From: Vulcanimicrobiota bacterium
Lineage (GTDB): Bacteria; Vulcanimicrobiota; Vulcanimicrobiia; Vulcanimicrobiales; Vulcanimicrobiaceae
Assembly (NCBI GenBank): GCA_963820825.1
Contig: CAWGBN010000008.1
Coordinates: 384,001 to 448,000, forward strand
Length of the DNA: 64,000 nucleotides
Direction of reading: 5' to 3'
The notes below the pieces were generated by a model. The model was not told the origin of the DNA. It made no database searches and worked only from the letters and a program-made list of their open reading frames with translations. A program made the translations under genes and the position numbers. This document shows, in pieces, positions 1-64,000 of the stretch (the stretch's first letter is position 1; each line of letters begins with the position of its first letter).

Positions 1-1876
1 CTCGACTTTACGGCGAAGTACGCGACGCATCTTTTGCCTTCAGCGGCTCGACAAGACTGCTCGTCGCCCCGTCGATCGGGATCAAGCTCGTCACCCCCTG
101 GGTGAAGGGCCTCCTCACCCTTTCAGAAGCCCGCAATGGGCCTGCTGTACGACTCCAAGACCTGGCCGAAGTTCAACTGCCTGGTGCTGGTCGACCCGAA
201 CTGGGCGATCCTACCGGTCCGCTTCCGCACAAGGACAGCGATCCGTACACGATCGCCGTTACGCCGCTGCAGACGCGGGAAGGGCGCTGGTACACATTGG
301 CGCGATGTAATCGCGGCGCGTTCTGCTGGGTGGGCCGCCACCGCAAGTCCGTCAGTGCGATCCGCTTCGTTCCGAAGGGCCGCCATCAGGCACGAGACCA
401 CATCGCTTTCGCGGAGAGGTTGAGCTGCGATCGAAGCGCAGCCGTTCTTCACAGACGATCGTGGAGCAGCGCCAGATCGCCAAGCGCGGAGCAAAGGACG
501 ATCCGGATCTCGCGGCGCTTGAAAGGGGCCTAAAGCAGATGGCGGCCAGCGGTGCGTACGGCATCTATGCCGAGGTCAACGTCACGCCCCGCAGCCGCGA
601 CGACCGACGTGCCGGGCGAGGCGTATTCGGACATCATGCTATCCGACGGCCGAAGGTCCACGACGAACGGCCCGGCGCTTTGCGAATCCGATTATTGCAA
701 GCCTCGTCACCGGCGGCGCACGGCTGATGCTCGCCATGCTCGAACGCGAGGTGACGCGCCGCGAGGCGGCACGTTTGCCTTCTGCGACACCGACAGCTCT
801 CGCGATACCTCGCGGAGACGAACTGCCCCGATGGGATCCCCTGCGTGCCGGAAGCGACCATCGGGGAGATCGTTGCTGCGTTCGATGCGCTCAACCCGTA
901 CGATCCAGCCACGGTGCCGCACTTGCTCAAGGTCGAGTATCCGGGCATTTCCGATCTGCGGTGCTTCGCTGTTTCCGCGAAACGGTACGTCCTCTATCGG
1001 TGGCGACCCGGGCGCCGCATTGAGATCGTGAAAGCCTCGGAGAGTGCGCTGGGTGCGATTATCGGACGACCCGCAACGAATCGACCGCAAAGCTGGCGCG
1101 TCGGGTGTGGCTGTCGATCCTGATAAAACACCTTGACGTTAACCCGCAGCAGCGGCGCCGGGCCAAGCCGCTGATCGATTTCGACGTTCCCTTGCGCCGG
1201 AAGTTTCCGATTAGCCAGCCAGCGATCTTTGCAACGAATGAAAGCCTACAACAAGGGGCGGACATACGACCATCGGTCAAGCCGTTCGGCTTCGTGCAGA
1301 CCGTAATCCCGCCCGTGAAGATCGGAGCGAAGGAGTCCCCTACCGATTGCGCCGTTTGAACTCGATCTTGCAAAATCCAAGCGCTCGCGTGGGTCGACTT
1401 TAACACCGGCGAGCCGATGCGCCTAGATTGGCACGAAAGCCACATGGCGGGCACCATCCCCGTCATGCGGCTGAGCGACGTACATCGAGCGATATCACGA
1501 ACCACCCCGAAGCCAAGGCCGCCGATCGGATCGGCAATCCCGCAGGGCCGGAAACGACTGGGCCTTCTCCAGCGACTGCAAGCTGCGGTCAGAGAGGCTT
1601 GCGCGAATCGGTAAGGAAGTCGATCGGCTCGATGAGGACGAGGGTGCTTCGCTTGAGGCCGGTCAGCCCACCGAATACGAGCGCGACGACCTGGCGGAGG
1701 ACATAGCGTGGTTAGCGACGTTCCCGCGCGAACAGGTAGCCAACGACATCGGCATATCAGAACGGAGGTGGCGCGATATCATAGAGCATCGATCCAACCC
1801 ACGTCGCGGAACCGCTGCTCAAATCAATCGCGTTGCGGAAGAGTATGGGCATCAGTTTAATATCGGGCAGAATTAG
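1..1876 (+). pseudogene. Family B DNA polymerase (casposon/mobile-element type) with C-terminal HTH; 5' end outside the window, many frameshifts
   Basis: PolB motifs in order across shifting frames: LDFTAKYAT (motif A-like, nt 1-27), LKQMAASGAYGIYAE (motif B-like), AFCDTDS (motif C), SAKRYVLY. Terminal HTH-like REQVANDIGISERRWRDII, stop TAG at 1874-1876. Confidence 0.8.
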
Positions 1877-1928
1877 GAAACCATCGACTCACGGTGTGGA
1901 CTGGCCGGTCGACTAGGGCGGCGTTGAC

Positions 1929-4004
1929 TTACCCGGCTCGATCTCCGTAAGGATTCGGTCGGCGTGATAGACTTGCCGTAATCCAGCCAGTATCGTGCGA
2001 CTGTCCACGAAAACCGCACGATTGGTAGCTCGCCTCGTACTCGTAGTCACCGCCGAGGCCAAAGATGTTCGTGTCGAAGAAGACACCGACGATATCGGCC
2101 TCCCGGTTCAGCACGGGGCTTCCGGAGTAGCCGCCGATCGTGTCGTTCGTCGTCACGAAATCCATCGGGGTGGAAAGGTCGAGCGACGACTTCGCCAGCA
2201 ACCAGCTCTGCGGAAGGGCAAACGGCGGGGCGCCGGTCGCACGATCGTACAGGCCCGCGATCGTCGTGTACGGCTCGACGAAGCGTCCTTGGGCGTCGGT
2301 AAATCCCTTAACCGCGCCGTAGGAGAGACGTAAGGTGCCCGTCGCATCGGGATCGATACTGATACCGTAGACGGCAAATCGAGCTTGCGCGATCCGCTCG
2401 GCGGCGGTCCGGCTCGGAGCACGGAACTCAGCGTCGAATTGCTTACGATCGGCTCGCACTTGCGGATCGATTGAAACGGCGAGGCGAATCATCGGGTCCG
2501 TCGACGCAGCGATCGCCGCCGCGCCTCCTGCGTAGAGCGCCTGACGCATCTTCGGATCGGCTAGCTGCGTGCCGAGGACGAGCCGGTGTGCCAGCTCTTC
2601 GGGCGACTCATTGCCTAACAGCTTGCGAACGAAAGGATCGTCGGGGCCGACCTCGCGCCGCACGAGCGTAAACGCAAAAGCGAGCCGCAGTTCCTCGAAA
2701 TCGGCGTAGATCGGCGCGGGCGCTTCGAGCTGCTGCTGGACCTCTACCAACGCCTGATCGGTGAACTCCGGCAGGCGTTCGGCGTTTGGTTTTACGCGTT
2801 CAGACGCCGCCTGGACTAGAGTGACGGCATAGTCCAGGAGACCCGAATCGGCGAAGTTGCTGATGTTAACTATCGCAGCCGCGGCGCCGAACTGGTTGAT
2901 CTGTATTCGTTTGCGTTGGATCGCGGCCATTTCGTCCCAAGTCTGCCCGAACCGGCCGGCGAGCGACGGGTTCGCGGCGACGGCCGACCGAAGGCGCCGT
3001 TCCTCGGCTTCTTTGGCTGCAAACACTGCTGGAGTGAGGAGGGCTTCTTCGTATCCGAGTATGCCCTTATAGGAATTCTCGATTGAATTGAGCGTTGATT
3101 CGGCTTCGGCGGAACGTTGCGGGCTTTCGTCAGAAAAGCGTTCGAGTAGGCCGCGGTACTCGGCTAAGACGACGAGCGTATGAGGCCAGGCGTTGTCCCG
3201 ATAGTAACTCAGCTGTGAAACGGTTAGCTCACGACTCGTGGTTGCCGGGCTGCCGGGAACGAACGTGAGCTCGCCGGTCTTGGAGCCGTTCCGGCTCCAT
3301 CGGAAATAATCGGGAGTGCTCGCGCCCTTGCCGCCATCGTACGCGCGCAAGAAGCAGACGTCGTACTGATAACGTGGAAAGTTAAAATTGTCGGGGTCGC
3401 CACCAAAATACGAAATAGCCTCTTCGGGAGAAAAGGCGAGCCGCACGTCGGTAAATCGGTGGTACCGATAAAGATCGTAGACGCCGCCTTCGTACAGCGA
3501 GACGAGATCGCAACTGGTACTCGCGTCGTCCCCGCAGCTCTGCTCGAGCTTCGCGCGCGCAGCGTTTAATGCTGCATTTTGTGCTTCGCCCGTCTTGCCG
3601 CCCATGGCGGCTCGGATCTGGTCGGTTACGTCGCGAATCTGCACGAGTTGATCTAGCTCGAAGGTAGGGCAGCGCCGCTCGTCAACGGGCGTGCGCGCAA
3701 CGAAGCCGGTCTGGGCCAGATCTTGCTGCGGCGTCGATAGATCGTGGATGCAGTCGTCGATGCAGTGTCGTGCCGTCATGACGATCCCGTTCGGGGAAAC
3801 GAACGACGCCGAGCAGCCGGCCGGCATCAGCCGCAACGAGGCTAATCGGACGCGATCGAGCCACTGCGGCGACGGTGTAAAACCGTATGCCCGACCGACG
3901 CGATTCGCCGGGAAGTTATCGAAGGTCCACATGCCCTCGTCAGCGAGCGTGCGCTGAGGAATAAGAATGCTCAGTGCAAGGGCGATGAGAAGGATCCGTA
4001 CCAT
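1929..4004 (-). CDS. Secreted S46 family peptidase (dipeptidyl-peptidase 7/11-like); probable frameshift near the C-terminus
   Basis: Signal peptide then ADEGMWTF; GCSASFVSPNG, TARHC, GGDPDNFNFPR, PDATGTLRLSYG, DTIGGYSGSPV; RBS AAAGGA before ATG at 4004. Confidence 0.9.
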   Translation of the reverse strand: MVRILLIALALSILIPQRTLADEGMWTFDNFPANRVGRAYGFTPSPQWLDRVRLASLRLMPAGCSASFVSPNGIVMTARHCIDDCIHDLSTPQQDLAQTGFVARTPVDERRCPTFELDQLVQIRDVTDQIRAAMGGKTGEAQNAALNAARAKLEQSCGDDASTSCDLVSLYEGGVYDLYRYHRFTDVRLAFSPEEAISYFGGDPDNFNFPRYQYDVCFLRAYDGGKGASTPDYFRWSRNGSKTGELTFVPGSPATTSRELTVSQLSYYRDNAWPHTLVVLAEYRGLLERFSDESPQRSAEAESTLNSIENSYKGILGYEEALLTPAVFAAKEAEERRLRSAVAANPSLAGRFGQTWDEMAAIQRKRIQINQFGAAAAIVNISNFADSGLLDYAVTLVQAASERVKPNAERLPEFTDQALVEVQQQLEAPAPIYADFEELRLAFAFTLVRREVGPDDPFVRKLLGNESPEELAHRLVLGTQLADPKMRQALYAGGAAAIAASTDPMIRLAVSIDPQVRADRKQFDAEFRAPSRTAAERIAQARFAVYGISIDPDATGTLRLSYGAVKGFTDAQGRFVEPYTTIAGLYDRATGAPPFALPQSWLLAKSSLDLSTPMDFVTTNDTIGGYSGSPVLNREADIVGVFFDTNIFGLGGDYEYEASYQSCGFRGQSHDTGWITASLSRRPNPYGDRAG

Positions 4005-4207
4005 GCGCCGTCCTTTCGTGCGGAGCCTAGACGGCGAGGAACACTGCCGCCCGAGCGCGGGCAAAGGCGAGGTCACCTCGGACTCTTCAGCCGAAGGGCC
4101 ACGGCGCCTTCCTACGCAATGCGGCGATCCCGCGCGCTTTGGCCGAGCCGAGGCTTTTCGGTTGCCTACGCGAGGTCGCGTAGCGGCCAACGAGCAAAAG
4201 GTAGGCG

Positions 4208-7200
4208 ATGACGAAGATTCCTTTGCGCTTCGTGTTGGGTTCGGCGTTCGCGCTTTTTCCGGCATTGGCCGGCGCGCAAACCGAAACTTCCACGTCGCCA
4301 TTAACTTCAACGTCGCCATTCGCGCGCATGACGTGGCGGGCGATGGGACCCGCCAGCATTGGACGTACCACGGCGGTAGCGGGTTCGGCTGCCAACGACA
4401 AATTGTACTATCTCGGCTCCGCCGGGGGCGGCGTCTGGAAGAGCGTGGACGGCGCAAGAACGTGGTCGCCCATATTCGAGACGCAACGCGTGGCAGCGAT
4501 CGGCGCGGTCGCGATCGACCCCGCGGACGACGCCACGGTTTGGGTCGGCACGGGAGAAGGCAATCCACGCAACGACGTGAGCTACGGCGACGGCGTGTAT
4601 AAGACCACGGATGGCGGCGCGACGTGGAGCAACCTCGGTTTGAAGGACACGAAGTATATCTCACGCATCCTTATCGATCCGCGCAATCACAATCACGTCC
4701 TCGTCGGCGCGGAAGGCGATGTTTTCGCCGACGGCACGGAACGAGGCGTGTACGTCACGGACGACGGCGGGAAGAGCTGGCGAAAAACGCTCTACGTCGG
4801 CCCGATGAGCGGCGTTTCGGACATGGCGCTGGACCCGCATAACCCCAACATCGTCTATGCCGGCATATGGCAGTTTCGCAGATATCCGTGGACGTTTCAG
4901 AGCGGCGGACCCGACGACGGTCTGTACAAATCGACCGACGGCGGGAACACGTGGAATAAACTTACCGGACACGGCCTGCCGACCGACACCGTCGGCCGTA
5001 TCGGGATCTCGGTAGCACCGAGCAACGGCAGTCGAGTTTACGCCTTGATCGAATCGAACCAGGGGCTCTTATGGCGCTCGAACGACGGAGGCGAAAGCTG
5101 GACGATGGTAAACGACGATACGCTCGTCGATCAACGTCCGTTCTATTTTACGCATATCGAAACCGACCCAAAGAACCCGGATCGTCTGTACGGCGTCTCG
5201 GAGGGGCTTTCGGTTTCAAAAGACGGTGGCCGCACCTTCGCTCGCATCGATGACCAAAACGAAGATTACCATCAACTGTGGATTGCCCCCGGCGACTCCT
5301 CTCGGATGATCGCCGCGGCCGACGGGCAATCTTCGTTGACTCTGGACCGCGGCGCGACGTGGTTCGGCTCGACGAATCTGCCGATCGGCCAGACCTATCG
5401 CGTCGGCCTTAGTCGCGAAAATCCATATTGGGTGTGCGCCGGGTTTCAAGATAGTCCGTCGTGGTGCGCACCGAGCAATTCGCAAGATCCCAACGGCATT
5501 CTAAACAAGGCCTGGATTTGGGCGTCCTATGGCGACGGCCAATGGGCGGTTCCCGACCCCATCGATCCAAACTTCATTTGGGCCGACACGGAAAACGGGA
5601 ATGTTTACGTTTCGAACAAGATCACAAAAGATGTTTGGATTGCAGCGCCGTACCTCCAGAATGCAAGCGAAGCCTTCGATAACCGACTCGCGCGCTACCG
5701 ATTCGGATGGGAAGCGCCGATCGCATTCGCTCCCTGGGACGGGCATGTGGCGTGGCTGGGCGGTAACCGCGTCTTTGAAAGCACCGACCGCGGTTCGCAC
5801 TGGTCGGTCATAAGCCCCGACCTTACGCGTAACGAGAAGAAGAGGCAACAGCCATCCGGTGGGCCGGTCAAATACGACGTTTCGGGCGCCGAAGAGTTCG
5901 ATACGATCGTAGACATTGAGGGCTCGTCCCTGAAGAAGGGAGAGATCTGGGTCGGTACCGACGATGGGCTCGTGCAGCTGACGCGTGACGGCGGCAAGCA
6001 CTGGCAGGACGTTACGCCGGCGGATGGGCCGCGTGTCGGCAGGTATGCAACCGTCGCACCTTCGCCGCTTCTCGATGGGACCGCGTACGCTGTCAACGAC
6101 GCGCATTACACGGGCGACGGCGCTCCGTACGTCTTCGTTACGCACGACTTCGGGAAACGCTGGACCTCGATTACGAACGGGCTGCCGAAGGACGAGTGGG
6201 CCCGCGCGATTCGCCCCGACATTCGGAATCGCGATCTCATTTTTCTCGGAACCGAGCAGGGCATCTGGGTGTCCTTCGATGCCGGTACGTCGTGGCACAG
6301 TTTCAAAAACGACATGCCGACTGTCTCGATTCGCGACATCCGGATACAAGCCGACTTCGACGACCTCGTCGTCGGGACGCATGGACGTTCGATCTACATC
6401 ATGGACGACATCAGGCCGTTGCAGGACCTTAAACAGGCGCAAGCAGCTGGTCTGTGGCTCTTTAGGCCGCGCACTTCCTACGAGTATAATACGCGGTCCG
6501 ACGAATGGATAAGAGCCGACTACGTGGCACCGAATCCGCCGAATGGGGTTCCCATCTCGTACTTCCAAAGCGCGCCTCAGAAGAACCCTCCGAAGCTCGA
6601 GATTCTCGACGCCAGCGGCCACGTGATCAAGAATGTGCCCAACGTCCCGAACGACGCCGGCATCAACCGATACGTTTGGGACTTCAGCGTAGACGGGCCC
6701 GTCAAGTGGAATGGCGCCGCACCGTTCTTGCAGCCGTCGGATTCGGGAGCGATGGTTCCGCCCGGCACGTACGCGGTCCGCCTGACGCTTGGTAAGAAGG
6801 CGTTAACGCGAAGCGTTCGCGTCATGGCCGATCCGCGGACGGTCGAGACGCAGTCGCACATCGTAGCGTCCTTTGCTTACGCACAACATTGCAATGCGCA
6901 GCTCTCGATCGTCGATACGATGCTCAACAATTTGGACGACGCGTCGAAATCCTTAAGCGCGGCCTCGGCGCGATCCGAGAACGCCGGAAACTCGCCGCTC
7001 GGCGCTCGTATCGCAGGCGCGCTGAACACGGAGAAACGGGTGCGTGCCTATCTCACCGCCGACTATCGCGGCACGGAAGACAATATTCTTCGACCCGGTG
7101 CGTTGCGAGAAGACATTTGGATCAGCTGCGGCGAGACGTTAGTAACGCCGGCCTTCCTTCGAGCCCAACGCGACATCGATGCGTCATTCCACAAAGGCGT

Positions 7201-7312
7201 CGATCTCTACAATGCGTTCGCCGGTACGATTCCCGCGCTTAATGCGGCTCTCACTGCAGCGAAGCAAGCGCCATTGCCGATCATCGGAACGGTAAGCGAC
7301 GAACGCCACTAA
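4208..7312 (+). CDS. Secreted VPS10/sortilin-like BNR-repeat glycosyl hydrolase-like protein
   Basis: Signal peptide; WRAMGPASIGR; many S/TxDGGxTW Asp-box repeats; GTHGRSIYIMDD. Confidence 0.85.
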   Translation: MTKIPLRFVLGSAFALFPALAGAQTETSTSPLTSTSPFARMTWRAMGPASIGRTTAVAGSAANDKLYYLGSAGGGVWKSVDGARTWSPIFETQRVAAIGAVAIDPADDATVWVGTGEGNPRNDVSYGDGVYKTTDGGATWSNLGLKDTKYISRILIDPRNHNHVLVGAEGDVFADGTERGVYVTDDGGKSWRKTLYVGPMSGVSDMALDPHNPNIVYAGIWQFRRYPWTFQSGGPDDGLYKSTDGGNTWNKLTGHGLPTDTVGRIGISVAPSNGSRVYALIESNQGLLWRSNDGGESWTMVNDDTLVDQRPFYFTHIETDPKNPDRLYGVSEGLSVSKDGGRTFARIDDQNEDYHQLWIAPGDSSRMIAAADGQSSLTLDRGATWFGSTNLPIGQTYRVGLSRENPYWVCAGFQDSPSWCAPSNSQDPNGILNKAWIWASYGDGQWAVPDPIDPNFIWADTENGNVYVSNKITKDVWIAAPYLQNASEAFDNRLARYRFGWEAPIAFAPWDGHVAWLGGNRVFESTDRGSHWSVISPDLTRNEKKRQQPSGGPVKYDVSGAEEFDTIVDIEGSSLKKGEIWVGTDDGLVQLTRDGGKHWQDVTPADGPRVGRYATVAPSPLLDGTAYAVNDAHYTGDGAPYVFVTHDFGKRWTSITNGLPKDEWARAIRPDIRNRDLIFLGTEQGIWVSFDAGTSWHSFKNDMPTVSIRDIRIQADFDDLVVGTHGRSIYIMDDIRPLQDLKQAQAAGLWLFRPRTSYEYNTRSDEWIRADYVAPNPPNGVPISYFQSAPQKNPPKLEILDASGHVIKNVPNVPNDAGINRYVWDFSVDGPVKWNGAAPFLQPSDSGAMVPPGTYAVRLTLGKKALTRSVRVMADPRTVETQSHIVASFAYAQHCNAQLSIVDTMLNNLDDASKSLSAASARSENAGNSPLGARIAGALNTEKRVRAYLTADYRGTEDNILRPGALREDIWISCGETLVTPAFLRAQRDIDASFHKGVDLYNAFAGTIPALNAALTAAKQAPLPIIGTVSDERH

Positions 7313-7614
7313 CTCGCAGCTTCGGGATCATTCGATTGCCATGACGAGCGTGCCGCCGAGGTCGACGTTCTGCGCCTCGACGCCGAAGTTAATCCCCGGG
7401 CCTTGCAGACGCTCTCCAGCCAGACGCGCCTCGCAATTTGTGCAAAACATAACCGCCCAAAGCGGTCAACGACTATCTAGCTGGTAACCTGTACGAATAA
7501 GCAGCTACGCGCATCACCTCGATCGCTAGGCCTAACCGGGGGTCTTCTCCCAAGATTTTACGCCACGGATAACTAGAAAATGGCGGCGAACACCGACCGA
7601 CAGGAGGTTCGCCC

Positions 7615-7881
7615 GTGCGCAAGTCCCGCTACTCCGACGAGCAGATCGCCGCAGCCCTGCGCCAAGCCGAAGCCGGCACGCCGATCGTCGATATCACCCG
7701 CAAGTTGGGAATCTCCGAGGCAACGTTTTATGCCTGGCGCAAGCGTTTTGGCAGTTTGGGAACGCCGGAGATCCGCGAGTTGCGTCAGCTACGTGACGAA
7801 AACGCGCGCCTTAAGCGACTCGTTGCAGATCTGACGCTGGATCGTCAGGTCTTGCAGGACGTCGTTAAAAAAAAGTGGTGA
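7615..7881 (+). CDS. IS3 transposase OrfA
   Basis: MRKSRYSDEQI...LGISEATFYAWRKRF...ENARLKRLVADLTLD. Confidence 0.9.
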   Translation: MRKSRYSDEQIAAALRQAEAGTPIVDITRKLGISEATFYAWRKRFGSLGTPEIRELRQLRDENARLKRLVADLTLDRQVLQDVVKKKW

Positions 7882-8536
7882 GGCAGGTGCGCCGCACAGT
7901 CATGCTGCCAAAGGTGCGCGAGGCCTGGCGCTTGAGCGAACGGCGGGCGTGTGTCGTACTCGACATCAATCGCAAGATGGTGCACTACTGCCCCGTCAAG
8001 CGCGACGATCCCATTCTGCGCGCTCGGATCAAGGAGATCGCTCACACGCGCATTCGCTACGGCTACGAACGGATCACGATCCTGTTGCGGCGTGAAGGCT
8101 GGCAGGTCAATCGCAAGCGCGTGCGGCGGATCTATCGCGAAGAAAACCTCGCAATCCGTACGAAAACACCCGAAACGCCGGCGCGCCGCAGTCGTGCGGA
8201 CAGAACGGGTCGTACCCAGCGCGCCAAATCAGAGCTGGGCCATGGACTTCATGCACGACGTGCTCGCTGACGGCACCAAGATTCGCCTTTTAACCATAGT
8301 CGATTCATTTACTCGCGAGAGCCTTGCCCTCGAGGTGGCCTCGGGGTTCAAATCGACCGACGTCGTCGAGGTACTTCGCCGCCTCGTTGCCGAGCGTGGA
8401 TCACCGCAACGGATCCACTGCGATAACGGCCCAGAGTTCGTATCTTTGCAGCTGGATCAGTGGGCCTACTGGAATCGGGTGAAGCTCGACTTCTCGCGGC
8501 CCGGGCGCCCGTCAGATAACGCTTTTTGCGAAGCCT
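7875..8536 (+). pseudogene. IS3 transposase OrfB, extra frameshift near 8170, truncated
   Basis: RYGYERITILLRREGWQVNRKRVRRIYREE continues in another frame as PNQSWAMDF...DNGPEF. Confidence 0.85.
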
Positions 8537-9611
8537 TGCTTACCACGACGCCCTCTGGCGTACTAAAGCCCCTCAGCGTATTGGTGGGGTAACCGCCGGC
8601 CGGATAATGATAGAACGAAGCGGTGTTATTTTGTTGACCATTTTGGAGCGTCACAATCACTTTGCCGTCCTGAATCCAAAAGTCTACTGGATACGAGGCG
8701 TAAGAACCATAACCAGTGTTGAGAGGCGTCCTGGCCACGCCCGATGCGCCCGAGGGCGTGATCTTTAAGCCGTAAATTACCGCGGGTATGTTGTTGTCGT
8801 CTGCGACAGCGAAATATTGGCCCTTGCCGTACCATTGAACGCCGCTCGGGGCGAGGCAGCATCCCCCGCTAACTGACAGCTGCTTAACCACGTGGCTGCC
8901 TTTAGCAAGCTCGAATAATAGGAAGAGTCCCTCGTCACAGCCGCCGTTGTCATCGATGAGAAGATTGCCGCTATTGTCGTAGGCGAGCCAACGCGGAGCC
9001 CCCATGCACTCCTCTGTATAGTAGTGAATCGGCTTGCCCTGAGCTTTCTTATAGATCGCAATTCCCAGCGTCGCGGTGCCCTTCGCGATCCAACCGTTGG
9101 AGAGAGCCAGATTCCCTGTCGTCGGGTCTACGGCGCAATCCGCGGGGACGTAGTAGTTCGCTGAGTTTTCGCTCAGGGTCGCAATCGGCGTCGTGCCGCC
9201 GTGCGCGTACTCGATGACATATGGCGTGTTAGGGGGGGAATATGCCGCATCCTGATTCACGATCCAAACGTCGCCCTTCCCGTCGACGCACATGCCGGTG
9301 GGCGCATCCAGGGGCGAGCCCTGCAACTCTCCCTCCAAGTGCACCTTTGGAAATGAGTAAACATCAACCGTGCTGTTGCCACCATTGGAGATATACAGGA
9401 GGTCCTGCTTCTTGGCGTCGGGAGCCATCCAGGACCTCCCGTGACCGTCGACCCGCGCCGAACGAACCTTATAGTGTCGAATTGCCTGTGCGAGGCCGAT
9501 TCGCGTAACGGCTGAAGCGCCGGGCAACGTCGCGCCGCTGTTACAGCCGGAGAGAAGAATTATACTTGCTACAGTGCTTGCTGCGTACGGGGTGAGCATT
9601 CGCGCCTTCAA
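8466..9611 (-). CDS. Beta-propeller lipoprotein of unknown function; C-terminus runs into IS3 antisense sequence
   Basis: Lipobox LLSGC; SWMAPDAKKQDLLYIS; EYAHGGTTPIATL; CAVDPTTGNLA; paralog of 9615-10661. Confidence 0.8.
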   Translation of the reverse strand: MKARMLTPYAASTVASIILLSGCNSGATLPGASAVTRIGLAQAIRHYKVRSARVDGHGRSWMAPDAKKQDLLYISNGGNSTVDVYSFPKVHLEGELQGSPLDAPTGMCVDGKGDVWIVNQDAAYSPPNTPYVIEYAHGGTTPIATLSENSANYYVPADCAVDPTTGNLALSNGWIAKGTATLGIAIYKKAQGKPIHYYTEECMGAPRWLAYDNSGNLLIDDNGGCDEGLFLLFELAKGSHVVKQLSVSGGCCLAPSGVQWYGKGQYFAVADDNNIPAVIYGLKITPSGASGVARTPLNTGYGSYASYPVDFWIQDGKVIVTLQNGQQNNTASFYHYPAGGYPTNTLRGFSTPEGVVVSKASQKALSDGRPGREKSSFTRFQ

Positions 9612-9614
9612 GAT

Positions 9615-10661
9615 TTAGTTACTCCCTTTGCTTACCGTCACGCTGTAGGGGTAATAAGGAGGCGCAAAAAGATTCATGGTAGCGGTACCTCCAGCCGGAT
9701 ACGGATAGAACGCTACCCCTAATCCGCCGGTCTTGTTTGGCGCAAATACTCTGTCGCCCTGAATCGCGAACTGGAAGACTTCCGACGCACCGGTCAGCGG
9801 TGTCGAGCCAACTTCCGTTCCGGCGCCTCTTCTTATCGTGAACTCATAAATCGTGCTTGCTGCTTCGTCGCCGACCGCCAAGTACTTGCCGACCCACTGA
9901 ACGCCGCCGGGGACGCTGATGGACTGGTTCAGCGAAATGGTCCTAAACGTACTGCTACCCTTTGGAAGTTCGGTAAGCGCAAAGCTATTGCTAACGTCGC
10001 CGTCGACGAAAAGGTTGCCTCTTCTGTCGTAACTACAGAAATACGCCTGGTTGAGGTCCGAATCCGAATACACAGTAGGCGTTCCTGTGTAAGGCGGAGT
10101 GTAGACGACAACGCCTCCCGGCGGTCCGGATCCATTGTGGTAGATATTCGCAACGGCGAGATTCCCGGTCGTCGGGTCGACTGAGCAGCCTTCCTCAATG
10201 TCCGCTGGGTCGCTCAGAGTCGCGATTGGGCTGGTGCCGCCGTGAGCATACTCAACGATCGTTCCCGGCCCCTGATTGAGGATAAAAACGTCACCCGCTT
10301 GGTCGGAGCAATCGCCAAGCGGATTGGAAAACCCCGTCAGAGTGCCCACCAAGGTGTCTTTGCTCTCGTTGCTCTTGTCCTTGAAGACGTAAACATAGCT
10401 AGGGTTCGTATCGTCGGTAACATAGAGGAGGTTATCCCTGCTCACGTCGGAGTCCATCCATGAACCGTTGCTCTCGCGCTTTATCCCGGCAGTCTTTGGC
10501 GCGCCAGCCTGAGCTGGAGCGTTCAAGACCGCCTGACCTGCACGCTGCGGGATCGCCATTGATCCGCTCGACTGTGACTGCAACCCGCCGCTGCCACAGC
10601 CTACCATGGCGACTGCCGCGCAGGCGCCTAAACCATAGTGCAAAGAGTTCCAAACTCGCAT
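9615..10661 (-). CDS. Beta-propeller lipoprotein of unknown function
   Basis: Lipobox MVGC; SWMDSDVSRDNLLYV; EYAHGGTSPIATL; CSVDPTTGNLA; RBS AAGGAG. Confidence 0.85.
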   Translation of the reverse strand: MRVWNSLHYGLGACAAVAMVGCGSGGLQSQSSGSMAIPQRAGQAVLNAPAQAGAPKTAGIKRESNGSWMDSDVSRDNLLYVTDDTNPSYVYVFKDKSNESKDTLVGTLTGFSNPLGDCSDQAGDVFILNQGPGTIVEYAHGGTSPIATLSDPADIEEGCSVDPTTGNLAVANIYHNGSGPPGGVVVYTPPYTGTPTVYSDSDLNQAYFCSYDRRGNLFVDGDVSNSFALTELPKGSSTFRTISLNQSISVPGGVQWVGKYLAVGDEAASTIYEFTIRRGAGTEVGSTPLTGASEVFQFAIQGDRVFAPNKTGGLGVAFYPYPAGGTATMNLFAPPYYPYSVTVSKGSN

Positions 10662-10839
10662 TTTCGTAATCTCCTTATGAGGGAAGCGCGGCCCTCGTCA
10701 AAGAAGCGCTAGGCCGATCATAGCTCGGAAAGATTGAAGGGAGCGTTTTTGGCAAAAACATGGCAAAGATAGTCGTGCCTACCGCGAACGATTTCTGTTG
10801 GTGCTTTGCTCCCTACGGAAGCTGATTGAGCTACCTAGC

Positions 10840-12475
10840 ATGGGGTCAAGCGCCTCCTTAAACCGGGCTGCGGATGATCTGTTCCGGCACCTCCACGAAC
10901 CGGAGCATCTTCGGCGCAATCCTCTCGTTGGGAAGTTCTTCGAATCCCCTGGGTCTGACCCAGGCAGGAAGCTCCACACCGCGGCGGCGCTAGGGCAAAT
11001 TCACGACATGGTTCGACACCTCGCCGAACAATGTCGCGAAGCCGATCTTATGGCCGGCAGAGAGGAGCGAGCTCTCCGCCAACACACCATCGTCGTTCGA
11101 CAATGTCTTGGTCGCTGCTCCATCGGCGAGATCGCGGCTGCTCTTGCGATCTCAACGCGACAATGCTATCGCGAGCGGGCCGCTATCACCCGGCGCGTAG
11201 CCCGACTTATCTCGGAGTACGAAGGCCGCCCAACCCAGCATTATCTCGCCGGACTCGATGCCTTTCAGTTTCTCGCCGACCGCGTGATGCATAGAAGTGC
11301 ACTCGGCGATATGCGCTCAACTCTTCGCCAATGTGACGATCTGATCCACGCTGCTCCCTCTATGGAACAAAGGATCAGCGCGCTGCACACGACTGCTTTC
11401 ATATCCATGCAATTTGGGAACGTCAAGCACGCCAAGGAAGCATGTCAGACAGCGCGCACAATCTGCACAAACCAGCAGGTGGCACATTCATCTTCTTCGT
11501 GGAGAATAGGTAACGCTTACGTAGCAATCATGCAATCAAGGCTAGCGCTCTACGATGCAGACGTAGATACAGCGCTTCGCATGGCTAAGTTCGCCGCTTT
11601 TCAGTTAGACGACATCGAACCAGCTGCTCACCCTCGTGCCAACGAGCTTCACGCAGAAACTCTATTTGAGATCGGCAGAGCCCTTTGCAACGCCGGAAAC
11701 GTTGATGAAGGATACGATTACTTTATTAGTGCTGAGGCGAAATTGCACAACGTTCGCGCAACAGCATCGCACCTGCGGACTCGAGTGGCGGTACAGCTTT
11801 GGCGGCTTCGCAACTCTAGGTTGATGAACCTGAAAAGCTGGTTCCCATCCGCGCAGCGCCTCGCGGGTCTCAAGACCCACTTTCGAACACGCCTATGGAG
11901 CAGGATTTCTCTTCGACGCCATGACTGCGCTTGTCGGTCTCACGGAATATCACGCACTTGCGGGGGACAGCGCTGAAGCTCTGCGGGCAGCCAGATTCGC
12001 AGTCTTGCTTGCTAAGGGTCAACCCAGTGAAAGAGTACATGCGCAGGCCTCTATCATGGTCGCGAAGGCGCTGCTCTCAACGCGCCATTGGAAACTTGCA
12101 TCCTCTTTTCTTCCGAATTCACGTCAACTTGCTATGTGCGATGCATCGTGTCGACAGCTAGCCTCCTGCTTTGCCGCCGAGTACGCCTTACGACTGCGCG
12201 CATTTGATGTTGCCTGGGCTCGAGCCAATGCCAAATATGACCAGCGCCTACATCCGAGTGTGAGCTTAAGCACCCGGCTTGTGGCGGCCGTGGCTGCGCA
12301 TGAGTTGCAAAAAAAATGCAACGCAACGGAGCTAATCGAAGCAACAATTGCTGATGCCGAGCAATTGGGATCTGCACCTAGATTACGCGATGCGTACTTT
12401 GCCGCGGCCAGGGTTACAGGCGAGGCTCGGTTTGCTCGCAAAGCTAGGGAAATAACGAGGCTACTCCGTAGCTAG
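10840..12475 (+). CDS. HTH plus helical/TPR-like transcriptional regulator, frameshift near 11880
   Basis: HTH SIGEIAAALAISTRQCYRER then an Ala/Leu-rich helical region; ORFs 10798-11976 and 11921-12475 join by one shift; divergent from lipoprotein genes. Confidence 0.65.
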
Positions 12476-13278
12476 AGGACTGCTTACTTTCCCTTGAAAT
12501 CGAAATCTTGGTTCGCCTTCCTTACCGCGATTTTACTAATTTCGGAGAATGTTTCTGGAGGAGCGCCGGACAGCGTAAGTTGACCGAGACGAATTCCTCA
12601 CTTGTCGGACCGATCGCCGTAAATGGATTCGGTACATCGGTTGGCGCTCATTTCGGCGAGAAGCGTAAAAGCTTTGCCGGGGGGTCTATGGCAAAAGACC
12701 GCCGTCGGCTCGGTTAGCGCCAAAGGATCCGATCGATGCCGGTAGCGGTATTCTGCATCGTTGGGATGAGGTGGCTGTAGGTGTTAAGCACAATCCGAAT
12801 GCCAGACCAACCACTCATCTCTTGGGCCGCCTGTGGGGTGAACATTCGTATTGCGTAGCGACGCCGGGATGGAAATACTAGGTCGCTCTCGTGCGCTTCG
12901 CGGGCCGCGAAGTTTCTAAGGCGCTAATGGCCGCCTTTGAGAGTGATCCGCCATCGGGATGAGATGCGAGGCGGTCTTCCGACGTGATGTTCTGCAAAAA
13001 GGCGAATGGCGCGACTCCTATTTGTACGCAAAGCTAGAACAATAACGAGCGCCCGACCCCCCCGAACGCCTCGAAACCGGAACTGCTGGGGCAGTTCCGG
13101 TTTGGCTACGCTCTAAGCGTTCTAGGTCCGCTAAGGTGGCGTAGCCGGCCTCTATCGTTAGGCACGCCGAACAATGATGTTCGGCGTGCTGAACATTTGC
13201 GGTATTTATAATCTGTTCCCGAGATATTCTCATCGATTTGATAGATTCGCGCTGTGTAGAATCTCGGAGGGACTTGAA

Positions 13279-14664
13279 ATGAATCGCTTCGTTGTTGCAG
13301 TCGTGACATCGTGCGCGACCGTGACCTTGGTCGGCTGCCATGGAACCGCCGCGCCCGTTATGCCGAGCTATACAGTCCAACAGCCGGCGGCGATCGGCGT
13401 TTCGGACATGCGCAACACCAGCGCACCTTGGTCGGCTCAAATCAAACATGTCGTAATCATCATTCAGGAGAACCGCACACCGGACAACCTGTTCAATGGC
13501 TACCCCGGAGCAAATACGCAATCCTGGGGCTTAAATCACAACGGAAAGCATGTTCCGTTGATCCAGGTCAGCATGACCGCCCCGTACGATCTCGACCACT
13601 CGCACGGGAGCTTTAGGGGCGAGTACAACGGCGGGAAAATGAACGGCTTCGACCGCGTCTTTTCGCGGTGCAGCCAGCCTGGGGCATGTCCGCCGCCCGC
13701 CGAGCGTGCGTATGCGATGGTTCCTAAGAAAGAGTCCAAGCCGTACTGGGATATGGCCCGTCAGTGGGCATTGGCCGACAACATGTTCGAGACGAACCAA
13801 GGCCCCAGCTTCCCGGCGCATCAATACCTCATCAGCGGAACCTCGACAATCAAGACCGGTTCGTCTTGGAGAGCGGCAGATAACCCGAAAAAGCCGGGCT
13901 CCAAGAGCATCTTGGGCGGCTGCGACTCGCCCACCGGCACGAAAGTACAGCTTATCAACCAACTAGGCCAGAGTCGCACCACGTATCCCTGTTTCGATCG
14001 GCCGACACTCACCGATCTGCTGGACGCAAAGAGCATCGTCTGGCATTATTACGAATACGCGTACGGTCCGGGACTTTGGTATGCGCTCGACGCGATTCGG
14101 CACATTTACAACCGATCGGATTATCGGACAATCGTCGAAGCTCCAGCCGACCGCGTTCTCAGCGACGTGCTTAACGGTGATCTCGAGCCGGTGATCTGGG
14201 TAACCCCGGAAGCCGACGATTCGGACCACGCTCGAATAACGGATGGCAGCGGGCCGTCGTGGGTCGCCTCCATCGTCAACGCCGTTGGTGAGAGTAGGTT
14301 CTGGAAGGACACGGCCATCTTCGTTACCTGGGACGACTGGGGCGGTTGGTACGATCACGTAAGGCCGCCGATGTATAACTCGTACGAGCTCGGCTTTCGC
14401 GTCCCGTTGCTCGTCATCTCACCCTATGCCAAGGCTGGCTACATCTCCCACAAGCAACACGAGTTTGGAAGTATCCTAAAGTTTACCGAGGAAACGTTCG
14501 GCCTTGGATCGCTTCATACCACAGATGTACGCGCGGATGATCTCGCAGACTGCTTCGACTTCAAGCAAGCTCCGCGCAAGTTCCACCGGATTCACGCACC
14601 GATCGGACCGGGTTATTTTCTCAATCGCACTCCTTCAAGCGTATCCCCCGACGACGACCTCTAG
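13279..14664 (+). CDS. Phospholipase C / phosphoesterase family lipoprotein
   Basis: Lipobox LVGC; IKHVVIIIQENRTPDNLF; GPSFPAHQYLISG; TWDDWGGWYDHV; GFRVPLLVISPY. Confidence 0.92.
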   Translation: MNRFVVAVVTSCATVTLVGCHGTAAPVMPSYTVQQPAAIGVSDMRNTSAPWSAQIKHVVIIIQENRTPDNLFNGYPGANTQSWGLNHNGKHVPLIQVSMTAPYDLDHSHGSFRGEYNGGKMNGFDRVFSRCSQPGACPPPAERAYAMVPKKESKPYWDMARQWALADNMFETNQGPSFPAHQYLISGTSTIKTGSSWRAADNPKKPGSKSILGGCDSPTGTKVQLINQLGQSRTTYPCFDRPTLTDLLDAKSIVWHYYEYAYGPGLWYALDAIRHIYNRSDYRTIVEAPADRVLSDVLNGDLEPVIWVTPEADDSDHARITDGSGPSWVASIVNAVGESRFWKDTAIFVTWDDWGGWYDHVRPPMYNSYELGFRVPLLVISPYAKAGYISHKQHEFGSILKFTEETFGLGSLHTTDVRADDLADCFDFKQAPRKFHRIHAPIGPGYFLNRTPSSVSPDDDL

Positions 14665-14732
14665 CTTGAACGCAACGCCGCGCGCGGTGCCGCGTGGCGC
14701 CCGAAGTATTCTATGGAGCGGGTCGATGGGGC

Positions 14733-15161
14733 TTACTCGTGCCGCACGGACAGGACCGGAAACTCCGATCGGCGGATGATTCCTTCGCAAGTGCTTCCTA
14801 ATATCGCCCGATTGATACCCTTTCGGCCGTGCGTCCCGACGACGATCATGCTTGCATTCGCCGCTCGCGCGTAGCGAAGCACCTCGTCGACTGTGTGTCC
14901 GCGAAGGAGCGCTGACTTTACGTGAGCCCCCAGCCGATTCGTAAGCTCCGCCGCTACCACCAATGCCGTCTCGGCCTCGGAGGCCAGGAGATCCGGTGCC
15001 TCCTTCGGCGCCTTGCCGAGCCCATCGGGAACGTCCGCGTAGTCCGCCACGGTAACGACGTGCACCTCAGGGATCTTCGCGAATTCCTCCGCGAGATCGA
15101 GAAACGTGCGAAGCGCTTTCAGCGACGCGTGCGACCCGTCGATGGCGATGACTGCTATCAT
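14733..15161 (-). CDS. Universal stress protein
   Basis: IAIDGS; IVVGTHGRKGINRAILGSTCEGIIRRSEFPVL. Confidence 0.92.
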   Translation of the reverse strand: MIAVIAIDGSHASLKALRTFLDLAEEFAKIPEVHVVTVADYADVPDGLGKAPKEAPDLLASEAETALVVAAELTNRLGAHVKSALLRGHTVDEVLRYARAANASMIVVGTHGRKGINRAILGSTCEGIIRRSEFPVLSVRHE

Positions 15162-15263
15162 ACTTTTGAGTACGCCCTTTCAACGACACCGTATCGCGCA
15201 AATGTGAATGCCCTAGGAAAGTACCTTCGCGAGATATTCTTCTTCGTGGTGTCAGGTTAGCGC

Positions 15264-17735
15264 ATGGACCCCGGTGCGGCTTCGCCGGAAGAATGCCGGT
15301 ACAAGGGGCTTTCGTCAGCCGAAGCTTCTCTATTACTGCAGCGCTACGGCCGCAACGATCTCACTCCCGCGCGAAAGTCCGGAGAGCTCCTCACCTGGAT
15401 CTTGCGTCTGATCGCCGATCCGATGGTCATTCTGCTCGCGATCGCGGGTGCCACGTACATCGCGTTCGGCGACCGCTTCGACGCGACCGTCGTCGGCATC
15501 GCGCTTCTTCCCATTTTTGCCGTAACCGGCATCCTCGAGTTTCGTTCAGACCGGACGCTCGAACGCTTGAAGACCTCGGCCCCACCGCGAGCACGAGTCG
15601 TTCGCGATCGGATCGAGAGTCAAGTACCGGCGTGGCAAGTCGTGCCCGGCGATATCCTCCTGCTGCGCGAGGGCGACGTTATCGCTGCCGATGGGCATCT
15701 GCTCGAGGCGCGGAGATTGCTCGTCGACGAGTCGGCGCTGACCGGCGAATCGCTCCCCGTCGAGAAGCGCCCCGGCGGCGCCGTAGCCTCGATTTTCGCC
15801 GGCACCGTCGTACGCTCGGGACGCGCCATCGCGATCGTCGAGCGTACCGGTCCGAACACCGAGTACGGCCGCATCGCTCGGGCGCTCGGCGCGCTGCACG
15901 CACAGACGACGCCGATCGAGCGATCCATCCACAGAATCGTGTTTCAGGTCGGTATCGGCGTCGTTTTCGCGTGTGCTCTCGTCGTCGCGGTGCAGCGATG
16001 GCATGGCGATTCCTGGGCCATCGCCGTTATCGCGGGGGTAAGCTTAGCAATGGCGGCAATTCCCGAAGAACTGCCGATGGTCTACACGCTCTATCTCGCG
16101 CTGGGAGCGTGGCGTTTGGCGAAAGATCAGGCGCTCGTGCGTCGTCTCTCCAGCGTGGAGACCCTTGGCTCGACGACGGTCATCTGCGTCGACAAAACCG
16201 GCACGGTTACATATGGGAAGCTCGCCGTTCAATCCGTGATCGCGACGAGGTCGAGCTCCGAAGGCGCCGTACTCATGTCGGCCGCGATGGCGAGCGACGT
16301 CGCCTCGGGCGATCCTGTCGATCTCGCTATTCTGACGGCCTACACGTCGCCGCTCGATGCGGGCGATCGGGAACTCGAGCTTCCGTTCGATCCCGAAACG
16401 CGTTATTCGGCTGCGATCTGGAAGCGCGACTCCGGGAACGTTCTGGTTGCGAAGGGCGCCTTCGAGGCGCTGTTACAAAATTGTCGATGCGACGAAACCG
16501 AGCGGCTCAGTGCCTTTCACGACGCCGAAGCGGCACGGGGCGCACGGATCCTTGCGGTTGCCGAGGGGGTCGTCCAAACGACCAATCTGCCAGAGGCGTG
16601 GAAGAGCGCGCGATTGATCGGCCTGATCGCGCTAGGCGACTCCGTACGACCCGCAGCGGTAGATGCGATCGCCGAGTGCCGCCGCGCGGGCATCCGTTTC
16701 GTCATGATTACCGGCGACCATCCCGCGACGGCACAAGCCGTCGCGGCGGCGGCCGGCCTCGACACCGGCACCATCGTTTCCGGCGAAAGCGAGCTCGCTT
16801 CGTGGAGCGATGCGATGCTAAACGCTAGGATAGCCGAGATCGACGTCTTCGCTCGAGTACGACCGGAGCAGAAGTTACGCATCGTCCGCGCCTTGCACGC
16901 CCACGGCGACGTCGTCGCTATGACGGGCGACGGCACGAATGATGCGCTGGCTCTGCGCGAGGCGGATATCGGCGTCGCGATGGGCGAGAGCGGGACGGAG
17001 GTCGCGCGCGCAGCGTCGGACCTAGTATTGCTCGACGACGACGTAACTACGATCGTCCGAGCCGTCGCCGATGGCCGGCGGATATTTCATAATCTGCAGC
17101 ACGCCTTTACGTATCTCGTCGCGTTCCACGCGCCGCTGCTTCTTAGTGCCTTCCTCCTACCGCTCATCGGCGCGCCGATCTTCCTGCTGCCGATCCATCT
17201 GATTTGGCTCGAGCTGATCGTGCATCCGACCTCGGCGTTAGTCTTCGAGAACGACCCGCCCGAGAAAGATTTGATGCGTGTGCCGCCTCGCCACCCGTCA
17301 TCGGGATTGCTCCAACGTCGCGACTGGCTGCGGACGCTCGCGCTCGGCAGCGTCCTCGCGGCGACGGTCATCGCGCTCTTCGCCCTAGCGCTGCACGCCG
17401 GGCTGAGTTCCGATGCCGCCCGCGCGGCGGGCATCATCGCTATGATGAGCGGGCAAATCGCGCTCGTCTTCGTCGAGCGCGCGGGAGGGCGTCCGATCTG
17501 GTGCGTACCCGTGCGCGGCAATCGAGCGATCTTACCGATCGTTCTTGGAACGGCGGTCGTCTTGATTCTCGCCGTCTACTGGGTTCCGATGGCACAGGCG
17601 CTGCATCTAGAGGCTCTATCGCCCGTGCTTGCGTTGACTGCCGCCGCGGCTGGATGCGCGTCGGTGCTTTGGCTGCAGCCGCTGAGCGTTCTCGGCCGCC
17701 GGGCTAGAGATTGCGAGGGCGAGGCGTCGCCTTGA
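15264..17735 (+). CDS. Cation-translocating P-type ATPase (type II, CtpF-like)
   Basis: TGES, PEEL, DKTGT, KGA, MITGD, TGDGTNDALAL motifs; about 10 TM segments. Confidence 0.95.
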   Translation: MDPGAASPEECRYKGLSSAEASLLLQRYGRNDLTPARKSGELLTWILRLIADPMVILLAIAGATYIAFGDRFDATVVGIALLPIFAVTGILEFRSDRTLERLKTSAPPRARVVRDRIESQVPAWQVVPGDILLLREGDVIAADGHLLEARRLLVDESALTGESLPVEKRPGGAVASIFAGTVVRSGRAIAIVERTGPNTEYGRIARALGALHAQTTPIERSIHRIVFQVGIGVVFACALVVAVQRWHGDSWAIAVIAGVSLAMAAIPEELPMVYTLYLALGAWRLAKDQALVRRLSSVETLGSTTVICVDKTGTVTYGKLAVQSVIATRSSSEGAVLMSAAMASDVASGDPVDLAILTAYTSPLDAGDRELELPFDPETRYSAAIWKRDSGNVLVAKGAFEALLQNCRCDETERLSAFHDAEAARGARILAVAEGVVQTTNLPEAWKSARLIGLIALGDSVRPAAVDAIAECRRAGIRFVMITGDHPATAQAVAAAAGLDTGTIVSGESELASWSDAMLNARIAEIDVFARVRPEQKLRIVRALHAHGDVVAMTGDGTNDALALREADIGVAMGESGTEVARAASDLVLLDDDVTTIVRAVADGRRIFHNLQHAFTYLVAFHAPLLLSAFLLPLIGAPIFLLPIHLIWLELIVHPTSALVFENDPPEKDLMRVPPRHPSSGLLQRRDWLRTLALGSVLAATVIALFALALHAGLSSDAARAAGIIAMMSGQIALVFVERAGGRPIWCVPVRGNRAILPIVLGTAVVLILAVYWVPMAQALHLEALSPVLALTAAAAGCASVLWLQPLSVLGRRARDCEGEASP

Positions 17736-17739
17736 CGAG

Positions 17740-17960
17740 TTAGACGGTTGCATTCAATGCCTCAAGGCTTTGCATCATTTGCATCACTGGAAGCCTTGAC
17801 GCGCGACTGATTCCTTCAGCGACGCGCCGAGGAGCACTCGGCTTACTGCGGACCGCCCATGCGTCCCGACCACGATGACGCCCGACTCTAGGTCGCGCGC
17901 TGCATCTACGATCGCATCTGGAAGGCTTTCTTGAACGACGTACGTGCCGACGTTGGCGGC
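17740..17960 (-). pseudogene. Universal stress protein remnant
   Basis: DAIVDAARDLESGVIVVGTHGRSAVSRVLLG then frameshift into ...SRASRLPVM; no N-terminus. Confidence 0.65.
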
Positions 17961-18170
17961 CCCTGGCCCGAATTTTCGCTTTCGCGGCGTGAACCAGGAC
18001 CCTGGCAAGTCGCAAGAGATCGCGAACAATACTCTCACCCCCTTCCGAACGGACGGTTCAGATGCCGGCGCCCCAAGTGCGCGCAAAGCCTCCGGCCCGA
18101 TCCGTGATTGAGCGAGTGGGCACTATTGACTGCGGCCGGTAGCGCCCGGGCCCCGCCATCCCGATCCGCC

Positions 18171-18450
18171 CTATTTGCGCCGCTTCTCGCGCGCATCGGT
18201 CACCAGCTTCATTGTCGTATTGGTTAGTGTGCGTTCGTAGATACGGCGGCCGACTTCAATTGCTGAGACGACATTCGATAATCCAGGCTCGGTGAAAACG
18301 GCGCCGGCGGCCGCCTTTGCGATCGGTGGCGTTAGCGACGGCAATCCCGATGTTGGCTTGCCGGAGCGCCGGAGCATCGTTGATGCCGTCACCGGTCATC
18401 CCGACGACGTGCCGAGCGGCTCGAAGCGTTCGGATGATCGACAACTTGGT
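18171..18450 (-). pseudogene. P-type ATPase fragment (hinge region, H+-ATPase-like)
   Basis: [29 protein letters not shown] / [30 protein letters not shown] in two frames. Confidence 0.8.
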
Positions 18451-18489
18451 TTTCCGGATAAATCCGAGGTATGGACCTCTTCCGGCGGG

Positions 18490-18600
18490 ATTCCGACGGC
18501 TTGGGCCCCCACGTAGAGCGAACTCTTCTCGGAAGCATGTGTGAGGGTATCCTTCACCGCGCGGAGATACCGGTTTTCGCCGTGCACCAACGAGTCGGCG
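18490..18600 (+). pseudogene. Universal stress protein C-terminal remnant
   Basis: [21 protein letters not shown]. Confidence 0.55.
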
Positions 18601-18601
18601 C

Positions 18602-19081
18602 CTACGGCGGAGGAATCGATGGCCTCGAGCCGGGGTTCAGAACGTTCGGCAGCGCTGAGACGCCCGCGCTCTGAGTGATCGCCTCCGCGTCCCGCGCGAG
18701 AGCATTGGCCAGTTCGTCCTTTGCCGGACACGTCAAATCCGGTGATTCCCAGCCCTGCCATGCGACCTTCAGCGACGCGCCGAAAGAAACCGTCTTCATA
18801 CATGGTACAGTGGTGGCGTTGCCGTGACGTGCAGCCGCCAAGTCCGTAAAGAATTTCGTCGCTATCGTTACGGGGATACGGAGCGGTTTGGGGCTCCCTG
18901 CGATGCGCCCATCGAGTGTTTGTAGCATCACCGAGCCATCGCCGTCCGACCATATCTGGATTATGTAGCCGTTTACATTGGTTGATCCGGAGTTGTCGAT
19001 GACGGCGAAATCGTCAGGTGCGGCCCCGACGCAGCCAAGAAGTACACTCGCAGCGAGAAGAGCCTTTAGGTAACGCATCAC
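18602..19081 (-). CDS. Secreted/lipoprotein hypothetical protein
   Basis: Signal peptide (VLLGC); [27 protein letters not shown]. Confidence 0.7.
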
Positions 19082-19092
19082 TTTTCTCCTAA

Positions 19093-19932
19093 CTAAACCG
19101 ACATTCGTTCGCGCCTAAGCTCTACGACGCCCCGAGACTGCGGGCCGCGTGCTGCCTTCGCAACGCAGTGATCTCCGTGGTAAAGTTCAAATTCCAGGGT
19201 TTGAGTGGCCGCAGTAATTTCCTCAAGCACCTGGCCCAAACGTGGATTCCATTGAGCCCTGATCCAATCATGGTACGAGCGAAAATGAATGAGCATCGCG
19301 ATTCGGCGATTGTCACGGCTTCCAAGTAGCTGTGCGTCAACGAAACCGCGAATCTCAGCGCCGGGTCCGCTCCAGAACTCGACGAGGTCTCGATAGAGAC
19401 GTTCGTAATCTCTGGGCGCGACCTCCAGCACGCGCAACACAAAAATGGGCGCCGCCCGTTGGAACCGAGGTAGTACCGTTTTCGAAGATCCTATTTTTGT
19501 TTTCTCGCGTACGATAACGACCGGGCACGCCGCCGAGCGTAGAATCGTCTCGGCGACACTGCCCATAAAGAGACGCTTAAATCCCGACTGTCCGTGGCTT
19601 CCCATCACGATGCTGTCCGCGCCGATGCTCGAAGCTCGAGCGACAATCCTCCCGGCGGGGCGGCCCACCGCCACGGAGCCGGTTGCGTCGACGCCGGCGC
19701 GCTTGGCCTGTTTGAGCGCTTTATCGACTAGGCGCTTAGCGCTCGTCCTTGCTGAGACAATGCGTGGCTTTTCGCCCAGCAATGCCGTCGTGTGCCCGAG
19801 AATCGCCTCGACATCGACGATCGACCAAATCTCTAATCGCGCACGCTGAGCCTTGGCTAGTCGAAGCGCGTAGCGGAACGCGTACTCCGACGAGCGCGAT
19901 CCGTCGATCGGTACGAGGATGGTCTTCCTCAT
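19093..19932 (-). CDS. Universal stress protein fused to a C-terminal ABM-like (dimeric alpha-beta barrel) domain
   Basis: USP motifs ILVPIDGS, GSHGQSGFKRLFMGSVAE; C-terminal GFVDAQLLGSRDNRRIAMLIHFRSYHDW pattern resembles ABM domains. Confidence 0.8.
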   Translation of the reverse strand: MRKTILVPIDGSRSSEYAFRYALRLAKAQRARLEIWSIVDVEAILGHTTALLGEKPRIVSARTSAKRLVDKALKQAKRAGVDATGSVAVGRPAGRIVARASSIGADSIVMGSHGQSGFKRLFMGSVAETILRSAACPVVIVREKTKIGSSKTVLPRFQRAAPIFVLRVLEVAPRDYERLYRDLVEFWSGPGAEIRGFVDAQLLGSRDNRRIAMLIHFRSYHDWIRAQWNPRLGQVLEEITAATQTLEFELYHGDHCVAKAARGPQSRGVVELRRERMSV

Positions 19933-20112
19933 ACTTGCATGTTACTAGTAGGACAGGAAGAACCGGTGAAGCTCAGTTCTCAGGTTCTTCGTGCGGTTTT
20001 CCGTGTTAGCGCCGAGCTACGGCGGCCCTGGTGCCTGCGCAATTCGAGCGCGCGATCCGAAACCGCTCTCATCGACGCTCCAGGCTCGGGCTGCGGTCGA
20101 TGCCAGCGTCAT

Positions 20113-20433
20113 CTACCCTAGTGGTCCCGGCGGTGTACCCTTTATCTGGCCTCTCACATGGATAATTCCAATCCCGTGAAACTTGCAGCGCCGGAAGGTT
20201 ACATTCTTACAACCGATGACTCCAATCAGCGCCCGATCGCTCTGCACCTCTATAAACAGTTGGTCCGCTGTGCCTCCAAGGTCGCTGTACTCTAACGTCA
20301 GACTTTCCAATCCAAATATGAGTGCCGGGCCGAATATATGACAATCCTCAAATACTTTATCCTTTATCACGTAATCTGCTGAAAAAATCATATCCACTAG
20401 CCGAATAATCTTCCTGGAAAAGTAGGTTTCCAA
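20113..20433 (-). CDS. Hypothetical protein (low GC), possibly partial
   Basis: Open frame with protein-like composition in an AT-richer segment; TTG start uncertain. Confidence 0.45.
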   Translation of the reverse strand: METYFSRKIIRLVDMIFSADYVIKDKVFEDCHIFGPALIFGLESLTLEYSDLGGTADQLFIEVQSDRALIGVIGCKNVTFRRCKFHGIGIIHVRGQIKGTPPGPLG

Positions 20434-20491
20434 AGGGTTTATCTGTTGCGGACTAGGGTATCCCCGGTTCGACGACGTTTATCAGTTCATC

Positions 20492-21172
20492 GTGATGCAT
20501 CTTATCGATCTGAGGTCCACGAAGTCCGAACTTGAAACGCTATGGGGGTTGCACGTTGCGAGAGTCGCAACTGGTGACGCTGCTTACTTCGAAAAGGCTA
20601 TTCACGTCAACGAGCCCATTGACCATCCCCTAAATAAACACATTCGAACCTTAATCTTGGACGCGGCTCGCCTCGTTAAGAGAATGCAAGAACTAACGCG
20701 AGTTCTTGGAATAGACATTGGCTTTCTGTTCCAAGACTCACGCGCTTTTGAGCGAGGCTTGAAACAGCTTAACGAAAGCGACTCGGCCCTTGCGATTTAT
20801 TTACGAGACAGTCGCCCATGGCTAGAGGCCTTACAACGTGCGCGCGTCGCTCGCGAGCGTGAGACGTTTGTTATGCCGCGACTCCGTTACGAAGTCACAG
20901 CTGGTAGAAGTGTTAGAGTCGTCGAGCCCATGTTCCAGCATCTACCTCTTATCGAGTTTTTCACCAAACTACTCAGCGACGTAACTAAGTTTGTCGAGGA
21001 TATAACCATCTGGTGCATGGCGCAAAGTCTTCCGGGCAGCGTGATGGTCGCTGAAATCCGAAGAGCAGACCGAGACCCCAGTAAGCCAGAACGGTTCAAA
21101 ATGTCCGTCGGAGGCTTCGGCGATGAGCGCTGGATAATTCGCTACTCGGAAAGAGCCTTCGAGGATGTATAG
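20492..21172 (+). CDS. Hypothetical helical protein, possibly N-terminally truncated
   Basis: 226-aa ORF with lower GC than its neighbours and no recognised motif. Confidence 0.55.
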   Translation: MMHLIDLRSTKSELETLWGLHVARVATGDAAYFEKAIHVNEPIDHPLNKHIRTLILDAARLVKRMQELTRVLGIDIGFLFQDSRAFERGLKQLNESDSALAIYLRDSRPWLEALQRARVARERETFVMPRLRYEVTAGRSVRVVEPMFQHLPLIEFFTKLLSDVTKFVEDITIWCMAQSLPGSVMVAEIRRADRDPSKPERFKMSVGGFGDERWIIRYSERAFEDV

Positions 21173-21216
21173 TGGTTCGTTCTAAGCCGCGGGGCGCTTG
21201 GAGGCGCGTTACCTAA

Positions 21217-21471
21217 CTTGGTACCCTGCAACGTCGGGATGTAGCAGAACGCAATCGCAGTTGGGCGCGCGAGCACCCGGGCCCGCGCGACGAGGCGTGG
21301 TTCAAGCGCGAGATCGCGCAGAAACTCGACGCGTTCTCGCTCAAGGAGATCGCGGGAGCGACGGGGTTATCGCTCGCGGCCTGCTCGCGCATTCGGGCCG
21401 GAACGCGCGTCCCGCATCCCAGGCATTGGGAGAGCTTGCTCGCACTGGTCGAGGCTGGAAATGAGGCGTAG
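21217..21471 (+). pseudogene. HTH fragment resembling the C-terminus of solo Cas1 (casposase) proteins
   Basis: Startless frame RRDVAERNRSWAREHPGPRDEAWFKREIAQKLDAFSLKEIAGATGLSLAACSRIRAGTRVPHPRHWESLLALVEAGNEA*; in-frame stop at 21214-21216. Confidence 0.6.
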
Positions 21472-21562
21472 CGCCGGGGCAACCCTTAGCACGACGAGGT
21501 TTTCGTAAGCGTTCATCGCGTATATTCGTGGTCAAGAGCCATTCGATCTGAGAAAAGAGACC

Positions 21563-23929
21563 ATGACAAACAAGTCAGAGGCGCAAAACGGCGGAACGAC
21601 CTCCGTGGATCGCACCGTGCTGCCGATCCCACCACCTCAGTATCCGCCGATCACCGAGCTTGATGCGCACAACGCAAAAGCCCCACCGCGGTTCGAGGTG
21701 AAAGCGCCGAAAGGTGCGCCCAACGTGGTCGTCATCCTTCTCGACAACATGGGCTTCGGCGACATATCGACCTTCGGAGGACCGATCCAGATGCCGACGC
21801 TGGACCGTCTGGCCAAGACCGGGTTGCGCTACAACAATCTCAAAGTTCCCCCGTTATGTTCGCCCGCCCGCGTGGCGCTGCTTACTGGCCGCAATAGTCA
21901 TAGCGCAAACTTCGGCGTGATCTCGGAGATTGCCACCGGTTTCCCGGGGTACACCGCAGTGCGCCCCAGCAGCGTCACGAATCTGCCAGAGATCTTGCGG
22001 CTCAACGGCTATAGCACCGGTATGTTCGGCAAGTGTCACGAGCTGCCACCGTGGGAAGGCAGCGATGTGGGACCATTCGACCGCTGGCCGGTGCATAGCG
22101 GCTTTGAGCGGTTCTACGGCTTCATGTCCGGCGAAGCCGACCTCTTCCATCCGGTCATGTACGACAACATGACCAGGGTGGATATGCACCCCGATGCCGA
22201 TTATTACGCGAGTACCGACATCACCGACAAGGCCATCCTCTGGTTGCGTTCGCAGCGTTCACTGGCCCCCGACAAGCCATTTTTCGTGTACTATGCGGCG
22301 ATTGGTACTCACGGCCCATTCCACGTGCCAGAGACGTGGCGCGACCGCTACAAGGGTAAGTTCGATCAGGGCTGGGACCAGGTCCGCAAAGAAACGTTGG
22401 TTAGGCAGATCGAGCTGGGCGTCGTGCCGCCGGGGACCGATGCAGCGCCCAAGCCGCCAGGAATCCAGGAATGGGACGACTTGACGGCCGACGAGAAAAA
22501 AGTCTTTGCGCGGTATATGGAGATCTACGCGGCTTTTGCCGAGGTGACCGATTACGAAATCGGGCGATTCCTGGACGAGATCGAGGCCCTCGGCGAATTG
22601 GACAACACGCTGATCTTCTACATCACCGGCGACAACGGTTCGGTTTTCCAAGGCGGCCTCAACGGCGCTTTCAATGAGTTGTCCGTGTTTAACGGGCTGC
22701 CAGAGCCGCTCGACGTTGCGCTGCAGAATTTCGACGAGATCGGCGGCCCCAAATCTCACCCTTTGTATAACAATGGCTGGGCGTTCGCCGGCGCGACGCC
22801 CTTTGGGTGGGGCCACCAGGTGGCGTCGTACGGCGGCGTCTGCCAATCCATGGTGGTCCACTGGCCGAAGGGCATCGAAGAGAAGGGCGGCCTGCGTACG
22901 CAGTGGATGCACATGATCGACATTGCCCCGACGGTTTTGGAGGCAGTTGGTGTGCCCGAGCCCGCGGTCGTTTCTGGCGTCCAGCAGAAACCGCTCGAAG
23001 GCGTGAGCGTACTAGACACCTTGAACAACGCCGAGGCGAAGTCACGCCACACCTTGCAATACTTCGAGATGGCAGGTAACCGCGGCATCTACCAGGATGG
23101 CTGGTTCGCCACCACCGTGCACCGCCCGCCGTGGGAGCCCAAGCCGCGGGCTACGTTTGAAAACGACAAGTGGGAACTTTACAACGTCGAGGAAGATTTC
23201 AGTTGCGCGCACGACCTTGCCGCGAAGTATCCCGACAAACTTGAGAAGCTAAAGGGAGTCTTCCTGGAAGAGGCCGCCAAGTACCACGTGCTTCCGCTTG
23301 ATGACCGCGCGTGGGAACGCTTCAACGCCGCGCTGGCGGGCCGTCCGGATCTGATGGAAGGTCGCACCGAGATCACGGTCTATGAGGGAATGAAGGGCAT
23401 TCCCGAAAATGCCTTCATCAACATCAAGAACCGCTCTTTCGTAGTTACGGCCGATATCGACGTCCCGCAGTTCGGGGCAGAAGGGGTGGTCATCGCCCAA
23501 GGTGGAGAGATGGGCGGCTGGGCGCTCTACGTCACAGACGGCGCACCCCGGTTTGCCTGGAACTATCTCGGCCGCGAGATTTACAAGATCGCCGGTCCCG
23601 ATCGTTTGCCGGCGGGGCGAGTTTCACTGCGCTTCGAGTTCGCTTTCGACGGCGGTTTGGGCGCGGGTGGTAACGGTATGATCTTCGTCAACGATGAAGA
23701 AGTCGCCGCAGGGCGCGTCGAGCACACGCAGCCGTTCGCATTTGGTGCCGAAACAACGGACGTAGGTGAGAACCTCTATACGTGTGTCAGCGACGACTAC
23801 AAAGCGGACGATAACAAGTTCACCGGCAAGATTCACAAGGTGACGGTCGCGGTCGGAAAGTCCAACCTCAGCGAGGAGGCCCAGAAGGCTCTCGCAGAGT
23901 TGCGTATGCAGAAAGCGCTGTTCGTCTAA
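21563..23929 (+). CDS. Arylsulfatase (FGly-dependent) with C-terminal lectin-like domain
   Basis: PNVVVILLDNMG; CSPARVALLTGR (CxPxR); GYSTGMFGKCH; GDNG. Confidence 0.95.
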   Translation: MTNKSEAQNGGTTSVDRTVLPIPPPQYPPITELDAHNAKAPPRFEVKAPKGAPNVVVILLDNMGFGDISTFGGPIQMPTLDRLAKTGLRYNNLKVPPLCSPARVALLTGRNSHSANFGVISEIATGFPGYTAVRPSSVTNLPEILRLNGYSTGMFGKCHELPPWEGSDVGPFDRWPVHSGFERFYGFMSGEADLFHPVMYDNMTRVDMHPDADYYASTDITDKAILWLRSQRSLAPDKPFFVYYAAIGTHGPFHVPETWRDRYKGKFDQGWDQVRKETLVRQIELGVVPPGTDAAPKPPGIQEWDDLTADEKKVFARYMEIYAAFAEVTDYEIGRFLDEIEALGELDNTLIFYITGDNGSVFQGGLNGAFNELSVFNGLPEPLDVALQNFDEIGGPKSHPLYNNGWAFAGATPFGWGHQVASYGGVCQSMVVHWPKGIEEKGGLRTQWMHMIDIAPTVLEAVGVPEPAVVSGVQQKPLEGVSVLDTLNNAEAKSRHTLQYFEMAGNRGIYQDGWFATTVHRPPWEPKPRATFENDKWELYNVEEDFSCAHDLAAKYPDKLEKLKGVFLEEAAKYHVLPLDDRAWERFNAALAGRPDLMEGRTEITVYEGMKGIPENAFINIKNRSFVVTADIDVPQFGAEGVVIAQGGEMGGWALYVTDGAPRFAWNYLGREIYKIAGPDRLPAGRVSLRFEFAFDGGLGAGGNGMIFVNDEEVAAGRVEHTQPFAFGAETTDVGENLYTCVSDDYKADDNKFTGKIHKVTVAVGKSNLSEEAQKALAELRMQKALFV

Positions 23930-24029
23930 TCGCGCAGTCGAGGAATAATTCAATGGTGAGCGTTGGATCGATGCAGCCAGTTAAGCTATCCCCTGCGCCC
24001 GCGAGGCCGCATCGCGCTAGGCGCTTAGC

Positions 24030-24130
24030 GTAGCCTCGCAGCTACGCAGCCCGGCGCGGATCGCGTAGCGCTTAAACGCCTCGCATCACAGATGCTTAGC
24101 CTCGCAGCTACCTCGCAGTCTCGCAGCGTA
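24030..24130. repeat. Cluster of short CTCGCA(G) direct repeats
   Basis: AGCCTCGCAGCTAC at about 24032 and 24098, further CTCGCA copies at about 24080, 24112 and 24120; inverted copy CTGCGAGGCT at 25481-25490. Confidence 0.5.
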
Positions 24131-24279
24131 GATATCAGCAGCGATGTGGCTCAGCGCCGGGGGAGGGGCGCACAATTTTGAGGCCCTGACTCTTATCCCG
24201 TGCCGCAGCTTTGTGGGCATAGGGGAACGACCCAAAAACCAGGCCCCCTCTCCACGATCGCTTGGACCCTGGCTCGCAT

Positions 24280-25134
24280 CTAACAACGCAGTCGATCGGC
24301 AAAGCGGCGAAGCAGTGGATTGTACCGCATCGCTGAGATCGCTGGAAAATAGAGCGCGGTCCGTAGGCTGGCATTGCCGGTCTTGGCGATGCGGCTCGGC
24401 CAGCGAATCGACCAGGACTCGTGATGGCGGGGAGAAAGACCGGCATACGCGGCGACGGCCTTGACGTTGCGAAACTCTGCAATGTTGGGCATCTCACCCA
24501 AGATACGAGCTGCGGTCGTCTCGCCGATTCCCGGAATCGACGTCAGCAGCTCGCGCTGTCGGCGCAGTGGCGGATAGCGGTCGAAGAGTTGTTGGATTTC
24601 ATGCTCAACCCGGTCGATTTCACGATCCAGATGAGCTAGCGTCGCTTCAATCGACGCCTGAACGACCGAGGCGATCATGGGCGCTTGGAGCCGATTCTGC
24701 TCCTCCGTCCGCATCTGGACCAGGCTCTGATACCGACGAACTAAGCCTTGTAGGGCACGGATTTCCGGCGCGGGCGGCGTCCACGGGTCTGGCGCGTGCG
24801 TGCGACAAAACCGCGCAATGAGTGCTGCGTCGATGCGGTCAGTTTTTGTCCGCAGCATCTCGCTCTTAGCAAATGCTTTGATGCGCATAGGATTAACCAG
24901 GCTGACGACATGGCCAATCTCGTGTAGTGCGAGCGCCAGATCCTCGCTCCACCCGCCAGTGGCCTCAAGACACGCGTGCACCCTGTCAACTTTGCGATTG
25001 CACAACCAGGTCTGCAACTGCTTGAAACCGACTGCCGAATTGGCGACGCTCTTGGATGTTGAGCGATCATCCTGCAGCAAAACCGCGTGCATCTCGTGCT
25101 TTCCGACGTCGATGCCTAAGATCTCCACGCTCAC
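24280..25134 (-). pseudogene. IS110 transposase/recombinase, C-terminally truncated
   Basis: LGIDVGK, LEATG, KTDRIDA, SIPGIG, YAGLSP..ES; ends at FADRLRC* before the usual GK...RKL tail. Confidence 0.9.
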
Positions 25135-25144
25135 CTCACTCGCC

Positions 25145-25335
25145 GGCAGGCTACCCTACGCGATCACCCTGATGCATAAAGGCTTCGCGACGTACGCGGC
25201 CTAAGATACGCTCCGATCTCTTAGGATAGCAGTCATCGGGTCGGCCATCGATCTTATTTCCGGGCTCGAAGCCCAAGGCATTTCAGGATGTGCCGACCCG
25301 CCCTTTCGGGTTTAAGGGACCGTTCAACGTGGCCC
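25145..25335 (-). ncRNA. Predicted IS110 bridge RNA (target-binding and donor-binding loops)
   Basis: Stem GGGTCGGC/GCCGACCC encloses guides GAAATGCCT and TAAG around the GGCT-TCG-AGCC hairpin; second loop has AGCGTATCT and ATCAG; IS621-like layout; ends approximate. Confidence 0.75.
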
Positions 25336-25993
25336 GCTAAAGAACATATCAGGCTTTTTCTCGAATCCGCCGATCGCCGGTCCTAACGCGGCGCCTCGTG
25401 CAAACTTTGCACCACCGTTTGCAAATCGCGCGGCCGTCGAAAACGCCTTATGGGATAAGGTTTTTTAGCCTATGCTGCGACTGCGAGGCTCATCATGATT
25501 CATCTGATCATAAACCCTAGGGAATATGATGCGCACTAGGCTGCCAGTTTCACGGTACGTAAATTTCATAGTAGCTAAAATCTGGACGTATTCGGTAGCG
25601 CCCCTTGGCAAGAATGACAGGGTAATCGGTGTCGTCGATATCTAGAGAGAGGCTATTTAACTTCGACTTGCGCAAAAAGGTGGTGTCGCGATATCGATAA
25701 AGGGATAGTCCGGCGCTACATGTATCAAAGTAAACTGCCGGCGAGGTCCGCTAACGAATCTAAACGGCCGCTTCGTCCGCTGCGCGCCAATGGAATCAAG
25801 AACGCCGCCGTAGCCCGCAAGCATCGCAGCGGCAGCGGGGTTGAGCACATCGTCACCACCAACGACTGTGGCAGCAATGCCGCTTATAGCCGCGGCGACA
25901 GCCGCAAGCGTTTTCAGTAGCGTTGAATTATCCAACGGCCACTATTTCGAAGTGACCTCCACTAAAGCCCGCACAGACTGCGGTTTCGGGGCC

Positions 25994-27028
25994 TTACTCG
26001 ACGGCGACCGCGTTGGCCCACCCCTTCAATGTAGTCGCCGAACCTTTGATACGCTGTGAGGGCCGCACGTTTCCGTTGGAGCCCGCCGCATAGACCGTGA
26101 TCGAGGCCGCAGCCCTGTTGGCGACGTAGATTTTGCCGGCGGCATCGACGGCGATTCCTGTCGCATCGTCGAGCTTCGTCCTCGCTCCCTGGATGGTACG
26201 AATCGGCGCAACGTTGCCGCTCGCGCCGGCGGTGTAAACGGTTACGCTGCCGGAATTGGCGACGTAGATATTGCCGGCGCTGTCGAGCGCGACGTCCTGC
26301 GGGCAGGCCAGGAACGTCTGCGAGCCTGAAATGCTTGCGATCGGAGCGACGTTGCCGTTTGCGCCCGCTGCATAGACCGTAATGCTGCCTTCGTCCTCGT
26401 ACGGGCTGCTGCCGCAGTTCGCGACGTACACGTTTTCTGACGAGTCGAGCGCGACGCCGTAGGGTGAGGACAGTCCGGTATTCGAGCCGCCAATCGTTTG
26501 CATCGGCGTCGCGTTGCCGCTGGCTCCTGCAGCATAGACCGTAATGCTGGGCGAAGAGCCGCCGTTGTCGGAGTTTGCGACGAAGACCTTTCCACTCTGG
26601 TCGACCGTCAAGTTCGCTGGCCAATCCAATCCGGTCGATGATCCGCTGATCGTCCTCGCCGGTTTTACCTTGCCGTAGGTGCCGGCGGCCCAGACCAGAA
26701 CCATGCCCGGACTGGAGGCATTGTTTTGGCCGTCGTCGCCATAGACTTCGTGATCGCTGCCGACGGCGATGCCCCCAGCGGCCGGAATCTTGTGGCCGCC
26801 GATGTTTTCAAGGGGCGCCACGTTCCCCGTAGCGTCTTGCGCAAAAATGGCGATCGTGCCCTTGCCATAATTAAGGTCGGTCGCGTAGATGCACGTCGCC
26901 GTCAGGCACGACGACGTAAGATGCGTGACCGCATTATGCGATGCTGCGGCGTTCATTCCAATTCCTGAAGCGCTTCCGCCGCAAGCGGACAGGAGAAACG
27001 CTCCGACGATGTAGCCCAACGGTTTCAT
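25994..27028 (-). CDS. NHL-repeat beta-propeller lipoprotein
   Basis: Lipobox LLSAC; repeats VALDSxGNxYVAN...SITVYAAGAxGNVAP...IxGSxTxL. Confidence 0.88.
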   Translation of the reverse strand: MKPLGYIVGAFLLSACGGSASGIGMNAAASHNAVTHLTSSCLTATCIYATDLNYGKGTIAIFAQDATGNVAPLENIGGHKIPAAGGIAVGSDHEVYGDDGQNNASSPGMVLVWAAGTYGKVKPARTISGSSTGLDWPANLTVDQSGKVFVANSDNGGSSPSITVYAAGASGNATPMQTIGGSNTGLSSPYGVALDSSENVYVANCGSSPYEDEGSITVYAAGANGNVAPIASISGSQTFLACPQDVALDSAGNIYVANSGSVTVYTAGASGNVAPIRTIQGARTKLDDATGIAVDAAGKIYVANRAAASITVYAAGSNGNVRPSQRIKGSATTLKGWANAVAVE

Positions 27029-27103
27029 GAAGCTTCCTTCCGAGCGAGGTGCCGAGCTTTGGAGTGAACTCCGACTTCTCTCAATGCGCAAGTTCTTGAC
27101 TCT

Positions 27104-27169
27104 ATGATGGCGCCGCGGCGCGATCAACGGAACGGACAACTGGACAACCGACTTGGACAAGTGGAAGCC
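27104..27169 (-). promoter_or_regulatory. Conserved 65-bp promoter/operator, copy 1
   Basis: Plus-strand CGGAACGGACAACTGGACAACCGACTTGGACAAGTGGAAGC with a -10-like CATCAT on the minus strand; copies at 28988 and 30198. Confidence 0.75.
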
Positions 27170-27429
27170 GTGCCGACAAGGAAAGCGCCGAGACGCGGAG
27201 TCTCGGACTTAGGCTTAGAGCGGTCGGATCCCGGCAAGCCTTTCAGACCAGCATCGCCTGAAAGGAAGCCCGAGCCTCGGCCCACGGCTCCGCGACTCAC
27301 CGCGCCGCTCGGCGGACCCCGTGCCCCTTGCCGCAACCGCTATGAATCCATGCTACTAAAAACTACTTCTACCCGTGATCGCGAAGCTGTGGGCGTCGCG
27401 GCGGGAGCGGAAGGATGCGGAACTCACGC

Positions 27430-27462
27430 AAAAAAGAGCCGCCCGAGATTCGCGAGCGGCTC
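27430..27462 (-). terminator. Rho-independent terminator
   Basis: GAGCCGC...GCGGCTC hairpin followed by U6 on the minus strand, downstream of the 27541 stop. Confidence 0.7.
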
Positions 27463-27540
27463 GACGCTCTGCAAAGTGTAAAAGAAGAGACTTTTCGCCT
27501 GCCCGTGCGATGCGTTAGCGAGGCGCGAAGTTTAACTAGA

Positions 27541-28815
27541 TCACGGCGTTAACGAGAAGACGGTCCCGCCATTGTAGGCGCCGCCGTATCGCGTCGTGCC
27601 GTACAGGGTGCCATTGCGGTTGAGGAGGACTGCATCGGGCTGAGCGCCGTCCCCCGGTGCCCCGCCGAAGCTACGGAGCACGGTTTCAGCGCCGGATGTC
27701 GAGATCGAGAAGATTGTTCCGTCATTGTTCGCGCCACCATTGTAGGTCGTACCGTAGAGCGTGCCGTTTACGTTGATAAGGCTCGCCCGTGGTGTAGCAC
27801 CGTCCCCCGAGCCGCCGAAGCTGTGGAGCACGCTTTCTGTCCCAGACGGCGAGACCACGAAGACTGTTCCGCCGCCGTATGCGCCTGCGCCAGTGGTCGT
27901 GCCGTAGAGCGCGCCGTTGACGTTCACGAGGCCGGCCCATGGGTTTTTACCGTCATAGCCGCCGGCGAAGCTGTAGAGCACGGTTTCTGCGCCGGACGGC
28001 GAGATCACGAATACCGTTCCCCTCTGGTTCGCACCACCCAGCTCGGTCGTGCCGTACAGCTTCTCCATAGGGTGTCCTTGCAGTCGGACTTTGATCAGGC
28101 CGTCATTCGGCGTTGCGCCGTCCCCCGCGCCGCCGAAGCTGTGGAGCACGGTTTCCGCACCGGCCGCCGAAATCGAGAAGACCGTACCGCCGCCGCCCTG
28201 ACTACCATAACTGTAGCCGCCTCCCCCATCAGTGGTGCCGTAGAACGTTCCCTTGAGGCGTGCCAGGTGCCCCTCAGGCGCTGCGCCGTCTCCCGCGCCG
28301 CCGAAGGCGTGGAGCACTGTCTCTGCGCCGGCCGGCGAAATCGAGAAGAACGTGCCGCCCCCGCCGTAGCTCCCATACCCAACGCCGCCGCCTGAAGCAG
28401 TGGTGCCGTAGAGCGTGCCGTTGACGTTGATCAGGTCGCCCGCAGGGTTAATGCCGTCCGCGCCGCCGAAGCTGTGGAGCACGGTCTCTGCGCCGAACCG
28501 CCCGATTGTGAAGACCGTCCCGCAGTTGCACGAGTAATTGGCGCCGCCATATAAAGTCGTGCCGTAGAGTGTGCCGCGTACGTCGATCAGGCCGCTCGCG
28601 AACGGCTCGGAGCCGTCTACCGAGCCGCCGCCGAAGCTGTGGATCACGCTGTATGTGACATTCGGGTGCCTTCGTTCGCCCATCAGCCCGGCAGGTGCGC
28701 GCGAACCGGGTGTTATGCCAGAAGACGAGCCGATTAATGATGATCCGCCACCGCAGGCAGCAAGAAACGCTGAGGCAGCTGTCAATGCGCAGATAGCTAA
28801 AGTTGAAGTTCGCAT
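27541..28815 (-). CDS. GloVer-type tandem-repeat (choice-of-anchor) beta-propeller lipoprotein
   Basis: Lipobox FLAAC; seven repeats LYGTT..GG....GTVF.I...G.ETVLHSFGG..DG..P. Confidence 0.88.
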   Translation of the reverse strand: MRTSTLAICALTAASAFLAACGGGSSLIGSSSGITPGSRAPAGLMGERRHPNVTYSVIHSFGGGSVDGSEPFASGLIDVRGTLYGTTLYGGANYSCNCGTVFTIGRFGAETVLHSFGGADGINPAGDLINVNGTLYGTTASGGGVGYGSYGGGGTFFSISPAGAETVLHAFGGAGDGAAPEGHLARLKGTFYGTTDGGGGYSYGSQGGGGTVFSISAAGAETVLHSFGGAGDGATPNDGLIKVRLQGHPMEKLYGTTELGGANQRGTVFVISPSGAETVLYSFAGGYDGKNPWAGLVNVNGALYGTTTGAGAYGGGTVFVVSPSGTESVLHSFGGSGDGATPRASLINVNGTLYGTTYNGGANNDGTIFSISTSGAETVLRSFGGAPGDGAQPDAVLLNRNGTLYGTTRYGGAYNGGTVFSLTP

Positions 28816-28987
28816 TGGGTTCAAACTACTTTCTCCGAAGTGGCCCTGCCGCTCAGGGACGGATCTGCGCCTGCGCCGCATAATCCGAAGTAAACAGTCG
28901 CCGCCCGAAGCATAAAGCTTCGCAGGACGGGCGCGAAGGGCTGGGGCTACCCCAACGCAACACCACCCCAAGTGGGAACATGCATCC

Positions 28988-29052
28988 ATGGTGGCGCTCC
29001 GGCGCGGCCAGCGGAACGGACACTTGGACAACCGATTTGGACAAGTGGAAGC
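28988..29052 (-). promoter_or_regulatory. Conserved 65-bp promoter/operator, copy 2
   Basis: CGGAACGGACACTTGGACAACCGATTTGGACAAGTGGAAGC; -10-like CACCAT on the minus strand. Confidence 0.75.
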
Positions 29053-29169
29053 AGAGCCATCGTATTCCCGGGACTTTCCCTTGGCGTGCACCCTACCCTC
29101 AACACGCGCGCGGTGCGCGAGCAGTGCGCCACCCCTCACGCCACATCGGTCCCTCGCGCGAGCTCCTTG

Positions 29170-30156
29170 CTATGGCCCCACGGCGAGGCCAAGCGGTTGT
29201 GAGAATCCTCCACCGATCGCTACCATGCACGACGACGACCGACAGCCCTTGGGAATCTCTCTTACCGAGCTATTGCCGCTGTCCGAGACGTAAACGTTAT
29301 CTCGAGCATCTACTTTTGCTGCGAGCGGGTCGGTGAATCCACCCATTATTACGCTTACGCACGACGCCGACTGGCAATTTGGCGGCATTTTCTTGACTTC
29401 CTTAGCTCCGCGATCGTCAACGTAGATGTTACCGTGGCGGTCCAGGGAAACGCTCGATGGAACGCCCCACCCGCCGCCTAGTCGGGCCACACATGACGCC
29501 GACTTGCAATTTCGCGGCATCTCTGAAACGTAATAGTAGGATGCAACGTACACGTTTCCATCCTTGCCAAGCGCAATGTCGCTCGGGCCGTAATCCCACG
29601 GATAGTATCCCGGACCGACGAAAGCGTCACCGCCCAACGTCACGACGCACGAATTGCGTTGACAGCCGGCGGGGACTTCTTTGACGTATCCGTGGCTATA
29701 GTCGGGGACGTAGAGGTCGCCGCGCTTATCGGAGACCGTCTGGAATGGATTGAGGTAATCGCCAGGCACGGTTGAAGCACAGCTTTTGCTGCTACATCCG
29801 GGTGCCATCCTATAGACCGCCGTATGGTAGTCGCAGGTGTTGCTCACATATACGTCGAGTGATGAGTCGGTGCTCACGAATGTCGGGCACGAGAATCCCT
29901 TGCCGACCGTCAGAACGCAACTTGCGTAGCGGCACGCTTTCGGAATTTCCTTTACGACCTTGCTGGTGTAATCAGCAATGTAAATATCGTGCAGCGGAGC
30001 CCACTTCGTGAAAGGCGCCGCGTTGGCCGACGTGATGTCTGATGGAACGGCGACGATCGGGGTAGACACATTCCCCCCGCCGCAGGCCGTCAGGAATACC
30101 GCCGCTGAGCACGCTGCGGCGATACAGCTCAACTGTTTAAAGTGCGAAAGTCGCAT
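29170..30156 (-). CDS. Cysteine-rich NHL-like repeat lipoprotein
   Basis: Lipobox FLTAC; six repeats (E/K/R)(I/M/V)xxxCxxxxC(V/A/M)...GGGF..P with YVxD strands. Confidence 0.85.
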   Translation of the reverse strand: MRLSHFKQLSCIAAACSAAVFLTACGGGNVSTPIVAVPSDITSANAAPFTKWAPLHDIYIADYTSKVVKEIPKACRYASCVLTVGKGFSCPTFVSTDSSLDVYVSNTCDYHTAVYRMAPGCSSKSCASTVPGDYLNPFQTVSDKRGDLYVPDYSHGYVKEVPAGCQRNSCVVTLGGDAFVGPGYYPWDYGPSDIALGKDGNVYVASYYYVSEMPRNCKSASCVARLGGGWGVPSSVSLDRHGNIYVDDRGAKEVKKMPPNCQSASCVSVIMGGFTDPLAAKVDARDNVYVSDSGNSSVREIPKGCRSSSCMVAIGGGFSQPLGLAVGP

Positions 30157-30197
30157 TGGTTCCAACCTACTCTCTTCCGGGGTGCTTTCATGTATCC

Positions 30198-30263
30198 ATG
30201 ATGGGGCAGCGGCGTGATCAGCGGAACGGACACTTGGACAACCGACTTGGACAAGTGGAAGCC
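30198..30263 (-). promoter_or_regulatory. Conserved 65-bp promoter/operator, copy 3
   Basis: CGGAACGGACACTTGGACAACCGACTTGGACAAGTGGAAGC; -10-like CATCAT on the minus strand. Confidence 0.75.
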
Positions 30264-30406
30264 TAGCGACGAGGAGAGCGCGGAGGCGCGGAGTCTCGGG
30301 CTAGACTTCAGCAGAAGCCTGAGCGTCGGCCCTCGGCTCCGCGGGCACCCCGCCGACGGGGAGGCCCCGTCGCTGGTAAAGCTGGCGTGCAGAATCACAC
30401 AGAGAA

Positions 30407-30433
30407 GAGCCGCCCGCAGTCCGCGGACGGCTC
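30407..30433 (-). terminator. Terminator-like hairpin homologous to 27430-27462
   Basis: GAGCCGCCCGC...GCGGACGGCTC followed by a pyrimidine tract on the minus strand. Confidence 0.5.
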
Positions 30434-30512
30434 GACGTTCTGTCTATGCTCCGCTCAGATAGGACACTAGCATTCGCTGTGCTCGCGCTCAGGGTGACGA
30501 GGAAGTGATCGA

Positions 30513-31449
30513 CTAGCGTGATTCGAGTCGAACCTGCGGTAGCAACTCGTCGAAGTCTTCGCGGCGGCAGAGATGCGCCGCCGGCGTCATCGCCGTCCCA
30601 GCGCCCGCCGCGGTTCCAAGGCGTAGGCCTTCCGCTAATCCGCTCTCCTCGTTGAGGGCGATCGCCGAGACCCGCGACCATCGAATCACCCGAGCCGACG
30701 CTGCTGCACGTGCGAACCGCCGGCGCGAAGGCCTTCCAGCACTCCGACGGTCCAAGCGCAATCGCACCCGCCGCTCCTTGCGAGACGACCACGTGCTCGG
30801 CCCCGAGTTCTTGCAGACGGCGTGCAGCCGCGAGCGCATCGGCATCATCGTGAATTGCGCGGCCCAGTAACGCTTCGGCCTCTTCGATGTCGGGCTTGAT
30901 GAGCGCCGGCCGCGCGCGCACGGCGTGCGCGAGCGCGGCGCCGGAGGTATCGACGATCGTCCGCACGCCACGATCGCGCAGCCATGCGACGAGCTGCGCG
31001 TAGGTCTCCTCCGGCAATCCCGGCGGCAGGCTGCCGCCGAGCACGACGACGCCGCCGCTAGGAACCTGTTGCAGACGGAGCTGCAGATCGGCGATTCGCG
31101 CGGGATCGACGCGCGCTCCGGGAAGATAGATCCGGCTGCGCCGCGCGCTCGACGTTTCGTAGAGCATCACGTTGAGGCGCGTCATCTCCTCGACGTCGTC
31201 GAAGGCATGCATGACGTGCTCGGCATCCAGGCACGAGCGGATCATCGCACCGGTGACGCCGCCCACGAAGCCGAGCGCGATCGTTTCTCGCCCGAGGCGA
31301 TGGATGACGCGGCTCGCGTTGAGGCCTTTACCGCCGGCGTCGAGCGAGCCCAAGCGGCAACGATTGATGTTACCGAGCAGAAACGCTTCGATCTCGACCG
31401 CCTGATCGACGGCCGGGTTCAGCGTAACCGTCATGATCGGACCGCTCAT
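30513..31449 (-). CDS. pfkB: 1-phosphofructokinase/PfkB family hexose kinase, frameshift near 30670
   Basis: TVTLNPAVD, GGKGLNASR, GGSLPPG, IKP, SSVGSGDSMVAG; C-terminus LRLGTAAGAGTA in a shifted frame ending at 30513. Confidence 0.9.
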
Positions 31450-31458
31450 CGTCAACTC

Positions 31459-31563
31459 CTAATCGATTCGCTTGCGGAAGCGCAGCACCGCTGTGGCAAA
31501 GACGGCGAGCCCGAGAGCGAGCAGCGTGAGAATCTGTGGCCAGAGATAATCGAGCCCGGCTCC
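31459..31563 (-). pseudogene. C-terminal 34 codons of an ABC-2 (YbhR-like) permease
   Basis: GAGLDYLWPQILTLLALGLAVFATAVLRFRKRID* with no upstream coding sequence. Confidence 0.65.
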
Positions 31564-31634
31564 AGCGTAGAGCCGGCCTGAGAATTAGTCGGGAATGCGA
31601 CGTTCACCACATCTTCTCGACGCTGCCCTACAGT
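31564..31634. promoter_or_regulatory. Back-to-back TTCNC-N6-TTCNC-N10-TANNNT promoters
   Basis: Plus: TTCAC 31603, TTCTC 31614, TACAGT 31629, ATG 31641. Minus: TTCCC, TTCTC, TACGCT at 31564-31569. Confidence 0.75.
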
Positions 31635-31640
31635 CGCGCC

Positions 31641-34073
31641 ATGGGAAGCACGATTGCGACACCCGCCTTCACCGACTGCCTCGAGGAACGGCCGTTCATT
31701 CGACCCTTCCGCAGCATCACCAACGCCGACGTGGCCGCGGTGGGCGGCAAGAATGCGTCGCTCGGCGAGATGTACCGTAACCTGGCATCGCTTGGCGCCC
31801 GCGTACCAAACGGTTTCGCGGTCACCGCCGACGCCTACCGCAAGGTACTGACGCGCGCGGGAGGCTGGGAGCGACTACGCGCGGCGCTCGACGGTCTCGA
31901 CCCCGCCGATCTCACCGACTTCGGCGCGCGCGCGCAGCGGGCGCACGCGATCGTGATGGAGGCGCCGTTGCCGCAGGAGCTGAGCGATCAGATTCTCGCC
32001 GCGTACGGCGAGCTGCGCGAACAGTACGGCGACGAGGTCGGCCTCGCGGTGCGCAGCTCGGCGACGGCCGAAGATCTGCCGACGGCGAGCTTTGCCGGAC
32101 AACACGAAAGTTTTCTCAACGTTCGCGGCGATGCGATGCTCCTCGAAGCCTATCGCCGCTGCCTCGCGAGCCTCTTCACCGAACGGGCGATTCACTACCG
32201 GCTCGATCAAGGATTCGATCACTTCAAAGTTTCGCTCTCAGTCGGGATCATGAAGATGGTCCGCTCCGACCTCGCCTGCAGCGGCGTCGCCTTCACGCTC
32301 GATACCGAGAGCGGCTTCCGCGACGTCGTGCTCGTCACCGGCGCTTACGGTTTGGGCGAGAACGTCGTGCAGGGGAACGTCGACCCCGACGAGTTCTACG
32401 TACACAAGCCGACCTACGCGCAGGGTTACCGCGCGGTCTTGCGCCGCCGGCTGGGAAGTAAAGCGCTGCGGCTGATCTTCGCCGAAGGCGATCGTGCCGG
32501 CACGACGACGCAGAACGTCGAGACCGACGAAAGCGATCGCAAGATCTTCTGCCTCCACGACTATGAAGTGCTCGAACTTGCCGGAACCTGCATCGCAGTC
32601 GAACGCCACTACAGCGAGCTCGCCGGAACGCCGCTGCCGATGGATGTCGAATGGGCCAAGGACGGGTGCGACGGATTGATCTACTTGGTGCAGGCTCGTC
32701 CCGAGACCGCCGCCTCGCGCAAGAGCGCGGCGATCGTCGATGAGTACCGGCTCGAAACGGCGGAGCAACCGGTCGTCGTCGGTCGCGCAGTGGGGACGTC
32801 GGTCGCGGCCGGTCCCGTGCACGTCGTGCACGACGATACCGATCTCGCGCGCTTTCGCCCCGGCGACGTGCTCGTTGCCGAGAGCACGACGCCGGATTGG
32901 GAGCCGGTGATGAAAAGCGCCGCGGCGATCGTCACCGATCGGGGCGGACGGACCTGTCACGCGGCGATCGTGGCGCGCGAGCTGGGAATTCCCGCGGTCG
33001 TCGGAACCGGCAACGCGACGCAACTGCTCGCAGCGCAGAGCGAGGCAACGATTTCGTGCGCTGCAGGCGAGGAGGGGCGCGTCTATCGCGGCCGGGTTCC
33101 GTTTACACGCAGCGAGGTGGACGTCGGCGAACTTCCGTCGCCTCCGGTGAAGCTGATGCTGACGCTCGCCGATCCCGAGAGCGCCTTCGCGCGCAGCTTT
33201 ATTCCCAACGACGGCGTCGGACTCGTGCGCATCGAGTTCATCGCCTCGGACGAGATTGCGGCACACCCGATGGCCCTGCTCCATCCCGAGCGGGTCGCCG
33301 ATGCCGCGGTGCGAGCGAGACTGCGCGAGCTCGCCGCAAACGACGGCAGCGGCCCGGAGTACTTCGTGCGCAAGCTGGCCGAAGGCGTGGGAACGATCGC
33401 GGCGGCATTCTATCCCAAGCCGGTCGTCGTGCGCATGTCCGATTTCAAATCGAACGAGTATGCGAAGCTGATCGGCGGCGCCGCTTTCGAACCCGTCGAG
33501 GCCAACCCGATGCTCGGCCTGCGCGGCGCGTCACGCTACACGCACCCGATGTACGCCGAGGCATTTGCCTTGGAGTGCGCGGCGATGAAGCGCGTGCGCG
33601 AGAAGATGGGATTGAACAACGTTATTCTCATGATTCCGTTCTGCCGGCGCACGGGCGAAGCGAAGGCGGTGGTCGAGCGCATGGACGAACTCGGACTGCG
33701 CCGCGGCGAGAACGGGCTGCAGCTCTACGTGATGTGCGAGATTCCCAACAACGTGGTGCAGATCGACGAGTTCTCGAAATACTTCGATGGGTTCTCGATC
33801 GGTTCGAACGACCTGACGCAACTCGTGCTCGGCGTCGACCGCGACTCCGACCTCGTTGCGCCGGAGTTCGACGAACGCGATCCCGGGGTGCTGGAGATGC
33901 TGCGCCAAGCCGTCACCGGAGCGCACCGCAACGGCCGCTACGTCGGCATCTGCGGACAGGCACCCTCGGATTATCCCGAGATGGCCGAGTTTCTCATCGG
34001 TCTGGGAATCGATTCGATCAGTCTCAATCCCGACAGCGTGATTGCAACGATGCGGCGGCTCGCGAACCGTTGA
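31641..34073 (+). CDS. ppsA: Phosphoenolpyruvate synthase
   Basis: VGGKNASLGEM, AVRSSATAEDLPTASFAGQ, GGRTCHAAIVARELG, SIGSNDLTQ, ICGQAPSDYP. Confidence 0.97.
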   Translation: MGSTIATPAFTDCLEERPFIRPFRSITNADVAAVGGKNASLGEMYRNLASLGARVPNGFAVTADAYRKVLTRAGGWERLRAALDGLDPADLTDFGARAQRAHAIVMEAPLPQELSDQILAAYGELREQYGDEVGLAVRSSATAEDLPTASFAGQHESFLNVRGDAMLLEAYRRCLASLFTERAIHYRLDQGFDHFKVSLSVGIMKMVRSDLACSGVAFTLDTESGFRDVVLVTGAYGLGENVVQGNVDPDEFYVHKPTYAQGYRAVLRRRLGSKALRLIFAEGDRAGTTTQNVETDESDRKIFCLHDYEVLELAGTCIAVERHYSELAGTPLPMDVEWAKDGCDGLIYLVQARPETAASRKSAAIVDEYRLETAEQPVVVGRAVGTSVAAGPVHVVHDDTDLARFRPGDVLVAESTTPDWEPVMKSAAAIVTDRGGRTCHAAIVARELGIPAVVGTGNATQLLAAQSEATISCAAGEEGRVYRGRVPFTRSEVDVGELPSPPVKLMLTLADPESAFARSFIPNDGVGLVRIEFIASDEIAAHPMALLHPERVADAAVRARLRELAANDGSGPEYFVRKLAEGVGTIAAAFYPKPVVVRMSDFKSNEYAKLIGGAAFEPVEANPMLGLRGASRYTHPMYAEAFALECAAMKRVREKMGLNNVILMIPFCRRTGEAKAVVERMDELGLRRGENGLQLYVMCEIPNNVVQIDEFSKYFDGFSIGSNDLTQLVLGVDRDSDLVAPEFDERDPGVLEMLRQAVTGAHRNGRYVGICGQAPSDYPEMAEFLIGLGIDSISLNPDSVIATMRRLANR

Positions 34074-34987
34074 GCCCGCATCTCGATCGGTTCATCGCGC
34101 GGTGCCGCGGCTTCGAGCCGATGCGCACCGCGGTGGTGTACCCGTGCGATGCCGTTGCGCTCGAGAGCGCGCTGGTGGCCGGTACGGCCGGACTTATCGC
34201 GCCCATCCTCGTCGGCAACGCGCGCGCGATCGCCGCGCTGGCGCGCTCTGAAAGACTCAGACTCGAGGGAGTAACGATCGTCGATGCCGCCGACGACCGC
34301 GATGCGGCGGCGCGCGCCGTCGAGCTAGCGCGCGACGGCACCGCCGAAGCGCTGATGAAGGGCAGTCTGCACTCCGACGTGCTCCTCCACGCCATCGCCG
34401 CGCCCGACTCGGGCTTGCATACGGAGCGCCGGCTCTCGCACGCATTCGTGCTCGACCTTCCGGCGCACTCCGAACCGCTGCTCGTCACCGACGCCGTCGT
34501 CAACATCGCACCCGATTTGCACGATAAGCACGATATCGTGCAGAACGCGATCGATCTCGCCCGCGCGCTGGGCATCGAAGAGATTCGCGTCGCGCTGCTC
34601 TCCGCGGTCGAAACGGTCAATCCCAAGATCCACTCGACCGTCGACGCAGCGGCGCTCTGCAAGATGGCCGACCGCGGACAGATCGTGGGCGCTGCGGTCG
34701 ACGGTCCACTCGCGCTCGACGACGCGCTCAGCACCGAAGTCGCCCGCGAGAAGGGCATCGTTTCGCCGGTCGCAGGACGCGCCAACGTTCTCGTGGTTCC
34801 GGAGTTCGAATCGGGGAACATACTGGCGAAGGCGATGATGCTCGTAGGCAGCGCGACGGCAGCGGGGCTCGTGCTCGGCGCACGCGTTCCGGTTGTTTTA
34901 ACCAGCCGAGCCGACACGATCGGCGCGCACGTCGCCTCGCTTGCGATCGCGCGCCTGCTTCACGCCTCGAGCGCTTGCGGATCCTAG
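34070..34987 (+). CDS. Phosphate acetyl/butyryl-transferase
   Basis: LMKGSLHSD, TDAVVNIAP, LSAVETVNPK, DGPLALDDA, GNILAK, LTSRAD; TTG overlaps the ppsA stop. Confidence 0.92.
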   Translation: MSPHLDRFIARCRGFEPMRTAVVYPCDAVALESALVAGTAGLIAPILVGNARAIAALARSERLRLEGVTIVDAADDRDAAARAVELARDGTAEALMKGSLHSDVLLHAIAAPDSGLHTERRLSHAFVLDLPAHSEPLLVTDAVVNIAPDLHDKHDIVQNAIDLARALGIEEIRVALLSAVETVNPKIHSTVDAAALCKMADRGQIVGAAVDGPLALDDALSTEVAREKGIVSPVAGRANVLVVPEFESGNILAKAMMLVGSATAAGLVLGARVPVVLTSRADTIGAHVASLAIARLLHASSACGS

Positions 34988-35727
34988 CACTCAACCTTCG
35001 TGCCGGCGGCAACGCCGGCACCATTCCACAGATTGTCCGCCGCATCGCCCATCGCGATGCGGAGATCGTGGTGCTTTCGGAGTACCGGGATACCCGCGCC
35101 GGAGCTCTAGTGCGTGACGAACTCGGGCGGATCGGCCTGGGCAATCAGGCTTATACGCCGGCAAACCGCGGCAACGGCGTCTTAATCGCCGCCGCGTCGC
35201 ACTTTGACGCTCTGCCCAATCCCTTCGGTCTCCCCGACGAGGATTACCCGAACGCCGTTTTGCTCGCGCGCTTTCGTTCTATGCGCATGTACGGCGTCTA
35301 TCTGCCAGGGCAAGACCGGAAGCGGCCGCACCTGCGATGCCTCATCGCAGCCGCAAAGCAGCAGAATCAAGCCGGCGATGCGGCGATCTGCATCGGTGAC
35401 TTGAACTCCGGGCGCAACGAGACCGACATCGAGATCAACGTGCGATCCGGGCGACTTCGCGATGAGTTCAGCACCGCCGATCTCTACTACGAGCTCGAGC
35501 AAGAGTGGACCGAGGCCTGGGCGCACCTTCATCCCGGGGAGTACGAGTTCAGCTGGTATCCATTTCGCCGGGATCCGGGGTTTCGCAGCCGGGCCGGCTG
35601 GCGGATCGACAAGGCCTTTCTCTCGCCGGCGCTCCTACCGAAGCTCCAAGCAGCCGAGTACGATCACGTCTTCCGGCTCGATGGACTCAGCGACCACTCT
35701 GCGCTTATCGTCGATCTTGCTTTTTAA
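34975..35727 (+). CDS. Endonuclease/exonuclease/phosphatase family protein
   Basis: LNL..., VLSE, IGDLN, WRID, SDH motifs. Confidence 0.88.
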   Translation: MRILALNLRAGGNAGTIPQIVRRIAHRDAEIVVLSEYRDTRAGALVRDELGRIGLGNQAYTPANRGNGVLIAAASHFDALPNPFGLPDEDYPNAVLLARFRSMRMYGVYLPGQDRKRPHLRCLIAAAKQQNQAGDAAICIGDLNSGRNETDIEINVRSGRLRDEFSTADLYYELEQEWTEAWAHLHPGEYEFSWYPFRRDPGFRSRAGWRIDKAFLSPALLPKLQAAEYDHVFRLDGLSDHSALIVDLAF

Positions 35728-36268
35728 AGGCTTTATGCGCGGCCTCGATGAGCTTATCGGCGTCTTTCCGGGAGCACTGGCCCTCGAACGTTATTTTATT
35801 ACCTTCCTCTTCCGAATACTCAACGAGAAAACGCTCGATGCCGTGTAACAGCTCTTTCGGGACGTCGCCAAGCTCCTCGAAGTCGTCGGTCTTGAGCGCG
35901 ACGCCTTTGCGCCGGCGGGGACATGCGACGAGCCGATCGTTCTTTACGCCATTCTTCTTGAGAAGAACTCCGCCGATGACGCGAACCTCCAGCAAACAGC
36001 CGGAAAAGGTCGGCGCATCGTTGAGAACCAGCACGTCGAGTGGGTCGCCGTCGTCTCCGAGCGTCTGCGGGATGAAGCCATAATCGTAAGGCCACATCAG
36101 GCCTTCGGCTAAGGTCATCTTCAGCCGCATAATCCCGTACTTCGGCTCGAATGCGAACTTGTGGCGAATGCCGGCCGGCGTTTCGATTACCGCGAAGACG
36201 AACTCTTTGTCCTTCGGCACCCGCGTCGGGATCATGTCGTAGTTCGTCGCGTTGACGGCCGTACTCAT
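35705..36268 (-). CDS. ppa: Soluble inorganic pyrophosphatase (family I)
   Basis: YDYGFIPQTLGDDGDPLDVLV. Confidence 0.93.
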   Translation of the reverse strand: MSTAVNATNYDMIPTRVPKDKEFVFAVIETPAGIRHKFAFEPKYGIMRLKMTLAEGLMWPYDYGFIPQTLGDDGDPLDVLVLNDAPTFSGCLLEVRVIGGVLLKKNGVKNDRLVACPRRRKGVALKTDDFEELGDVPKELLHGIERFLVEYSEEEGNKITFEGQCSRKDADKLIEAAHKAFKKQDRR

Positions 36269-36273
36269 GGTTA

Positions 36274-37119
36274 CTATCTACCACCTTCGAGACGTTGTGA
36301 ATACACGTGCGTAAACTCGGCGCCCAAAAGCACGATCTGCGCCGAATAGTTCGCCCAGATAAGAAAGATAACGATTCCGCCGAAGCTCCCATAGCCCCCA
36401 GAGAGCGCCGCGCGCCCGAGATACCACCCGAGCAGAGACTGACCGAACACGAATAATGCAGCGGATATCGCAGCACCCAGCCAAACCTCGTGCCAGGCGA
36501 TGCGGCGATCCGGTAGAGTCTTATAGATCGCAGCGAAGAGCAGCGTGACAAGAACGGCGGAGAGCGCGAAGTCGAGGATTTTGACCGAGAGGGGATTGGC
36601 GGGGAAGACCTGCGTCAGCGCGCCGGCGGCGACCGTCAACGTGGAGTTAATCGCGACCGACATCAGCAGAAGAAACGCGACCGCCAAGACCATTCCAAAT
36701 GAAAGCAGCCGCGTTCTCAGCGTTTGCAGAAGATTTTGCTTGGCCGGCGTAACGTCCCAGATCGTATTGAGCGCCTCTTGTAGCGAGCCGAAGAGCCCCA
36801 CGGCGCCCAATGCGAAGACGATCCAGCCGAGGATCTGCGCGATGGCTCCGGAGCGCCGTTGTGACAACGTTGCCGAGACGATCGACCTGACACCGCTCGC
36901 CGCCGGGACACCGGCCGTCCTGGACAGATAGTCGTAGAGCTCGGTGAGGGCACGCTGGTGCTCTCCTAAGAAAGCGCCGGCGATATCGACGACGACGATA
37001 ATGAGCGGCGCGATCGCAAAGAGCGTATAATATGCGATCGCCGCGCTCAGCCATTGCGCCTTGTGGCGCCGAAACTCCCCAAGCGTCTCCTTGACGAGCG
37101 AAAGAATAGGTGCGCTCGT
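36274..37119 (-). CDS. YihY/BrkB family membrane protein; start codon non-canonical or mis-called
   Basis: Frame open upstream of 36867: SAAIAYYTLFAIAPL; LQEALNTIW; YGSFGGIVIFLIWANYSAQIVLLGAEF. Confidence 0.88.
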   Translation of the reverse strand, partial: TSAPILSLVKETLGEFRRHKAQWLSAAIAYYTLFAIAPLIIVVVDIAGAFLGEHQRALTELYDYLSRTAGVPAASGVRSIVSATLSQRRSGAIAQILGWIVFALGAVGLFGSLQEALNTIWDVTPAKQNLLQTLRTRLLSFGMVLAVAFLLLMSVAINSTLTVAAGALTQVFPANPLSVKILDFALSAVLVTLLFAAIYKTLPDRRIAWHEVWLGAAISAALFVFGQSLLGWYLGRAALSGGYGSFGGIVIFLIWANYSAQIVLLGAEFTHVYSQRLEGGR

Positions 37120-37123
37120 GCGG

Positions 37124-37660
37124 TTAGCGCCTCGTCTGTTTCTTCCGCGCGGTCGCTCGCTTCGGCGACGATCGTTTCTTCGCCGAAGACTTTCGCACCG
37201 AGTTATTGCGGGCCGGCGCCATCATGCGGTCCTTTGCGGCCTGCATCGTCTCGCCAAGCTCCTCGAGCTCGTCGCCGTCGAGCAACTCGCGGGCGAGCGA
37301 GAAGATCGTCGACTCTTCTTCTTTGACGTGATGCTTGACGTTCTCGCCGAGCACCTGAACCTCGGCCTTGAACTGCTCGTCGGGCTGGCGTCCCGACTTG
37401 AGCAGGTCGATGAGCGTCTTGATCAGCCCGTGCTCGGTGTAGGCCTCGAAGACGTCGACGCTCTCCTCGGCCTCCTCGGCGCGATCTCGCAGCACGGGAT
37501 AGAAGTACTTCTCTTCAATTGTCGCGTGAACGGTTAACGCCGATTCGATCTGCTCGGCCAGAGCGTCGAGGCGCTCGTCGCCCGGTTCGCATTCCACCGC
37601 CTCGTCGAGCAGCGCCGCAACGGTACGGTGATCTTGCTTGAGTAGCGTCAATACGTCCAT
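37124..37660 (-). CDS. Hemerythrin-domain protein
   Basis: LKQDH, HATIEEKYFYP, EH, HHVKEEE; basic tail. Confidence 0.9.
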   Translation of the reverse strand: MDVLTLLKQDHRTVAALLDEAVECEPGDERLDALAEQIESALTVHATIEEKYFYPVLRDRAEEAEESVDVFEAYTEHGLIKTLIDLLKSGRQPDEQFKAEVQVLGENVKHHVKEEESTIFSLARELLDGDELEELGETMQAAKDRMMAPARNNSVRKSSAKKRSSPKRATARKKQTRR

Positions 37661-37720
37661 CGGTGAAATCTCCTTTCCACCGACGGTCTGCCCCATATCG
37701 CGACGGGCGAAACCTCGCCG

Positions 37721-38722
37721 CTAGCCGGTATGTAGTACCGCGGCGCCGCGCAGCTCGTCGTGTTTGAGCATCGTGAGCGCGCGGTTCGCTTCGGCTAACG
37801 GCATGCCGACGGTATAGGTTTTGATCGGAATCTCACCGGCGATGCGCAGGAACTCTTCTCCGTCGGCGCGCGTGTTCGCGGTGACGCTGCGAATCTCGCG
37901 CTCGTAGAACAGGTCGCGTTCGTAGTCCAGCGGCGGAATCGGCGAGAGGTAGATTCCCGCGATTGCCAAGATGCCGCCGCGATCGAGCGATTCCAAGGCC
38001 GGCGGCACCAGATCGCCGGCCGGAGCGAAGAGAATCGCGGCATCGAGTGGTGCCGGCGGCTTCTCGGCCGCTTCGCCGATCCAGTCGGCGCCGAGCTCCT
38101 CTGCCAACTCGCGATGCACGCCCCCGCGGCTCATCACGAAGACGCGGCACTTCCAATGCTTGAGCACCTGCAGCGCGAGATGCGCCGAGCCGCCGAATCC
38201 GTAAAGTCCGACGATCGCGCCGGGAACGACGCCGGCGCGCTTGATCGCGCGAAAGCCGATGATCCCCGCGCAGAGCAGCGGTGCGGCGTGCTCGTCGTCG
38301 ATCTGCGGTGGGATTGCATAGGCGAAGTCTTCGCGCACGACCGCATACTCGGCGTAACCGCCGTCGTGATCCCACCCGGTGAAGCGCGCGTTGGGGCAGA
38401 GATTCTCGCGTCCGCGTCGGCAGAACGCGCAGGTACCGTCGGTCTCGCGCAGCCAGGCGATGCCGGCGCGATCGCCGAGCGCGAAGCGGCGGGTTCCCGA
38501 TCCGAGCGCTTCGACGACGCCGACGACTTCGTGGCCGGGAACGATCGAGGCATGCTTCGGCGCGAGCTCGCCCTCGGCGACGTGCAGATCGGTCCGGCAG
38601 ACCCCGCACGCGGTGACGCGCACGAGAATTTCTCCATCGCCGGCTTGGGGGCGCGGCCGCTCGACCAGACGCAGCGGATTGTTCTCGATCGGCGCAGGCC
38701 GCTCTAAAACGATCGCGCGCAT
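37721..38722 (-). CDS. Zinc-binding alcohol dehydrogenase (AdhA-like)
   Basis: CGVCRTDLH, PGHEVVG, CAFC...ENLC, APLLCAG, GLYGFG. Confidence 0.95.
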   Translation of the reverse strand: MRAIVLERPAPIENNPLRLVERPRPQAGDGEILVRVTACGVCRTDLHVAEGELAPKHASIVPGHEVVGVVEALGSGTRRFALGDRAGIAWLRETDGTCAFCRRGRENLCPNARFTGWDHDGGYAEYAVVREDFAYAIPPQIDDEHAAPLLCAGIIGFRAIKRAGVVPGAIVGLYGFGGSAHLALQVLKHWKCRVFVMSRGGVHRELAEELGADWIGEAAEKPPAPLDAAILFAPAGDLVPPALESLDRGGILAIAGIYLSPIPPLDYERDLFYEREIRSVTANTRADGEEFLRIAGEIPIKTYTVGMPLAEANRALTMLKHDELRGAAVLHTG

Positions 38723-38728
38723 CGTTGG

Positions 38729-39388
38729 TTACGGACGGATCGAAATGAGGTTCTCGACGTGGCTGACGCCGGGCAGGCTCCAGGCTGCGGCCGCGGCGTT
38801 CTCGCGGTCGAGCCAGGTTCGAACCGAGCCCGCAAGCGTGACCGCACCGCCGGAGAGCGTAATGGTGATGCCGCGCGCCTCCTGGTCGGCCGTACGTTCG
38901 AGTGCGTCATGAATCTTGCGCCGAATTTCGTCGGCGGTCAGTGGAATCTCCGCCTTGACCGCGATCAGATTGGCAACCGACCGCACACCGGTCACTCGGC
39001 GCGCTTCGGCAGCGGCTTCTTCGGCTTGACGGTGCCAGCGCACCTCACCGCTGAGCGTCACGCAGCCGTCTTGCACCAAAAACGTCACCTCGCGCGGAAT
39101 CATCGGATTCGCTTCGAACCGGCGCTCGATTGCAAGCGCGATGTCGGTCTCGGTCAGTTGGTGCGTCGCGGGGAGCTCCACGACGAGCTCGTCGGCGATG
39201 CCGCGAACGCCCCGCACGCGCTTGGCAGCATTTTCGGCGTTCCAGCGCTCGTCGAAGCTCGAAACGGTCCCCCGTAAGGTTACGACTCCATCGCGCACGG
39301 TTACCGCAATCTCCTCGGAGTTGATGCCGGGATCGAAAGCGATCTCCTCGATGATTCGCTCCTGGAGCTCCAGCGACGTCGCATCCAT
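38729..39388 (-). CDS. BON-domain protein (three BON domains)
   Basis: Three GxVTLxGxV...GVxxVxNxI repeats. Confidence 0.92.
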   Translation of the reverse strand: MDATSLELQERIIEEIAFDPGINSEEIAVTVRDGVVTLRGTVSSFDERWNAENAAKRVRGVRGIADELVVELPATHQLTETDIALAIERRFEANPMIPREVTFLVQDGCVTLSGEVRWHRQAEEAAAEARRVTGVRSVANLIAVKAEIPLTADEIRRKIHDALERTADQEARGITITLSGGAVTLAGSVRTWLDRENAAAAAWSLPGVSHVENLISIRP

Positions 39389-39394
39389 GCGCTC

Positions 39395-39464
39395 ACTCTA
39401 CGGGGCTCCTGCGAAAGTAATGCGAAGAGAAGCTCATCGGTTCTTCACAGGAGAGGCATAGGGT
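39395..39464. promoter_or_regulatory. Back-to-back direct-repeat promoters (BON gene / HPF gene)
   Basis: Minus: TTCGC-N6-TTCGC-N10-TAGAGT-N6-ATG. Plus: CTCAT-N6-TTCAC-N10-TAGGGT-N7-ATG. Confidence 0.75.
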
Positions 39465-39471
39465 TCACGTT

Positions 39472-39852
39472 ATGAGCGTTCCGGTACAAGTCACCTTCCG
39501 CGGCGTCGATCCATCGGACGCGCTGAGCGAGCTCATCGACAAAGAGGCCGCTAAGCTCGAGGCAATTTTCGCCCGAATCATCCGCTGCCACGTCACCGTC
39601 GAGAAGGTGGAGCGACACCTGCGCAACGGCGCGCCGTTCCAAGTCCGCATCGATTTGACCGTTCCCGGTGCAGAACTCGCGATCGACACGGCTCGAAGCC
39701 TTCGGGCTCCGGCCACCGACGACGAGACGCCGATGCGGCGCAAAAGCGCCGAAATCGACGCGATGCATAAAGACCCGGCACTGACGATTCGCGACGCCTT
39801 TCGCCGCGCGCGCCGGCGGCTGCAAGACTGGATCCGCCGCCGTCGGGAGTAG
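39472..39852 (+). CDS. HPF/RaiA-family ribosome-associated protein
   Basis: QVTFRGVDPSDAL...CHVTVE...VRIDLTVPGAEL...IRDAFRRARRRL. Confidence 0.85.
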   Translation: MSVPVQVTFRGVDPSDALSELIDKEAAKLEAIFARIIRCHVTVEKVERHLRNGAPFQVRIDLTVPGAELAIDTARSLRAPATDDETPMRRKSAEIDAMHKDPALTIRDAFRRARRRLQDWIRRRRE

Positions 39853-39862
39853 CGCGCGCGGC

Positions 39863-40885
39863 TCAGGGTGATACAGGGGCGAGCGCGATCTTGCGGATCT
39901 CATTCGATCCCCAATCGACGACGTAGAGGGCGTTCTCCAGCGGATCGTAAGTCAGGTCTCCGGGCGTCGAAAAGCGCGCCGCCGCGCCGACTCCGTCGAC
40001 GCTGCCCGAGCTCTTCGCGCCAGCCAACGTCGTAACGTTCCCGCCGGCGTCGATTCTACGCACGGCATTATTCTGCGAATCGGCGACGTAGACGTTGTCG
40101 GCGGCGTCGCATGCGACGCCCGTCGGCCGATCGAAGCGAGCCGCCGATCGCGCGCCGTCGACGAAGCCGGCGCTCCGCGATCCGGCAAGCGTCGAAACCT
40201 TGCCGCTGTCGTCGATTGCTCGAATCTCGTTATTGCCGGTGTCGGCGACGTAGAGCGTATTCGATTCGCTGCAATAGGCGAGACCGTGCGGATCGTTCAG
40301 CGATTCCGCCAGCGTGGTCACTCGGCCGCGCGCATCGACCATGCGAATGCGATTGCGGCAGCCTTCGGCTACGTACAGCGCTCCTGAGTGTGGATCTGCG
40401 GCGAGTCCGGCGGCGCCGCCGTAGTGCGCGTTGCGCGGCGAGGCGTGTGCAAACCCCGAGGGATCTCCGGTGACGAATCGAGACCGGCCGTTCGCGGGAT
40501 CGATCGCAACGATACCGTCGAACTCCGGTGGCGGGGCGGCAGCCACCGAACCGCACGAAACGCCGCCGATCAAGACGTAGATTCGACGATCGTCCTGATG
40601 GAACGTCATCGCATTGGGCGAGACCGCATAGGCGAGTATCTCGACGTCGCCCAGTTGATCGATGCGCCAGATCGAATCCTTGTTCTCGACGTACGGCCCG
40701 AAGAACGGCACGGTTCCGGCTCCGTTCCAATAGCCGACGTAGATATCGCCGGTTACCGGGTCGCGCACGATTCCGTGCAGATGCGCGCCGGCCGTCGGAC
40801 CGCGCAGAAGATTCGCCTTGACGACGGTCGTGACCGTACCGGAGGCCGTCATCGTTACCGCGAGGAGGAGTGCGGCAAGGTTCAT
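39863..40885 (-). CDS. Secreted NHL-repeat protein
   Basis: Signal peptide; YVADTGNNEIR, DGxxxAARFxxP, YVADSQNNAVRRI. Confidence 0.88.
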   Translation of the reverse strand: MNLAALLLAVTMTASGTVTTVVKANLLRGPTAGAHLHGIVRDPVTGDIYVGYWNGAGTVPFFGPYVENKDSIWRIDQLGDVEILAYAVSPNAMTFHQDDRRIYVLIGGVSCGSVAAAPPPEFDGIVAIDPANGRSRFVTGDPSGFAHASPRNAHYGGAAGLAADPHSGALYVAEGCRNRIRMVDARGRVTTLAESLNDPHGLAYCSESNTLYVADTGNNEIRAIDDSGKVSTLAGSRSAGFVDGARSAARFDRPTGVACDAADNVYVADSQNNAVRRIDAGGNVTTLAGAKSSGSVDGVGAAARFSTPGDLTYDPLENALYVVDWGSNEIRKIALAPVSP

Positions 40886-40888
40886 CGT

Positions 40889-42607
40889 TCAGCGCGTCAC
40901 TTCGTCGGAGACGTTCTGCCAATCGAGGTATGCCGGCGGCCGCGACGGCGGATGCGGAGGCGTCACGGGCCGCGAGACCGGCGCGGGCCGTGGCGGCGTT
41001 ACCGGAGCCGCGACGGGGGGCTGATACGGATGCGGTTCCACGGTATGCGGAACCGGTACGTAGCGGCGCGTGCTCTCGAACTGTTGCCATATCTGCGATG
41101 CCGGAGGAGCCTGCGGTTTGGCCGGGACGATCTGGTGCGATTGTTGGTAGAGCGTTTCGTGCACTTGCTGTTGCTGCGCGTGGAACTGCGTCCGATTCGG
41201 CAGCGCCGGCGCCGCAGAGAAGTGCGAACCGGTAAAGTCTTGCGACCAATGGACCGGCGTCTTTGGCGTCGCGCGTCCGAACTGCAGATTCGCCGACGTC
41301 GGCGTGACCGGCAACGCACCGCGCAAGAGCGTAACGCTCTTCAAGTGCGCCGGATCGATCGGAACCGGCGCGGAGAGGTTTCCGGAGCGAAATGCCGCGC
41401 CCGAGAGGCCCGACGCGCCCTTGGCCATGTTGCGATACGTCGTTACGACGCTCGAACCGTAAACGGCGTGCGTCTTAATCGGGATCAGCGGGTGCTGGAG
41501 ATGCGGCGGATTCGAGACGATGCGCGGTGGCGACGGCGGATGCGGGTGCGAATGCCAGGCGTTCCAGCCCGGATACCACGGGTAGAACGGCTCGTACGGC
41601 CAGAGCGGCACCCAACCCCAATACTGAAAGCCGAGCGCCGAGCCCCAGTAATCGCCGAAACCGAACCAGCCGACGACGGCAGGGTACCAGACCGGTCCGA
41701 GCCCTAAGCCGGGCGGATACCAGCACCAGCCGTTGGGTGCACACGAGAACCAATATCCGTAGTGAAAGGGCGCCCATCCCCACGGTTCGAGTGCGACCCA
41801 CGTCCAGCCGAAGCCGTCCTCCCATACCCACGAGCCATTGCGATACGGCGCCCAACCCTCGGAGACGGCGGGTGACCAAACCATCCCGTACGGCGGAACG
41901 TCGATCCAGTCTCCGTAAGCGTTGAGATCGTCGTATCCGGCGATGTTCGCGGGAACGTACGTATCGGTGTCGAGCGCGCTATCGATCGTGCGGTCGCGGC
42001 TCGCACTGAACGCGTCGAGCGCATCGCGCGGAGTCTCCGCGGTCGTCGTTATCGTCGGATTCGCCGCCTGACCCGTCGCCTCGATCGCCTGCCCCGAAAC
42101 CAGCGGATAGCGTTGCTGCGGCGTCACGATTTCGGCTTTGCCGTTCCGCGTGGAGAGAACCGTCGTTCCATCGACGGTCACGTCGACTCGAAACTCGCCC
42201 GCATCGGCGGCCTGCAGCGTCACCGAGGGCGTCTCGATCTCGCTGACGCCGCTCTCGGAATGCGCGATCGAAAGGATCAGGCTCCCCGCGGCGAGTTGCA
42301 CGTCGCGCGTCGAGTCGTCGTTGTTGACGATGCGAATCTGCGTCTGCCCTGCGAGGCGCAGCATCGTAAAACCATCGAGTTGGATCTCCGCTTGGCTACC
42401 GGCTTGCGTGGCCACGTAATCGCCCGGCAGGATCGGCGCGTTCACCCGGGCGGTCAGCTCGGTCTGGTCGTCCCCGCGCCGAATCACGACGCTGCCGCTT
42501 GCGATAACGCTCACGCGCGCGACGTCGGTGTTCTGCGCTGCCGCCGCAGGCAACGCCGCAAGCATTGCCGCGGCGATTACAAAGGCGAGCGGAACGAAGG
42601 TTCTCAA
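40889..42607 (-). CDS. FecR-like plus DUF6600 domain secreted protein with Pro-rich tail
   Basis: ARVSVIASG, LNAYGDW, WAPYRNGSW, EPWGWAPFHYGYW, WYPAVVGW; TTG overlaps the nitroreductase stop. Confidence 0.85.
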   Translation of the reverse strand: MRTFVPLAFVIAAAMLAALPAAAAQNTDVARVSVIASGSVVIRRGDDQTELTARVNAPILPGDYVATQAGSQAEIQLDGFTMLRLAGQTQIRIVNNDDSTRDVQLAAGSLILSIAHSESGVSEIETPSVTLQAADAGEFRVDVTVDGTTVLSTRNGKAEIVTPQQRYPLVSGQAIEATGQAANPTITTTAETPRDALDAFSASRDRTIDSALDTDTYVPANIAGYDDLNAYGDWIDVPPYGMVWSPAVSEGWAPYRNGSWVWEDGFGWTWVALEPWGWAPFHYGYWFSCAPNGWCWYPPGLGLGPVWYPAVVGWFGFGDYWGSALGFQYWGWVPLWPYEPFYPWYPGWNAWHSHPHPPSPPRIVSNPPHLQHPLIPIKTHAVYGSSVVTTYRNMAKGASGLSGAAFRSGNLSAPVPIDPAHLKSVTLLRGALPVTPTSANLQFGRATPKTPVHWSQDFTGSHFSAAPALPNRTQFHAQQQQVHETLYQQSHQIVPAKPQAPPASQIWQQFESTRRYVPVPHTVEPHPYQPPVAAPVTPPRPAPVSRPVTPPHPPSRPPAYLDWQNVSDEVTR

Positions 42608-43200
42608 GATGTCTGCCAAAGAATCTGGGGTGCCGAGCGTCCGTGACTCACGGGCGCCTCGTCCGGGAAGCCGACGACGACGGCAAATACCGGCGTCCAT
42701 CCCGGCGGAATGCCGAGCTCGCGCTTCGTCTCGTCGAGCACGAGCCACGGCCGGGCAAAGCCGATCGGACACGTTCCGAGGCCTTCGGCAAAGGCGGCGA
42801 GCATGAGATTTTCGGCGGCTAGGCAGCAGTCTTCGGCGGCCTGCGTTTCGGGCGAGGTCGCAGAGATCACGATCAAGGCCGGCGCTCCGTGAAAGATGTC
42901 GACGTTGCCTTCGAGCAGGGTGCGGACGTGCGCGGGGATTGCACCGGCAAGGTCGAGCAGATGCGTGCGGGCGCGGTCGGAGTAGCCCCTCAGTCGCTGG
43001 GCACCGGTCACGACGGCAAAGGCCCATGGCTGCAGATTCATCGCGCTGGGCGCTTGAATCGCGGCATCGATCAGTTTTTCGAGCGCTGCGCGCTCGAGCG
43101 GTTCGCTCGTATAGCGGCGAATGGCGCGACGCTGATAAATCGCGTTGAGCACTTCGATCGCCTGCAGCGAGCCCATCATGTTCGCATTACCCGGCTTCAT
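42604..43200 (-). CDS. Nitroreductase family protein
   Basis: RRAIRRY, APSAMNLQPW, AENLMLAA..GLGTC. Confidence 0.93.
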   Translation of the reverse strand: MKPGNANMMGSLQAIEVLNAIYQRRAIRRYTSEPLERAALEKLIDAAIQAPSAMNLQPWAFAVVTGAQRLRGYSDRARTHLLDLAGAIPAHVRTLLEGNVDIFHGAPALIVISATSPETQAAEDCCLAAENLMLAAFAEGLGTCPIGFARPWLVLDETKRELGIPPGWTPVFAVVVGFPDEAPVSHGRSAPQILWQTS

Positions 43201-43610
43201 GCAGCCGTACTCCCTTCGCGCAGCGCTCGACGTCGCGGCGTCAACAGTAGTTCGATCGCCGTTAGGAGCGCTTCGAATGCCTTAGCGCCGATCCGCGCTC
43301 CGATCGCTTCGTGGAAGAGCCTGGCCGCCGCATCGTCGTCGACCACGATCTCCCCGGACATCGTCGGAAGCGCAAAGCCCCCCTGATGGCTCCAGGTAAA
43401 CGCGATGGATAGGCGTCGTTTGACCGACCCGGCGGCGCGCCCGGCGAGAACGTAGACCGCGTCGATCGGTGCGGCGGCAAGTGAGGCCGGCGGGATTGCG
43501 ACCGTAAAAATGCTCGCCACCCCGCCCATGGTCGCCTCCATCAAGGATGCCAGCGCCTCGTCCGATCGAAGCCCGAGCCGGAAATTTGTCTCCAACGAAT
43601 GTCGATTCAT
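43197..43610 (-). CDS. Hypothetical protein, paralog of 55994-56464 and 59461-59910 with an internal deletion
   Basis: Shared W...LPTMSGE...LFHEAIGARI pattern; lacks the GSYxPPxG segment. Confidence 0.6.
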   Translation of the reverse strand: MNRHSLETNFRLGLRSDEALASLMEATMGGVASIFTVAIPPASLAAAPIDAVYVLAGRAAGSVKRRLSIAFTWSHQGGFALPTMSGEIVVDDDAAARLFHEAIGARIGAKAFEALLTAIELLLTPRRRALREGSTAA

Positions 43611-43635
43611 GACCCTCTCCTCAAGCGATGCGGCC

Positions 43636-43746
43636 ATTGTACGGCCCGATTGAGAAACGCTGCGGAAATTCGTTCTTCTAAAGTCGGGGAATCGGGAAGA
43701 ACTTGGGAACCAACTTCACCACGCTTTCCACCTTTCGCGTTAGGCT
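43636..43746. promoter_or_regulatory. Divergent direct-repeat promoters
   Basis: Minus: TTCCG-N6-TTCTC-N10-TACAAT (43636-43667). Plus: TTCAC 43715, TTCCA 43726, TAGGCT 43741, ATG 43753. Confidence 0.75.
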
Positions 43747-43752
43747 TCGCTC

Positions 43753-44253
43753 ATGGAAGCGACAAAGACCGAGATCGACCGCCTGCTCGAACGCAGCGGC
43801 ATCGCACCCCTCGAGATCCACGGAACCGATTCAAGCGCGGCCGCGCGCGGCGGGCGCGAAGGAAACCTGTGCATCGTTCGCAGCGACGGGCGGGACATCG
43901 CCGTCCTTACGGTCGGGAACGGCCGAGCCGACGGTCCGGTGCCGCATAATCTGGCGGAGGCTCTAGCGATCGTGCAGATGCTGCGAGCAAAGGCCGCGAT
44001 CCCCGACGACGCCAGCTTCGAGCACATGCTCGGCGATCTGCTGGTAAAGGCGACGAAGCTCTTCGAAGAGAGCGGTGCAACGAAGTTTGAACTCGGATCG
44101 CTTCGGCTTCACCCAACGTCGTATCACGCCGGCAGCGCGACCTTGATCCACGACAAACCGCTGCACGTGGGCGCACGGCTGGAGCCGGATAGTCACGATC
44201 GGCGCGCCGTCTTCGATCACCGTCACGGTGACTCGATAAAGAATCCGAAGTAG
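43753..44253 (+). CDS. Hypothetical protein
   Basis: First gene of an operon, directly after the conserved promoter; weak resemblance to the ATP-grasp C-terminus of acyl-CoA ligases. Confidence 0.65.
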   Translation: MEATKTEIDRLLERSGIAPLEIHGTDSSAAARGGREGNLCIVRSDGRDIAVLTVGNGRADGPVPHNLAEALAIVQMLRAKAAIPDDASFEHMLGDLLVKATKLFEESGATKFELGSLRLHPTSYHAGSATLIHDKPLHVGARLEPDSHDRRAVFDHRHGDSIKNPK

Positions 44254-44262
44254 GGCGCAGAG

Positions 44263-44937
44263 ATGGATTCGATGCCACGCTTTACCGATCGAGCCGCTGC
44301 GGGCCGGCAGCTTGCCGAGCGCCTGCGAGAGTACGCGGGGCGCCGCGATCTGCTCGTGCTCGCGCTTCCTCGCGGCGGCGTGCCGGTGGGTTACGAAGTC
44401 GCCAAAGCGCTCGATGCTCCGCTCGACGTCTACATCGTGCGAAAGCTCGGCGTCCCCGGCCACGAGGAGGTGGCGATGGGAGCCGTCGCTTCGGACGGAA
44501 GCTACGTCGTGGACGGCGGCATGATCGACGCGTGCGGCGTCTCGCTCAAAGACTTTCAAGTCGAGCTCGTGCACGAATTCGGCGAGCTCAAGCGGCGCGA
44601 GGTTGCCTATCGCGACGATCGGCCCGAACCCGATCCCTTTGGGAAGACCGTCATCGTCGTCGACGACGGCCTGGCCACGGGAGCCTCGATGTACTCCGCC
44701 GTCTCGGCCTTGCGTCAGCGCGAGCCGGCCGCGATCGTCGTCGCGGTACCGGTCGCGCCGCCCGAGACGTGCCGGTCGCTCGAGCGGGTCGCCGACCGCG
44801 TCGTCTGCCCGAATCAACCCGAGCCCTTCGGCGCGGTCGGCTACTACTACGCCGATTTCCGGCAGCTGCACGATGAGGACGTGCGGCGTTTACTCGAGCT
44901 CGCGCAGCGGAACGGAGCGTCATGGAGAGTCGCGTAG
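44263..44937 (+). CDS. Phosphoribosyltransferase family protein
   Basis: FTDRAAAGRQLA, LALPRGGVPV, IVVDDGLATGAS. Confidence 0.93.
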   Translation: MDSMPRFTDRAAAGRQLAERLREYAGRRDLLVLALPRGGVPVGYEVAKALDAPLDVYIVRKLGVPGHEEVAMGAVASDGSYVVDGGMIDACGVSLKDFQVELVHEFGELKRREVAYRDDRPEPDPFGKTVIVVDDGLATGASMYSAVSALRQREPAAIVVAVPVAPPETCRSLERVADRVVCPNQPEPFGAVGYYYADFRQLHDEDVRRLLELAQRNGASWRVA

Positions 44938-46259
44938 CCGTCGACCTCGCCCACGCGCTGATCCCGCTCGCGGGAGAGCGCCGCGAACACGATGCCCTCT
45001 TCGAGATGATCGGCGACGCGCCGGTGGTCTTGATCGGCGAGGCGACGCACGGGACGCACGAGTTTTACCGCATGCGCGCCGAACTGACCAAAAGGCTGAT
45101 CACCGAAAAAGGCTTCACCGCCGTCTGCATCGAGGGCGACTGGCCCGACGCCTATCGCGTGAACCGTTACGTACGCGGTGCGAACGACGATGCCGAGGCG
45201 GTCGACGCACTCGGCGGGTTCATCCGCTTTCCGACGTGGATGTGGCGCAATGCCGACGTGCTCGACTTCGTCGGCTGGCTGCGCGAGTATAACGACTTCT
45301 GCCAAACCAGCGTGCGTCCGAAGGCCGGCTTCTACGGACTCGATCTCTATAGCATGTACGCCTCGATCGACGCCGTCCTCGCCTACCTCGACCGCATCGA
45401 TCCGGCTGCGGCGGCATCGGCGCGCCGGCATTACGAATGCTTGGAGGTCTACGCCGAGCACCCCGAACGCTACGGGATGGCAGCGGCGCACGGGTTGGAA
45501 CCGCGCTGCCGAAGCGAAGTGATCTCCGCGCTGCTGGAGATCCAGCGCAAGGCGGCGCAGTATGCACGGCTCGACGGGCGCGTCGCCGAGGACCAATACT
45601 TCTACGCCGAGCAGAATGCGCGCATCGTCGCCAACGCAGAGCGCTACTATCGCGCGATGATCGATTACTCGGCATCGACGTGGAATCTGCGCGACGAGCA
45701 CATGGCCGATACGCTCGATCGATTGCTGCATCACCTTGCCGGCCGTCAGGGCAGCGCCAAAGCGGTGGTTTGGGCGCATAACTCGCACGTCGGCAGCGCC
45801 GACGCGACCTCGATGTCGCAGCGCGGCGAGACGAACATCGGCGCGTTGAAGCGGCGGCAGTACGGCGACGACTGCATCGCCGTTGGTTTCTCGACCTATA
45901 CCGGCACCGTTACCGCCGCCTCCGATTGGCACGAGCCCGAAGAACGCAAGCGCGTCCGTCCCGCCCGAAACGACAGCTTCGAGTACACGTTTCACGCGCT
46001 CGGGGTGCCGCGCTTCTGGGTTCCGCTCCGGCCTTATCGGCCGCAGCTCGATGGCCTTCCGGCGGAAGCGCTCGAACGCGCGATCGGCGTGATCTATCGT
46101 CCGGATACCGAACTCCAGAGCCACTACTTCACCGCGCGGCTCATCGACCAGTTCGACGCGATCTACCACTACGACGTCACGCGCGCCGTCCAGCCCTTGG
46201 AGCGCAGCCGGCTCTGGCTCGAGGGCGAACCCCCCGAAGCCTATCCGACCGGAGAATGA
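44922..46259 (+). CDS. Erythromycin esterase family protein
   Basis: IGEATHGTHEFY, EGDWPDA, WNLRDEHM, VWAHNSH, ERAIGVIYRP. Confidence 0.93.
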   Translation: MESRVAVDLAHALIPLAGERREHDALFEMIGDAPVVLIGEATHGTHEFYRMRAELTKRLITEKGFTAVCIEGDWPDAYRVNRYVRGANDDAEAVDALGGFIRFPTWMWRNADVLDFVGWLREYNDFCQTSVRPKAGFYGLDLYSMYASIDAVLAYLDRIDPAAAASARRHYECLEVYAEHPERYGMAAAHGLEPRCRSEVISALLEIQRKAAQYARLDGRVAEDQYFYAEQNARIVANAERYYRAMIDYSASTWNLRDEHMADTLDRLLHHLAGRQGSAKAVVWAHNSHVGSADATSMSQRGETNIGALKRRQYGDDCIAVGFSTYTGTVTAASDWHEPEERKRVRPARNDSFEYTFHALGVPRFWVPLRPYRPQLDGLPAEALERAIGVIYRPDTELQSHYFTARLIDQFDAIYHYDVTRAVQPLERSRLWLEGEPPEAYPTGE

Positions 46260-46286
46260 GCGCTCGCTGCATAATGGGGGTAAGCG

Positions 46287-47552
46287 ATGAACGCGCTCGC
46301 GGAAGCCGGCGCCGAGCGGTTCGCGCTGCTTCTCGGACTCTCGCTCTTCTTCGGTTTTGCGTTTGAAGAGTTCTACTCCGACGATCTGCCGCGCCGGCCC
46401 GGCGGCGTTCGCACCTTTCCGCTCTTAGCGCTGGCCGGCGGGAGTCTCTACCTCGTCGAGCCGGAGTACGGCGCGGCCTTCATCGCAGGCCTGATAGTCG
46501 TCGGAACGTGGATCTACGCGTACGTGCGCCGCCAGAGCAAGAACGAGGCGAGCGCGGTCGAGGGCGCGTTCGTCGTTCCGGCCTGCAATCTGCTCGCGTA
46601 CTCGCTCGGAGCGATCGCGCTGACGCAGCCCCTCTGGCTCGCCGTCGGCGTTGCCGTCGCGGCGGTGTTGCTCTTAGGCGGACGCCGCACGCTGCACGAT
46701 TGGGCCGCACGCGTTTCGACGCAAGAGGTCGTTACCGCCGGACAGTTCCTGATTTTGGTCGGCGTCGTCTTGCCGCTGCTCGCCGGCCGGCCGCCGATTC
46801 CGTACACGTCGATCACGCCCTTCGGCGTTTGGCTTGCCGTCGTCGCCGTTTCGTCAATTTCGTACGCAAGCTATCTGCTGCAGCGTTACGTCTTTCCCAA
46901 CGGCGGTACGCTCTTGACCTCCGTCCTCGGCGGTCTCTACTCGTCGACCGCGACGACGGCGGTGCTCGCGCGCCGTCTGCGCGACGAAGGGGCCAGCGCA
47001 GAACTCGAGGCCGGTATCGTCGCGGCGACGGCGATGATGTACCTGCGCGTCCTCGTCGTCTGCTCGATCTTCAATCTCGCACTCGGGCGACTGCTGGTGC
47101 TTCCATTTCTCGCTCTCGCCGCGATCGCCGGCGCGCTCGCCGTGTGGCGCTTTCGTTCGGCAACGCGCTCGGCGCGCACGACTGATTTCCCGAATCCACT
47201 GCAGCTCTGGACGGCCCTGCTCTTTGCGCTGCTCTTCGTCGCCGTCTCGATGCTGGCAACGATCGCGCAGAGCCACTACGGCCGCTCGGGCGTCTTCGCA
47301 CTTGCCGGCATCGTCGGCGTGACCGATATCGATCCGTTCGTTTTGAGCCTCGCACAGGGCGGCGCGGCGGGCATCGGCTTGACCACGGCGGCCGCGGCGA
47401 TCGTCATCGCGACGTCGTCGAACAACGTGCTTAAGGCCATTTATACGATGCTCTTCTCGCGCGGGCGCGCCGGGGCGTTGCCGGCGGCGATGTTATGCGC
47501 GCTTGCCGCACTCGGCATTGCCGGCGCGCTCTTGCTGATTCGCTCGGTGTAA
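46287..47552 (+). CDS. MgtC/SapB-DUF4010 membrane protein
   Basis: GGVRTFPLL, GGLYSSTATT, GVTDID; many TM segments. Confidence 0.88.
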   Translation: MNALAEAGAERFALLLGLSLFFGFAFEEFYSDDLPRRPGGVRTFPLLALAGGSLYLVEPEYGAAFIAGLIVVGTWIYAYVRRQSKNEASAVEGAFVVPACNLLAYSLGAIALTQPLWLAVGVAVAAVLLLGGRRTLHDWAARVSTQEVVTAGQFLILVGVVLPLLAGRPPIPYTSITPFGVWLAVVAVSSISYASYLLQRYVFPNGGTLLTSVLGGLYSSTATTAVLARRLRDEGASAELEAGIVAATAMMYLRVLVVCSIFNLALGRLLVLPFLALAAIAGALAVWRFRSATRSARTTDFPNPLQLWTALLFALLFVAVSMLATIAQSHYGRSGVFALAGIVGVTDIDPFVLSLAQGGAAGIGLTTAAAAIVIATSSNNVLKAIYTMLFSRGRAGALPAAMLCALAALGIAGALLLIRSV

Positions 47553-47553
47553 A

Positions 47554-48009
47554 CTACGCCGCTTTTCTCTGCGCGGGCGGGTTTCGAACGATCAGTACGG
47601 GCACGCTCGACTCGCGCATGACGACTTCGGCGACGCTGCCCATGAGAAAATGCTGAAATCCGCGCCGGCCGTGCGTACCCATGACGATGAGGTCGGCACC
47701 GAGCCGTTCGGCATATTTGAGGAGCTCGAAGGCGGGTACGCCGGTGCGAATCTGCCCGGTGGCGGTGACGCCTTCCCGACAGGCCCGCTCGATCGCCTCG
47801 GTGACGGTCCGCCGCGCCGCAATCTCCATGTCGCGAACCACGATATCCATCGCCGGGCTCGGCGGAGAGGTGGCCGTGATCGCGATCGGATCGACGACGG
47901 AGCAGATGCCCAGCTCGGCCTTTTGGGCCTGCGCTAATCCCAGGGCAACCGAGAACGCCTTGGAGGCGGCTTCGGATCCGTCGAGCGCGACTGCAATCTT
48001 AGTGAACAT
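47554..48009 (-). CDS. Universal stress protein
   Basis: KIAVALDGS; GTHGRRGFQHFLMGSVAE. Confidence 0.93.
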   Translation of the reverse strand: MFTKIAVALDGSEAASKAFSVALGLAQAQKAELGICSVVDPIAITATSPPSPAMDIVVRDMEIAARRTVTEAIERACREGVTATGQIRTGVPAFELLKYAERLGADLIVMGTHGRRGFQHFLMGSVAEVVMRESSVPVLIVRNPPAQRKAA

Positions 48010-48015
48010 GGGGCT

Positions 48016-48107
48016 AGCCTACGCTCGACTCTAGAATTCGTCGTGAATTTTGAGGCCCCGGCTCTTCACAATCGCTTCACGGGAGCGTAACCGGAAACGG
48101 CTATTAT
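48016..48107. promoter_or_regulatory. Divergent direct-repeat promoters (USP / efflux operon)
   Basis: Minus: TTCAC-N6-TTCTA-N10-TAGGCT-N6-ATG. Plus: TTCAC-N6-TTCAC-N6-GTAAC-N10-TATTAT-N6-GTG. Confidence 0.7.
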
Positions 48108-48113
48108 GAGCGC

Positions 48114-49520
48114 GTGAGAACTCTCGTCATATCCGCCGCCCTGCTTGCTCTCGTCTTCGAATCGGCCTGCTCCGGGCAGGCGCCCGACCTCGTAACCGCG
48201 CGTGTGACCCGCGAGCCGATCGCGCAGACCGTAACCGCGTCGGGCACGCTGGCAGCACAAGACACCGTCTTGGTCGGCTCCCAAGTCTCGGGAACGATTC
48301 AGACGCTCTACGTCGATTACAACAGCCCGGTTCGTACGGGACAGGTGCTGGCGCGTCTCGATCCCAGCTTATTCGTCGCCGCGCTCGACCAAGCGAAAGG
48401 AACGCTCGGACAGCTCGAGGCGCAGAGCTCGGCGTCCTCGTCGTCGCTCTCGAGCTCGCTCTACAGCAGCTCGGCGGCTGCCGAGACCGCGCAATCGCAG
48501 CGCAAGCTGATCGTCGCGGCCGACGAAGACGTTCGCAAGACGCGCAGCGCTCTAGATCTTACGCTCTTGACGCTGCGGCGCGACCGCGCGCTGCTGCGTC
48601 AGGGCTACGTCGCGCAGAACGTGGTCGACAGCGATGTAACCGCGGTCGCAACGGCCCACGACGCCTATATCGCGGCGCAGACGTCGGCAAAGACCTCGCG
48701 TTACTCGAGCGCGGCGAGCGGCTACCAGGCCGGCAGCTCCGCCGCGCAAGCGAACGCAGCCGCATCCTCGGCACGCGCAAGCGATTCCGCAGTTCGTGCG
48801 GCAGAAGCGGCCGTGCGGCAAGCGCAGATCAATCTCGACCACGCTACGATCGTCTCTCCGGTCGACGGAACCGTCATCCAGCGCAACGTCTCGGTCGGCC
48901 AGACCGTCGCCGCGGCGCTCCAAGCGCCGACGCTCTTTACCATCGCGAAGAATCTCGCCAAGATGGAACTCGATATCGCCGTCGGCGAACCCGACGTCGG
49001 CGCCGTACGCGCCGGTCAGCGCGTATCGTTCACGGTGCTGGCCTATCCAGGCCGAACGTTCCTGGCGACGATCGATCAGGTGCGGCAGAATCCGACGGTC
49101 GTCAACAACGTCACGACCTACGATACGGTCGCGTATCCGAATAATCGCGACGGCGCGCTTCGCCCGGGAATGACCGCGAACGCGCAGATCACGATCGAAG
49201 ACTATCCCAACGCGGCGGTCCTTCCGCTCGCCGCGCTGCAGTGGCGACCTACTGCCGCCGTCGCAAAGCGGTACCGCATCGTCCCAGCACCCAACGGCGG
49301 CGAAGGCATTCCTGTAGGCTCGTCGGCGTGGGGGGCGACCGGCGCGACCGCAAACTTTGCGGTAGCGGTGGGGGCGCAAGGGAGCTGTTACGTGCTCGAA
49401 AACCGTACGCTGCGCGGCGTCGGCGTAACCGTGCTCGCGATCGACGGAACGCGGGTCGGCGTCAAAGTCGATGCCGGGCGTCTCGCGCCGGGCGATAACG
49501 TCGTCGTCGACATGCAATGA
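48114..49520 (+). CDS. MacA-like efflux periplasmic adaptor subunit
   Basis: VGSQVSGTI..LYVDYNS.V..GQVLARLD; IVSPVDG; GQTVAA; LRPGMTA. Confidence 0.92.
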   Translation: MRTLVISAALLALVFESACSGQAPDLVTARVTREPIAQTVTASGTLAAQDTVLVGSQVSGTIQTLYVDYNSPVRTGQVLARLDPSLFVAALDQAKGTLGQLEAQSSASSSSLSSSLYSSSAAAETAQSQRKLIVAADEDVRKTRSALDLTLLTLRRDRALLRQGYVAQNVVDSDVTAVATAHDAYIAAQTSAKTSRYSSAASGYQAGSSAAQANAAASSARASDSAVRAAEAAVRQAQINLDHATIVSPVDGTVIQRNVSVGQTVAAALQAPTLFTIAKNLAKMELDIAVGEPDVGAVRAGQRVSFTVLAYPGRTFLATIDQVRQNPTVVNNVTTYDTVAYPNNRDGALRPGMTANAQITIEDYPNAAVLPLAALQWRPTAAVAKRYRIVPAPNGGEGIPVGSSAWGATGATANFAVAVGAQGSCYVLENRTLRGVGVTVLAIDGTRVGVKVDAGRLAPGDNVVVDMQ

Positions 49521-50220
49521 CTGCCACGATCGAAACCCACGATCTCTCCCGAATCTTCCGTACCGGCAAGACGGTGTTCGCCGCCGTCGACCGCGTCACC
49601 TTCGAGCTTGCGCCCGGCGAGTTCACCGCGATCATGGGACCGTCGGGCTCCGGCAAGTCGACCTTCATGAACGTCATCGGATGTCTCGATCGTGCCACCT
49701 CGGGGAGCTACGCTCTCGACGGCATCGACGTCGCGACGCAGACGCCCGAACAGCTCGCGGAGCTGCGCCGCAACAAGATCGGCTTCGTCTTTCAGCAGTA
49801 CAACCTGCTCCCGCGCACGAGCGCGCTGGAGAACGTCGAGCTGCCGATGATGTACGCCTCGGTCGCAGCCGGGCAGCGGCGCGCTCGCGCGACCGATGCG
49901 CTCCTCGACGTCGGGCTCGACGAGCCGCATCACCACTGTAATCCGAACGAGCTCTCCGGCGGCCAGCAGCAGCGCGTCGCCATCGCTCGCGCGCTCGTCA
50001 ACAAGCCCAGCTTGATTCTCGCCGACGAGCCGACCGGCGCGCTCGATTCGAAGACGTCGGCAGAGATCATGAAACTCTTCTTGCGCCTCAATCGCGAGCG
50101 CCGGATGACGATCCTCATGGTGACGCACGAGCTCGATGTCGCCCGCTACTCCAATCGCATCGTCTCGTTTCACGACGGCCGCATCGTCAAGACGAACCGG
50201 TCTTACGCGAAGCATCGGCG
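49517..50220 (+). CDS. MacB/LolD-like ABC ATP-binding protein (3' end uncertain, frameshift)
   Basis: GPSGSGKST, LSGGQQQR, ADEPTGALD, VTH. Confidence 0.92.
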
Positions 50221-50225
50221 ATCTC

Positions 50226-51448
<1,223 letters not shown>

Positions 51449-51489
51449 GCCGAATTGAGAAAAACTCGTGAAGCTTCTCCTATCCAGCG

Positions 51490-51521
51490 TTCACGGAGAA
51501 TTCCCGACGCTCTCGTAGGCT
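51490..51521 (+). promoter_or_regulatory. Direct-repeat promoter of tandem USP
   Basis: TTCAC-N6-TTCCC-N10-TAGGCT-N6-ATG. Confidence 0.75.
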
Positions 51522-51527
51522 AGAGTC

Positions 51528-52451
51528 ATGTTCACAAAGCTTTTGGTCGCCCTCGACGGCTCCCCGTGCGCCGAGCGCGCTTTCGAACTCGCGATGCGGC
51601 TCGCAAAGCTCGAAGGATCGAGACTCATTCTCTGCTCGGTCGCCGACCCGGCGCCGGTTTACGGCAGTCTCCAGCCCAACACCCTCATCGAGCATACGCT
51701 CGAGGAGATCCACCAGGAAGCCGAGCGCGTCGCCGGCGATGCCGCCGTTCGAGCGAAGGCCGCGGGCATCGTTGCCGAGGCGTGCGTCTTCGAAGGCGAA
51801 CCCGTCCATCAGATCGTTTCGCACGCCGCTGCGGCGCCGGTTGACGGAATCGTCATCGGCACGCACGGCCGCTCCGGATTCGCTCGCCTCTTTATGGGAA
51901 GCGTCGCCGAAGGCGTGCTCCGGGATGCGACGGTGCCGGTGATCGTCGTGCGGGCGGAGGCGAGCCTTGCGCCGCTTGCGCCCGACGCGACCTTCATCAC
52001 CCGAGTTCTCGTGCCTGTCGATGGCTCGGAGAACTCCCTGCGCGCAATCGACGTCGCCGTCGAGCTCGCCGCGAGCGCCGGCGCGGAAGTCGTCGTCGGT
52101 CACGCGATCAATCTCGGCGAGGCCGCGATGCTTAGCGGCGGTGAGGCGCAACTTCTGGCCGGCTGCCTAGAACTCGTCAAGGAGAAGGGCCAACACGTCC
52201 TCGCTGAAGCGCTCGCGCGCATCGGCAACCGCGTCCCCGCATCGTCTCAGATCGGCGAGGGCGAGCCGGTCGAGGCCATCGCGCAGCTCGTCGCGGAAGT
52301 CAAGCCGGAGTTCGTCGTCTGCGGAAGTCACGGACGCACGGGCTTGAACCGCGCGTTCATGGGCAGCGTCGCCGAGAGCGTGCTGCGCCACGCGCCGGTT
52401 CCCGTGATCGTCGTTCCGGCGAAGAGTATTAATAGTGTATCAGCGGCTTGA
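51528..52451 (+). CDS. Tandem-domain universal stress protein
   Basis: Two DGS...G(T/S)HGR...MGSVAE units. Confidence 0.93.
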   Translation: MFTKLLVALDGSPCAERAFELAMRLAKLEGSRLILCSVADPAPVYGSLQPNTLIEHTLEEIHQEAERVAGDAAVRAKAAGIVAEACVFEGEPVHQIVSHAAAAPVDGIVIGTHGRSGFARLFMGSVAEGVLRDATVPVIVVRAEASLAPLAPDATFITRVLVPVDGSENSLRAIDVAVELAASAGAEVVVGHAINLGEAAMLSGGEAQLLAGCLELVKEKGQHVLAEALARIGNRVPASSQIGEGEPVEAIAQLVAEVKPEFVVCGSHGRTGLNRAFMGSVAESVLRHAPVPVIVVPAKSINSVSAA

Positions 52452-53040
52452 GAAATCGTCTCACCACGAGGACGACGACTGCGCCGCCAACCGCCGCGTA
52501 GAAAGCGAGCGCTGCATGCGCGCCCAGCGCCAAATACGTTCCAATCGCGAGGCCGAAAACTACTGCGATCGCGATGCTCGTCAACTGGTCGATTCCCCAG
52601 CGAATCTCGTCCGCCGGCAATTCGGCACGACGAACGACCAACCCAACAAGCAACATCGCACCGGCCAACGTGTAGACGATCGCCAATGAGAAGACGCACA
52701 TGCTCAGAAGGTGAGCTGGATTCTGGCCCAGTTCCGCGACGCGCACGGTGCTTTCAAAGAAAAATAGCGTCAGGATGAGCGTGCAGAGCATTCCAAAGTT
52801 CATCAGGATCATCGGTGCTTTAGGCACGAAGAACGAGCTAAACGTTCGGTGATGAAGCCACCAGAGCACCGCGATAAAGATAAATGCCGATATGAAGAAC
52901 GTGATGCTTTCCCAAAGGCCGAACATATCGGTTGCGTTCTTCGGCAGCACGAGATTTAGACCGAGTTGCGCGAGGCAGAATCCGATAACGATGTCGGAAA
53001 AGGCTTCGAGCCGGTGGGTGGTGTGCTGCGAACCGGTCAT
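52429..53040 (-). CDS. TMEM175-family potassium channel
   Basis: RLEAFSD N-terminal motif; WWLHH; about 6 TM segments. Confidence 0.85.
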   Translation of the reverse strand: MTGSQHTTHRLEAFSDIVIGFCLAQLGLNLVLPKNATDMFGLWESITFFISAFIFIAVLWWLHHRTFSSFFVPKAPMILMNFGMLCTLILTLFFFESTVRVAELGQNPAHLLSMCVFSLAIVYTLAGAMLLVGLVVRRAELPADEIRWGIDQLTSIAIAVVFGLAIGTYLALGAHAALAFYAAVGGAVVVLVVRRFLKPLIHY

Positions 53041-53063
53041 GGAGGGCGGTCGCTGTGCGCCGA

Positions 53064-53765
53064 TTACGGGCGGCGGAGTTTGTAGCCGACGCCGTAGACG
53101 GTGACGACGTACGCCGGATTACGGTTGTCGGCTTCGATCTTTTTTCGCAGGTTGTTGATGTGACGGTCGAGCGTCCGTTCGTAGATCGTTCCGGAGTCCT
53201 GCAGACGATCGAGCATTACTGCACGCGTGAAGACTTCGCCGGGGCTGCTCGCCAGCACCGCGAGGATTCGAAACTCGGTTGCGGTGACGTTCGCCGTCCT
53301 TCCGCCGACGCGTATCTCGTGTGAGGCGAGGTCGATCTCCAGGTCGCCGATGCGCACGAGGTTTGCAGCACCAGGCTCCCCAGGCTTGTGCTCCTCGACA
53401 CGCCGCAGCAGCGCGCGAATGCGCGCCATCAACTCGCGCGGCGAGAACGGTTTGGTCATGTAGTCGTCGGCGCCGAGCTCCAGGCCGACGATGCGATCGG
53501 ACTCTTCGCCGCGTGCGGTGAGCATGATCGCCGGGACGCGCCGGCCGCTCGCCGCCGTTTCGCGCAGGACGTCGAGCCCGCTCCCGTCGGGCAAGCCGAC
53601 GTCGAGGATCATCATCTCGGGTTTCGACTCACGAATCAGCGCGAGTCGCCTCGCCACGGTCGTGCAGAGCGTCGTGATGCGAAACCGTCGCGGTCGCAGA
53701 TAGCTCTCGACGACTTCTGCGACTTTCGGCTCGTCCTCGACGACGAGGACGCGCTTGCCGTCCAT
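53064..53765 (-). CDS. OmpR/BaeR-family DNA-binding response regulator
   Basis: LVVEDE, LDVGLPD, GADDYMTKPFSPREL, ERTLDRHINNLRKK, TVYGVGYK; apparent short compensating frameshift near the N-terminus. Confidence 0.92.
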   Translation of the reverse strand: MDGKRVLVVEDEPKVAEVVESYLRPRRFRITTLCTTVARRLALIRESKPEMMILDVGLPDGSGLDVLRETAASGRRVPAIMLTARGEESDRIVGLELGADDYMTKPFSPRELMARIRALLRRVEEHKPGEPGAANLVRIGDLEIDLASHEIRVGGRTANVTATEFRILAVLASSPGEVFTRAVMLDRLQDSGTIYERTLDRHINNLRKKIEADNRNPAYVVTVYGVGYKLRRP

Positions 53766-53770
53766 CGGTC

Positions 53771-55411
53771 TTACCAGGTTCGCATTCCCGGCGCGAGGTA
53801 TCCGGGATGGCGCAGAGTTCGCCGAGCGGCCCGGCGTACGCAAGGATCGCGAGCACGAGCGCGAGCGACGCCCCAGCGATAGAGGCTGCTGCAGCGGCCG
53901 CGGCGTCGTCACGCTCGCACTCGGCGGCGTTGCGAACACCACGTCGGGATCTGCGTCGGTTCTCGGTTCTTGACCAGCGTGCCGATCGCGACGGCGACGA
54001 ACGTACAGCGATGCTCAGGAAGAGGAAGAAACCGCCGGCCGCTGCGAGCAGCATGTACGGTTGCCAGGCGTTGGCCGCCGCGGCGCCCATGTAGTCGACT
54101 TCCGCGGTGCGCCGCGGCGCGCCGAGCAGGCCGGCGTAGTGCATCGAGAACGACATGATCAGCATGCCGAAGAACCAGAGACGCGTCTGAAAGAGCGCCC
54201 ACTCCGGCTTCCAGAGCGCGCGGCCGGTCAGCCGCGGAATCAGCCAGTAGGCGGCACCGAGGAACGTCAGCGCGACCGGGCCGCCGACGGTTACGTGAAA
54301 GTGACCGACGATCCAGATCGTGTTGTGCACGACCGTATCCATGCTGTACGACGCGTTGACCAGACCGCCGAAGCCGCCCAGGATGAAGAGGATCATGCCC
54401 AGCGCCGCACCGCTGAAGGTCGGGTCGTTCCAGGGCAGCGCCTTGACCGTGCCGATGAATCCGCGGCGTCCCTGTTTGATCGCGAAGAGCTCGAACGACG
54501 CGAAGATCGCAAAGGCGGTGATGAACGACGGAATCGCGACGCCGTACGTCGTGATCGTGTGCAGCATCTTCCAAACCGACGAGATGCCCGGCTCCATGAA
54601 CTCGTGATGGATGCCGACCGGCGTCGAGAGCAGGATCAGCATGATGAAGGTCAGCCGCGTCAGCGCGTCGCTAAAGACGTTTCCGCCGTAGCGCGTCGGA
54701 ATGATGTTATACCAAATGATGTAGGCGCCCATGATCCAGAAGTAGACCAGCGGATGGCCGAAGTACCAGAAGAACATCCGCGTCAGCATGACGTTGATGC
54801 CGGAGGTCCAGCCGAAGGCCCACGGGATCAGAAGGACCATCTCGGCGACGACGCCGAGCGTCGCGACGATCCACATGACGAACGTCGCGGCGGCGCAAAA
54901 GACGACGAGCGGAACCGGCTTGCCGGGATTCGTGCTTCCGGAAATAGTTGACGTTGGCGAAGATCTCGAAGGCGACGACCCAGGTGCCCAGCACCAGCAG
55001 CGTCGCGCCGACGTAGAACCACGGACTCGCTTTGAGCGGCGCGTAGAACGTGTAGAGCACGGTCGCGTCGCCCTTGAGGATCGTGACCGCGGCCATCGCG
55101 GTGCCGAGCAGCATGAGCCACCAGCCGAACCATCCGACGGCGAGGCTGCGCGTCGCGCGGTATCGCGCGGTAGGTTACGAAGAGCGATAGCCCGGTGATG
55201 AAGAACGTCGTGAAGACGAGCGCCATCAGCACGCCGTGCATCGTGAGCATGCGATAGTAGTCGAACCAACGCCGGCGCGCCGAAGGCGCCGGTGCGCGAA
55301 AATCCTTGAAAGACGCCGAAGATCGCGCCCGAGCGCGATCGCCGCCGTCGCGGTATAGATGTGCGCGATGATGACGCGGTTCTCGTTGCGAACTGCGTCT
55401 GACCCGGTCAC
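53771..55411 (-). CDS. cbaA: ba3/b(o/a)3-type (family B) heme-copper oxidase subunit I, several frameshifts
   Basis: YYRMLTMHGV, LYTFYAPL, FWYFGHPLVY, PVGIHH, HNTIWIVGHFH, GAPRR. Confidence 0.9.
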
Positions 55412-55881
55412 TTATTTCACCTCGATCTTGGCAAACATGTTCTGATGGCCGAGTCCCGCAGTATTCGTGGCAGAGCAGTAGGTAGTCACCGGCGTGCGTG
55501 AACGTGTGCGTCTCCTCGTTCACCCAGCCGGGAACGACCATCATGTTGATGTCGGTTCGGGAATGAAGAAGCCGTGGACGACGTCCGCGCTCGTGACGTA
55601 GAACGTCACCCTGCTTCCGACCGGAACGTGCAGATCGGCCGGGTCGAATTCGAAGACGCGCGCGACGTAGTAGGCCTCGTACGATCCGTCCGCGCGCCGG
55701 TGCAGCCCGGGCTTGTCGAACGGCGGCGTCTGAGCGACCTTCGTGGGATCGATCTGCTGCATATCCGATGGGCGGATTGATGTTGTCGGCAAAGGCCGCA
55801 AAGGCGATCAACCCTAGGAAAAATGACGAGCATCCCCACGCCGAAGGTCAGCCACCAGCGTTCGTATCGGTGAATCTGCAT
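55412..55881 (-). CDS. cbaB: ba3-type oxidase subunit II (CuA), frameshifts
   Basis: IHRYERWW, TSADVVHGF, CHEYCG..HQNM across frames. Confidence 0.88.
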
Positions 55882-55882
55882 C

Positions 55883-55997
55883 TTACCAGCGCACCCGCAG
55901 CAAGCACGTACATCGCGAACCAGAGAACCAGGAACGTCGCGCCCATTACAAAGACGAAGCGCAGCGTTCCGATGAGGGGAGCTTCTTCGTCTTTCAT
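55883..55997 (-). CDS. cbaD: ba3-type oxidase small subunit IIa (probable frameshift)
   Basis: Single TM helix LIGTLRFVFVMGATFLVLWFAMY directly upstream of subunit II. Confidence 0.65.
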
Positions 55998-56464
55998 GAG
56001 CTCGTCGCACTCGATTTCGACTGCTCGTCGCGCAGGTAGGCCGTTTCGAGCTCGGAAGCGATCCGCTCCAGCAACGCCTGCGCGGTTACGGTTGCGATGC
56101 GACGGCCGATCGTGGCGTCGAAGGCCGCGCCCAGCACGCCGCCCGGGGGACGGTACGATCCCCGGAGCTCGAGCTGCGACGTCTCGTAGTTTTCGTCGGC
56201 GCGCACGGTCAGCTCGCCGTCGAACTCCGGATAGGGTCCCGCTTTCGGCTTCCAGTGCAGCCGCCACGGTTGGTCGAAATGCATCGGATCGTTCGCGGCG
56301 TCGTAGGTAACGACCACCTCGCGCACCAGATCCGCGCCCGGGAGCGCGGCGGTGAGGGTCAGCGTCCCGGGCGCACCGGTGCGAGCGGCGACAGCGCGCG
56401 CGAGATGACGCTGCGCGAGATGGTAGGGGCAGCGGACAATGCGCCGTTCCAGAAGCTCTGACAT
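55994..56464 (-). CDS. Hypothetical protein (START/SRPBCC-like?), first gene of the cba operon
   Basis: W...YPEFDGELTV...LELRGSYRPPGGVLGAAFDATIGRRIA; paralog of 59461-59910. Confidence 0.75.
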   Translation of the reverse strand: MSELLERRIVRCPYHLAQRHLARAVAARTGAPGTLTLTAALPGADLVREVVVTYDAANDPMHFDQPWRLHWKPKAGPYPEFDGELTVRADENYETSQLELRGSYRPPGGVLGAAFDATIGRRIATVTAQALLERIASELETAYLRDEQSKSSATSS

Positions 56465-56470
56465 GGCCTC

Positions 56471-56502
56471 ATCCTAGCCATCACCTGCGAAGAACTATCG
56501 AA
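56471..56502 (-). promoter_or_regulatory. Direct-repeat promoter of the cba operon
   Basis: TTCGA-N6-TTCGC-N10-TAGGAT-N6-ATG. Confidence 0.7.
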
Positions 56503-56547
56503 TGGCGCCTTCCCAACTAATTCACAATTCGCAGGGCCAACCGCGAG

Positions 56548-57246
56548 CTAGGGTCTCTTCATTTTATAGCCGACGCCGTAGACGGTCACGATGTACTCGG
56601 GATTGCGCGGGTCCTTCTCGACCTTCTTGCGCAGGTTGTTGATGTGCCGGTCGAGCGTCCGCTCGTAGATCTCACCGTCGTCGCCGAGGCGGTCGAGCAG
56701 ATGCGAGCGGGTGAAGACCTCCCCCGGATTCTCCGCCAAGAGGGTAACGATCTTGAACTCGGTCGCCGTTAGATTCGCCGGCGCTCCGGCGACGCTGACC
56801 TCGTGAAAGTTGTGGTCGATCTCGAGCTCGCCGATGCGCGTTCGCCGGTTATTCTTGTGGCCGGTGGTCTGCTCTTCGGCCGTTCGGCGCAGGAGCGCGC
56901 GCACGCGCGCCACCACCTCGCGCGGCGAGAACGGCTTGGAGACGTAATCGTCGGCGCCGAGTTCCAAGCCGACGACCCGATCGGCTTCGTCGGAACGCGC
57001 GGTGAGCATGATCGTCGGAACGCGCGCGTTGGGCACCGAGACCGACCGAAGCACGTCGAGCCCGCTGCCGTCGGGCAGCGTGATGTCGAGCACGAGGACG
57101 TCGGGCGTGGAGCGCGCGATCGCCGCCGTCGCTTCGGCGACGTTCCCGCAGACGTCCACGATCATCCCCTCGCGCTCGAGATAGGCCTTGAGTACCTCGG
57201 CAATCTGCGGCTCGTCGTCGACCAGCAGAACCCGGCGTCGCTCCAT
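56548..57246 (-). CDS. OmpR/BaeR-family DNA-binding response regulator (paralog of 53064-53765)
   Basis: LLVDDE, LDITLPD, GADDYVSKPFSPRE, ERTLDRHINNLRKK. Confidence 0.93.
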   Translation of the reverse strand: MERRRVLLVDDEPQIAEVLKAYLEREGMIVDVCGNVAEATAAIARSTPDVLVLDITLPDGSGLDVLRSVSVPNARVPTIMLTARSDEADRVVGLELGADDYVSKPFSPREVVARVRALLRRTAEEQTTGHKNNRRTRIGELEIDHNFHEVSVAGAPANLTATEFKIVTLLAENPGEVFTRSHLLDRLGDDGEIYERTLDRHINNLRKKVEKDPRNPEYIVTVYGVGYKMKRP

Positions 57247-57422
57247 CAGAGCCCGTCCTGCCCCTGCAAGAGGTCGCGGGCTCCGCGCAGCGCGTCGGCG
57301 ACAGCCTCGAGCCGCGCCGGCGTCGGTGCGACCAGACCGTCGGCCATTCCCTCCACGTTGGCCAGAGCGACGGCTAACAGATTGCCGAGCTCGTGGCGAA
57401 CCGTCTCGCGACCCTCCTTCAT
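57246..57422 (-). CDS. 58-aa stand-alone histidine-kinase DHp (HisKA) domain protein
   Basis: MKEGRETVRHELGNLLAVALANVEGMADGLVAPTPARLEAVADALRGARDLLQGQDGL*; H-box RHEL; TGATG overlap with the regulator; absent from the ORF track. Confidence 0.75.
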   Translation of the reverse strand: MKEGRETVRHELGNLLAVALANVEGMADGLVAPTPARLEAVADALRGARDLLQGQDGL

Positions 57423-57505
57423 TCTTTATTGGTAATCCGAGATTGGGCGGCTCGGGCCCTATCGAAACGGAGCCGCCAGCGGCAGAGCGAAGACCCGAGA
57501 AGTTC

Positions 57506-58651
57506 ATGGATGAGTCACTCTTTTCGCTCCGGGATATTGCGGGGAGCAGGTTCCCGCTGCTCGAGCACGCTCCGGACGCGACGATCATCGTCGACGGCGA
57601 GGGGATCATCCAGCTGGTCAACGCGCAGACCGAGCGGCTCTTCGGCTACTATCGCGAGGAGCTCATCGGCCAGGCCATCGAGATGCTCATCCCCAAGCGG
57701 TTCCACTCCCGGCACGTCGTGGAGCGAAAGGAGTACGCGTCCGAGCCGCGCGTCCGGCCGATGGGCGTCGGCCTCGAGCTCTTCGGCCTGCGCAAGGACG
57801 GCAGCGAGTTCCCGGTCGAGATCAGCTTGAGTCCGATCGCCACGCGCGAGGGGACCTTTATCGCCGGCGCGATTCGCGACGTGACCGAGCGCAAGGCGTT
57901 CGAAGCGCGCCTGCAGAGCCTCAATGCAGAGCTCGAGAAGGCGAGTCGCGCAAAAGACCAGTTCCTCGCCTCGATGAGCCACGAGCTGCGTACGCCGCTC
58001 AACGCCATTCTCGGCTTCACCGGAACCCTGCTCATGAAACTTCCGGGACCCCTCAACGAAGAGCAGGAGCGTCAGCTTCAAATCGTTCAATGGAGCGCCC
58101 GCCATCTGCTCTCGCTGATCAACGATATTCTCGATTTGGCCAAGGTGCAATCGGGAAAGCGCGAGCTTACCTACGAGCGAGTTCCGGTCAAAGAGGTGGT
58201 GGGAGACGTTGCCGCCTCGCTGGCATCGCTGGCCGAAGAGAAGGGTCTTGCATTCTCCCATGCCGTTGCGCCCAGCGCGGAGTTCGTTACGACCGACCGC
58301 CGCAGTCTGCGTCAGATCCTGCTGAACCTTACGCAGAATGCGATCAAGTTTACGGAACGCGGCGTCGTGCGAATCGACGTCAGCGCCGTCACGCGCAATG
58401 GGAGCGCGCGGCTCGCCATGAGCGTGATCGACACCGGCATCGGTATCAAGGGTGAGGACCTCGCACGCCTCTTCGAAGCCTTCGAACAGCTCGCCACGTC
58501 GAACGAGCGGCGTTTCGAAGGTACGGGGCTCGGACTTCATCTCTCGCGCACCCTCGCCGAACTTCTCGAGGGCGAGTTAACCGTTGCGAGCGAGCACGGG
58601 AAGGGGAGCACGTTTACGCTGACCTTGCCCCTGGCCGGCGCCGAGGGATAA
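57506..58651 (+). CDS. Cytoplasmic PAS-domain sensor histidine kinase
   Basis: FixL-like PAS (APDATIIVD...RKDGSEFPVEISLS); SHELRTPLN; N, G1, F and G2 boxes. Confidence 0.93.
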   Translation: MDESLFSLRDIAGSRFPLLEHAPDATIIVDGEGIIQLVNAQTERLFGYYREELIGQAIEMLIPKRFHSRHVVERKEYASEPRVRPMGVGLELFGLRKDGSEFPVEISLSPIATREGTFIAGAIRDVTERKAFEARLQSLNAELEKASRAKDQFLASMSHELRTPLNAILGFTGTLLMKLPGPLNEEQERQLQIVQWSARHLLSLINDILDLAKVQSGKRELTYERVPVKEVVGDVAASLASLAEEKGLAFSHAVAPSAEFVTTDRRSLRQILLNLTQNAIKFTERGVVRIDVSAVTRNGSARLAMSVIDTGIGIKGEDLARLFEAFEQLATSNERRFEGTGLGLHLSRTLAELLEGELTVASEHGKGSTFTLTLPLAGAEG

Positions 58652-59023
58652 GTGGTGCGAATCCTCGTTATCGACGACAATCCTGCGAATCTCGACCTGA
58701 TGCTCTACCTGCTGCGTGCTTTCGGCCACGAGGTCGAAGCGGCCGCCGACGGTCTCGCCGGATACGAAGCGCTCCAGCGCGATGGCTACGACCTCGTGTT
58801 GACCGATATTCTCATGCCGGGGATCGACGGTTATGAATTCGTGCGCCGCGTGAAGAGCGACGCTCGCTTCGCGTCGACGCCGGTCGTCGCGGTAACGGCG
58901 TTGGCGATGGACGCCGATCGCGCGCGAGTCGGTGCAGCCGGCTTCGACGGCTATATCACCAAGCCGATCGACCCCCAGCACTTCGTCGGCGAAATCGAGT
59001 CCTTTTTGGCGGGCCGCTTCTAG
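58652..59023 (+). CDS. Single-domain response regulator (DivK-like)
   Basis: LVIDD, TDILMP, VTALAM, GFDGYITKP. Confidence 0.92.
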   Translation: MVRILVIDDNPANLDLMLYLLRAFGHEVEAAADGLAGYEALQRDGYDLVLTDILMPGIDGYEFVRRVKSDARFASTPVVAVTALAMDADRARVGAAGFDGYITKPIDPQHFVGEIESFLAGRF

Positions 59024-59029
59024 CGACCG

Positions 59030-59398
59030 ATGGCGACCGTGCTCGTTGCCGACGACGATCGCCACACGCGCTTTCTCGTCAAGACCGTCCTCACGCACGT
59101 CGGGCACACCGTGATCGAGGCCGCCGACGGCGCCGACGCACTCACGCGTGCCCGCACCGAGACGCCCGACCTGATCCTGCTCGATCTTTCGATGCCGGGG
59201 ATGAGCGGCCCCGAATTTATCCGCGCGCTCCGCGCCGATCCGCGCACGCAGCCGACCAAAGTCGCCCTCTACACCGCGACGCCGTTGAACGCCGCGCTTC
59301 GCGATTTCATGGAGATCTACGGAATCGAACACGTCGTGCCCAAACCGGCCGAGCCCGCGCAACTGATCGAGGCAATAGAACGCGCCCTCTCCGGGTAA
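59030..59398 (+). CDS. Single-domain response regulator
   Basis: LVADDD, LDLSMP, KP. Confidence 0.9.
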   Translation: MATVLVADDDRHTRFLVKTVLTHVGHTVIEAADGADALTRARTETPDLILLDLSMPGMSGPEFIRALRADPRTQPTKVALYTATPLNAALRDFMEIYGIEHVVPKPAEPAQLIEAIERALSG

Positions 59399-59422
59399 AC
59401 AAAGAAGTGATGGGAACGCACG

Positions 59423-59454
59423 TTCGCCGGTTCTTCTCATTAAATTGGTAGATT
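59423..59454 (+). promoter_or_regulatory. Direct-repeat promoter
   Basis: TTCGC-N6-TTCTC-N10-TAGATT-N6-ATG. Confidence 0.75.
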
Positions 59455-59460
59455 GATCGC

Positions 59461-59910
59461 ATGCCGCGGTTAAGTGATAGGACCGCGATCGATTGTTCCG
59501 TGGAGCAAGCGTCGAAGGGGATCGATTGCTTTTTAGATTCGCTCAAAGGGAGAGACGGAGTCGCGCGTCTTCGCCTGCGCGTTCCCGCCGACGGACCGAT
59601 GCTCGGTATCGCGATCGACCGAGAGGTTCGGATCGAGGTGCGTCCGCCATCTGAGGTCGGCGGGGCTATGGCGATGGGTTGGAAGCCCGAGGGAACGGTC
59701 GCTCTTCCAACGTTCGAGGGGACGCTCGTTGCACAGAGCGACGGAGATCCGAATGTAACGTACCTCGACCTCGACGGCTCCTACACGCCGCCTTTCGGCG
59801 CGGCGGGACAACTCTTCGACGCGGCCATCGGCAAACGCATCGCGCAAGCGACGGCGCGCGAGTTTCTCAAAGACCTCAAGGCCGCAATCGAAAAATCCCT
59901 GTCATCCTGA
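59461..59910 (+). CDS. Hypothetical protein, paralog of 55994-56464
   Basis: W...LPTFEGTL...LDLDGSYTPPFGAAGQLFDAAIGKRIA. Confidence 0.75.
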   Translation: MPRLSDRTAIDCSVEQASKGIDCFLDSLKGRDGVARLRLRVPADGPMLGIAIDREVRIEVRPPSEVGGAMAMGWKPEGTVALPTFEGTLVAQSDGDPNVTYLDLDGSYTPPFGAAGQLFDAAIGKRIAQATAREFLKDLKAAIEKSLSS

Positions 59911-59962
59911 CACTTCGGCTCGGCGCGAAGCGAAACTCGCTCAGGACCGCGCTTCGCGCGGG
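59900..59962. repeat. REP-like palindromic element between convergent genes
   Basis: GTCATCCTGA...CTCAGGA and CGCGAAGCG/CGCTTCGCG stems; related half CGCTCAGGGTGAC at about 30485-30497. Confidence 0.45.
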
Positions 59963-59975
59963 CGTTAATGAAGGT

Positions 59976-61064
59976 TTACGGGGCCAGGAACAGGTGCTGG
60001 AACTTGTGGCTGCAGTTGCTCGGTCCGCCAAGGCAGCGTAACGAGAGCTTCGGCTTCGCGCTTGATTTCATCGGCAGATCCCACACGTTGAGATCGCCGG
60101 TACCGGCGTCGAGCGTGTAGTAGCTGTAGCGGTACGTGTCGGCGGCGAGCGCGCCGATCAGCGCGTTGATGTGCGCGTCGGGAAATCGTCCCTCTGACGG
60201 AGGAAGGAACGGTTGCGGAAACTGGGCCGTCACGGTAACGGGCGGCGACGGCGGCGAGCCGGGCTTCGGCGATTGCAGTTGGCCGAAGTATTGACCCAGC
60301 AGGAGTCCCGGTGCATTTTGCGCGGTCGGGGGCCATTCGCTCGAATCGACGAAATCGGCCTGCGCCAGATCGAGGCCGAGCGAACCCGGTGGCCGCGCGT
60401 AGGGAAAACTGATCTTGAAGAGTCGCGAGCGCGGCGGGACCGCCGTGTTGCTCGCGTAGACGTAGAGCGCCGCATTGATATCGAAGCGTCCCTGCACTAG
60501 CGTCGTAAAGCCAGCGGTCTTTGAACCCGGCGCGCCAAAAATGATCGTCACCGCGGCGACGCTCGTCTTCTTGATCGGCGTGCGAAGCTCGGTAATCACC
60601 GGGCCGAGATCATTAAGCAACCACAGATTCTGATTCGGGTCGACTTCGAGATCGACGAGCTCGGCGCCGGATTGGCCCATGTTCGTGATCGCCGGGTTGA
60701 GCTGAAGTTGCAAGCGCGCGTGCGACCGCTCGAACGATACGATCGGCGGCTTGAAAAAACGAAGCTCGGTAGGACTCGCGATGACAACGTTTCCGTATTG
60801 ATCGACCGTGATCTGCGGCGCAACCCCAAGCCCCGGCCACTCGGTAAGCGTCCTCTCCGGCTTCGAATCTTGCTGGAGGGGCAGCCGGTACTGGTAGAGC
60901 GTCCCGTTATGGTCGACGTAGAGAAGTCGCGCCGCCGGCGTGGCGGTCGGTAACGGCGGCTGTGAGATCCCGATCGGCGCCGGACCGCTCGCGCCACAAC
61001 CTGAGACGATCGCTGCGATTGCGGCCATGGCGGCGAGGGTGACAAAAATCGTCGAGAGCTTCAT
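59976..61064 (-). CDS. Hypothetical lipoprotein
   Basis: Lipobox VSGC; LLYVD; beta-rich. Confidence 0.75.
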   Translation of the reverse strand: MKLSTIFVTLAAMAAIAAIVSGCGASGPAPIGISQPPLPTATPAARLLYVDHNGTLYQYRLPLQQDSKPERTLTEWPGLGVAPQITVDQYGNVVIASPTELRFFKPPIVSFERSHARLQLQLNPAITNMGQSGAELVDLEVDPNQNLWLLNDLGPVITELRTPIKKTSVAAVTIIFGAPGSKTAGFTTLVQGRFDINAALYVYASNTAVPPRSRLFKISFPYARPPGSLGLDLAQADFVDSSEWPPTAQNAPGLLLGQYFGQLQSPKPGSPPSPPVTVTAQFPQPFLPPSEGRFPDAHINALIGALAADTYRYSYYTLDAGTGDLNVWDLPMKSSAKPKLSLRCLGGPSNCSHKFQHLFLAP

Positions 61065-61804
61065 TCGTCGAGGCTTCCGAAGACCGGCCCGATGGACGTA
61101 CCGGACTTGGGATCAAAGAGGAAGAGCGAGAGACGGCTTGCGTTGTGAAATGGCAATGCGTTCTGCGAATCGAACGAATTGATTTGCGCGGGCACAGCAG
61201 TGCCGATCGGTCTCGGTGTACCGACGTAGCCGCCGAAATCGGAAACGCTTTTCCCCACCGTCACCGTGGCGAGGTTGCCGAATTTGGCGCTGCCGAGCTG
61301 CTTGAAGTTCGAGTCCGTAGAAACTTGGAAGCTGCCGAAGCTGGCTTGACGCATCGAGGGCGCGGCCGCGTAAAGAGAGAGCTGCGCGCTCCCGGTGCTC
61401 GCCGGTTCTTCGAACGCAAGCACCTTATAGTGCGGGTACGATCCTACCACGATCAACGTGTAGCGCTTCCCCGCGCTCAGCGCGGCCGTCTTCAGCGGAC
61501 CGACCGAATAACCCAACGGGTTGCGGGCCGTCAATGAGAGCGCGCCCGCCGTCACGTTAGTGAACGACGAGAACGTCCCGTATACGAACGGCGAAACGGC
61601 CGTCTGCGAGTTGGCTTGCAGGTACGCGTTGGTGCCGATGTCTTGCGGGTAGCCGTTAATCAGCGCTTCGAGCGAGGGCGCACCGTCGGCGTAGCGTACG
61701 CGCGCCGTGCCGGCTCGCGCGGGCATCGCGCTCGAGGACGAGCCCGAGCCGCCGCAGCCGGCGAGCGTGAGCGCTAGCGCGCAAATTGCGTGTAGAGTCT
61801 TCAA
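61061..61804 (-). CDS. DUF4397-like lipoprotein
   Basis: Lipobox LAGC; ARVRYADGAP; LSAGKRYTLIVVG. Confidence 0.7.
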   Translation of the reverse strand: MKTLHAICALALTLAGCGGSGSSSSAMPARAGTARVRYADGAPSLEALINGYPQDIGTNAYLQANSQTAVSPFVYGTFSSFTNVTAGALSLTARNPLGYSVGPLKTAALSAGKRYTLIVVGSYPHYKVLAFEEPASTGSAQLSLYAAAPSMRQASFGSFQVSTDSNFKQLGSAKFGNLATVTVGKSVSDFGGYVGTPRPIGTAVPAQINSFDSQNALPFHNASRLSLFLFDPKSGTSIGPVFGSLDE

Positions 61805-61824
61805 CCTTTTGGCATTTCGGTGGT

Positions 61825-61860
61825 GTTTACGCGCGCCGCACCGCTGCGGCGCGCGTAAAC
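61825..61860. terminator. 16-bp perfect hairpin after pstS (terminator or mRNA stabiliser)
   Basis: GTTTACGCGCGCCGCA-ccgc-TGCGGCGCGCGTAAAC. Confidence 0.6.
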
Positions 61861-61883
61861 GTTGCTTGCTGACTGTCCCGTAT

Positions 61884-63335
61884 CTACTGGAGGCAGGGGT
61901 GGTGATGGGTGGTTCCGTTGAGTGCTTTGAGGACCGCGCTGTGCATCGAGGCGTTGAAGGGAGCGTATTCGATGCTCTTCAGGTAAGTCGTTGCCGCCGA
62001 CGAGACGAGATACTTGATAAGGGTGGTCTTATCGGCGACGTGGATGCCGTTATTGTTGCCGTAGAAGTCTAGGTACGTAGGACCGACGATCGGGTACGTT
62101 CCCGACGGCGGATTATCGTAGAGGTTGGGCGGTAGGTAGAGCTGGCACCACGGCGTGCTGGAACCGAGCGGGTTGCCGTCGGCACCCCCGCCGTATTGAA
62201 TATGCGAGGCGGTGATTTTCTTCAGGGCGCCTGCGACGGCCGACCTGTTTGTCGGGCTTACGAAGATCGCCGTACCACCGGCGCCACCGTTTTGCAGGAG
62301 CGCCTGACCGACCTTCGGGCTGGCCGAGGCCGCCCAGGCGCCTTCCACGTAACCCGTGGCGTAAGGCGTTGATTGAATGGCCGCGAGCACGCCGGGATTG
62401 CCGCTTTCGCCGATGAAGTTGCTGCCGCTGGCCTGCATGCCGTTCGGACCCGGCCAGAGCTGGTTGATGCCGAAGGTCCACGCTGCGCTGCGGCTCGGCG
62501 AACCGTACGGGGGCGCGTTGTACGGCGCACCGAAACTGCCGTTACAGAGCGAGTTGTAGTCAGTCGTAAGAACGAACGTCGTGCCGCTCTTATCGGAACG
62601 GTAGTAGAAGGTAATCGGCTCGGATTTGCCGCCGGTCACCGACTTGCCGTTGTCGGCCGTGATCGCCCCATCGTTCCAGTTGCCGATGGTTCCGTTGGCG
62701 ATCGCGCAGTAAGTCCAGGTGGAGAGTTGAATCTGCTTGTTGACCGCCTTGAAGTCACCCGGCCGGAAGCCGTAGGCGATCGGGCCCCCGAAGACCGGGA
62801 TTTCGAAGGGCTGACCCCAGGTTACGGATCCCGTCAGACGGCCTTTGTAGTAGGTCGTGCCCGAGGTGCAGCACTCGGTCGACGCCATCGCCGCGTCGCT
62901 GCCGGCGAAGTCGGGAGGATCTTGGCGACCGCCGAGGCCTGTCGGCGACGCGCCGAGCGGCGCGCAGGGATCCGTCGTCGTGCCGTTATTGCTTTCGAAT
63001 GCGGCGCGGCCGAATCCGCTGCCGGTTAAGCAGTAGTAGATCGTTCCCGTTCCGCCATAGTTGGCGAAGAGAGAACCTGTCCCGGGCGGCGGTTGCGGAT
63101 CGGTGTATGAGCCGACCGGTTGACTTCCGAGGTTGTAGGCGTACGCTGCGAAGGTGGAGCCGCCCGCATGGAGATCTTGCGGGCCGTTGTCGTCGTGGCG
63201 GATGCGGGAGTGCGACGCCGGCGTGTTCGGAATCGCGGATACGCCCGCACCAGATCCGGCCGTGCCGCCATTACAAGCGCTCAAAACGAGCGCCGGGATG
63301 GCTGCCAAGGCCAGCGTAGCGAGAGTGTTTTTCAT
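61884..63335 (-). CDS. pstS: PstS/DING-like phosphate-binding lipoprotein
   Basis: GGSTF, TGSGFG, FAGSD, RSDKSGTT, GNPGV, GYVE, YPIVG. Confidence 0.85.
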   Translation of the reverse strand: MKNTLATLALAAIPALVLSACNGGTAGSGAGVSAIPNTPASHSRIRHDDNGPQDLHAGGSTFAAYAYNLGSQPVGSYTDPQPPPGTGSLFANYGGTGTIYYCLTGSGFGRAAFESNNGTTTDPCAPLGASPTGLGGRQDPPDFAGSDAAMASTECCTSGTTYYKGRLTGSVTWGQPFEIPVFGGPIAYGFRPGDFKAVNKQIQLSTWTYCAIANGTIGNWNDGAITADNGKSVTGGKSEPITFYYRSDKSGTTFVLTTDYNSLCNGSFGAPYNAPPYGSPSRSAAWTFGINQLWPGPNGMQASGSNFIGESGNPGVLAAIQSTPYATGYVEGAWAASASPKVGQALLQNGGAGGTAIFVSPTNRSAVAGALKKITASHIQYGGGADGNPLGSSTPWCQLYLPPNLYDNPPSGTYPIVGPTYLDFYGNNNGIHVADKTTLIKYLVSSAATTYLKSIEYAPFNASMHSAVLKALNGTTHHHPCLQ

Positions 63336-63370
63336 GTAAGGGTATCCTCTTTGCTTTCGGTTGGAGTGCA

Positions 63371-64000
63371 TCAACGGGGGTAAGCCGGACGGGCCTTGGC
63401 CTGACCGGAACCTTTAGTGATAACGAGGGCGATCGGCGCGTTCAAGCCCGTAGCCGAGCCCGAAATCGTTAACGATGGCTTGACGCTTCCGTTTTTGCTT
63501 GATGGGAATGCATCGATCGCATTGTTGAAATCGTCCGCGACGAAGAGCGTCGCGCCGTAGAGAGCAATCGTCGGGAAGAACGGCACGAGCGGATTGCTCT
63601 GATTGACACACGATGGATTAGACGTAAAGACGCCATCGAGCGTCAAGACGCGCAATGGGGCTTCGCTGGGCTGGCTCCCGCCTCCCGAGCCTGACGCAAA
63701 TACGTTCGTGCGTCCCTGGCACTCGGGATAGCTGCTCTTCGTGAACTCTTCGAGCGAATTGGCGATGAAAACTTCGGAGTTCAGGCTAAGCGCGACGTCC
63801 GTCGTTAGTCCGGGCGTGAGTTCGGTTTTGGTGTTCCAGGGTATCGTGCGCGACGGATTCACGGCCGGTTTGTTATAGTCCGAGGCCGGGGCAATGAAGA
63901 GGCCGTAGACCGGGCCGAGCGTCGAGTGGAGTGCACCGTTGACGTAGAAGTTGCCGGCCGCATCGAGCGTTAGTCCGGTTGGACCTGCATAGCGAATCTC
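63371..64000 (-). CDS. Beta-propeller (NHL-like) protein, 5' part outside the window
   Basis: Frame continues to the window edge (PTGLTLDAAGNFYVNG); LFVADDFNNAIDAF..NGSVKPSLTISGSATGL. Confidence 0.7.
   Translation of the reverse strand, partial: EIRYAGPTGLTLDAAGNFYVNGALHSTLGPVYGLFIAPASDYNKPAVNPSRTIPWNTKTELTPGLTTDVALSLNSEVFIANSLEEFTKSSYPECQGRTNVFASGSGGGSQPSEAPLRVLTLDGVFTSNPSCVNQSNPLVPFFPTIALYGATLFVADDFNNAIDAFPSSKNGSVKPSLTISGSATGLNAPIALVITKGSGQAKARPAYPR

Follow-up and report, generated by a model that had tools for sequence, protein, structure and literature searches.

DosR is a NarL-type regulator operating with GAF-haem sensors. The DosR regulon of mycobacteria and the lxa locus of Burkholderia cenocepacia share with the genes reported here their USPs, small heat-shock protein, PfkB-type kinase, cation ATPase and phospholipid-binding/BON protein (PMC3721108, PMC6448022). 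In Rhizobium etli, hFixL-FxkR connects a FixL-type oxygen sensor to an OmpR-type regulator acting through a direct repeat on microoxic genes (PMC4999443, PMC7769827), a precedent by which an OmpR-type regulator under a haem-PAS sensor is not new in principle. In PhoB/PhoP pho-box promoters, too, a direct repeat of 11-nt period covers the -35 position and stops 10 nt short of the -10 element (PMC1906773, PMC11825685). PhyT, PhyK, Spo0B and ChpT illustrate the succession from kinase to single receiver, kinase-derived histidine protein and output regulator that is proposed here (PMC5898713, PMC5964349), and NmpRSTU of Myxococcus xanthus is a multi-component oxygen-responsive phosphorelay with an oxygen-utilisation regulon (PMC11841059).

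Analysing a 64-kb stretch of Vulcanimicrobiota (Eremiobacterota) DNA (the window), probably from Ca. Cybelea or a close relative, we describe a promoter box likely bound by the OmpR-family response regulator RR1, which would switch on low-oxygen/dormancy genes under a predicted haem-PAS kinase, the signal probably passing through a single receiver and a protein reduced to a DHp domain. We give this reading, taken whole and drawn from sequence, about an even chance of being correct. The open literature listed under Eremiobacterota, Vulcanimicrobi- and Cybelea contained nothing on such a regulon, and the open literature searched listed nothing on a DHp-only transferase.

The strict pattern TTC-N8-TTC-N12-TANNNT matched 12 times in the window against a mean of 0.12 and a maximum of 2 in 100 dinucleotide shuffles, none of which reached 12, the motif being far commoner here than in shuffled sequence. 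Among 100 spacing combinations tried, 8/12 was the sole one enriched (12 matches against 0-3 in the window, 35 against 2-13 in the genome). The direct repeat so delineated recurs every 11 nt and stops ~10 nt short of the -10 hexamer, in place of a -35 element, and both distances support the OmpR/PhoB-type activator geometry proposed by a first-pass annotation of this DNA. Its 13 sites were all recovered at their positions and with their geometry, and the strict pattern fits 11 of its 12 regular ones, the exception (39433) having CTC in the first half-site. A sigma-70 -35 element was discarded, neither half-site lying 17 nt from the -10. The same annotation had placed the start codon 6-7 nt behind the -10 in ten cases, and we found this spacing at nine of the 12 regular sites (19939, 31603, 39395, 39433, 43715, 48016, 51490, 56471 and 59423) and at the 48065 variant, with leaders at 15188, 31564 and 43636. 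From this -10/start-codon spacing we infer that the mRNAs concerned are leaderless. A crude genome-wide count returned TANNNT 6-7 nt before an early ATG in 64 of 2380 called genes, and at exactly 6 nt in 38 genes against a background of ~18, which suggests that leaderless starts are uncommon; the gene caller being rough, this count is kept out of the main argument.

The two half-sites recognised initially hold in their geometry, but they form only part of a larger box of four, because most sites carry an inverted second pair upstream (GAA-N8-GAA-N5-9-TTC-N8-TTC). With at most one mismatch, this pair occurs at 11 of the 13 listed sites, at a gap of 5-7 nt in 8 and of 17 nt in 3, and is absent at 43636 and 59423. 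Over the window and the loci of the genus, 44 of 72 distinct two-site promoters have it at a gap of 5-8 nt, against 0-2 in period controls except for period 8 (13). It is conserved at 56471..56523 though no divergent gene lies upstream. The variable centre spacing between the pairs (5-9 or 17 nt) is ill suited to a single palindrome-binding dimer, and a Crp/Fnr palindrome was rejected on this ground.

Table. Promoter boxes, regulators, sensor-side genes and oxidase operon in the window.
Feature	Position	Strand	Remarks
Two-site box and -10	13216..13247	+	Before phosphoesterase gene; strict match; missed by first-pass annotation; upstream inverted pair absent
Back-to-back four-half-site box	15188..15257	.	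USP and P-type ATPase
Minus promoter of this box	15188-15219	-	USP 14733-15161 (leadered)
Plus promoter of this box	15226-15257	+	Degenerate -10 TCAGGT, 6 nt before P-type ATPase 15264-17735; missed by first-pass annotation
Four-half-site box and -10	19939..19990	-	ATG 6 nt behind; tandem USP 19093-19932; no -10 at corresponding place on opposite strand
Back-to-back box	31564..31634	.	pfkB-family kinase (minus, leadered); PEP synthase (plus, ATG 31641)
Back-to-back box	39395..39464	.	BON protein, zinc ADH, hemerythrin (minus); HPF/S30AE protein (plus)
Two-site box and -10	43636..43667	-	Before uncharacterised protein, leadered
Four-half-site box and -10	43696..43746	+	Uncharacterised protein, PRTase, Erythro_esteras-family and DUF4010 genes
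Back-to-back pairs, 17 nt apart	48016..48107	.	USP 47554-48009 (minus); RND adaptor/ABC exporter (plus; 48065 variant, -10 one helical turn further)
Box, inverted pair 17 nt upstream	51459..51521	+	Before tandem USP 51528-52451
RR2, OmpR-family paralogue	53064..53765	-	Behind oxidase genes
ba3-type oxidase genes (small subunit, II, I)	53766..55997	-	Bounds approximate
Vulcanimicrobiota-type uncharacterised protein	55994..56464	-	First gene of oxidase operon
Four-half-site box and -10	56471..56523	-	Oxidase operon promoter
RR1, OmpR-family response regulator (receiver and Trans_reg_C)	56548..57246	-	Proposed activator
58-aa DHp-only protein	57246..57422	-	H-E-x-x-N motif; stop codon overlaps RR1 start
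Soluble histidine kinase, FixL-like PAS domain	57506..58651	+	Haem-ligand histidine position kept
Single-domain receiver 1	58652..59023	+	Best PDB hits PleD, DivK
Single-domain receiver 2	59030..59398	+	
Two-site box and -10	59423..59454	+	ATG 59461; product is a paralogue of 55994-56464 protein

The genes behind these boxes constitute a DosR/lxa-like set of USPs, HPF, BON, PfkB, PEP synthase, Hsp20 and a ba3-type oxidase, and the presence of USPs, Hsp20, PfkB and a cation ATPase agrees with the DosR-like content perceived initially. The oxidase, of a type linked to microaerobic adaptation (PMC8509429), is frameshifted in the source assembly and intact in a relative (G294), whose copy matches the Thermus enzyme at E 8e-113. 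The first protein of its operon and the paralogue starting at 59461 belong to no Pfam or NCBIfam family, and an Atlas search with the former returned Vulcanimicrobiota hypotheticals and a weak lead towards a possible SRPBCC-like fold. Among the targets outside the window are a cupredoxin and a porin with CxxCH. For several boxed genes (phosphoesterases, secreted proteins) a link to oxygen is not apparent, and regulon membership of the 13216..13247 site is uncertain. In a prediction test on distant homologues elsewhere in the genome (phosphoketolase, PNPOx family, a USP, a second porin and eight other OmpR-family genes), the box was absent from 12 of 12 upstream regions; the phosphoketolase and PNPOx-family homologues have none within 260 nt, and the island copies of relatives are boxed. 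None of the 35 genomic box sites lies near the two Crp-type genes. A pho box was also rejected, the pstS promoter bearing TTAA repeats instead of TTC-N8-TTC.

Both regulators nominated by the first-pass annotation, RR1 and RR2, are indeed of OmpR type, and the evidence singles out RR1, the linked receiver and Trans_reg_C regulator that co-occurs with the box. Among 37 genus genomes, which are kin and thus non-independent, and in which RR1 is inseparable from anything else travelling with the island, the box is found in 16 of the 17 with intact RR1 and in 2 of the 20 others. RR2, a sister paralogue in a quick tree (60% identical, same recognition helix), is listed in just 5 of the 37, whereas the box follows RR1, and was therefore dismissed as main regulator. 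At the family level, with the same non-independence, genomes holding the RR1 clade carry the four-site box in 86 of 170 cases (a strict match being absent in 84), against 3 of 81 for those without the clade, and a reversed-pattern control gave a single match in the 251 genomes. The box is conserved at orthologous promoters of relatives although the spacers have diverged. Two genomes with broken or partial RR1 (G024, G003) lack it; two others without RR1 (G008, 95% complete, and G020, 68%) yet have one four-site box each, before genes boxed elsewhere. In a more distant family (f3), 12 loci centred on the regulator held 2 matches to the strict two-site pattern, a low yield indicating that the box differs there, and genomes without RR1 display the same two-site geometry with TTCAT or TTCAG half-sites. 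The source genome also encodes several other OmpR-family regulators, and 2 Crp-type and 12 GerE domains over cut-off.

The sensor side of the locus (FixL-like PAS kinase, two receivers and DHp-only protein) did not figure in the first-pass annotation. The PAS domain has FixL and DosP as best hits. Of 19 aligned rows, at least 90% retain its histidine, the residue on which haem binding chiefly depends in that PAS cluster (PMC10468136), and the kinase is predicted to be an oxygen/haem sensor. It accompanies intact RR1 in all 17 genus genomes that have the latter, is found in none of the 20 others, adjoins RR1 in 14 of 16 other genus loci, and ends at 58651, the receivers being separate ORFs with no hybrid fusion. 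The DHp-only protein is a relic of RR1's ancestral kinase, a BaeS-like enzyme with no PAS domain, reduced to the half that bears the histidine (DHp). It can be aligned with the complete kinase that other lineages encode behind the regulator, and has a DHp with conserved histidine and no working ATP-binding domain; relatives still show intermediate steps in the loss of the catalytic domain. Its His, Glu+1 and Asn+4 are invariant in 14 rows, and 237 database proteins of 29-116 aa match it; NCBIfam gave it no family. The complete ancestral kinase and the PAS kinase are almost mutually exclusive: among the 170 genomes with the regulator, 55 have only the former, 78 only the latter, 2 both (5 when eight weaker PAS hits are counted) and in 35 neither was found; by genus, the figures are 28, 18, 3 and 7. 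This near-exclusivity suggests a kinase swap and a four-step relay, a candidate upstream kinase and single receiver being present beside the DHp-only protein by synteny and co-occurrence. In L218 the small protein stays beside the PAS kinase though RR1 lies 6 kb away; in G031 no DHp-only gene was found in the mere ~160 nt between RR1 and the kinase. The predicted complex of a DHp-only dimer with receiver 1 scored 0.00 and gave no verdict either way.

Under the mechanism that we propose, RR1-phosphate would very probably bind as a head-to-tail dimer to the pair ending 10 nt before the -10, where it would stand in for the -35 contact, and a second dimer, seated on the inverted pair, would lend help or activate the opposite gene. 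We consider it highly plausible that transcription would mostly begin at the start codon, and likely that the PAS kinase would respond to low oxygen, or to some other haem ligand, as the signal. The DHp-only protein would hand phosphate to RR1 by way of its histidine, most probably in the order kinase, receiver, DHp, RR1, a route that we favour slightly. Tentatively, the 58-residue hairpin may be the phosphotransferase of an oxygen-sensing four-step relay, derived from a sensor-less four-cysteine (possibly Fe-S) kinase that lost its catalytic half and was rewired to the haem-PAS kinase, with the intermediate stages visible in one family; acting at two OmpR dimer sites in inverted orientation, this relay would control a dormancy regulon whose mRNAs are mostly leaderless.

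The same box, regulator and low-oxygen signal may be wired otherwise, which we judge rather unlikely: the PAS kinase would phosphorylate RR1 directly or lend its catalytic domain to the DHp-only protein, or this protein would be an RR1 phosphatase or inhibitor, the receivers acting as sinks or FixT-like brakes. Kinases whose DHp is of this kind usually partner DivK and PleD, and the likeness of receiver 1 to these two argues against such wiring, as do the BaeS-like origin of the small protein in RR1's own ancestral partner and its attachment to the PAS kinase when RR1 is distant. On the other side, the H-E-x-x-N motif combines a kinase-type Glu with a phosphatase-type Asn, a residue needed for phosphatase activity (PMC3510030), so that the protein's role may be to take phosphate away, not to supply it; FixT, a single receiver, inhibits FixL without phosphate relay (PMC7078487), and G031 seems to do without the small gene at its locus.

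An RR1-driven regulon answering general energy, redox or stationary-phase stress, or the availability of an external electron donor, instead of oxygen would accommodate targets such as HPF, USPs, Hsp20, phosphoesterases and, beyond the window, the cupredoxin and CxxCH porin, and would suit an ancestral kinase without PAS domain and a haem binding that is predicted; it is nevertheless improbable given the FixL-like PAS domain with its conserved histidine, the control of a ba3-type oxidase operon and the gene overlap with the low-oxygen lxa locus. Very unlikely is a box read by RR2, whose recognition helix is identical, by another OmpR-family protein (e.g. the phosphate regulator) or by a Crp/Fnr or NarL protein: the genome encodes several such candidates and boxes of the same geometry exist without RR1, but the scarcity of RR2, a box that tracks RR1, the unboxed pstS, the variable centre and the 78 boxless genomes among the 81 without the regulator clade all oppose it. 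Chance or promoter base composition, conceivable for a pattern specifying merely nine bases, is refuted by the shuffles, the single enriched spacing and the conservation at orthologous promoters, and its probability is negligible.

With the RR1 reading, an almost uncultured, widespread soil phylum gains a concrete low-oxygen regulon, open to testing, for which regulator, box, targets and sensor can be named, and OmpR becomes a further regulator class directly governing a gene set run elsewhere by DosR, Anr/Fnr-like or NtrC-type regulators. What is new here is a conserved 58-aa DHp-only protein beside a FixL-like PAS kinase and two single receivers; should phosphate indeed pass through it, it would rank as a minimal natural phosphotransferase and show, in a captured case, how two-component pairs give rise to phosphorelays. 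Since all relay parts are small and soluble, this can be tested in vitro or in E. coli.

Compared with the described systems, the locus departs from each. PhyT keeps a degenerate ATPase domain and membrane anchor, in contrast to the bare 58-aa DHp hairpin found here, and NmpRSTU relies on an NtrC-type regulator, sigma-54 promoters and a GCGCA-N5-TGCGC box. The DosR box is the palindrome GGGACTTNNGNCCCT, whereas a different shared promoter motif and an OmpR-type linked regulator are found here; lxa has a TGA-N6-TCA Anr/Fnr-like motif, unlike our inverted pairs of variable spacing (5-9 or 17 nt). The pho box has another half-site and pstS is not a target here, and PhoP complexes use tandem dimers (PMC11825685), whereas the extra dimer site is inverted here. 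Finally, hFixL is a hybrid kinase and the box of its system, GTTACA-N4-GTTACA, works mainly through fixKf, whereas the present locus encodes its receivers separately and has a DHp-only protein in addition, and its TTC-based box of four half-sites lies directly on the effector genes.

The window contains 12 matches to the strict pattern TTC-N8-TTC-N12-TANNNT (hereafter the box), where shuffled sequence gives 0.12. The spacing of this pattern was the sole one enriched among 100 tried, both in the window (12 sites versus 0–3) and across the whole genome of 2.98 Mb (35 versus 2–13). All 13 sites reported by the first-pass annotation, 12 regular ones and a variant at 48065(+), were recovered at their positions, but that list was incomplete, as two further sites had been overlooked (see table). 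The proposed start codon placement, 6–7 nt past the -10, was observed at 9 of the 12 regular sites and at the variant, the three others having leaders. The window and the genus island loci together supply 72 distinct two-site promoters, 47 of which carry an ATG exactly 6 nt past the -10, a spacing from which we infer leaderless transcription.

The two half-sites initially described proved correct but not their extent, the box being larger: a second, inverted pair lies upstream at 11 of the 13 sites, at a distance of 5–7 or 17 nt. An exact GAA-N8-GAA pair is found 5–8 nt upstream in 44 of the 72 promoters, compared with 0–2 for control periods of 9, 10, 12, 13 and 14, and 13 for period 8, the latter probably due to the common GAAGAA. 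Since this inverted pair is kept even without a divergent gene, for example at 56471, where the response regulator gene RR1 ends just upstream, the back-to-back sites noticed earlier correspond to both halves of one symmetric box, each having its own -10.

As had been suggested, this geometry is that of OmpR/PhoB-type activators, and equals that of the pho box, which likewise lies 10 bp ahead of the -10 (PMC1906773, excerpt); PhoP dimers on pho-type boxes displace the contact of sigma with the -35 (PMC11825685, excerpt). Two OmpR-type candidates had been put forward, RR1 and its sister paralogue RR2 (60% identity, identical recognition helix), of which RR1 is the favoured one: the four-site box, including the inverted pair, was detected in 16 of the 17 genus genomes with intact RR1 (37 examined) versus 2 of the 20 others, while RR2 is listed in only 5 of the 37, in genus and family tallies whose members are non-independent kin and whose rows comprise as many as 11 genomes marked unpublished. 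Of 251 genomes drawn from the family, 89 had the box (one match for the reversed-pattern control) and 170 the regulator clade (E 1e-58 or better), with both in 86, the box only in 3, the regulator only in 84 and neither in 78. This clade, to which both RR1 and RR2 belong, is class-wide (support 98, quick tree) and adjoins USP, oxidase and related genes in 3/3 families sampled; the best named match of RR1 comes from a Candidatus Eremiobacteraeota MAG (71% identity; L001), and named close homologues are mostly from the Vulcanimicrobiota genus Ca. Cybelea, names that probably place the organism in or near that genus.

The two-site geometry itself is unspecific, TTCAT/TTCAG variants occurring in genomes without RR1, e.g. 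before phosphoesterases, and at six of the genome's 35 strict sites. A second box family of the same geometry, TTCA[GCT]-n2-TTTY-TTCA, is found before a HiPIP and before secreted proteins, phosphoesterases being preceded by a TTCAT-N6-TTCAT type; these probably belong to other OmpR-family regulons. The promoter of a broken pstS lacks the TTC box, and its TTAAC/TTAAT repeats, upstream of G000:C5 192379, resemble the cyanobacterial SphR box CTTAACCT (PMC1906773, excerpt). Within one family (f2), loci L151, L153 and L154 carry three tandem regulator copies, each with its own partner kinase behind it. These kinases differ in their state of decay, and the promoters of the loci show three direct half-sites in place of inverted pairs.

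Boxed genes of the window encode four USPs, a P-type ATPase, a PfkB-type kinase, PEP synthase, a BON protein, a zinc ADH, hemerythrin, HPF/S30AE, a PRTase, an Erythro_esteras-family protein, DUF4010, an RND adaptor/ABC exporter and two paralogous proteins without assigned function. Downstream of the 56471 promoter lie oxidase genes, frameshifted in this assembly and intact in the relative G294, whose subunit I matches the Thermus ba3 oxidase (E 8e-113). Further boxed genes, located elsewhere in the genome or on islands of relatives, encode Hsp20, a dienelactone-hydrolase-like protein, malic enzyme, cupredoxin, phosphoketolase, phosphate acyltransferase, a PNPOx-family protein and a CxxCH porin; upstream regions of the genome's distant phosphoketolase and PNPOx homologues carried no box. 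The DosR-like content initially proposed is borne out, this set overlapping the DosR regulon and the low-oxygen lxa locus as far as excerpted in PMC3721108, with some boxed genes, among them those for phosphoesterases and secreted proteins, off this theme. A Vulcanimicrobiota protein family with a weak SRPBCC-like lead has several paralogues per island, nearly always boxed. The numerous frameshifts of the oxidase genes, what looks like a compensated one in RR2 and the broken pstS may reflect assembly error or decay.

Features of the putative regulon and its surroundings (G000, genome studied, with contigs C5–C8; L numbers, relatives' loci; other coordinates, window positions)
Feature	Location	Strand	Basis or remark
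RR1	56548-57246	-	OmpR-family
RR2	53064-53765	-	paralogue of RR1
DHp-only protein	57246-57422	-	58 aa
PAS kinase	57506-58651	+	
Single receivers	58652-59023, 59030-59398	+	
Additional strict site	13216	+	pattern scan, window
Additional site	15226	+	sequence; degenerate -10 exactly 6 nt before P-type ATPase start
SRPBCC-lead family members	55994-56464, 59461-59910; G000:C8:652149, 658136		
Second-type boxes (TTCA[GCT]-n2-TTTY-TTCA or TTCAT)	G000:C8:2650, 5185, 5195; C7:14339, 114460; C6:649573; L168-L170		
Frameshifted region	52500-56000		oxidase genes, RR2
Broken pstS	G000:C5:191462-192379		
IS3-family and IS110-family transposase pieces, USP fragment	7951-8592, 24280-25134, 17784-18086		within island
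Divergent promoter, DHp-only gene/PAS kinase	57423-57505		same stretch in L082-L096
Partner kinases with four cysteines	L206:2227-3030, L160:10866-11615, L151:8463-9293		and others

Divergent from RR1 lies a soluble kinase, directly followed by two single receivers, whose PAS domain best matches FixL and DosP. Within the genus, the genomes that carry this kinase are exactly the 17 with intact RR1 (0/20 others). A PAS histidine, conserved in no fewer than 90% of 19 orthologues, aligns with the FixL haem-ligand residue. The role of that FixL residue as ligand is supported by PMC10468136 (excerpt). The divergent promoter lacks the TTC box and shows, by eye, recurring TAGG and GGATTA elements ~16–20 nt apart, perhaps pointing to another sigma factor.

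Between this kinase and RR1, a 58-aa gene whose stop codon overlaps the RR1 start was recovered in 14 of 18 genus loci by pattern and in two more by tblastn, neither search finding it in G031 or G024. Across 14 rows its His, Glu+1 and Asn+4 do not vary, and it matches 237 database proteins of 29–116 aa, nearly all of the 120 listed being unnamed or hypothetical. Other lineages encode a BaeS-like kinase immediately behind the regulator, and this DHp-only protein represents its DHp part. Complete copies of that partner kinase have no recognisable sensor domain; four cysteines are invariant in the 10/10 aligned and are decaying in three copies whose ATP-binding region is damaged. Located in the catalytic half, they could possibly form a built-in Fe-S or metal redox sensor.

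Of the 170 genomes carrying the regulator, the complete kinase without the PAS kinase was found in 55, the reverse in 78, both in 2 and neither in 35, eight weak multi-domain PAS matches being set aside (52, 81, 5 and 32 with them included); by genus (n = 56), the counts are 28, 18, 3 and 7. The catalytic domain is partly lost in 19 genomes, 12 of them with the PAS kinase. Our reading is a kinase swap, in which the regulator would have retained the docking half of its own kinase while the PAS kinase took over.

The putative haem-PAS kinase would then be the present phosphate source for RR1, the simplest route running by way of a single receiver and the histidine of the DHp-only protein. RR1-phosphate would occupy the proximal pair, replacing the -35, and another dimer would bind the inverted pair. 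Such a proposed route recalls the Pak-SdrG-PhyT-PhyR and MrrA-PhyK-PhyR relays (PMC5898713; PMC5964349, excerpts). The main alternative assigns the same parts otherwise: because the DHp-only protein still has the Asn on which phosphatase activity depends (PMC3510030, excerpt), it could be a phosphatase or a trans-phosphorylated half-kinase, the receivers acting as brakes on the model of FixT (PMC7078487, excerpt).

Our searches of literature naming this phylum found no description of the regulon; its single cultured representative grows at 1 to 20% oxygen (PMC9758169, excerpt). The input side resembles hFixL-FxkR (PMC4999443; PMC7769827, excerpts) but differs by its box and separate receivers, while the output side, resembling DosR, lxa and NmpR as far as excerpted sources describe them, is set apart by a different box and a different regulator class.

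Follow-up and report, generated by a model that had tools for sequence, protein, structure and literature searches.

A probable decayed IS621-like insertion sequence with readable bridge RNA guides in a Vulcanimicrobiota genome

Can the guides of a bridge RNA be read from the DNA that precedes a broken recombinase gene, and do they correspond to the ends and the target of the element that carries them? This question is raised by a locus of a Vulcanimicrobiota bacterium that lies in the window, by which we mean the whole stretch of 64,000 nucleotides that was analysed. A sequence-only reading of the window had decoded four guides on the minus strand, GAAATGCCT (25284..25276), TAAG (25256..25253), AGCGTATCT (25212..25204) and ATCAG (25173..25169), and all of these lie at the positions given for them. 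Based on sequence comparison, we consider it very probable that a decayed insertion sequence (IS) of the IS110 group, similar to IS621, occupies 24287-25352 on the minus strand, and that its left end encodes a bridge RNA with readable guides. Bridge RNA systems of this type have been known since 2024, and the window element is an ordinary addition to a known kind of element.

The element consists of a damaged recombinase gene and, directly upstream of it, the predicted RNA:

24280..25134, minus strand: IS110-family recombinase gene, 3'-truncated, 284 aa; homology to the family stops at about 24287
25352-25145, minus strand: bridge RNA with two loops, one target-binding and one donor-binding, from the covariance model

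The open reading frame (ORF) at 24280-25134 has Pfam matches to the RuvC-like DEDD domain (PF01548, 2.2e-29) and the Tnp domain (PF02371, 1.5e-24). Over residues 4-283, the window protein aligned to the IS621 recombinase (8wt6) with an E-value of 3.5e-64 and to the ISCro4 transposase (PDB 9t56) with an E-value of 1.3e-63; the latter was also matched by an intact relative, L026, at 3e-75. The residues D9, E57, D99 and D102 of the window protein align with D11, E60, D102 and D105 of IS621 (residue numbering from PMC11208158; the PDB chain is offset by 2), and the catalytic serine is kept as S240, the equivalent of IS621 S241. The recombinase had been called truncated, and its 284 aa indeed compare with 319-321 aa in the relatives, so the protein is not full length. 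The left end measures about 218 nt up to the start codon and contains the RNA, which is the layout with a long left and a short right end, unlike that of IS1111.

Relatives were obtained from two scans. The scan of species-representative genomes yielded 14 loci, nearly all of them in metagenome-assembled genomes (MAGs) of Eremiobacterota/Vulcanimicrobiota, and 10 of the 14 have an uninterrupted ORF of 319-321 aa. From the metagenome scan, the best 80 of the 140 stretches encoding a relative were taken further. Across the relatives, recombinase identity is 55-95%. The set used for the covariance search comprised 98 sources, i.e., the window, L002 and 96 of the 107 loci L020-L126, the other 11 loci being omitted as duplicates of the same places or for absent upstream DNA. 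The guides were analysed in 84 rows, which are those of the 94 model matches with a complete 5' start and both loops. One row (L038 from G051) stems from an unpublished genome, and the statistics were unchanged without it.

RNAalifold on 10 close copies predicted a 5' stem-loop, a small hairpin and two modules of like design, with a stem of 12-13 bp, a large internal loop and a distal hairpin in the target-binding module. In the window these parts fall at:

25314..25339, minus strand: 5' stem-loop 1 (RNAalifold, helices 1-2), with compensatory changes at 9/9 pairs
25301..25310, minus strand: small hairpin CCC-GAAA-GGG (RNAalifold, helix 3)
25237..25300, minus strand: target-binding loop module with outer stem, internal loop and distal hairpin (helices 4-6)
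25150..25230, minus strand: donor-binding loop module with outer stems, internal loop and distal hairpin (helices 7-11)

Six RNAalifold pairs between the two donor guides were deleted before the covariance model was built. The covariance-model search, which had been suggested together with the sequence-only reading, returned 94 matches from the 98 sources, and nearly all of them directly precede the recombinase gene. Compensatory changes were found at 44 of the 55 stem pairs in the covariance-model alignment, and 92.1% of the cells were paired, compared with 82.3% in shuffles and 23-41% when the partners were slid by 1-3 columns, a percentage that is inflated because the alignment was fitted to the model's own structure. 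The fold of the window sequence by itself was mildly better than shuffles (z = -2.13). Rfam 15, from which a bridge-RNA model may be absent, gave no match at the gathering score over the whole window and none at E-values up to 10 in 24900-25600. Given the absence of Rfam matches and the weak single-sequence z, the window alone is therefore insufficient to decide. The support for the structure is the covariation in the relatives, not the single-sequence fold. The minimum-energy fold of the single sequence, which pairs the left end with the donor loop, finds no support in the family. Among the 84 rows, loop 1 (target) is hypervariable and loop 2 (donor) is nearly constant, with ACCGTATC.. and ..ATCAG. 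The comparison agrees with the IS621-like layout that had been proposed for the RNA. The element as a whole combines a long left end, which holds both loops, with a right end that is short.

The boundaries of the element are seen in the alignment of the 10 intact copies, in which the 3' boundary reads ...TTGACA-N9-ACCGTATCT and the flanks differ again beyond it. The earlier claim that the left end begins with CTGAT, in agreement with the ATCAG guide, is correct, because all intact copies share sequence from CT|GATATG onwards and have unrelated flanks upstream. Two features mark this end in the window, where the element begins with CTGATATG:

25351..25352, minus strand: CT core dinucleotide, left boundary of the IS, where homology among the copies starts
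25343..25348, minus strand: TATGTT, -10-like hexamer of a predicted promoter, found at left-end nucleotides 5-10 in 59/84 rows

The left junction is CT in 73 of the 84 rows. Of the 11 rows with a non-CT start, six have a conserved sequence in common upstream of it, and an additional upstream module is present in four; a literature search by text string alone found no paper on a double target-binding loop. At the other end, the core was CT in all 56 of 56 loci, and the right end finishes 17 nt past the stop codon in 42 of them. In 39/56 loci, TTGACA is found 21 nt ahead of the right end (TTGACN in 52/56), and counting gives a spacer of 17 nt between TTGACA and TATGTT when the ends are joined. 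By analogy with IS621, the predicted promoter of the family, TTGACA-17 nt-TATGTT, likely forms only on the circle. The window copy has lost its right end and with it the -35 half (TTGACA), and no sigma-70-like promoter was found in 25000-25600.

The target guides were compared with the flanks of the relatives, and the corresponding features of the window are:

25276..25284, minus strand: left target guide GAAAUGCCU, 7 nt plus CT, matching the window flank at 7/9 positions
25253..25259, minus strand: right target guide AAAUAAG, 7 nt, reverse complement CTTATTT, delimited by flank matching in relatives
25251..25252, minus strand: AU after the right target guide, at the IS621 target-loop handshake position, with a putative role taken from PMC11208158
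25359..25353, minus strand: left target AAAAAGC, directly before the core

The 3' side of the target loop ends with AGATC or AGATT in 75 of 84 rows. The left target guide was taken as the 9 nt preceding the distal stem of loop 1, and its 7 non-core positions were scored. It matched the left flank at a mean of 4.63/7 positions, compared with 2.33/7 for non-cognate combinations (62 unique pairs, drawn from the 69 rows in which the core is CT and the flank no shorter than 7 nt). For the right target guide and the right flank, the values were 4.46/6 and 1.76/6 (41 unique pairs from 51; three rows in which the guide did not start with the core were dropped). None of 10,000 permutations reached the observed match for either guide, a significance that is overstated because the insertions in related copies are in part not independent of one another. 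Omission of the 10 model-seed sequences, and of the unpublished row, does not alter the permutation result, and the effect spans dozens of distinct guide/flank combinations. That the ends or targets of intact copies might disagree with the guides had been named as the finding that would overturn the sequence-only reading; in the comparison, the ends and both flanks track the guides.

The same matching indicates the length of the right target guide. Positions 1-5 of the right flank match in 41, 38, 32, 32 and 33 of the 41 pairs and position 6 in 7 of the 41, and since the match falls off after position 5, the guide comprises the core plus five, i.e., 7 nt. TAAG had thus been placed rightly within the loop, and its length of 4 nt was wrong, the flank matching giving AAATAAG. 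With a 7-nt right target guide, the predicted target of the window is therefore GAAATGC-CT-TATTT. On the left side, the flank AAAAAGCCT at 25359..25351 (minus strand), with the CT core at 25352..25351, matches the guide at 7/9 positions as had been stated; the match of AAAAAGC-CT is 5/7 outside the core. Left guides are matched imperfectly in the relatives as well (at most 2/7 in 9 of 62 pairs). Non-cognate guide/flank pairs in the family reach at least 5/7 in 5.5% of cases, and the window match by itself is only moderately unusual. For a second copy in the same genome, AAAACGC compared with AAAAAGC gives 8/9.

The donor loop carries the guides for the ends of the element itself:

25204..25212, minus strand: left donor guide AGCGUAUCU, in which C-to-G at the second position is a change private to this copy
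25169..25177, minus strand: right donor guide AU-(GC)-AUCAG, in which AUCAG pairs with the left-end CTGAT (5/5)
25167..25168, minus strand: GG after the right donor guide, the first G being complementary to target position 7 (C25353)

The left donor guide is ACCGTATCT in 33 of 84 rows and AGCGTATCT in a single row, that of the window. Its first 8 nt are identical to the right end in 55 of 60 loci, with 7/8 in one further locus and no good site in four (loci with an ORF of at least 300 aa, in which the guide was sought near the stop codon). The principle by which the right end had been predicted from the donor guide is upheld by these loci; the predicted end itself, ...AGCGTATCT, is not that of the family, which is ...ACCGTATCT, one base apart. 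The donor-guide variants ACGGTATC, ACCGCATC, ACAGAATC and ACGGAATC co-vary with the right end. The left donor guide of the window differs from the family right end at 1/9 positions, and the copy's own right end is deleted.

In the right donor guide, pairing may extend from AUCAG to the AU, opposite the AT that follows CTGAT and with 2 nt skipped; the pattern NAT-N(2-3)-ATCAG is conserved among the rows. The nucleotide after this guide occupies what is described for IS621 as the donor-loop handshake guide position (PMC11208158). The nucleotide at the handshake position is Watson-Crick complementary to the last base of the flank in 62 of 69 rows, a value reached by 0 of 10,000 permutations. Eight of the complementary rows have a nucleotide other than G, with the combinations T:A (six times), A:T (once) and C:G (once).

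The sequence next to the left boundary was traced in related genomes, and three stretches around the element belong to or lie within a host repeat:

25353..25470, minus strand: left flank, the left part of a host repeat element, found IS-free in related genomes
25466..25440, minus strand: second target-like hairpin AAAAAACCTTATCCCATAAGGCGTTTT, within the left flank
23930..24286, minus strand: right part of the host repeat, joined by a deletion to the broken IS, with colinear blastn matches to empty-site copies

IS-free copies of the upstream flank are present in 18 of the 201 family genomes, among which are 5 of 7 genomes of the same genus, and a bridge-RNA match was absent from all seven same-genus genomes searched. 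One of the empty sites reads GAGAAACC-CT-TATTTTACAGGCTTTTT. The five bases after CT are TATTT in 8 of 10 empty sites, as the right target guide of the window predicts, and most of the empty sites fold to an A/T-flanked hairpin (-2.3 to -12.5 kcal/mol). The comparison with the empty sites therefore places the IS at the boundary of the left arm and the loop of the hairpin. The right part of the repeat in the window matched the empty-site copy of the repeat in L144 in three blastn segments, of 83 nt (84%), 39 nt (85%) and 27 nt (89%). The repeat is colinear past the broken 3' end of the ORF, and thus a single deletion accounts for three losses, those of the 37 terminal codons, of the 17-nt right end and of the right half of the target hairpin. 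In the proposed history, the element entered a host intergenic repeat at AAAAAGC-CT, within the left arm of this hairpin (consensus approximately GAAAAnCC-CT-TATTTTACAGGCTTTTT), and the deletion came later.

The structure of the RNA, the relations of guides to flanks and ends in the relatives, and the damage to the window copy are evident in the alignments; for transposition chemistry, promoter function and RNA expression we reason from the biochemistry of IS621. The host is an uncultured MAG, and a search for sequencing runs that contain the stretch listed no RNA run, its 12 entries being small shares (0.10 or less). By this analogy, an intact relative would excise as a circle, and its joined ends would form the TTGACA-17 nt-TATGTT promoter driving both the RNA and the recombinase. 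The donor loop would then pair with the joined ends (...ACCGTAT-CT-GATATG...) and the target loop with a target of the form NNNNNNN-CT-NNNNN, and strands would be exchanged at the CT core by the DEDD/Ser recombinase.

The window copy is, by its sequence, dead. Next to the catalytic serine, the equivalent of IS621 G242 is a tryptophan in the window and a glycine in all 10 intact relatives, a change found in one of the 11 aligned sequences, the window only. In IS621, G242 is reported to hydrogen-bond D102 and to hold the serine loop (PMC11208158). The window RNA also has three private stem mismatches, with U-U and A-C in 5' stem-loop 1. The host assembly (2.98 Mb) contains a second partial copy (C8:39768-40422), 87% identical, which is cut after about 345 nt of the ORF and followed by the ORF of another element. 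Both genome copies thus lack the 3' part of the recombinase gene, by different events, and their bridge RNAs score 238 and 241 bits, compared with 233-251 bits in close intact copies.

The preservation of these two RNAs suggests another reading, in which the bridge RNAs of both dead copies are still made and serve in trans as orphan guides for an intact recombinase, either elsewhere in the genome or incoming. Both copies keep the left end and an almost intact RNA despite their separate 3' losses, the IS621 bridge RNA is reported to act in trans (PMC11208160), and 15% of the genome is unassembled. If true, live elements would be steered to the hairpins of the host repeat, and dead copies would still shape landing sites. 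Against this, no intact cognate recombinase was found in the 85%-complete assembly, where the six matches are two fragments and four proteins at about 29% identity; the changes private to the window RNA, which affect three stems and the donor guide, are as neutral decay would give; and the genome has no site within one mismatch of the 14-nt predicted target of either copy. We regard such orphan guides as unlikely, and the reading of the window copy as a decayed element with a remnant RNA is preferred.

Two further explanations concern the identity of the leader and its limits, and we give either of them hardly any credence. The position of the structure, which precedes the start codon and follows the left end, with its 3' end 10-15 nt from the ribosome-binding region, is what might be expected if it were a mere cis-acting regulatory structure of the transposase mRNA and the guide matches were by-products of a target preference of the protein. 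The loops, however, co-change with the flanks over dozens of targets among proteins that are 55-95% identical, the donor-loop variants co-change with the right end, and the homologous IS621 RNA is described as required and, with the recombinase, sufficient in vitro (PMC11208160). It is just as improbable that the element in truth begins about 110 nt farther upstream and that the decoded donor guide is a coincidence. This possibility arises since the two genome copies align from window position 25453 downwards and the upstream stretch is found only there in the genome, but 10 other copies have unrelated flanks up to CT|GATATG, the upstream stretch occurs IS-free in related genomes with an uninterrupted ...CC-CT-TATTTT... 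site, and the same repeat continues beyond the broken 3' end. The longer left end is refuted by these observations, the roughly 110 nt shared upstream being the host repeat that served as the target.

Taking the locus as a decayed IS621-like element, the four guides of its bridge RNA were readable from the raw sequence, and this reading holds up in a comparative test. It adds a family closely related to IS621, from Eremiobacterota and from soil and peat metagenomes, which may already be among the thousands of predicted orthologs in the IS110 papers. The dozens of natural target loops, together with the 7-nt right target guide, represent a natural data set on guide/target tolerance. In the host genome, the element is an ordinary dead insertion sequence, to be annotated as a pseudogene and a non-coding RNA remnant.

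Among known systems, IS621 of Escherichia coli, as described in PMC11208160 (Durrant et al. 2024) and PMC11208158 (Hiraizumi et al. 2024), resembles the window element in several respects. The proteins are homologous and share the DEDD and Ser residues, the RNA is encoded in a left end that is long and the right end is short, and both internal loops combine a 9-nt guide on the 5' side with a shorter one on the 3' side, the CT core being included in each. The target loop is variable and the donor loop conserved, as Durrant et al. describe (PMC11208160), and likeness extends to the discontiguous right donor guide (PMC11208160), the nucleotides at the handshake positions (PMC11208158), and the predicted -35 box in the right end with the predicted -10 box in the left end. 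The two differ in the right target guide, which is 4 nt in IS621 and 7 nt in the window family; longer right target guides are noted for some orthologs in the IS621 paper. They also differ in their hosts, those of the window family being Eremiobacterota MAGs of a different phylum, and in their targets, an A/T-flanked hairpin in a host intergenic repeat for the window element and the E. coli REP for IS621, and the window copy is, unlike IS621, truncated and mutated.

ISCro4 (PDB 9t56) is as near to the window element as IS621, a likeness by protein alignment alone. ISPpu10 and ISPpu9 of Pseudomonas putida are described as IS110 elements whose insertion sites are stem-loop-forming copies of a conserved intergenic or REP sequence, ISPpu9 targeting REP and ISPpu10 a stem-loop (bioRxiv 10.64898/2026.03.19.712850, PMC12288879), and the window element is likened to them by target context, its target also lying in a hairpin of a repeated intergenic element. 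The IS1111 group shares the recombinase family and the RNA-guided mechanism. Its members reportedly combine a short left end with a right end that is long, and their subterminal inverted repeats are longer (PMC11208160), whereas the window family has its RNA in a left end of about 210 nt and a right end of 17 nt, which is the layout of the IS110 group.

Two tandem target-binding-loop modules, with guides that differ between the modules, were found in six of the 85 loci related to the IS copy in the window.

Related loci with a double target-binding loop (positions within each locus)
L057, 115-290: double target-binding-loop locus
L060, 76-255: double target-binding-loop locus
L061, 917-1096: double target-binding-loop locus
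L086, 164-337: double target-binding-loop locus
L093, 856-1034: double target-binding-loop locus
L095, 912-1093: double target-binding-loop locus

The left end, a stem-loop and loop a come first; a degenerate copy of the start of the left end follows, then another stem-loop, loop b and finally the donor loop. It is loop a that matches the actual left flank, for example at 9/9 positions in L057 and L060/L061. The RNA and left flank of L060 and L061 are almost identical and the right flanks differ, one agreeing with the right guide of loop b and the other with that of loop a. A string search of the literature found no double target-binding loop of this kind. The left flank of L093 (about 900-935) reads ...ACCGTATCC before CTGATATG and thus resembles the right end of the same IS family, which suggests that this copy was inserted beside or into another family copy, or that the arrangement is tandem.

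The ends themselves also vary among the relatives. Six related copies (L115, L112, L080, L064, L075 and L041) have AA in place of CT before GATATG, and they have in common ~140 nt of conserved sequence upstream of the covariance model match, with a second GATATGTT ~55 nt upstream. The left end of this sub-lineage seems to be extended or duplicated, which would place the true boundary further left. In eight relatives (L055, L057, L060, L061, L086, L087, L068 and L104) the right end that matches the guide is found 103-159 nt past the stop codon, versus the usual 17 nt, indicating a longer right end in some sub-lineages.

Two further relatives are unusual. L033, on a contig labelled uncultured Acidimicrobiaceae, has a left end and a complete bridge RNA (227 bits), together with codons 1-65, which are 95% identical to those in the window; its MAG is assigned to another phylum than the window's host, which means that the copy was transferred horizontally or that the contig was misbinned. 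The L027 recombinase is otherwise of intact length, and in the protein alignment 27 consecutive residues (about 81-107) show no relationship to the family and have normal sequence on both sides, which looks like the product of a compensating frameshift pair.

The IS target in the window is an intergenic repeat several hundred nt long, which occurs in multiple copies in the window's genus and family (five copies in another genome, G113).

Copies of the host intergenic repeat
Window, 25353-25480: host intergenic repeat, left part
Window, 23930-24286: host intergenic repeat, right part
L127, L128, L130-L134 and L144: host intergenic repeat

The repeat contains two A/T-flanked hairpins spaced ~100 nt apart, with a conserved TTTGCAAAC...GCAAAGTTTGCAC segment between them, and its tail is rich in short CTGCGAG-like repeats. 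It had no Rfam match within the window.

Other IS material was detected in the source assembly. The second IS copy (L002 2155-2640; contig C8, about 40422 onwards) is interrupted ~345 nt into its ORF, and the breakpoint is followed by an ORF starting MRKRRYTEAQIV, which may correspond to ORF1 of an IS3-family element. AT-richer, foreign-looking DNA lies after this ORF. A distant IS110-family protein (29% identical; 429-aa open frame) is encoded at three places with identical scores.

Distant IS110-family protein in the source assembly
C2:344265-344600: distant IS110-family protein
C5:232951-233286: distant IS110-family protein
C6:622816-623151: distant IS110-family protein

These three places probably represent a live, different element of the IS110/IS1111 type.
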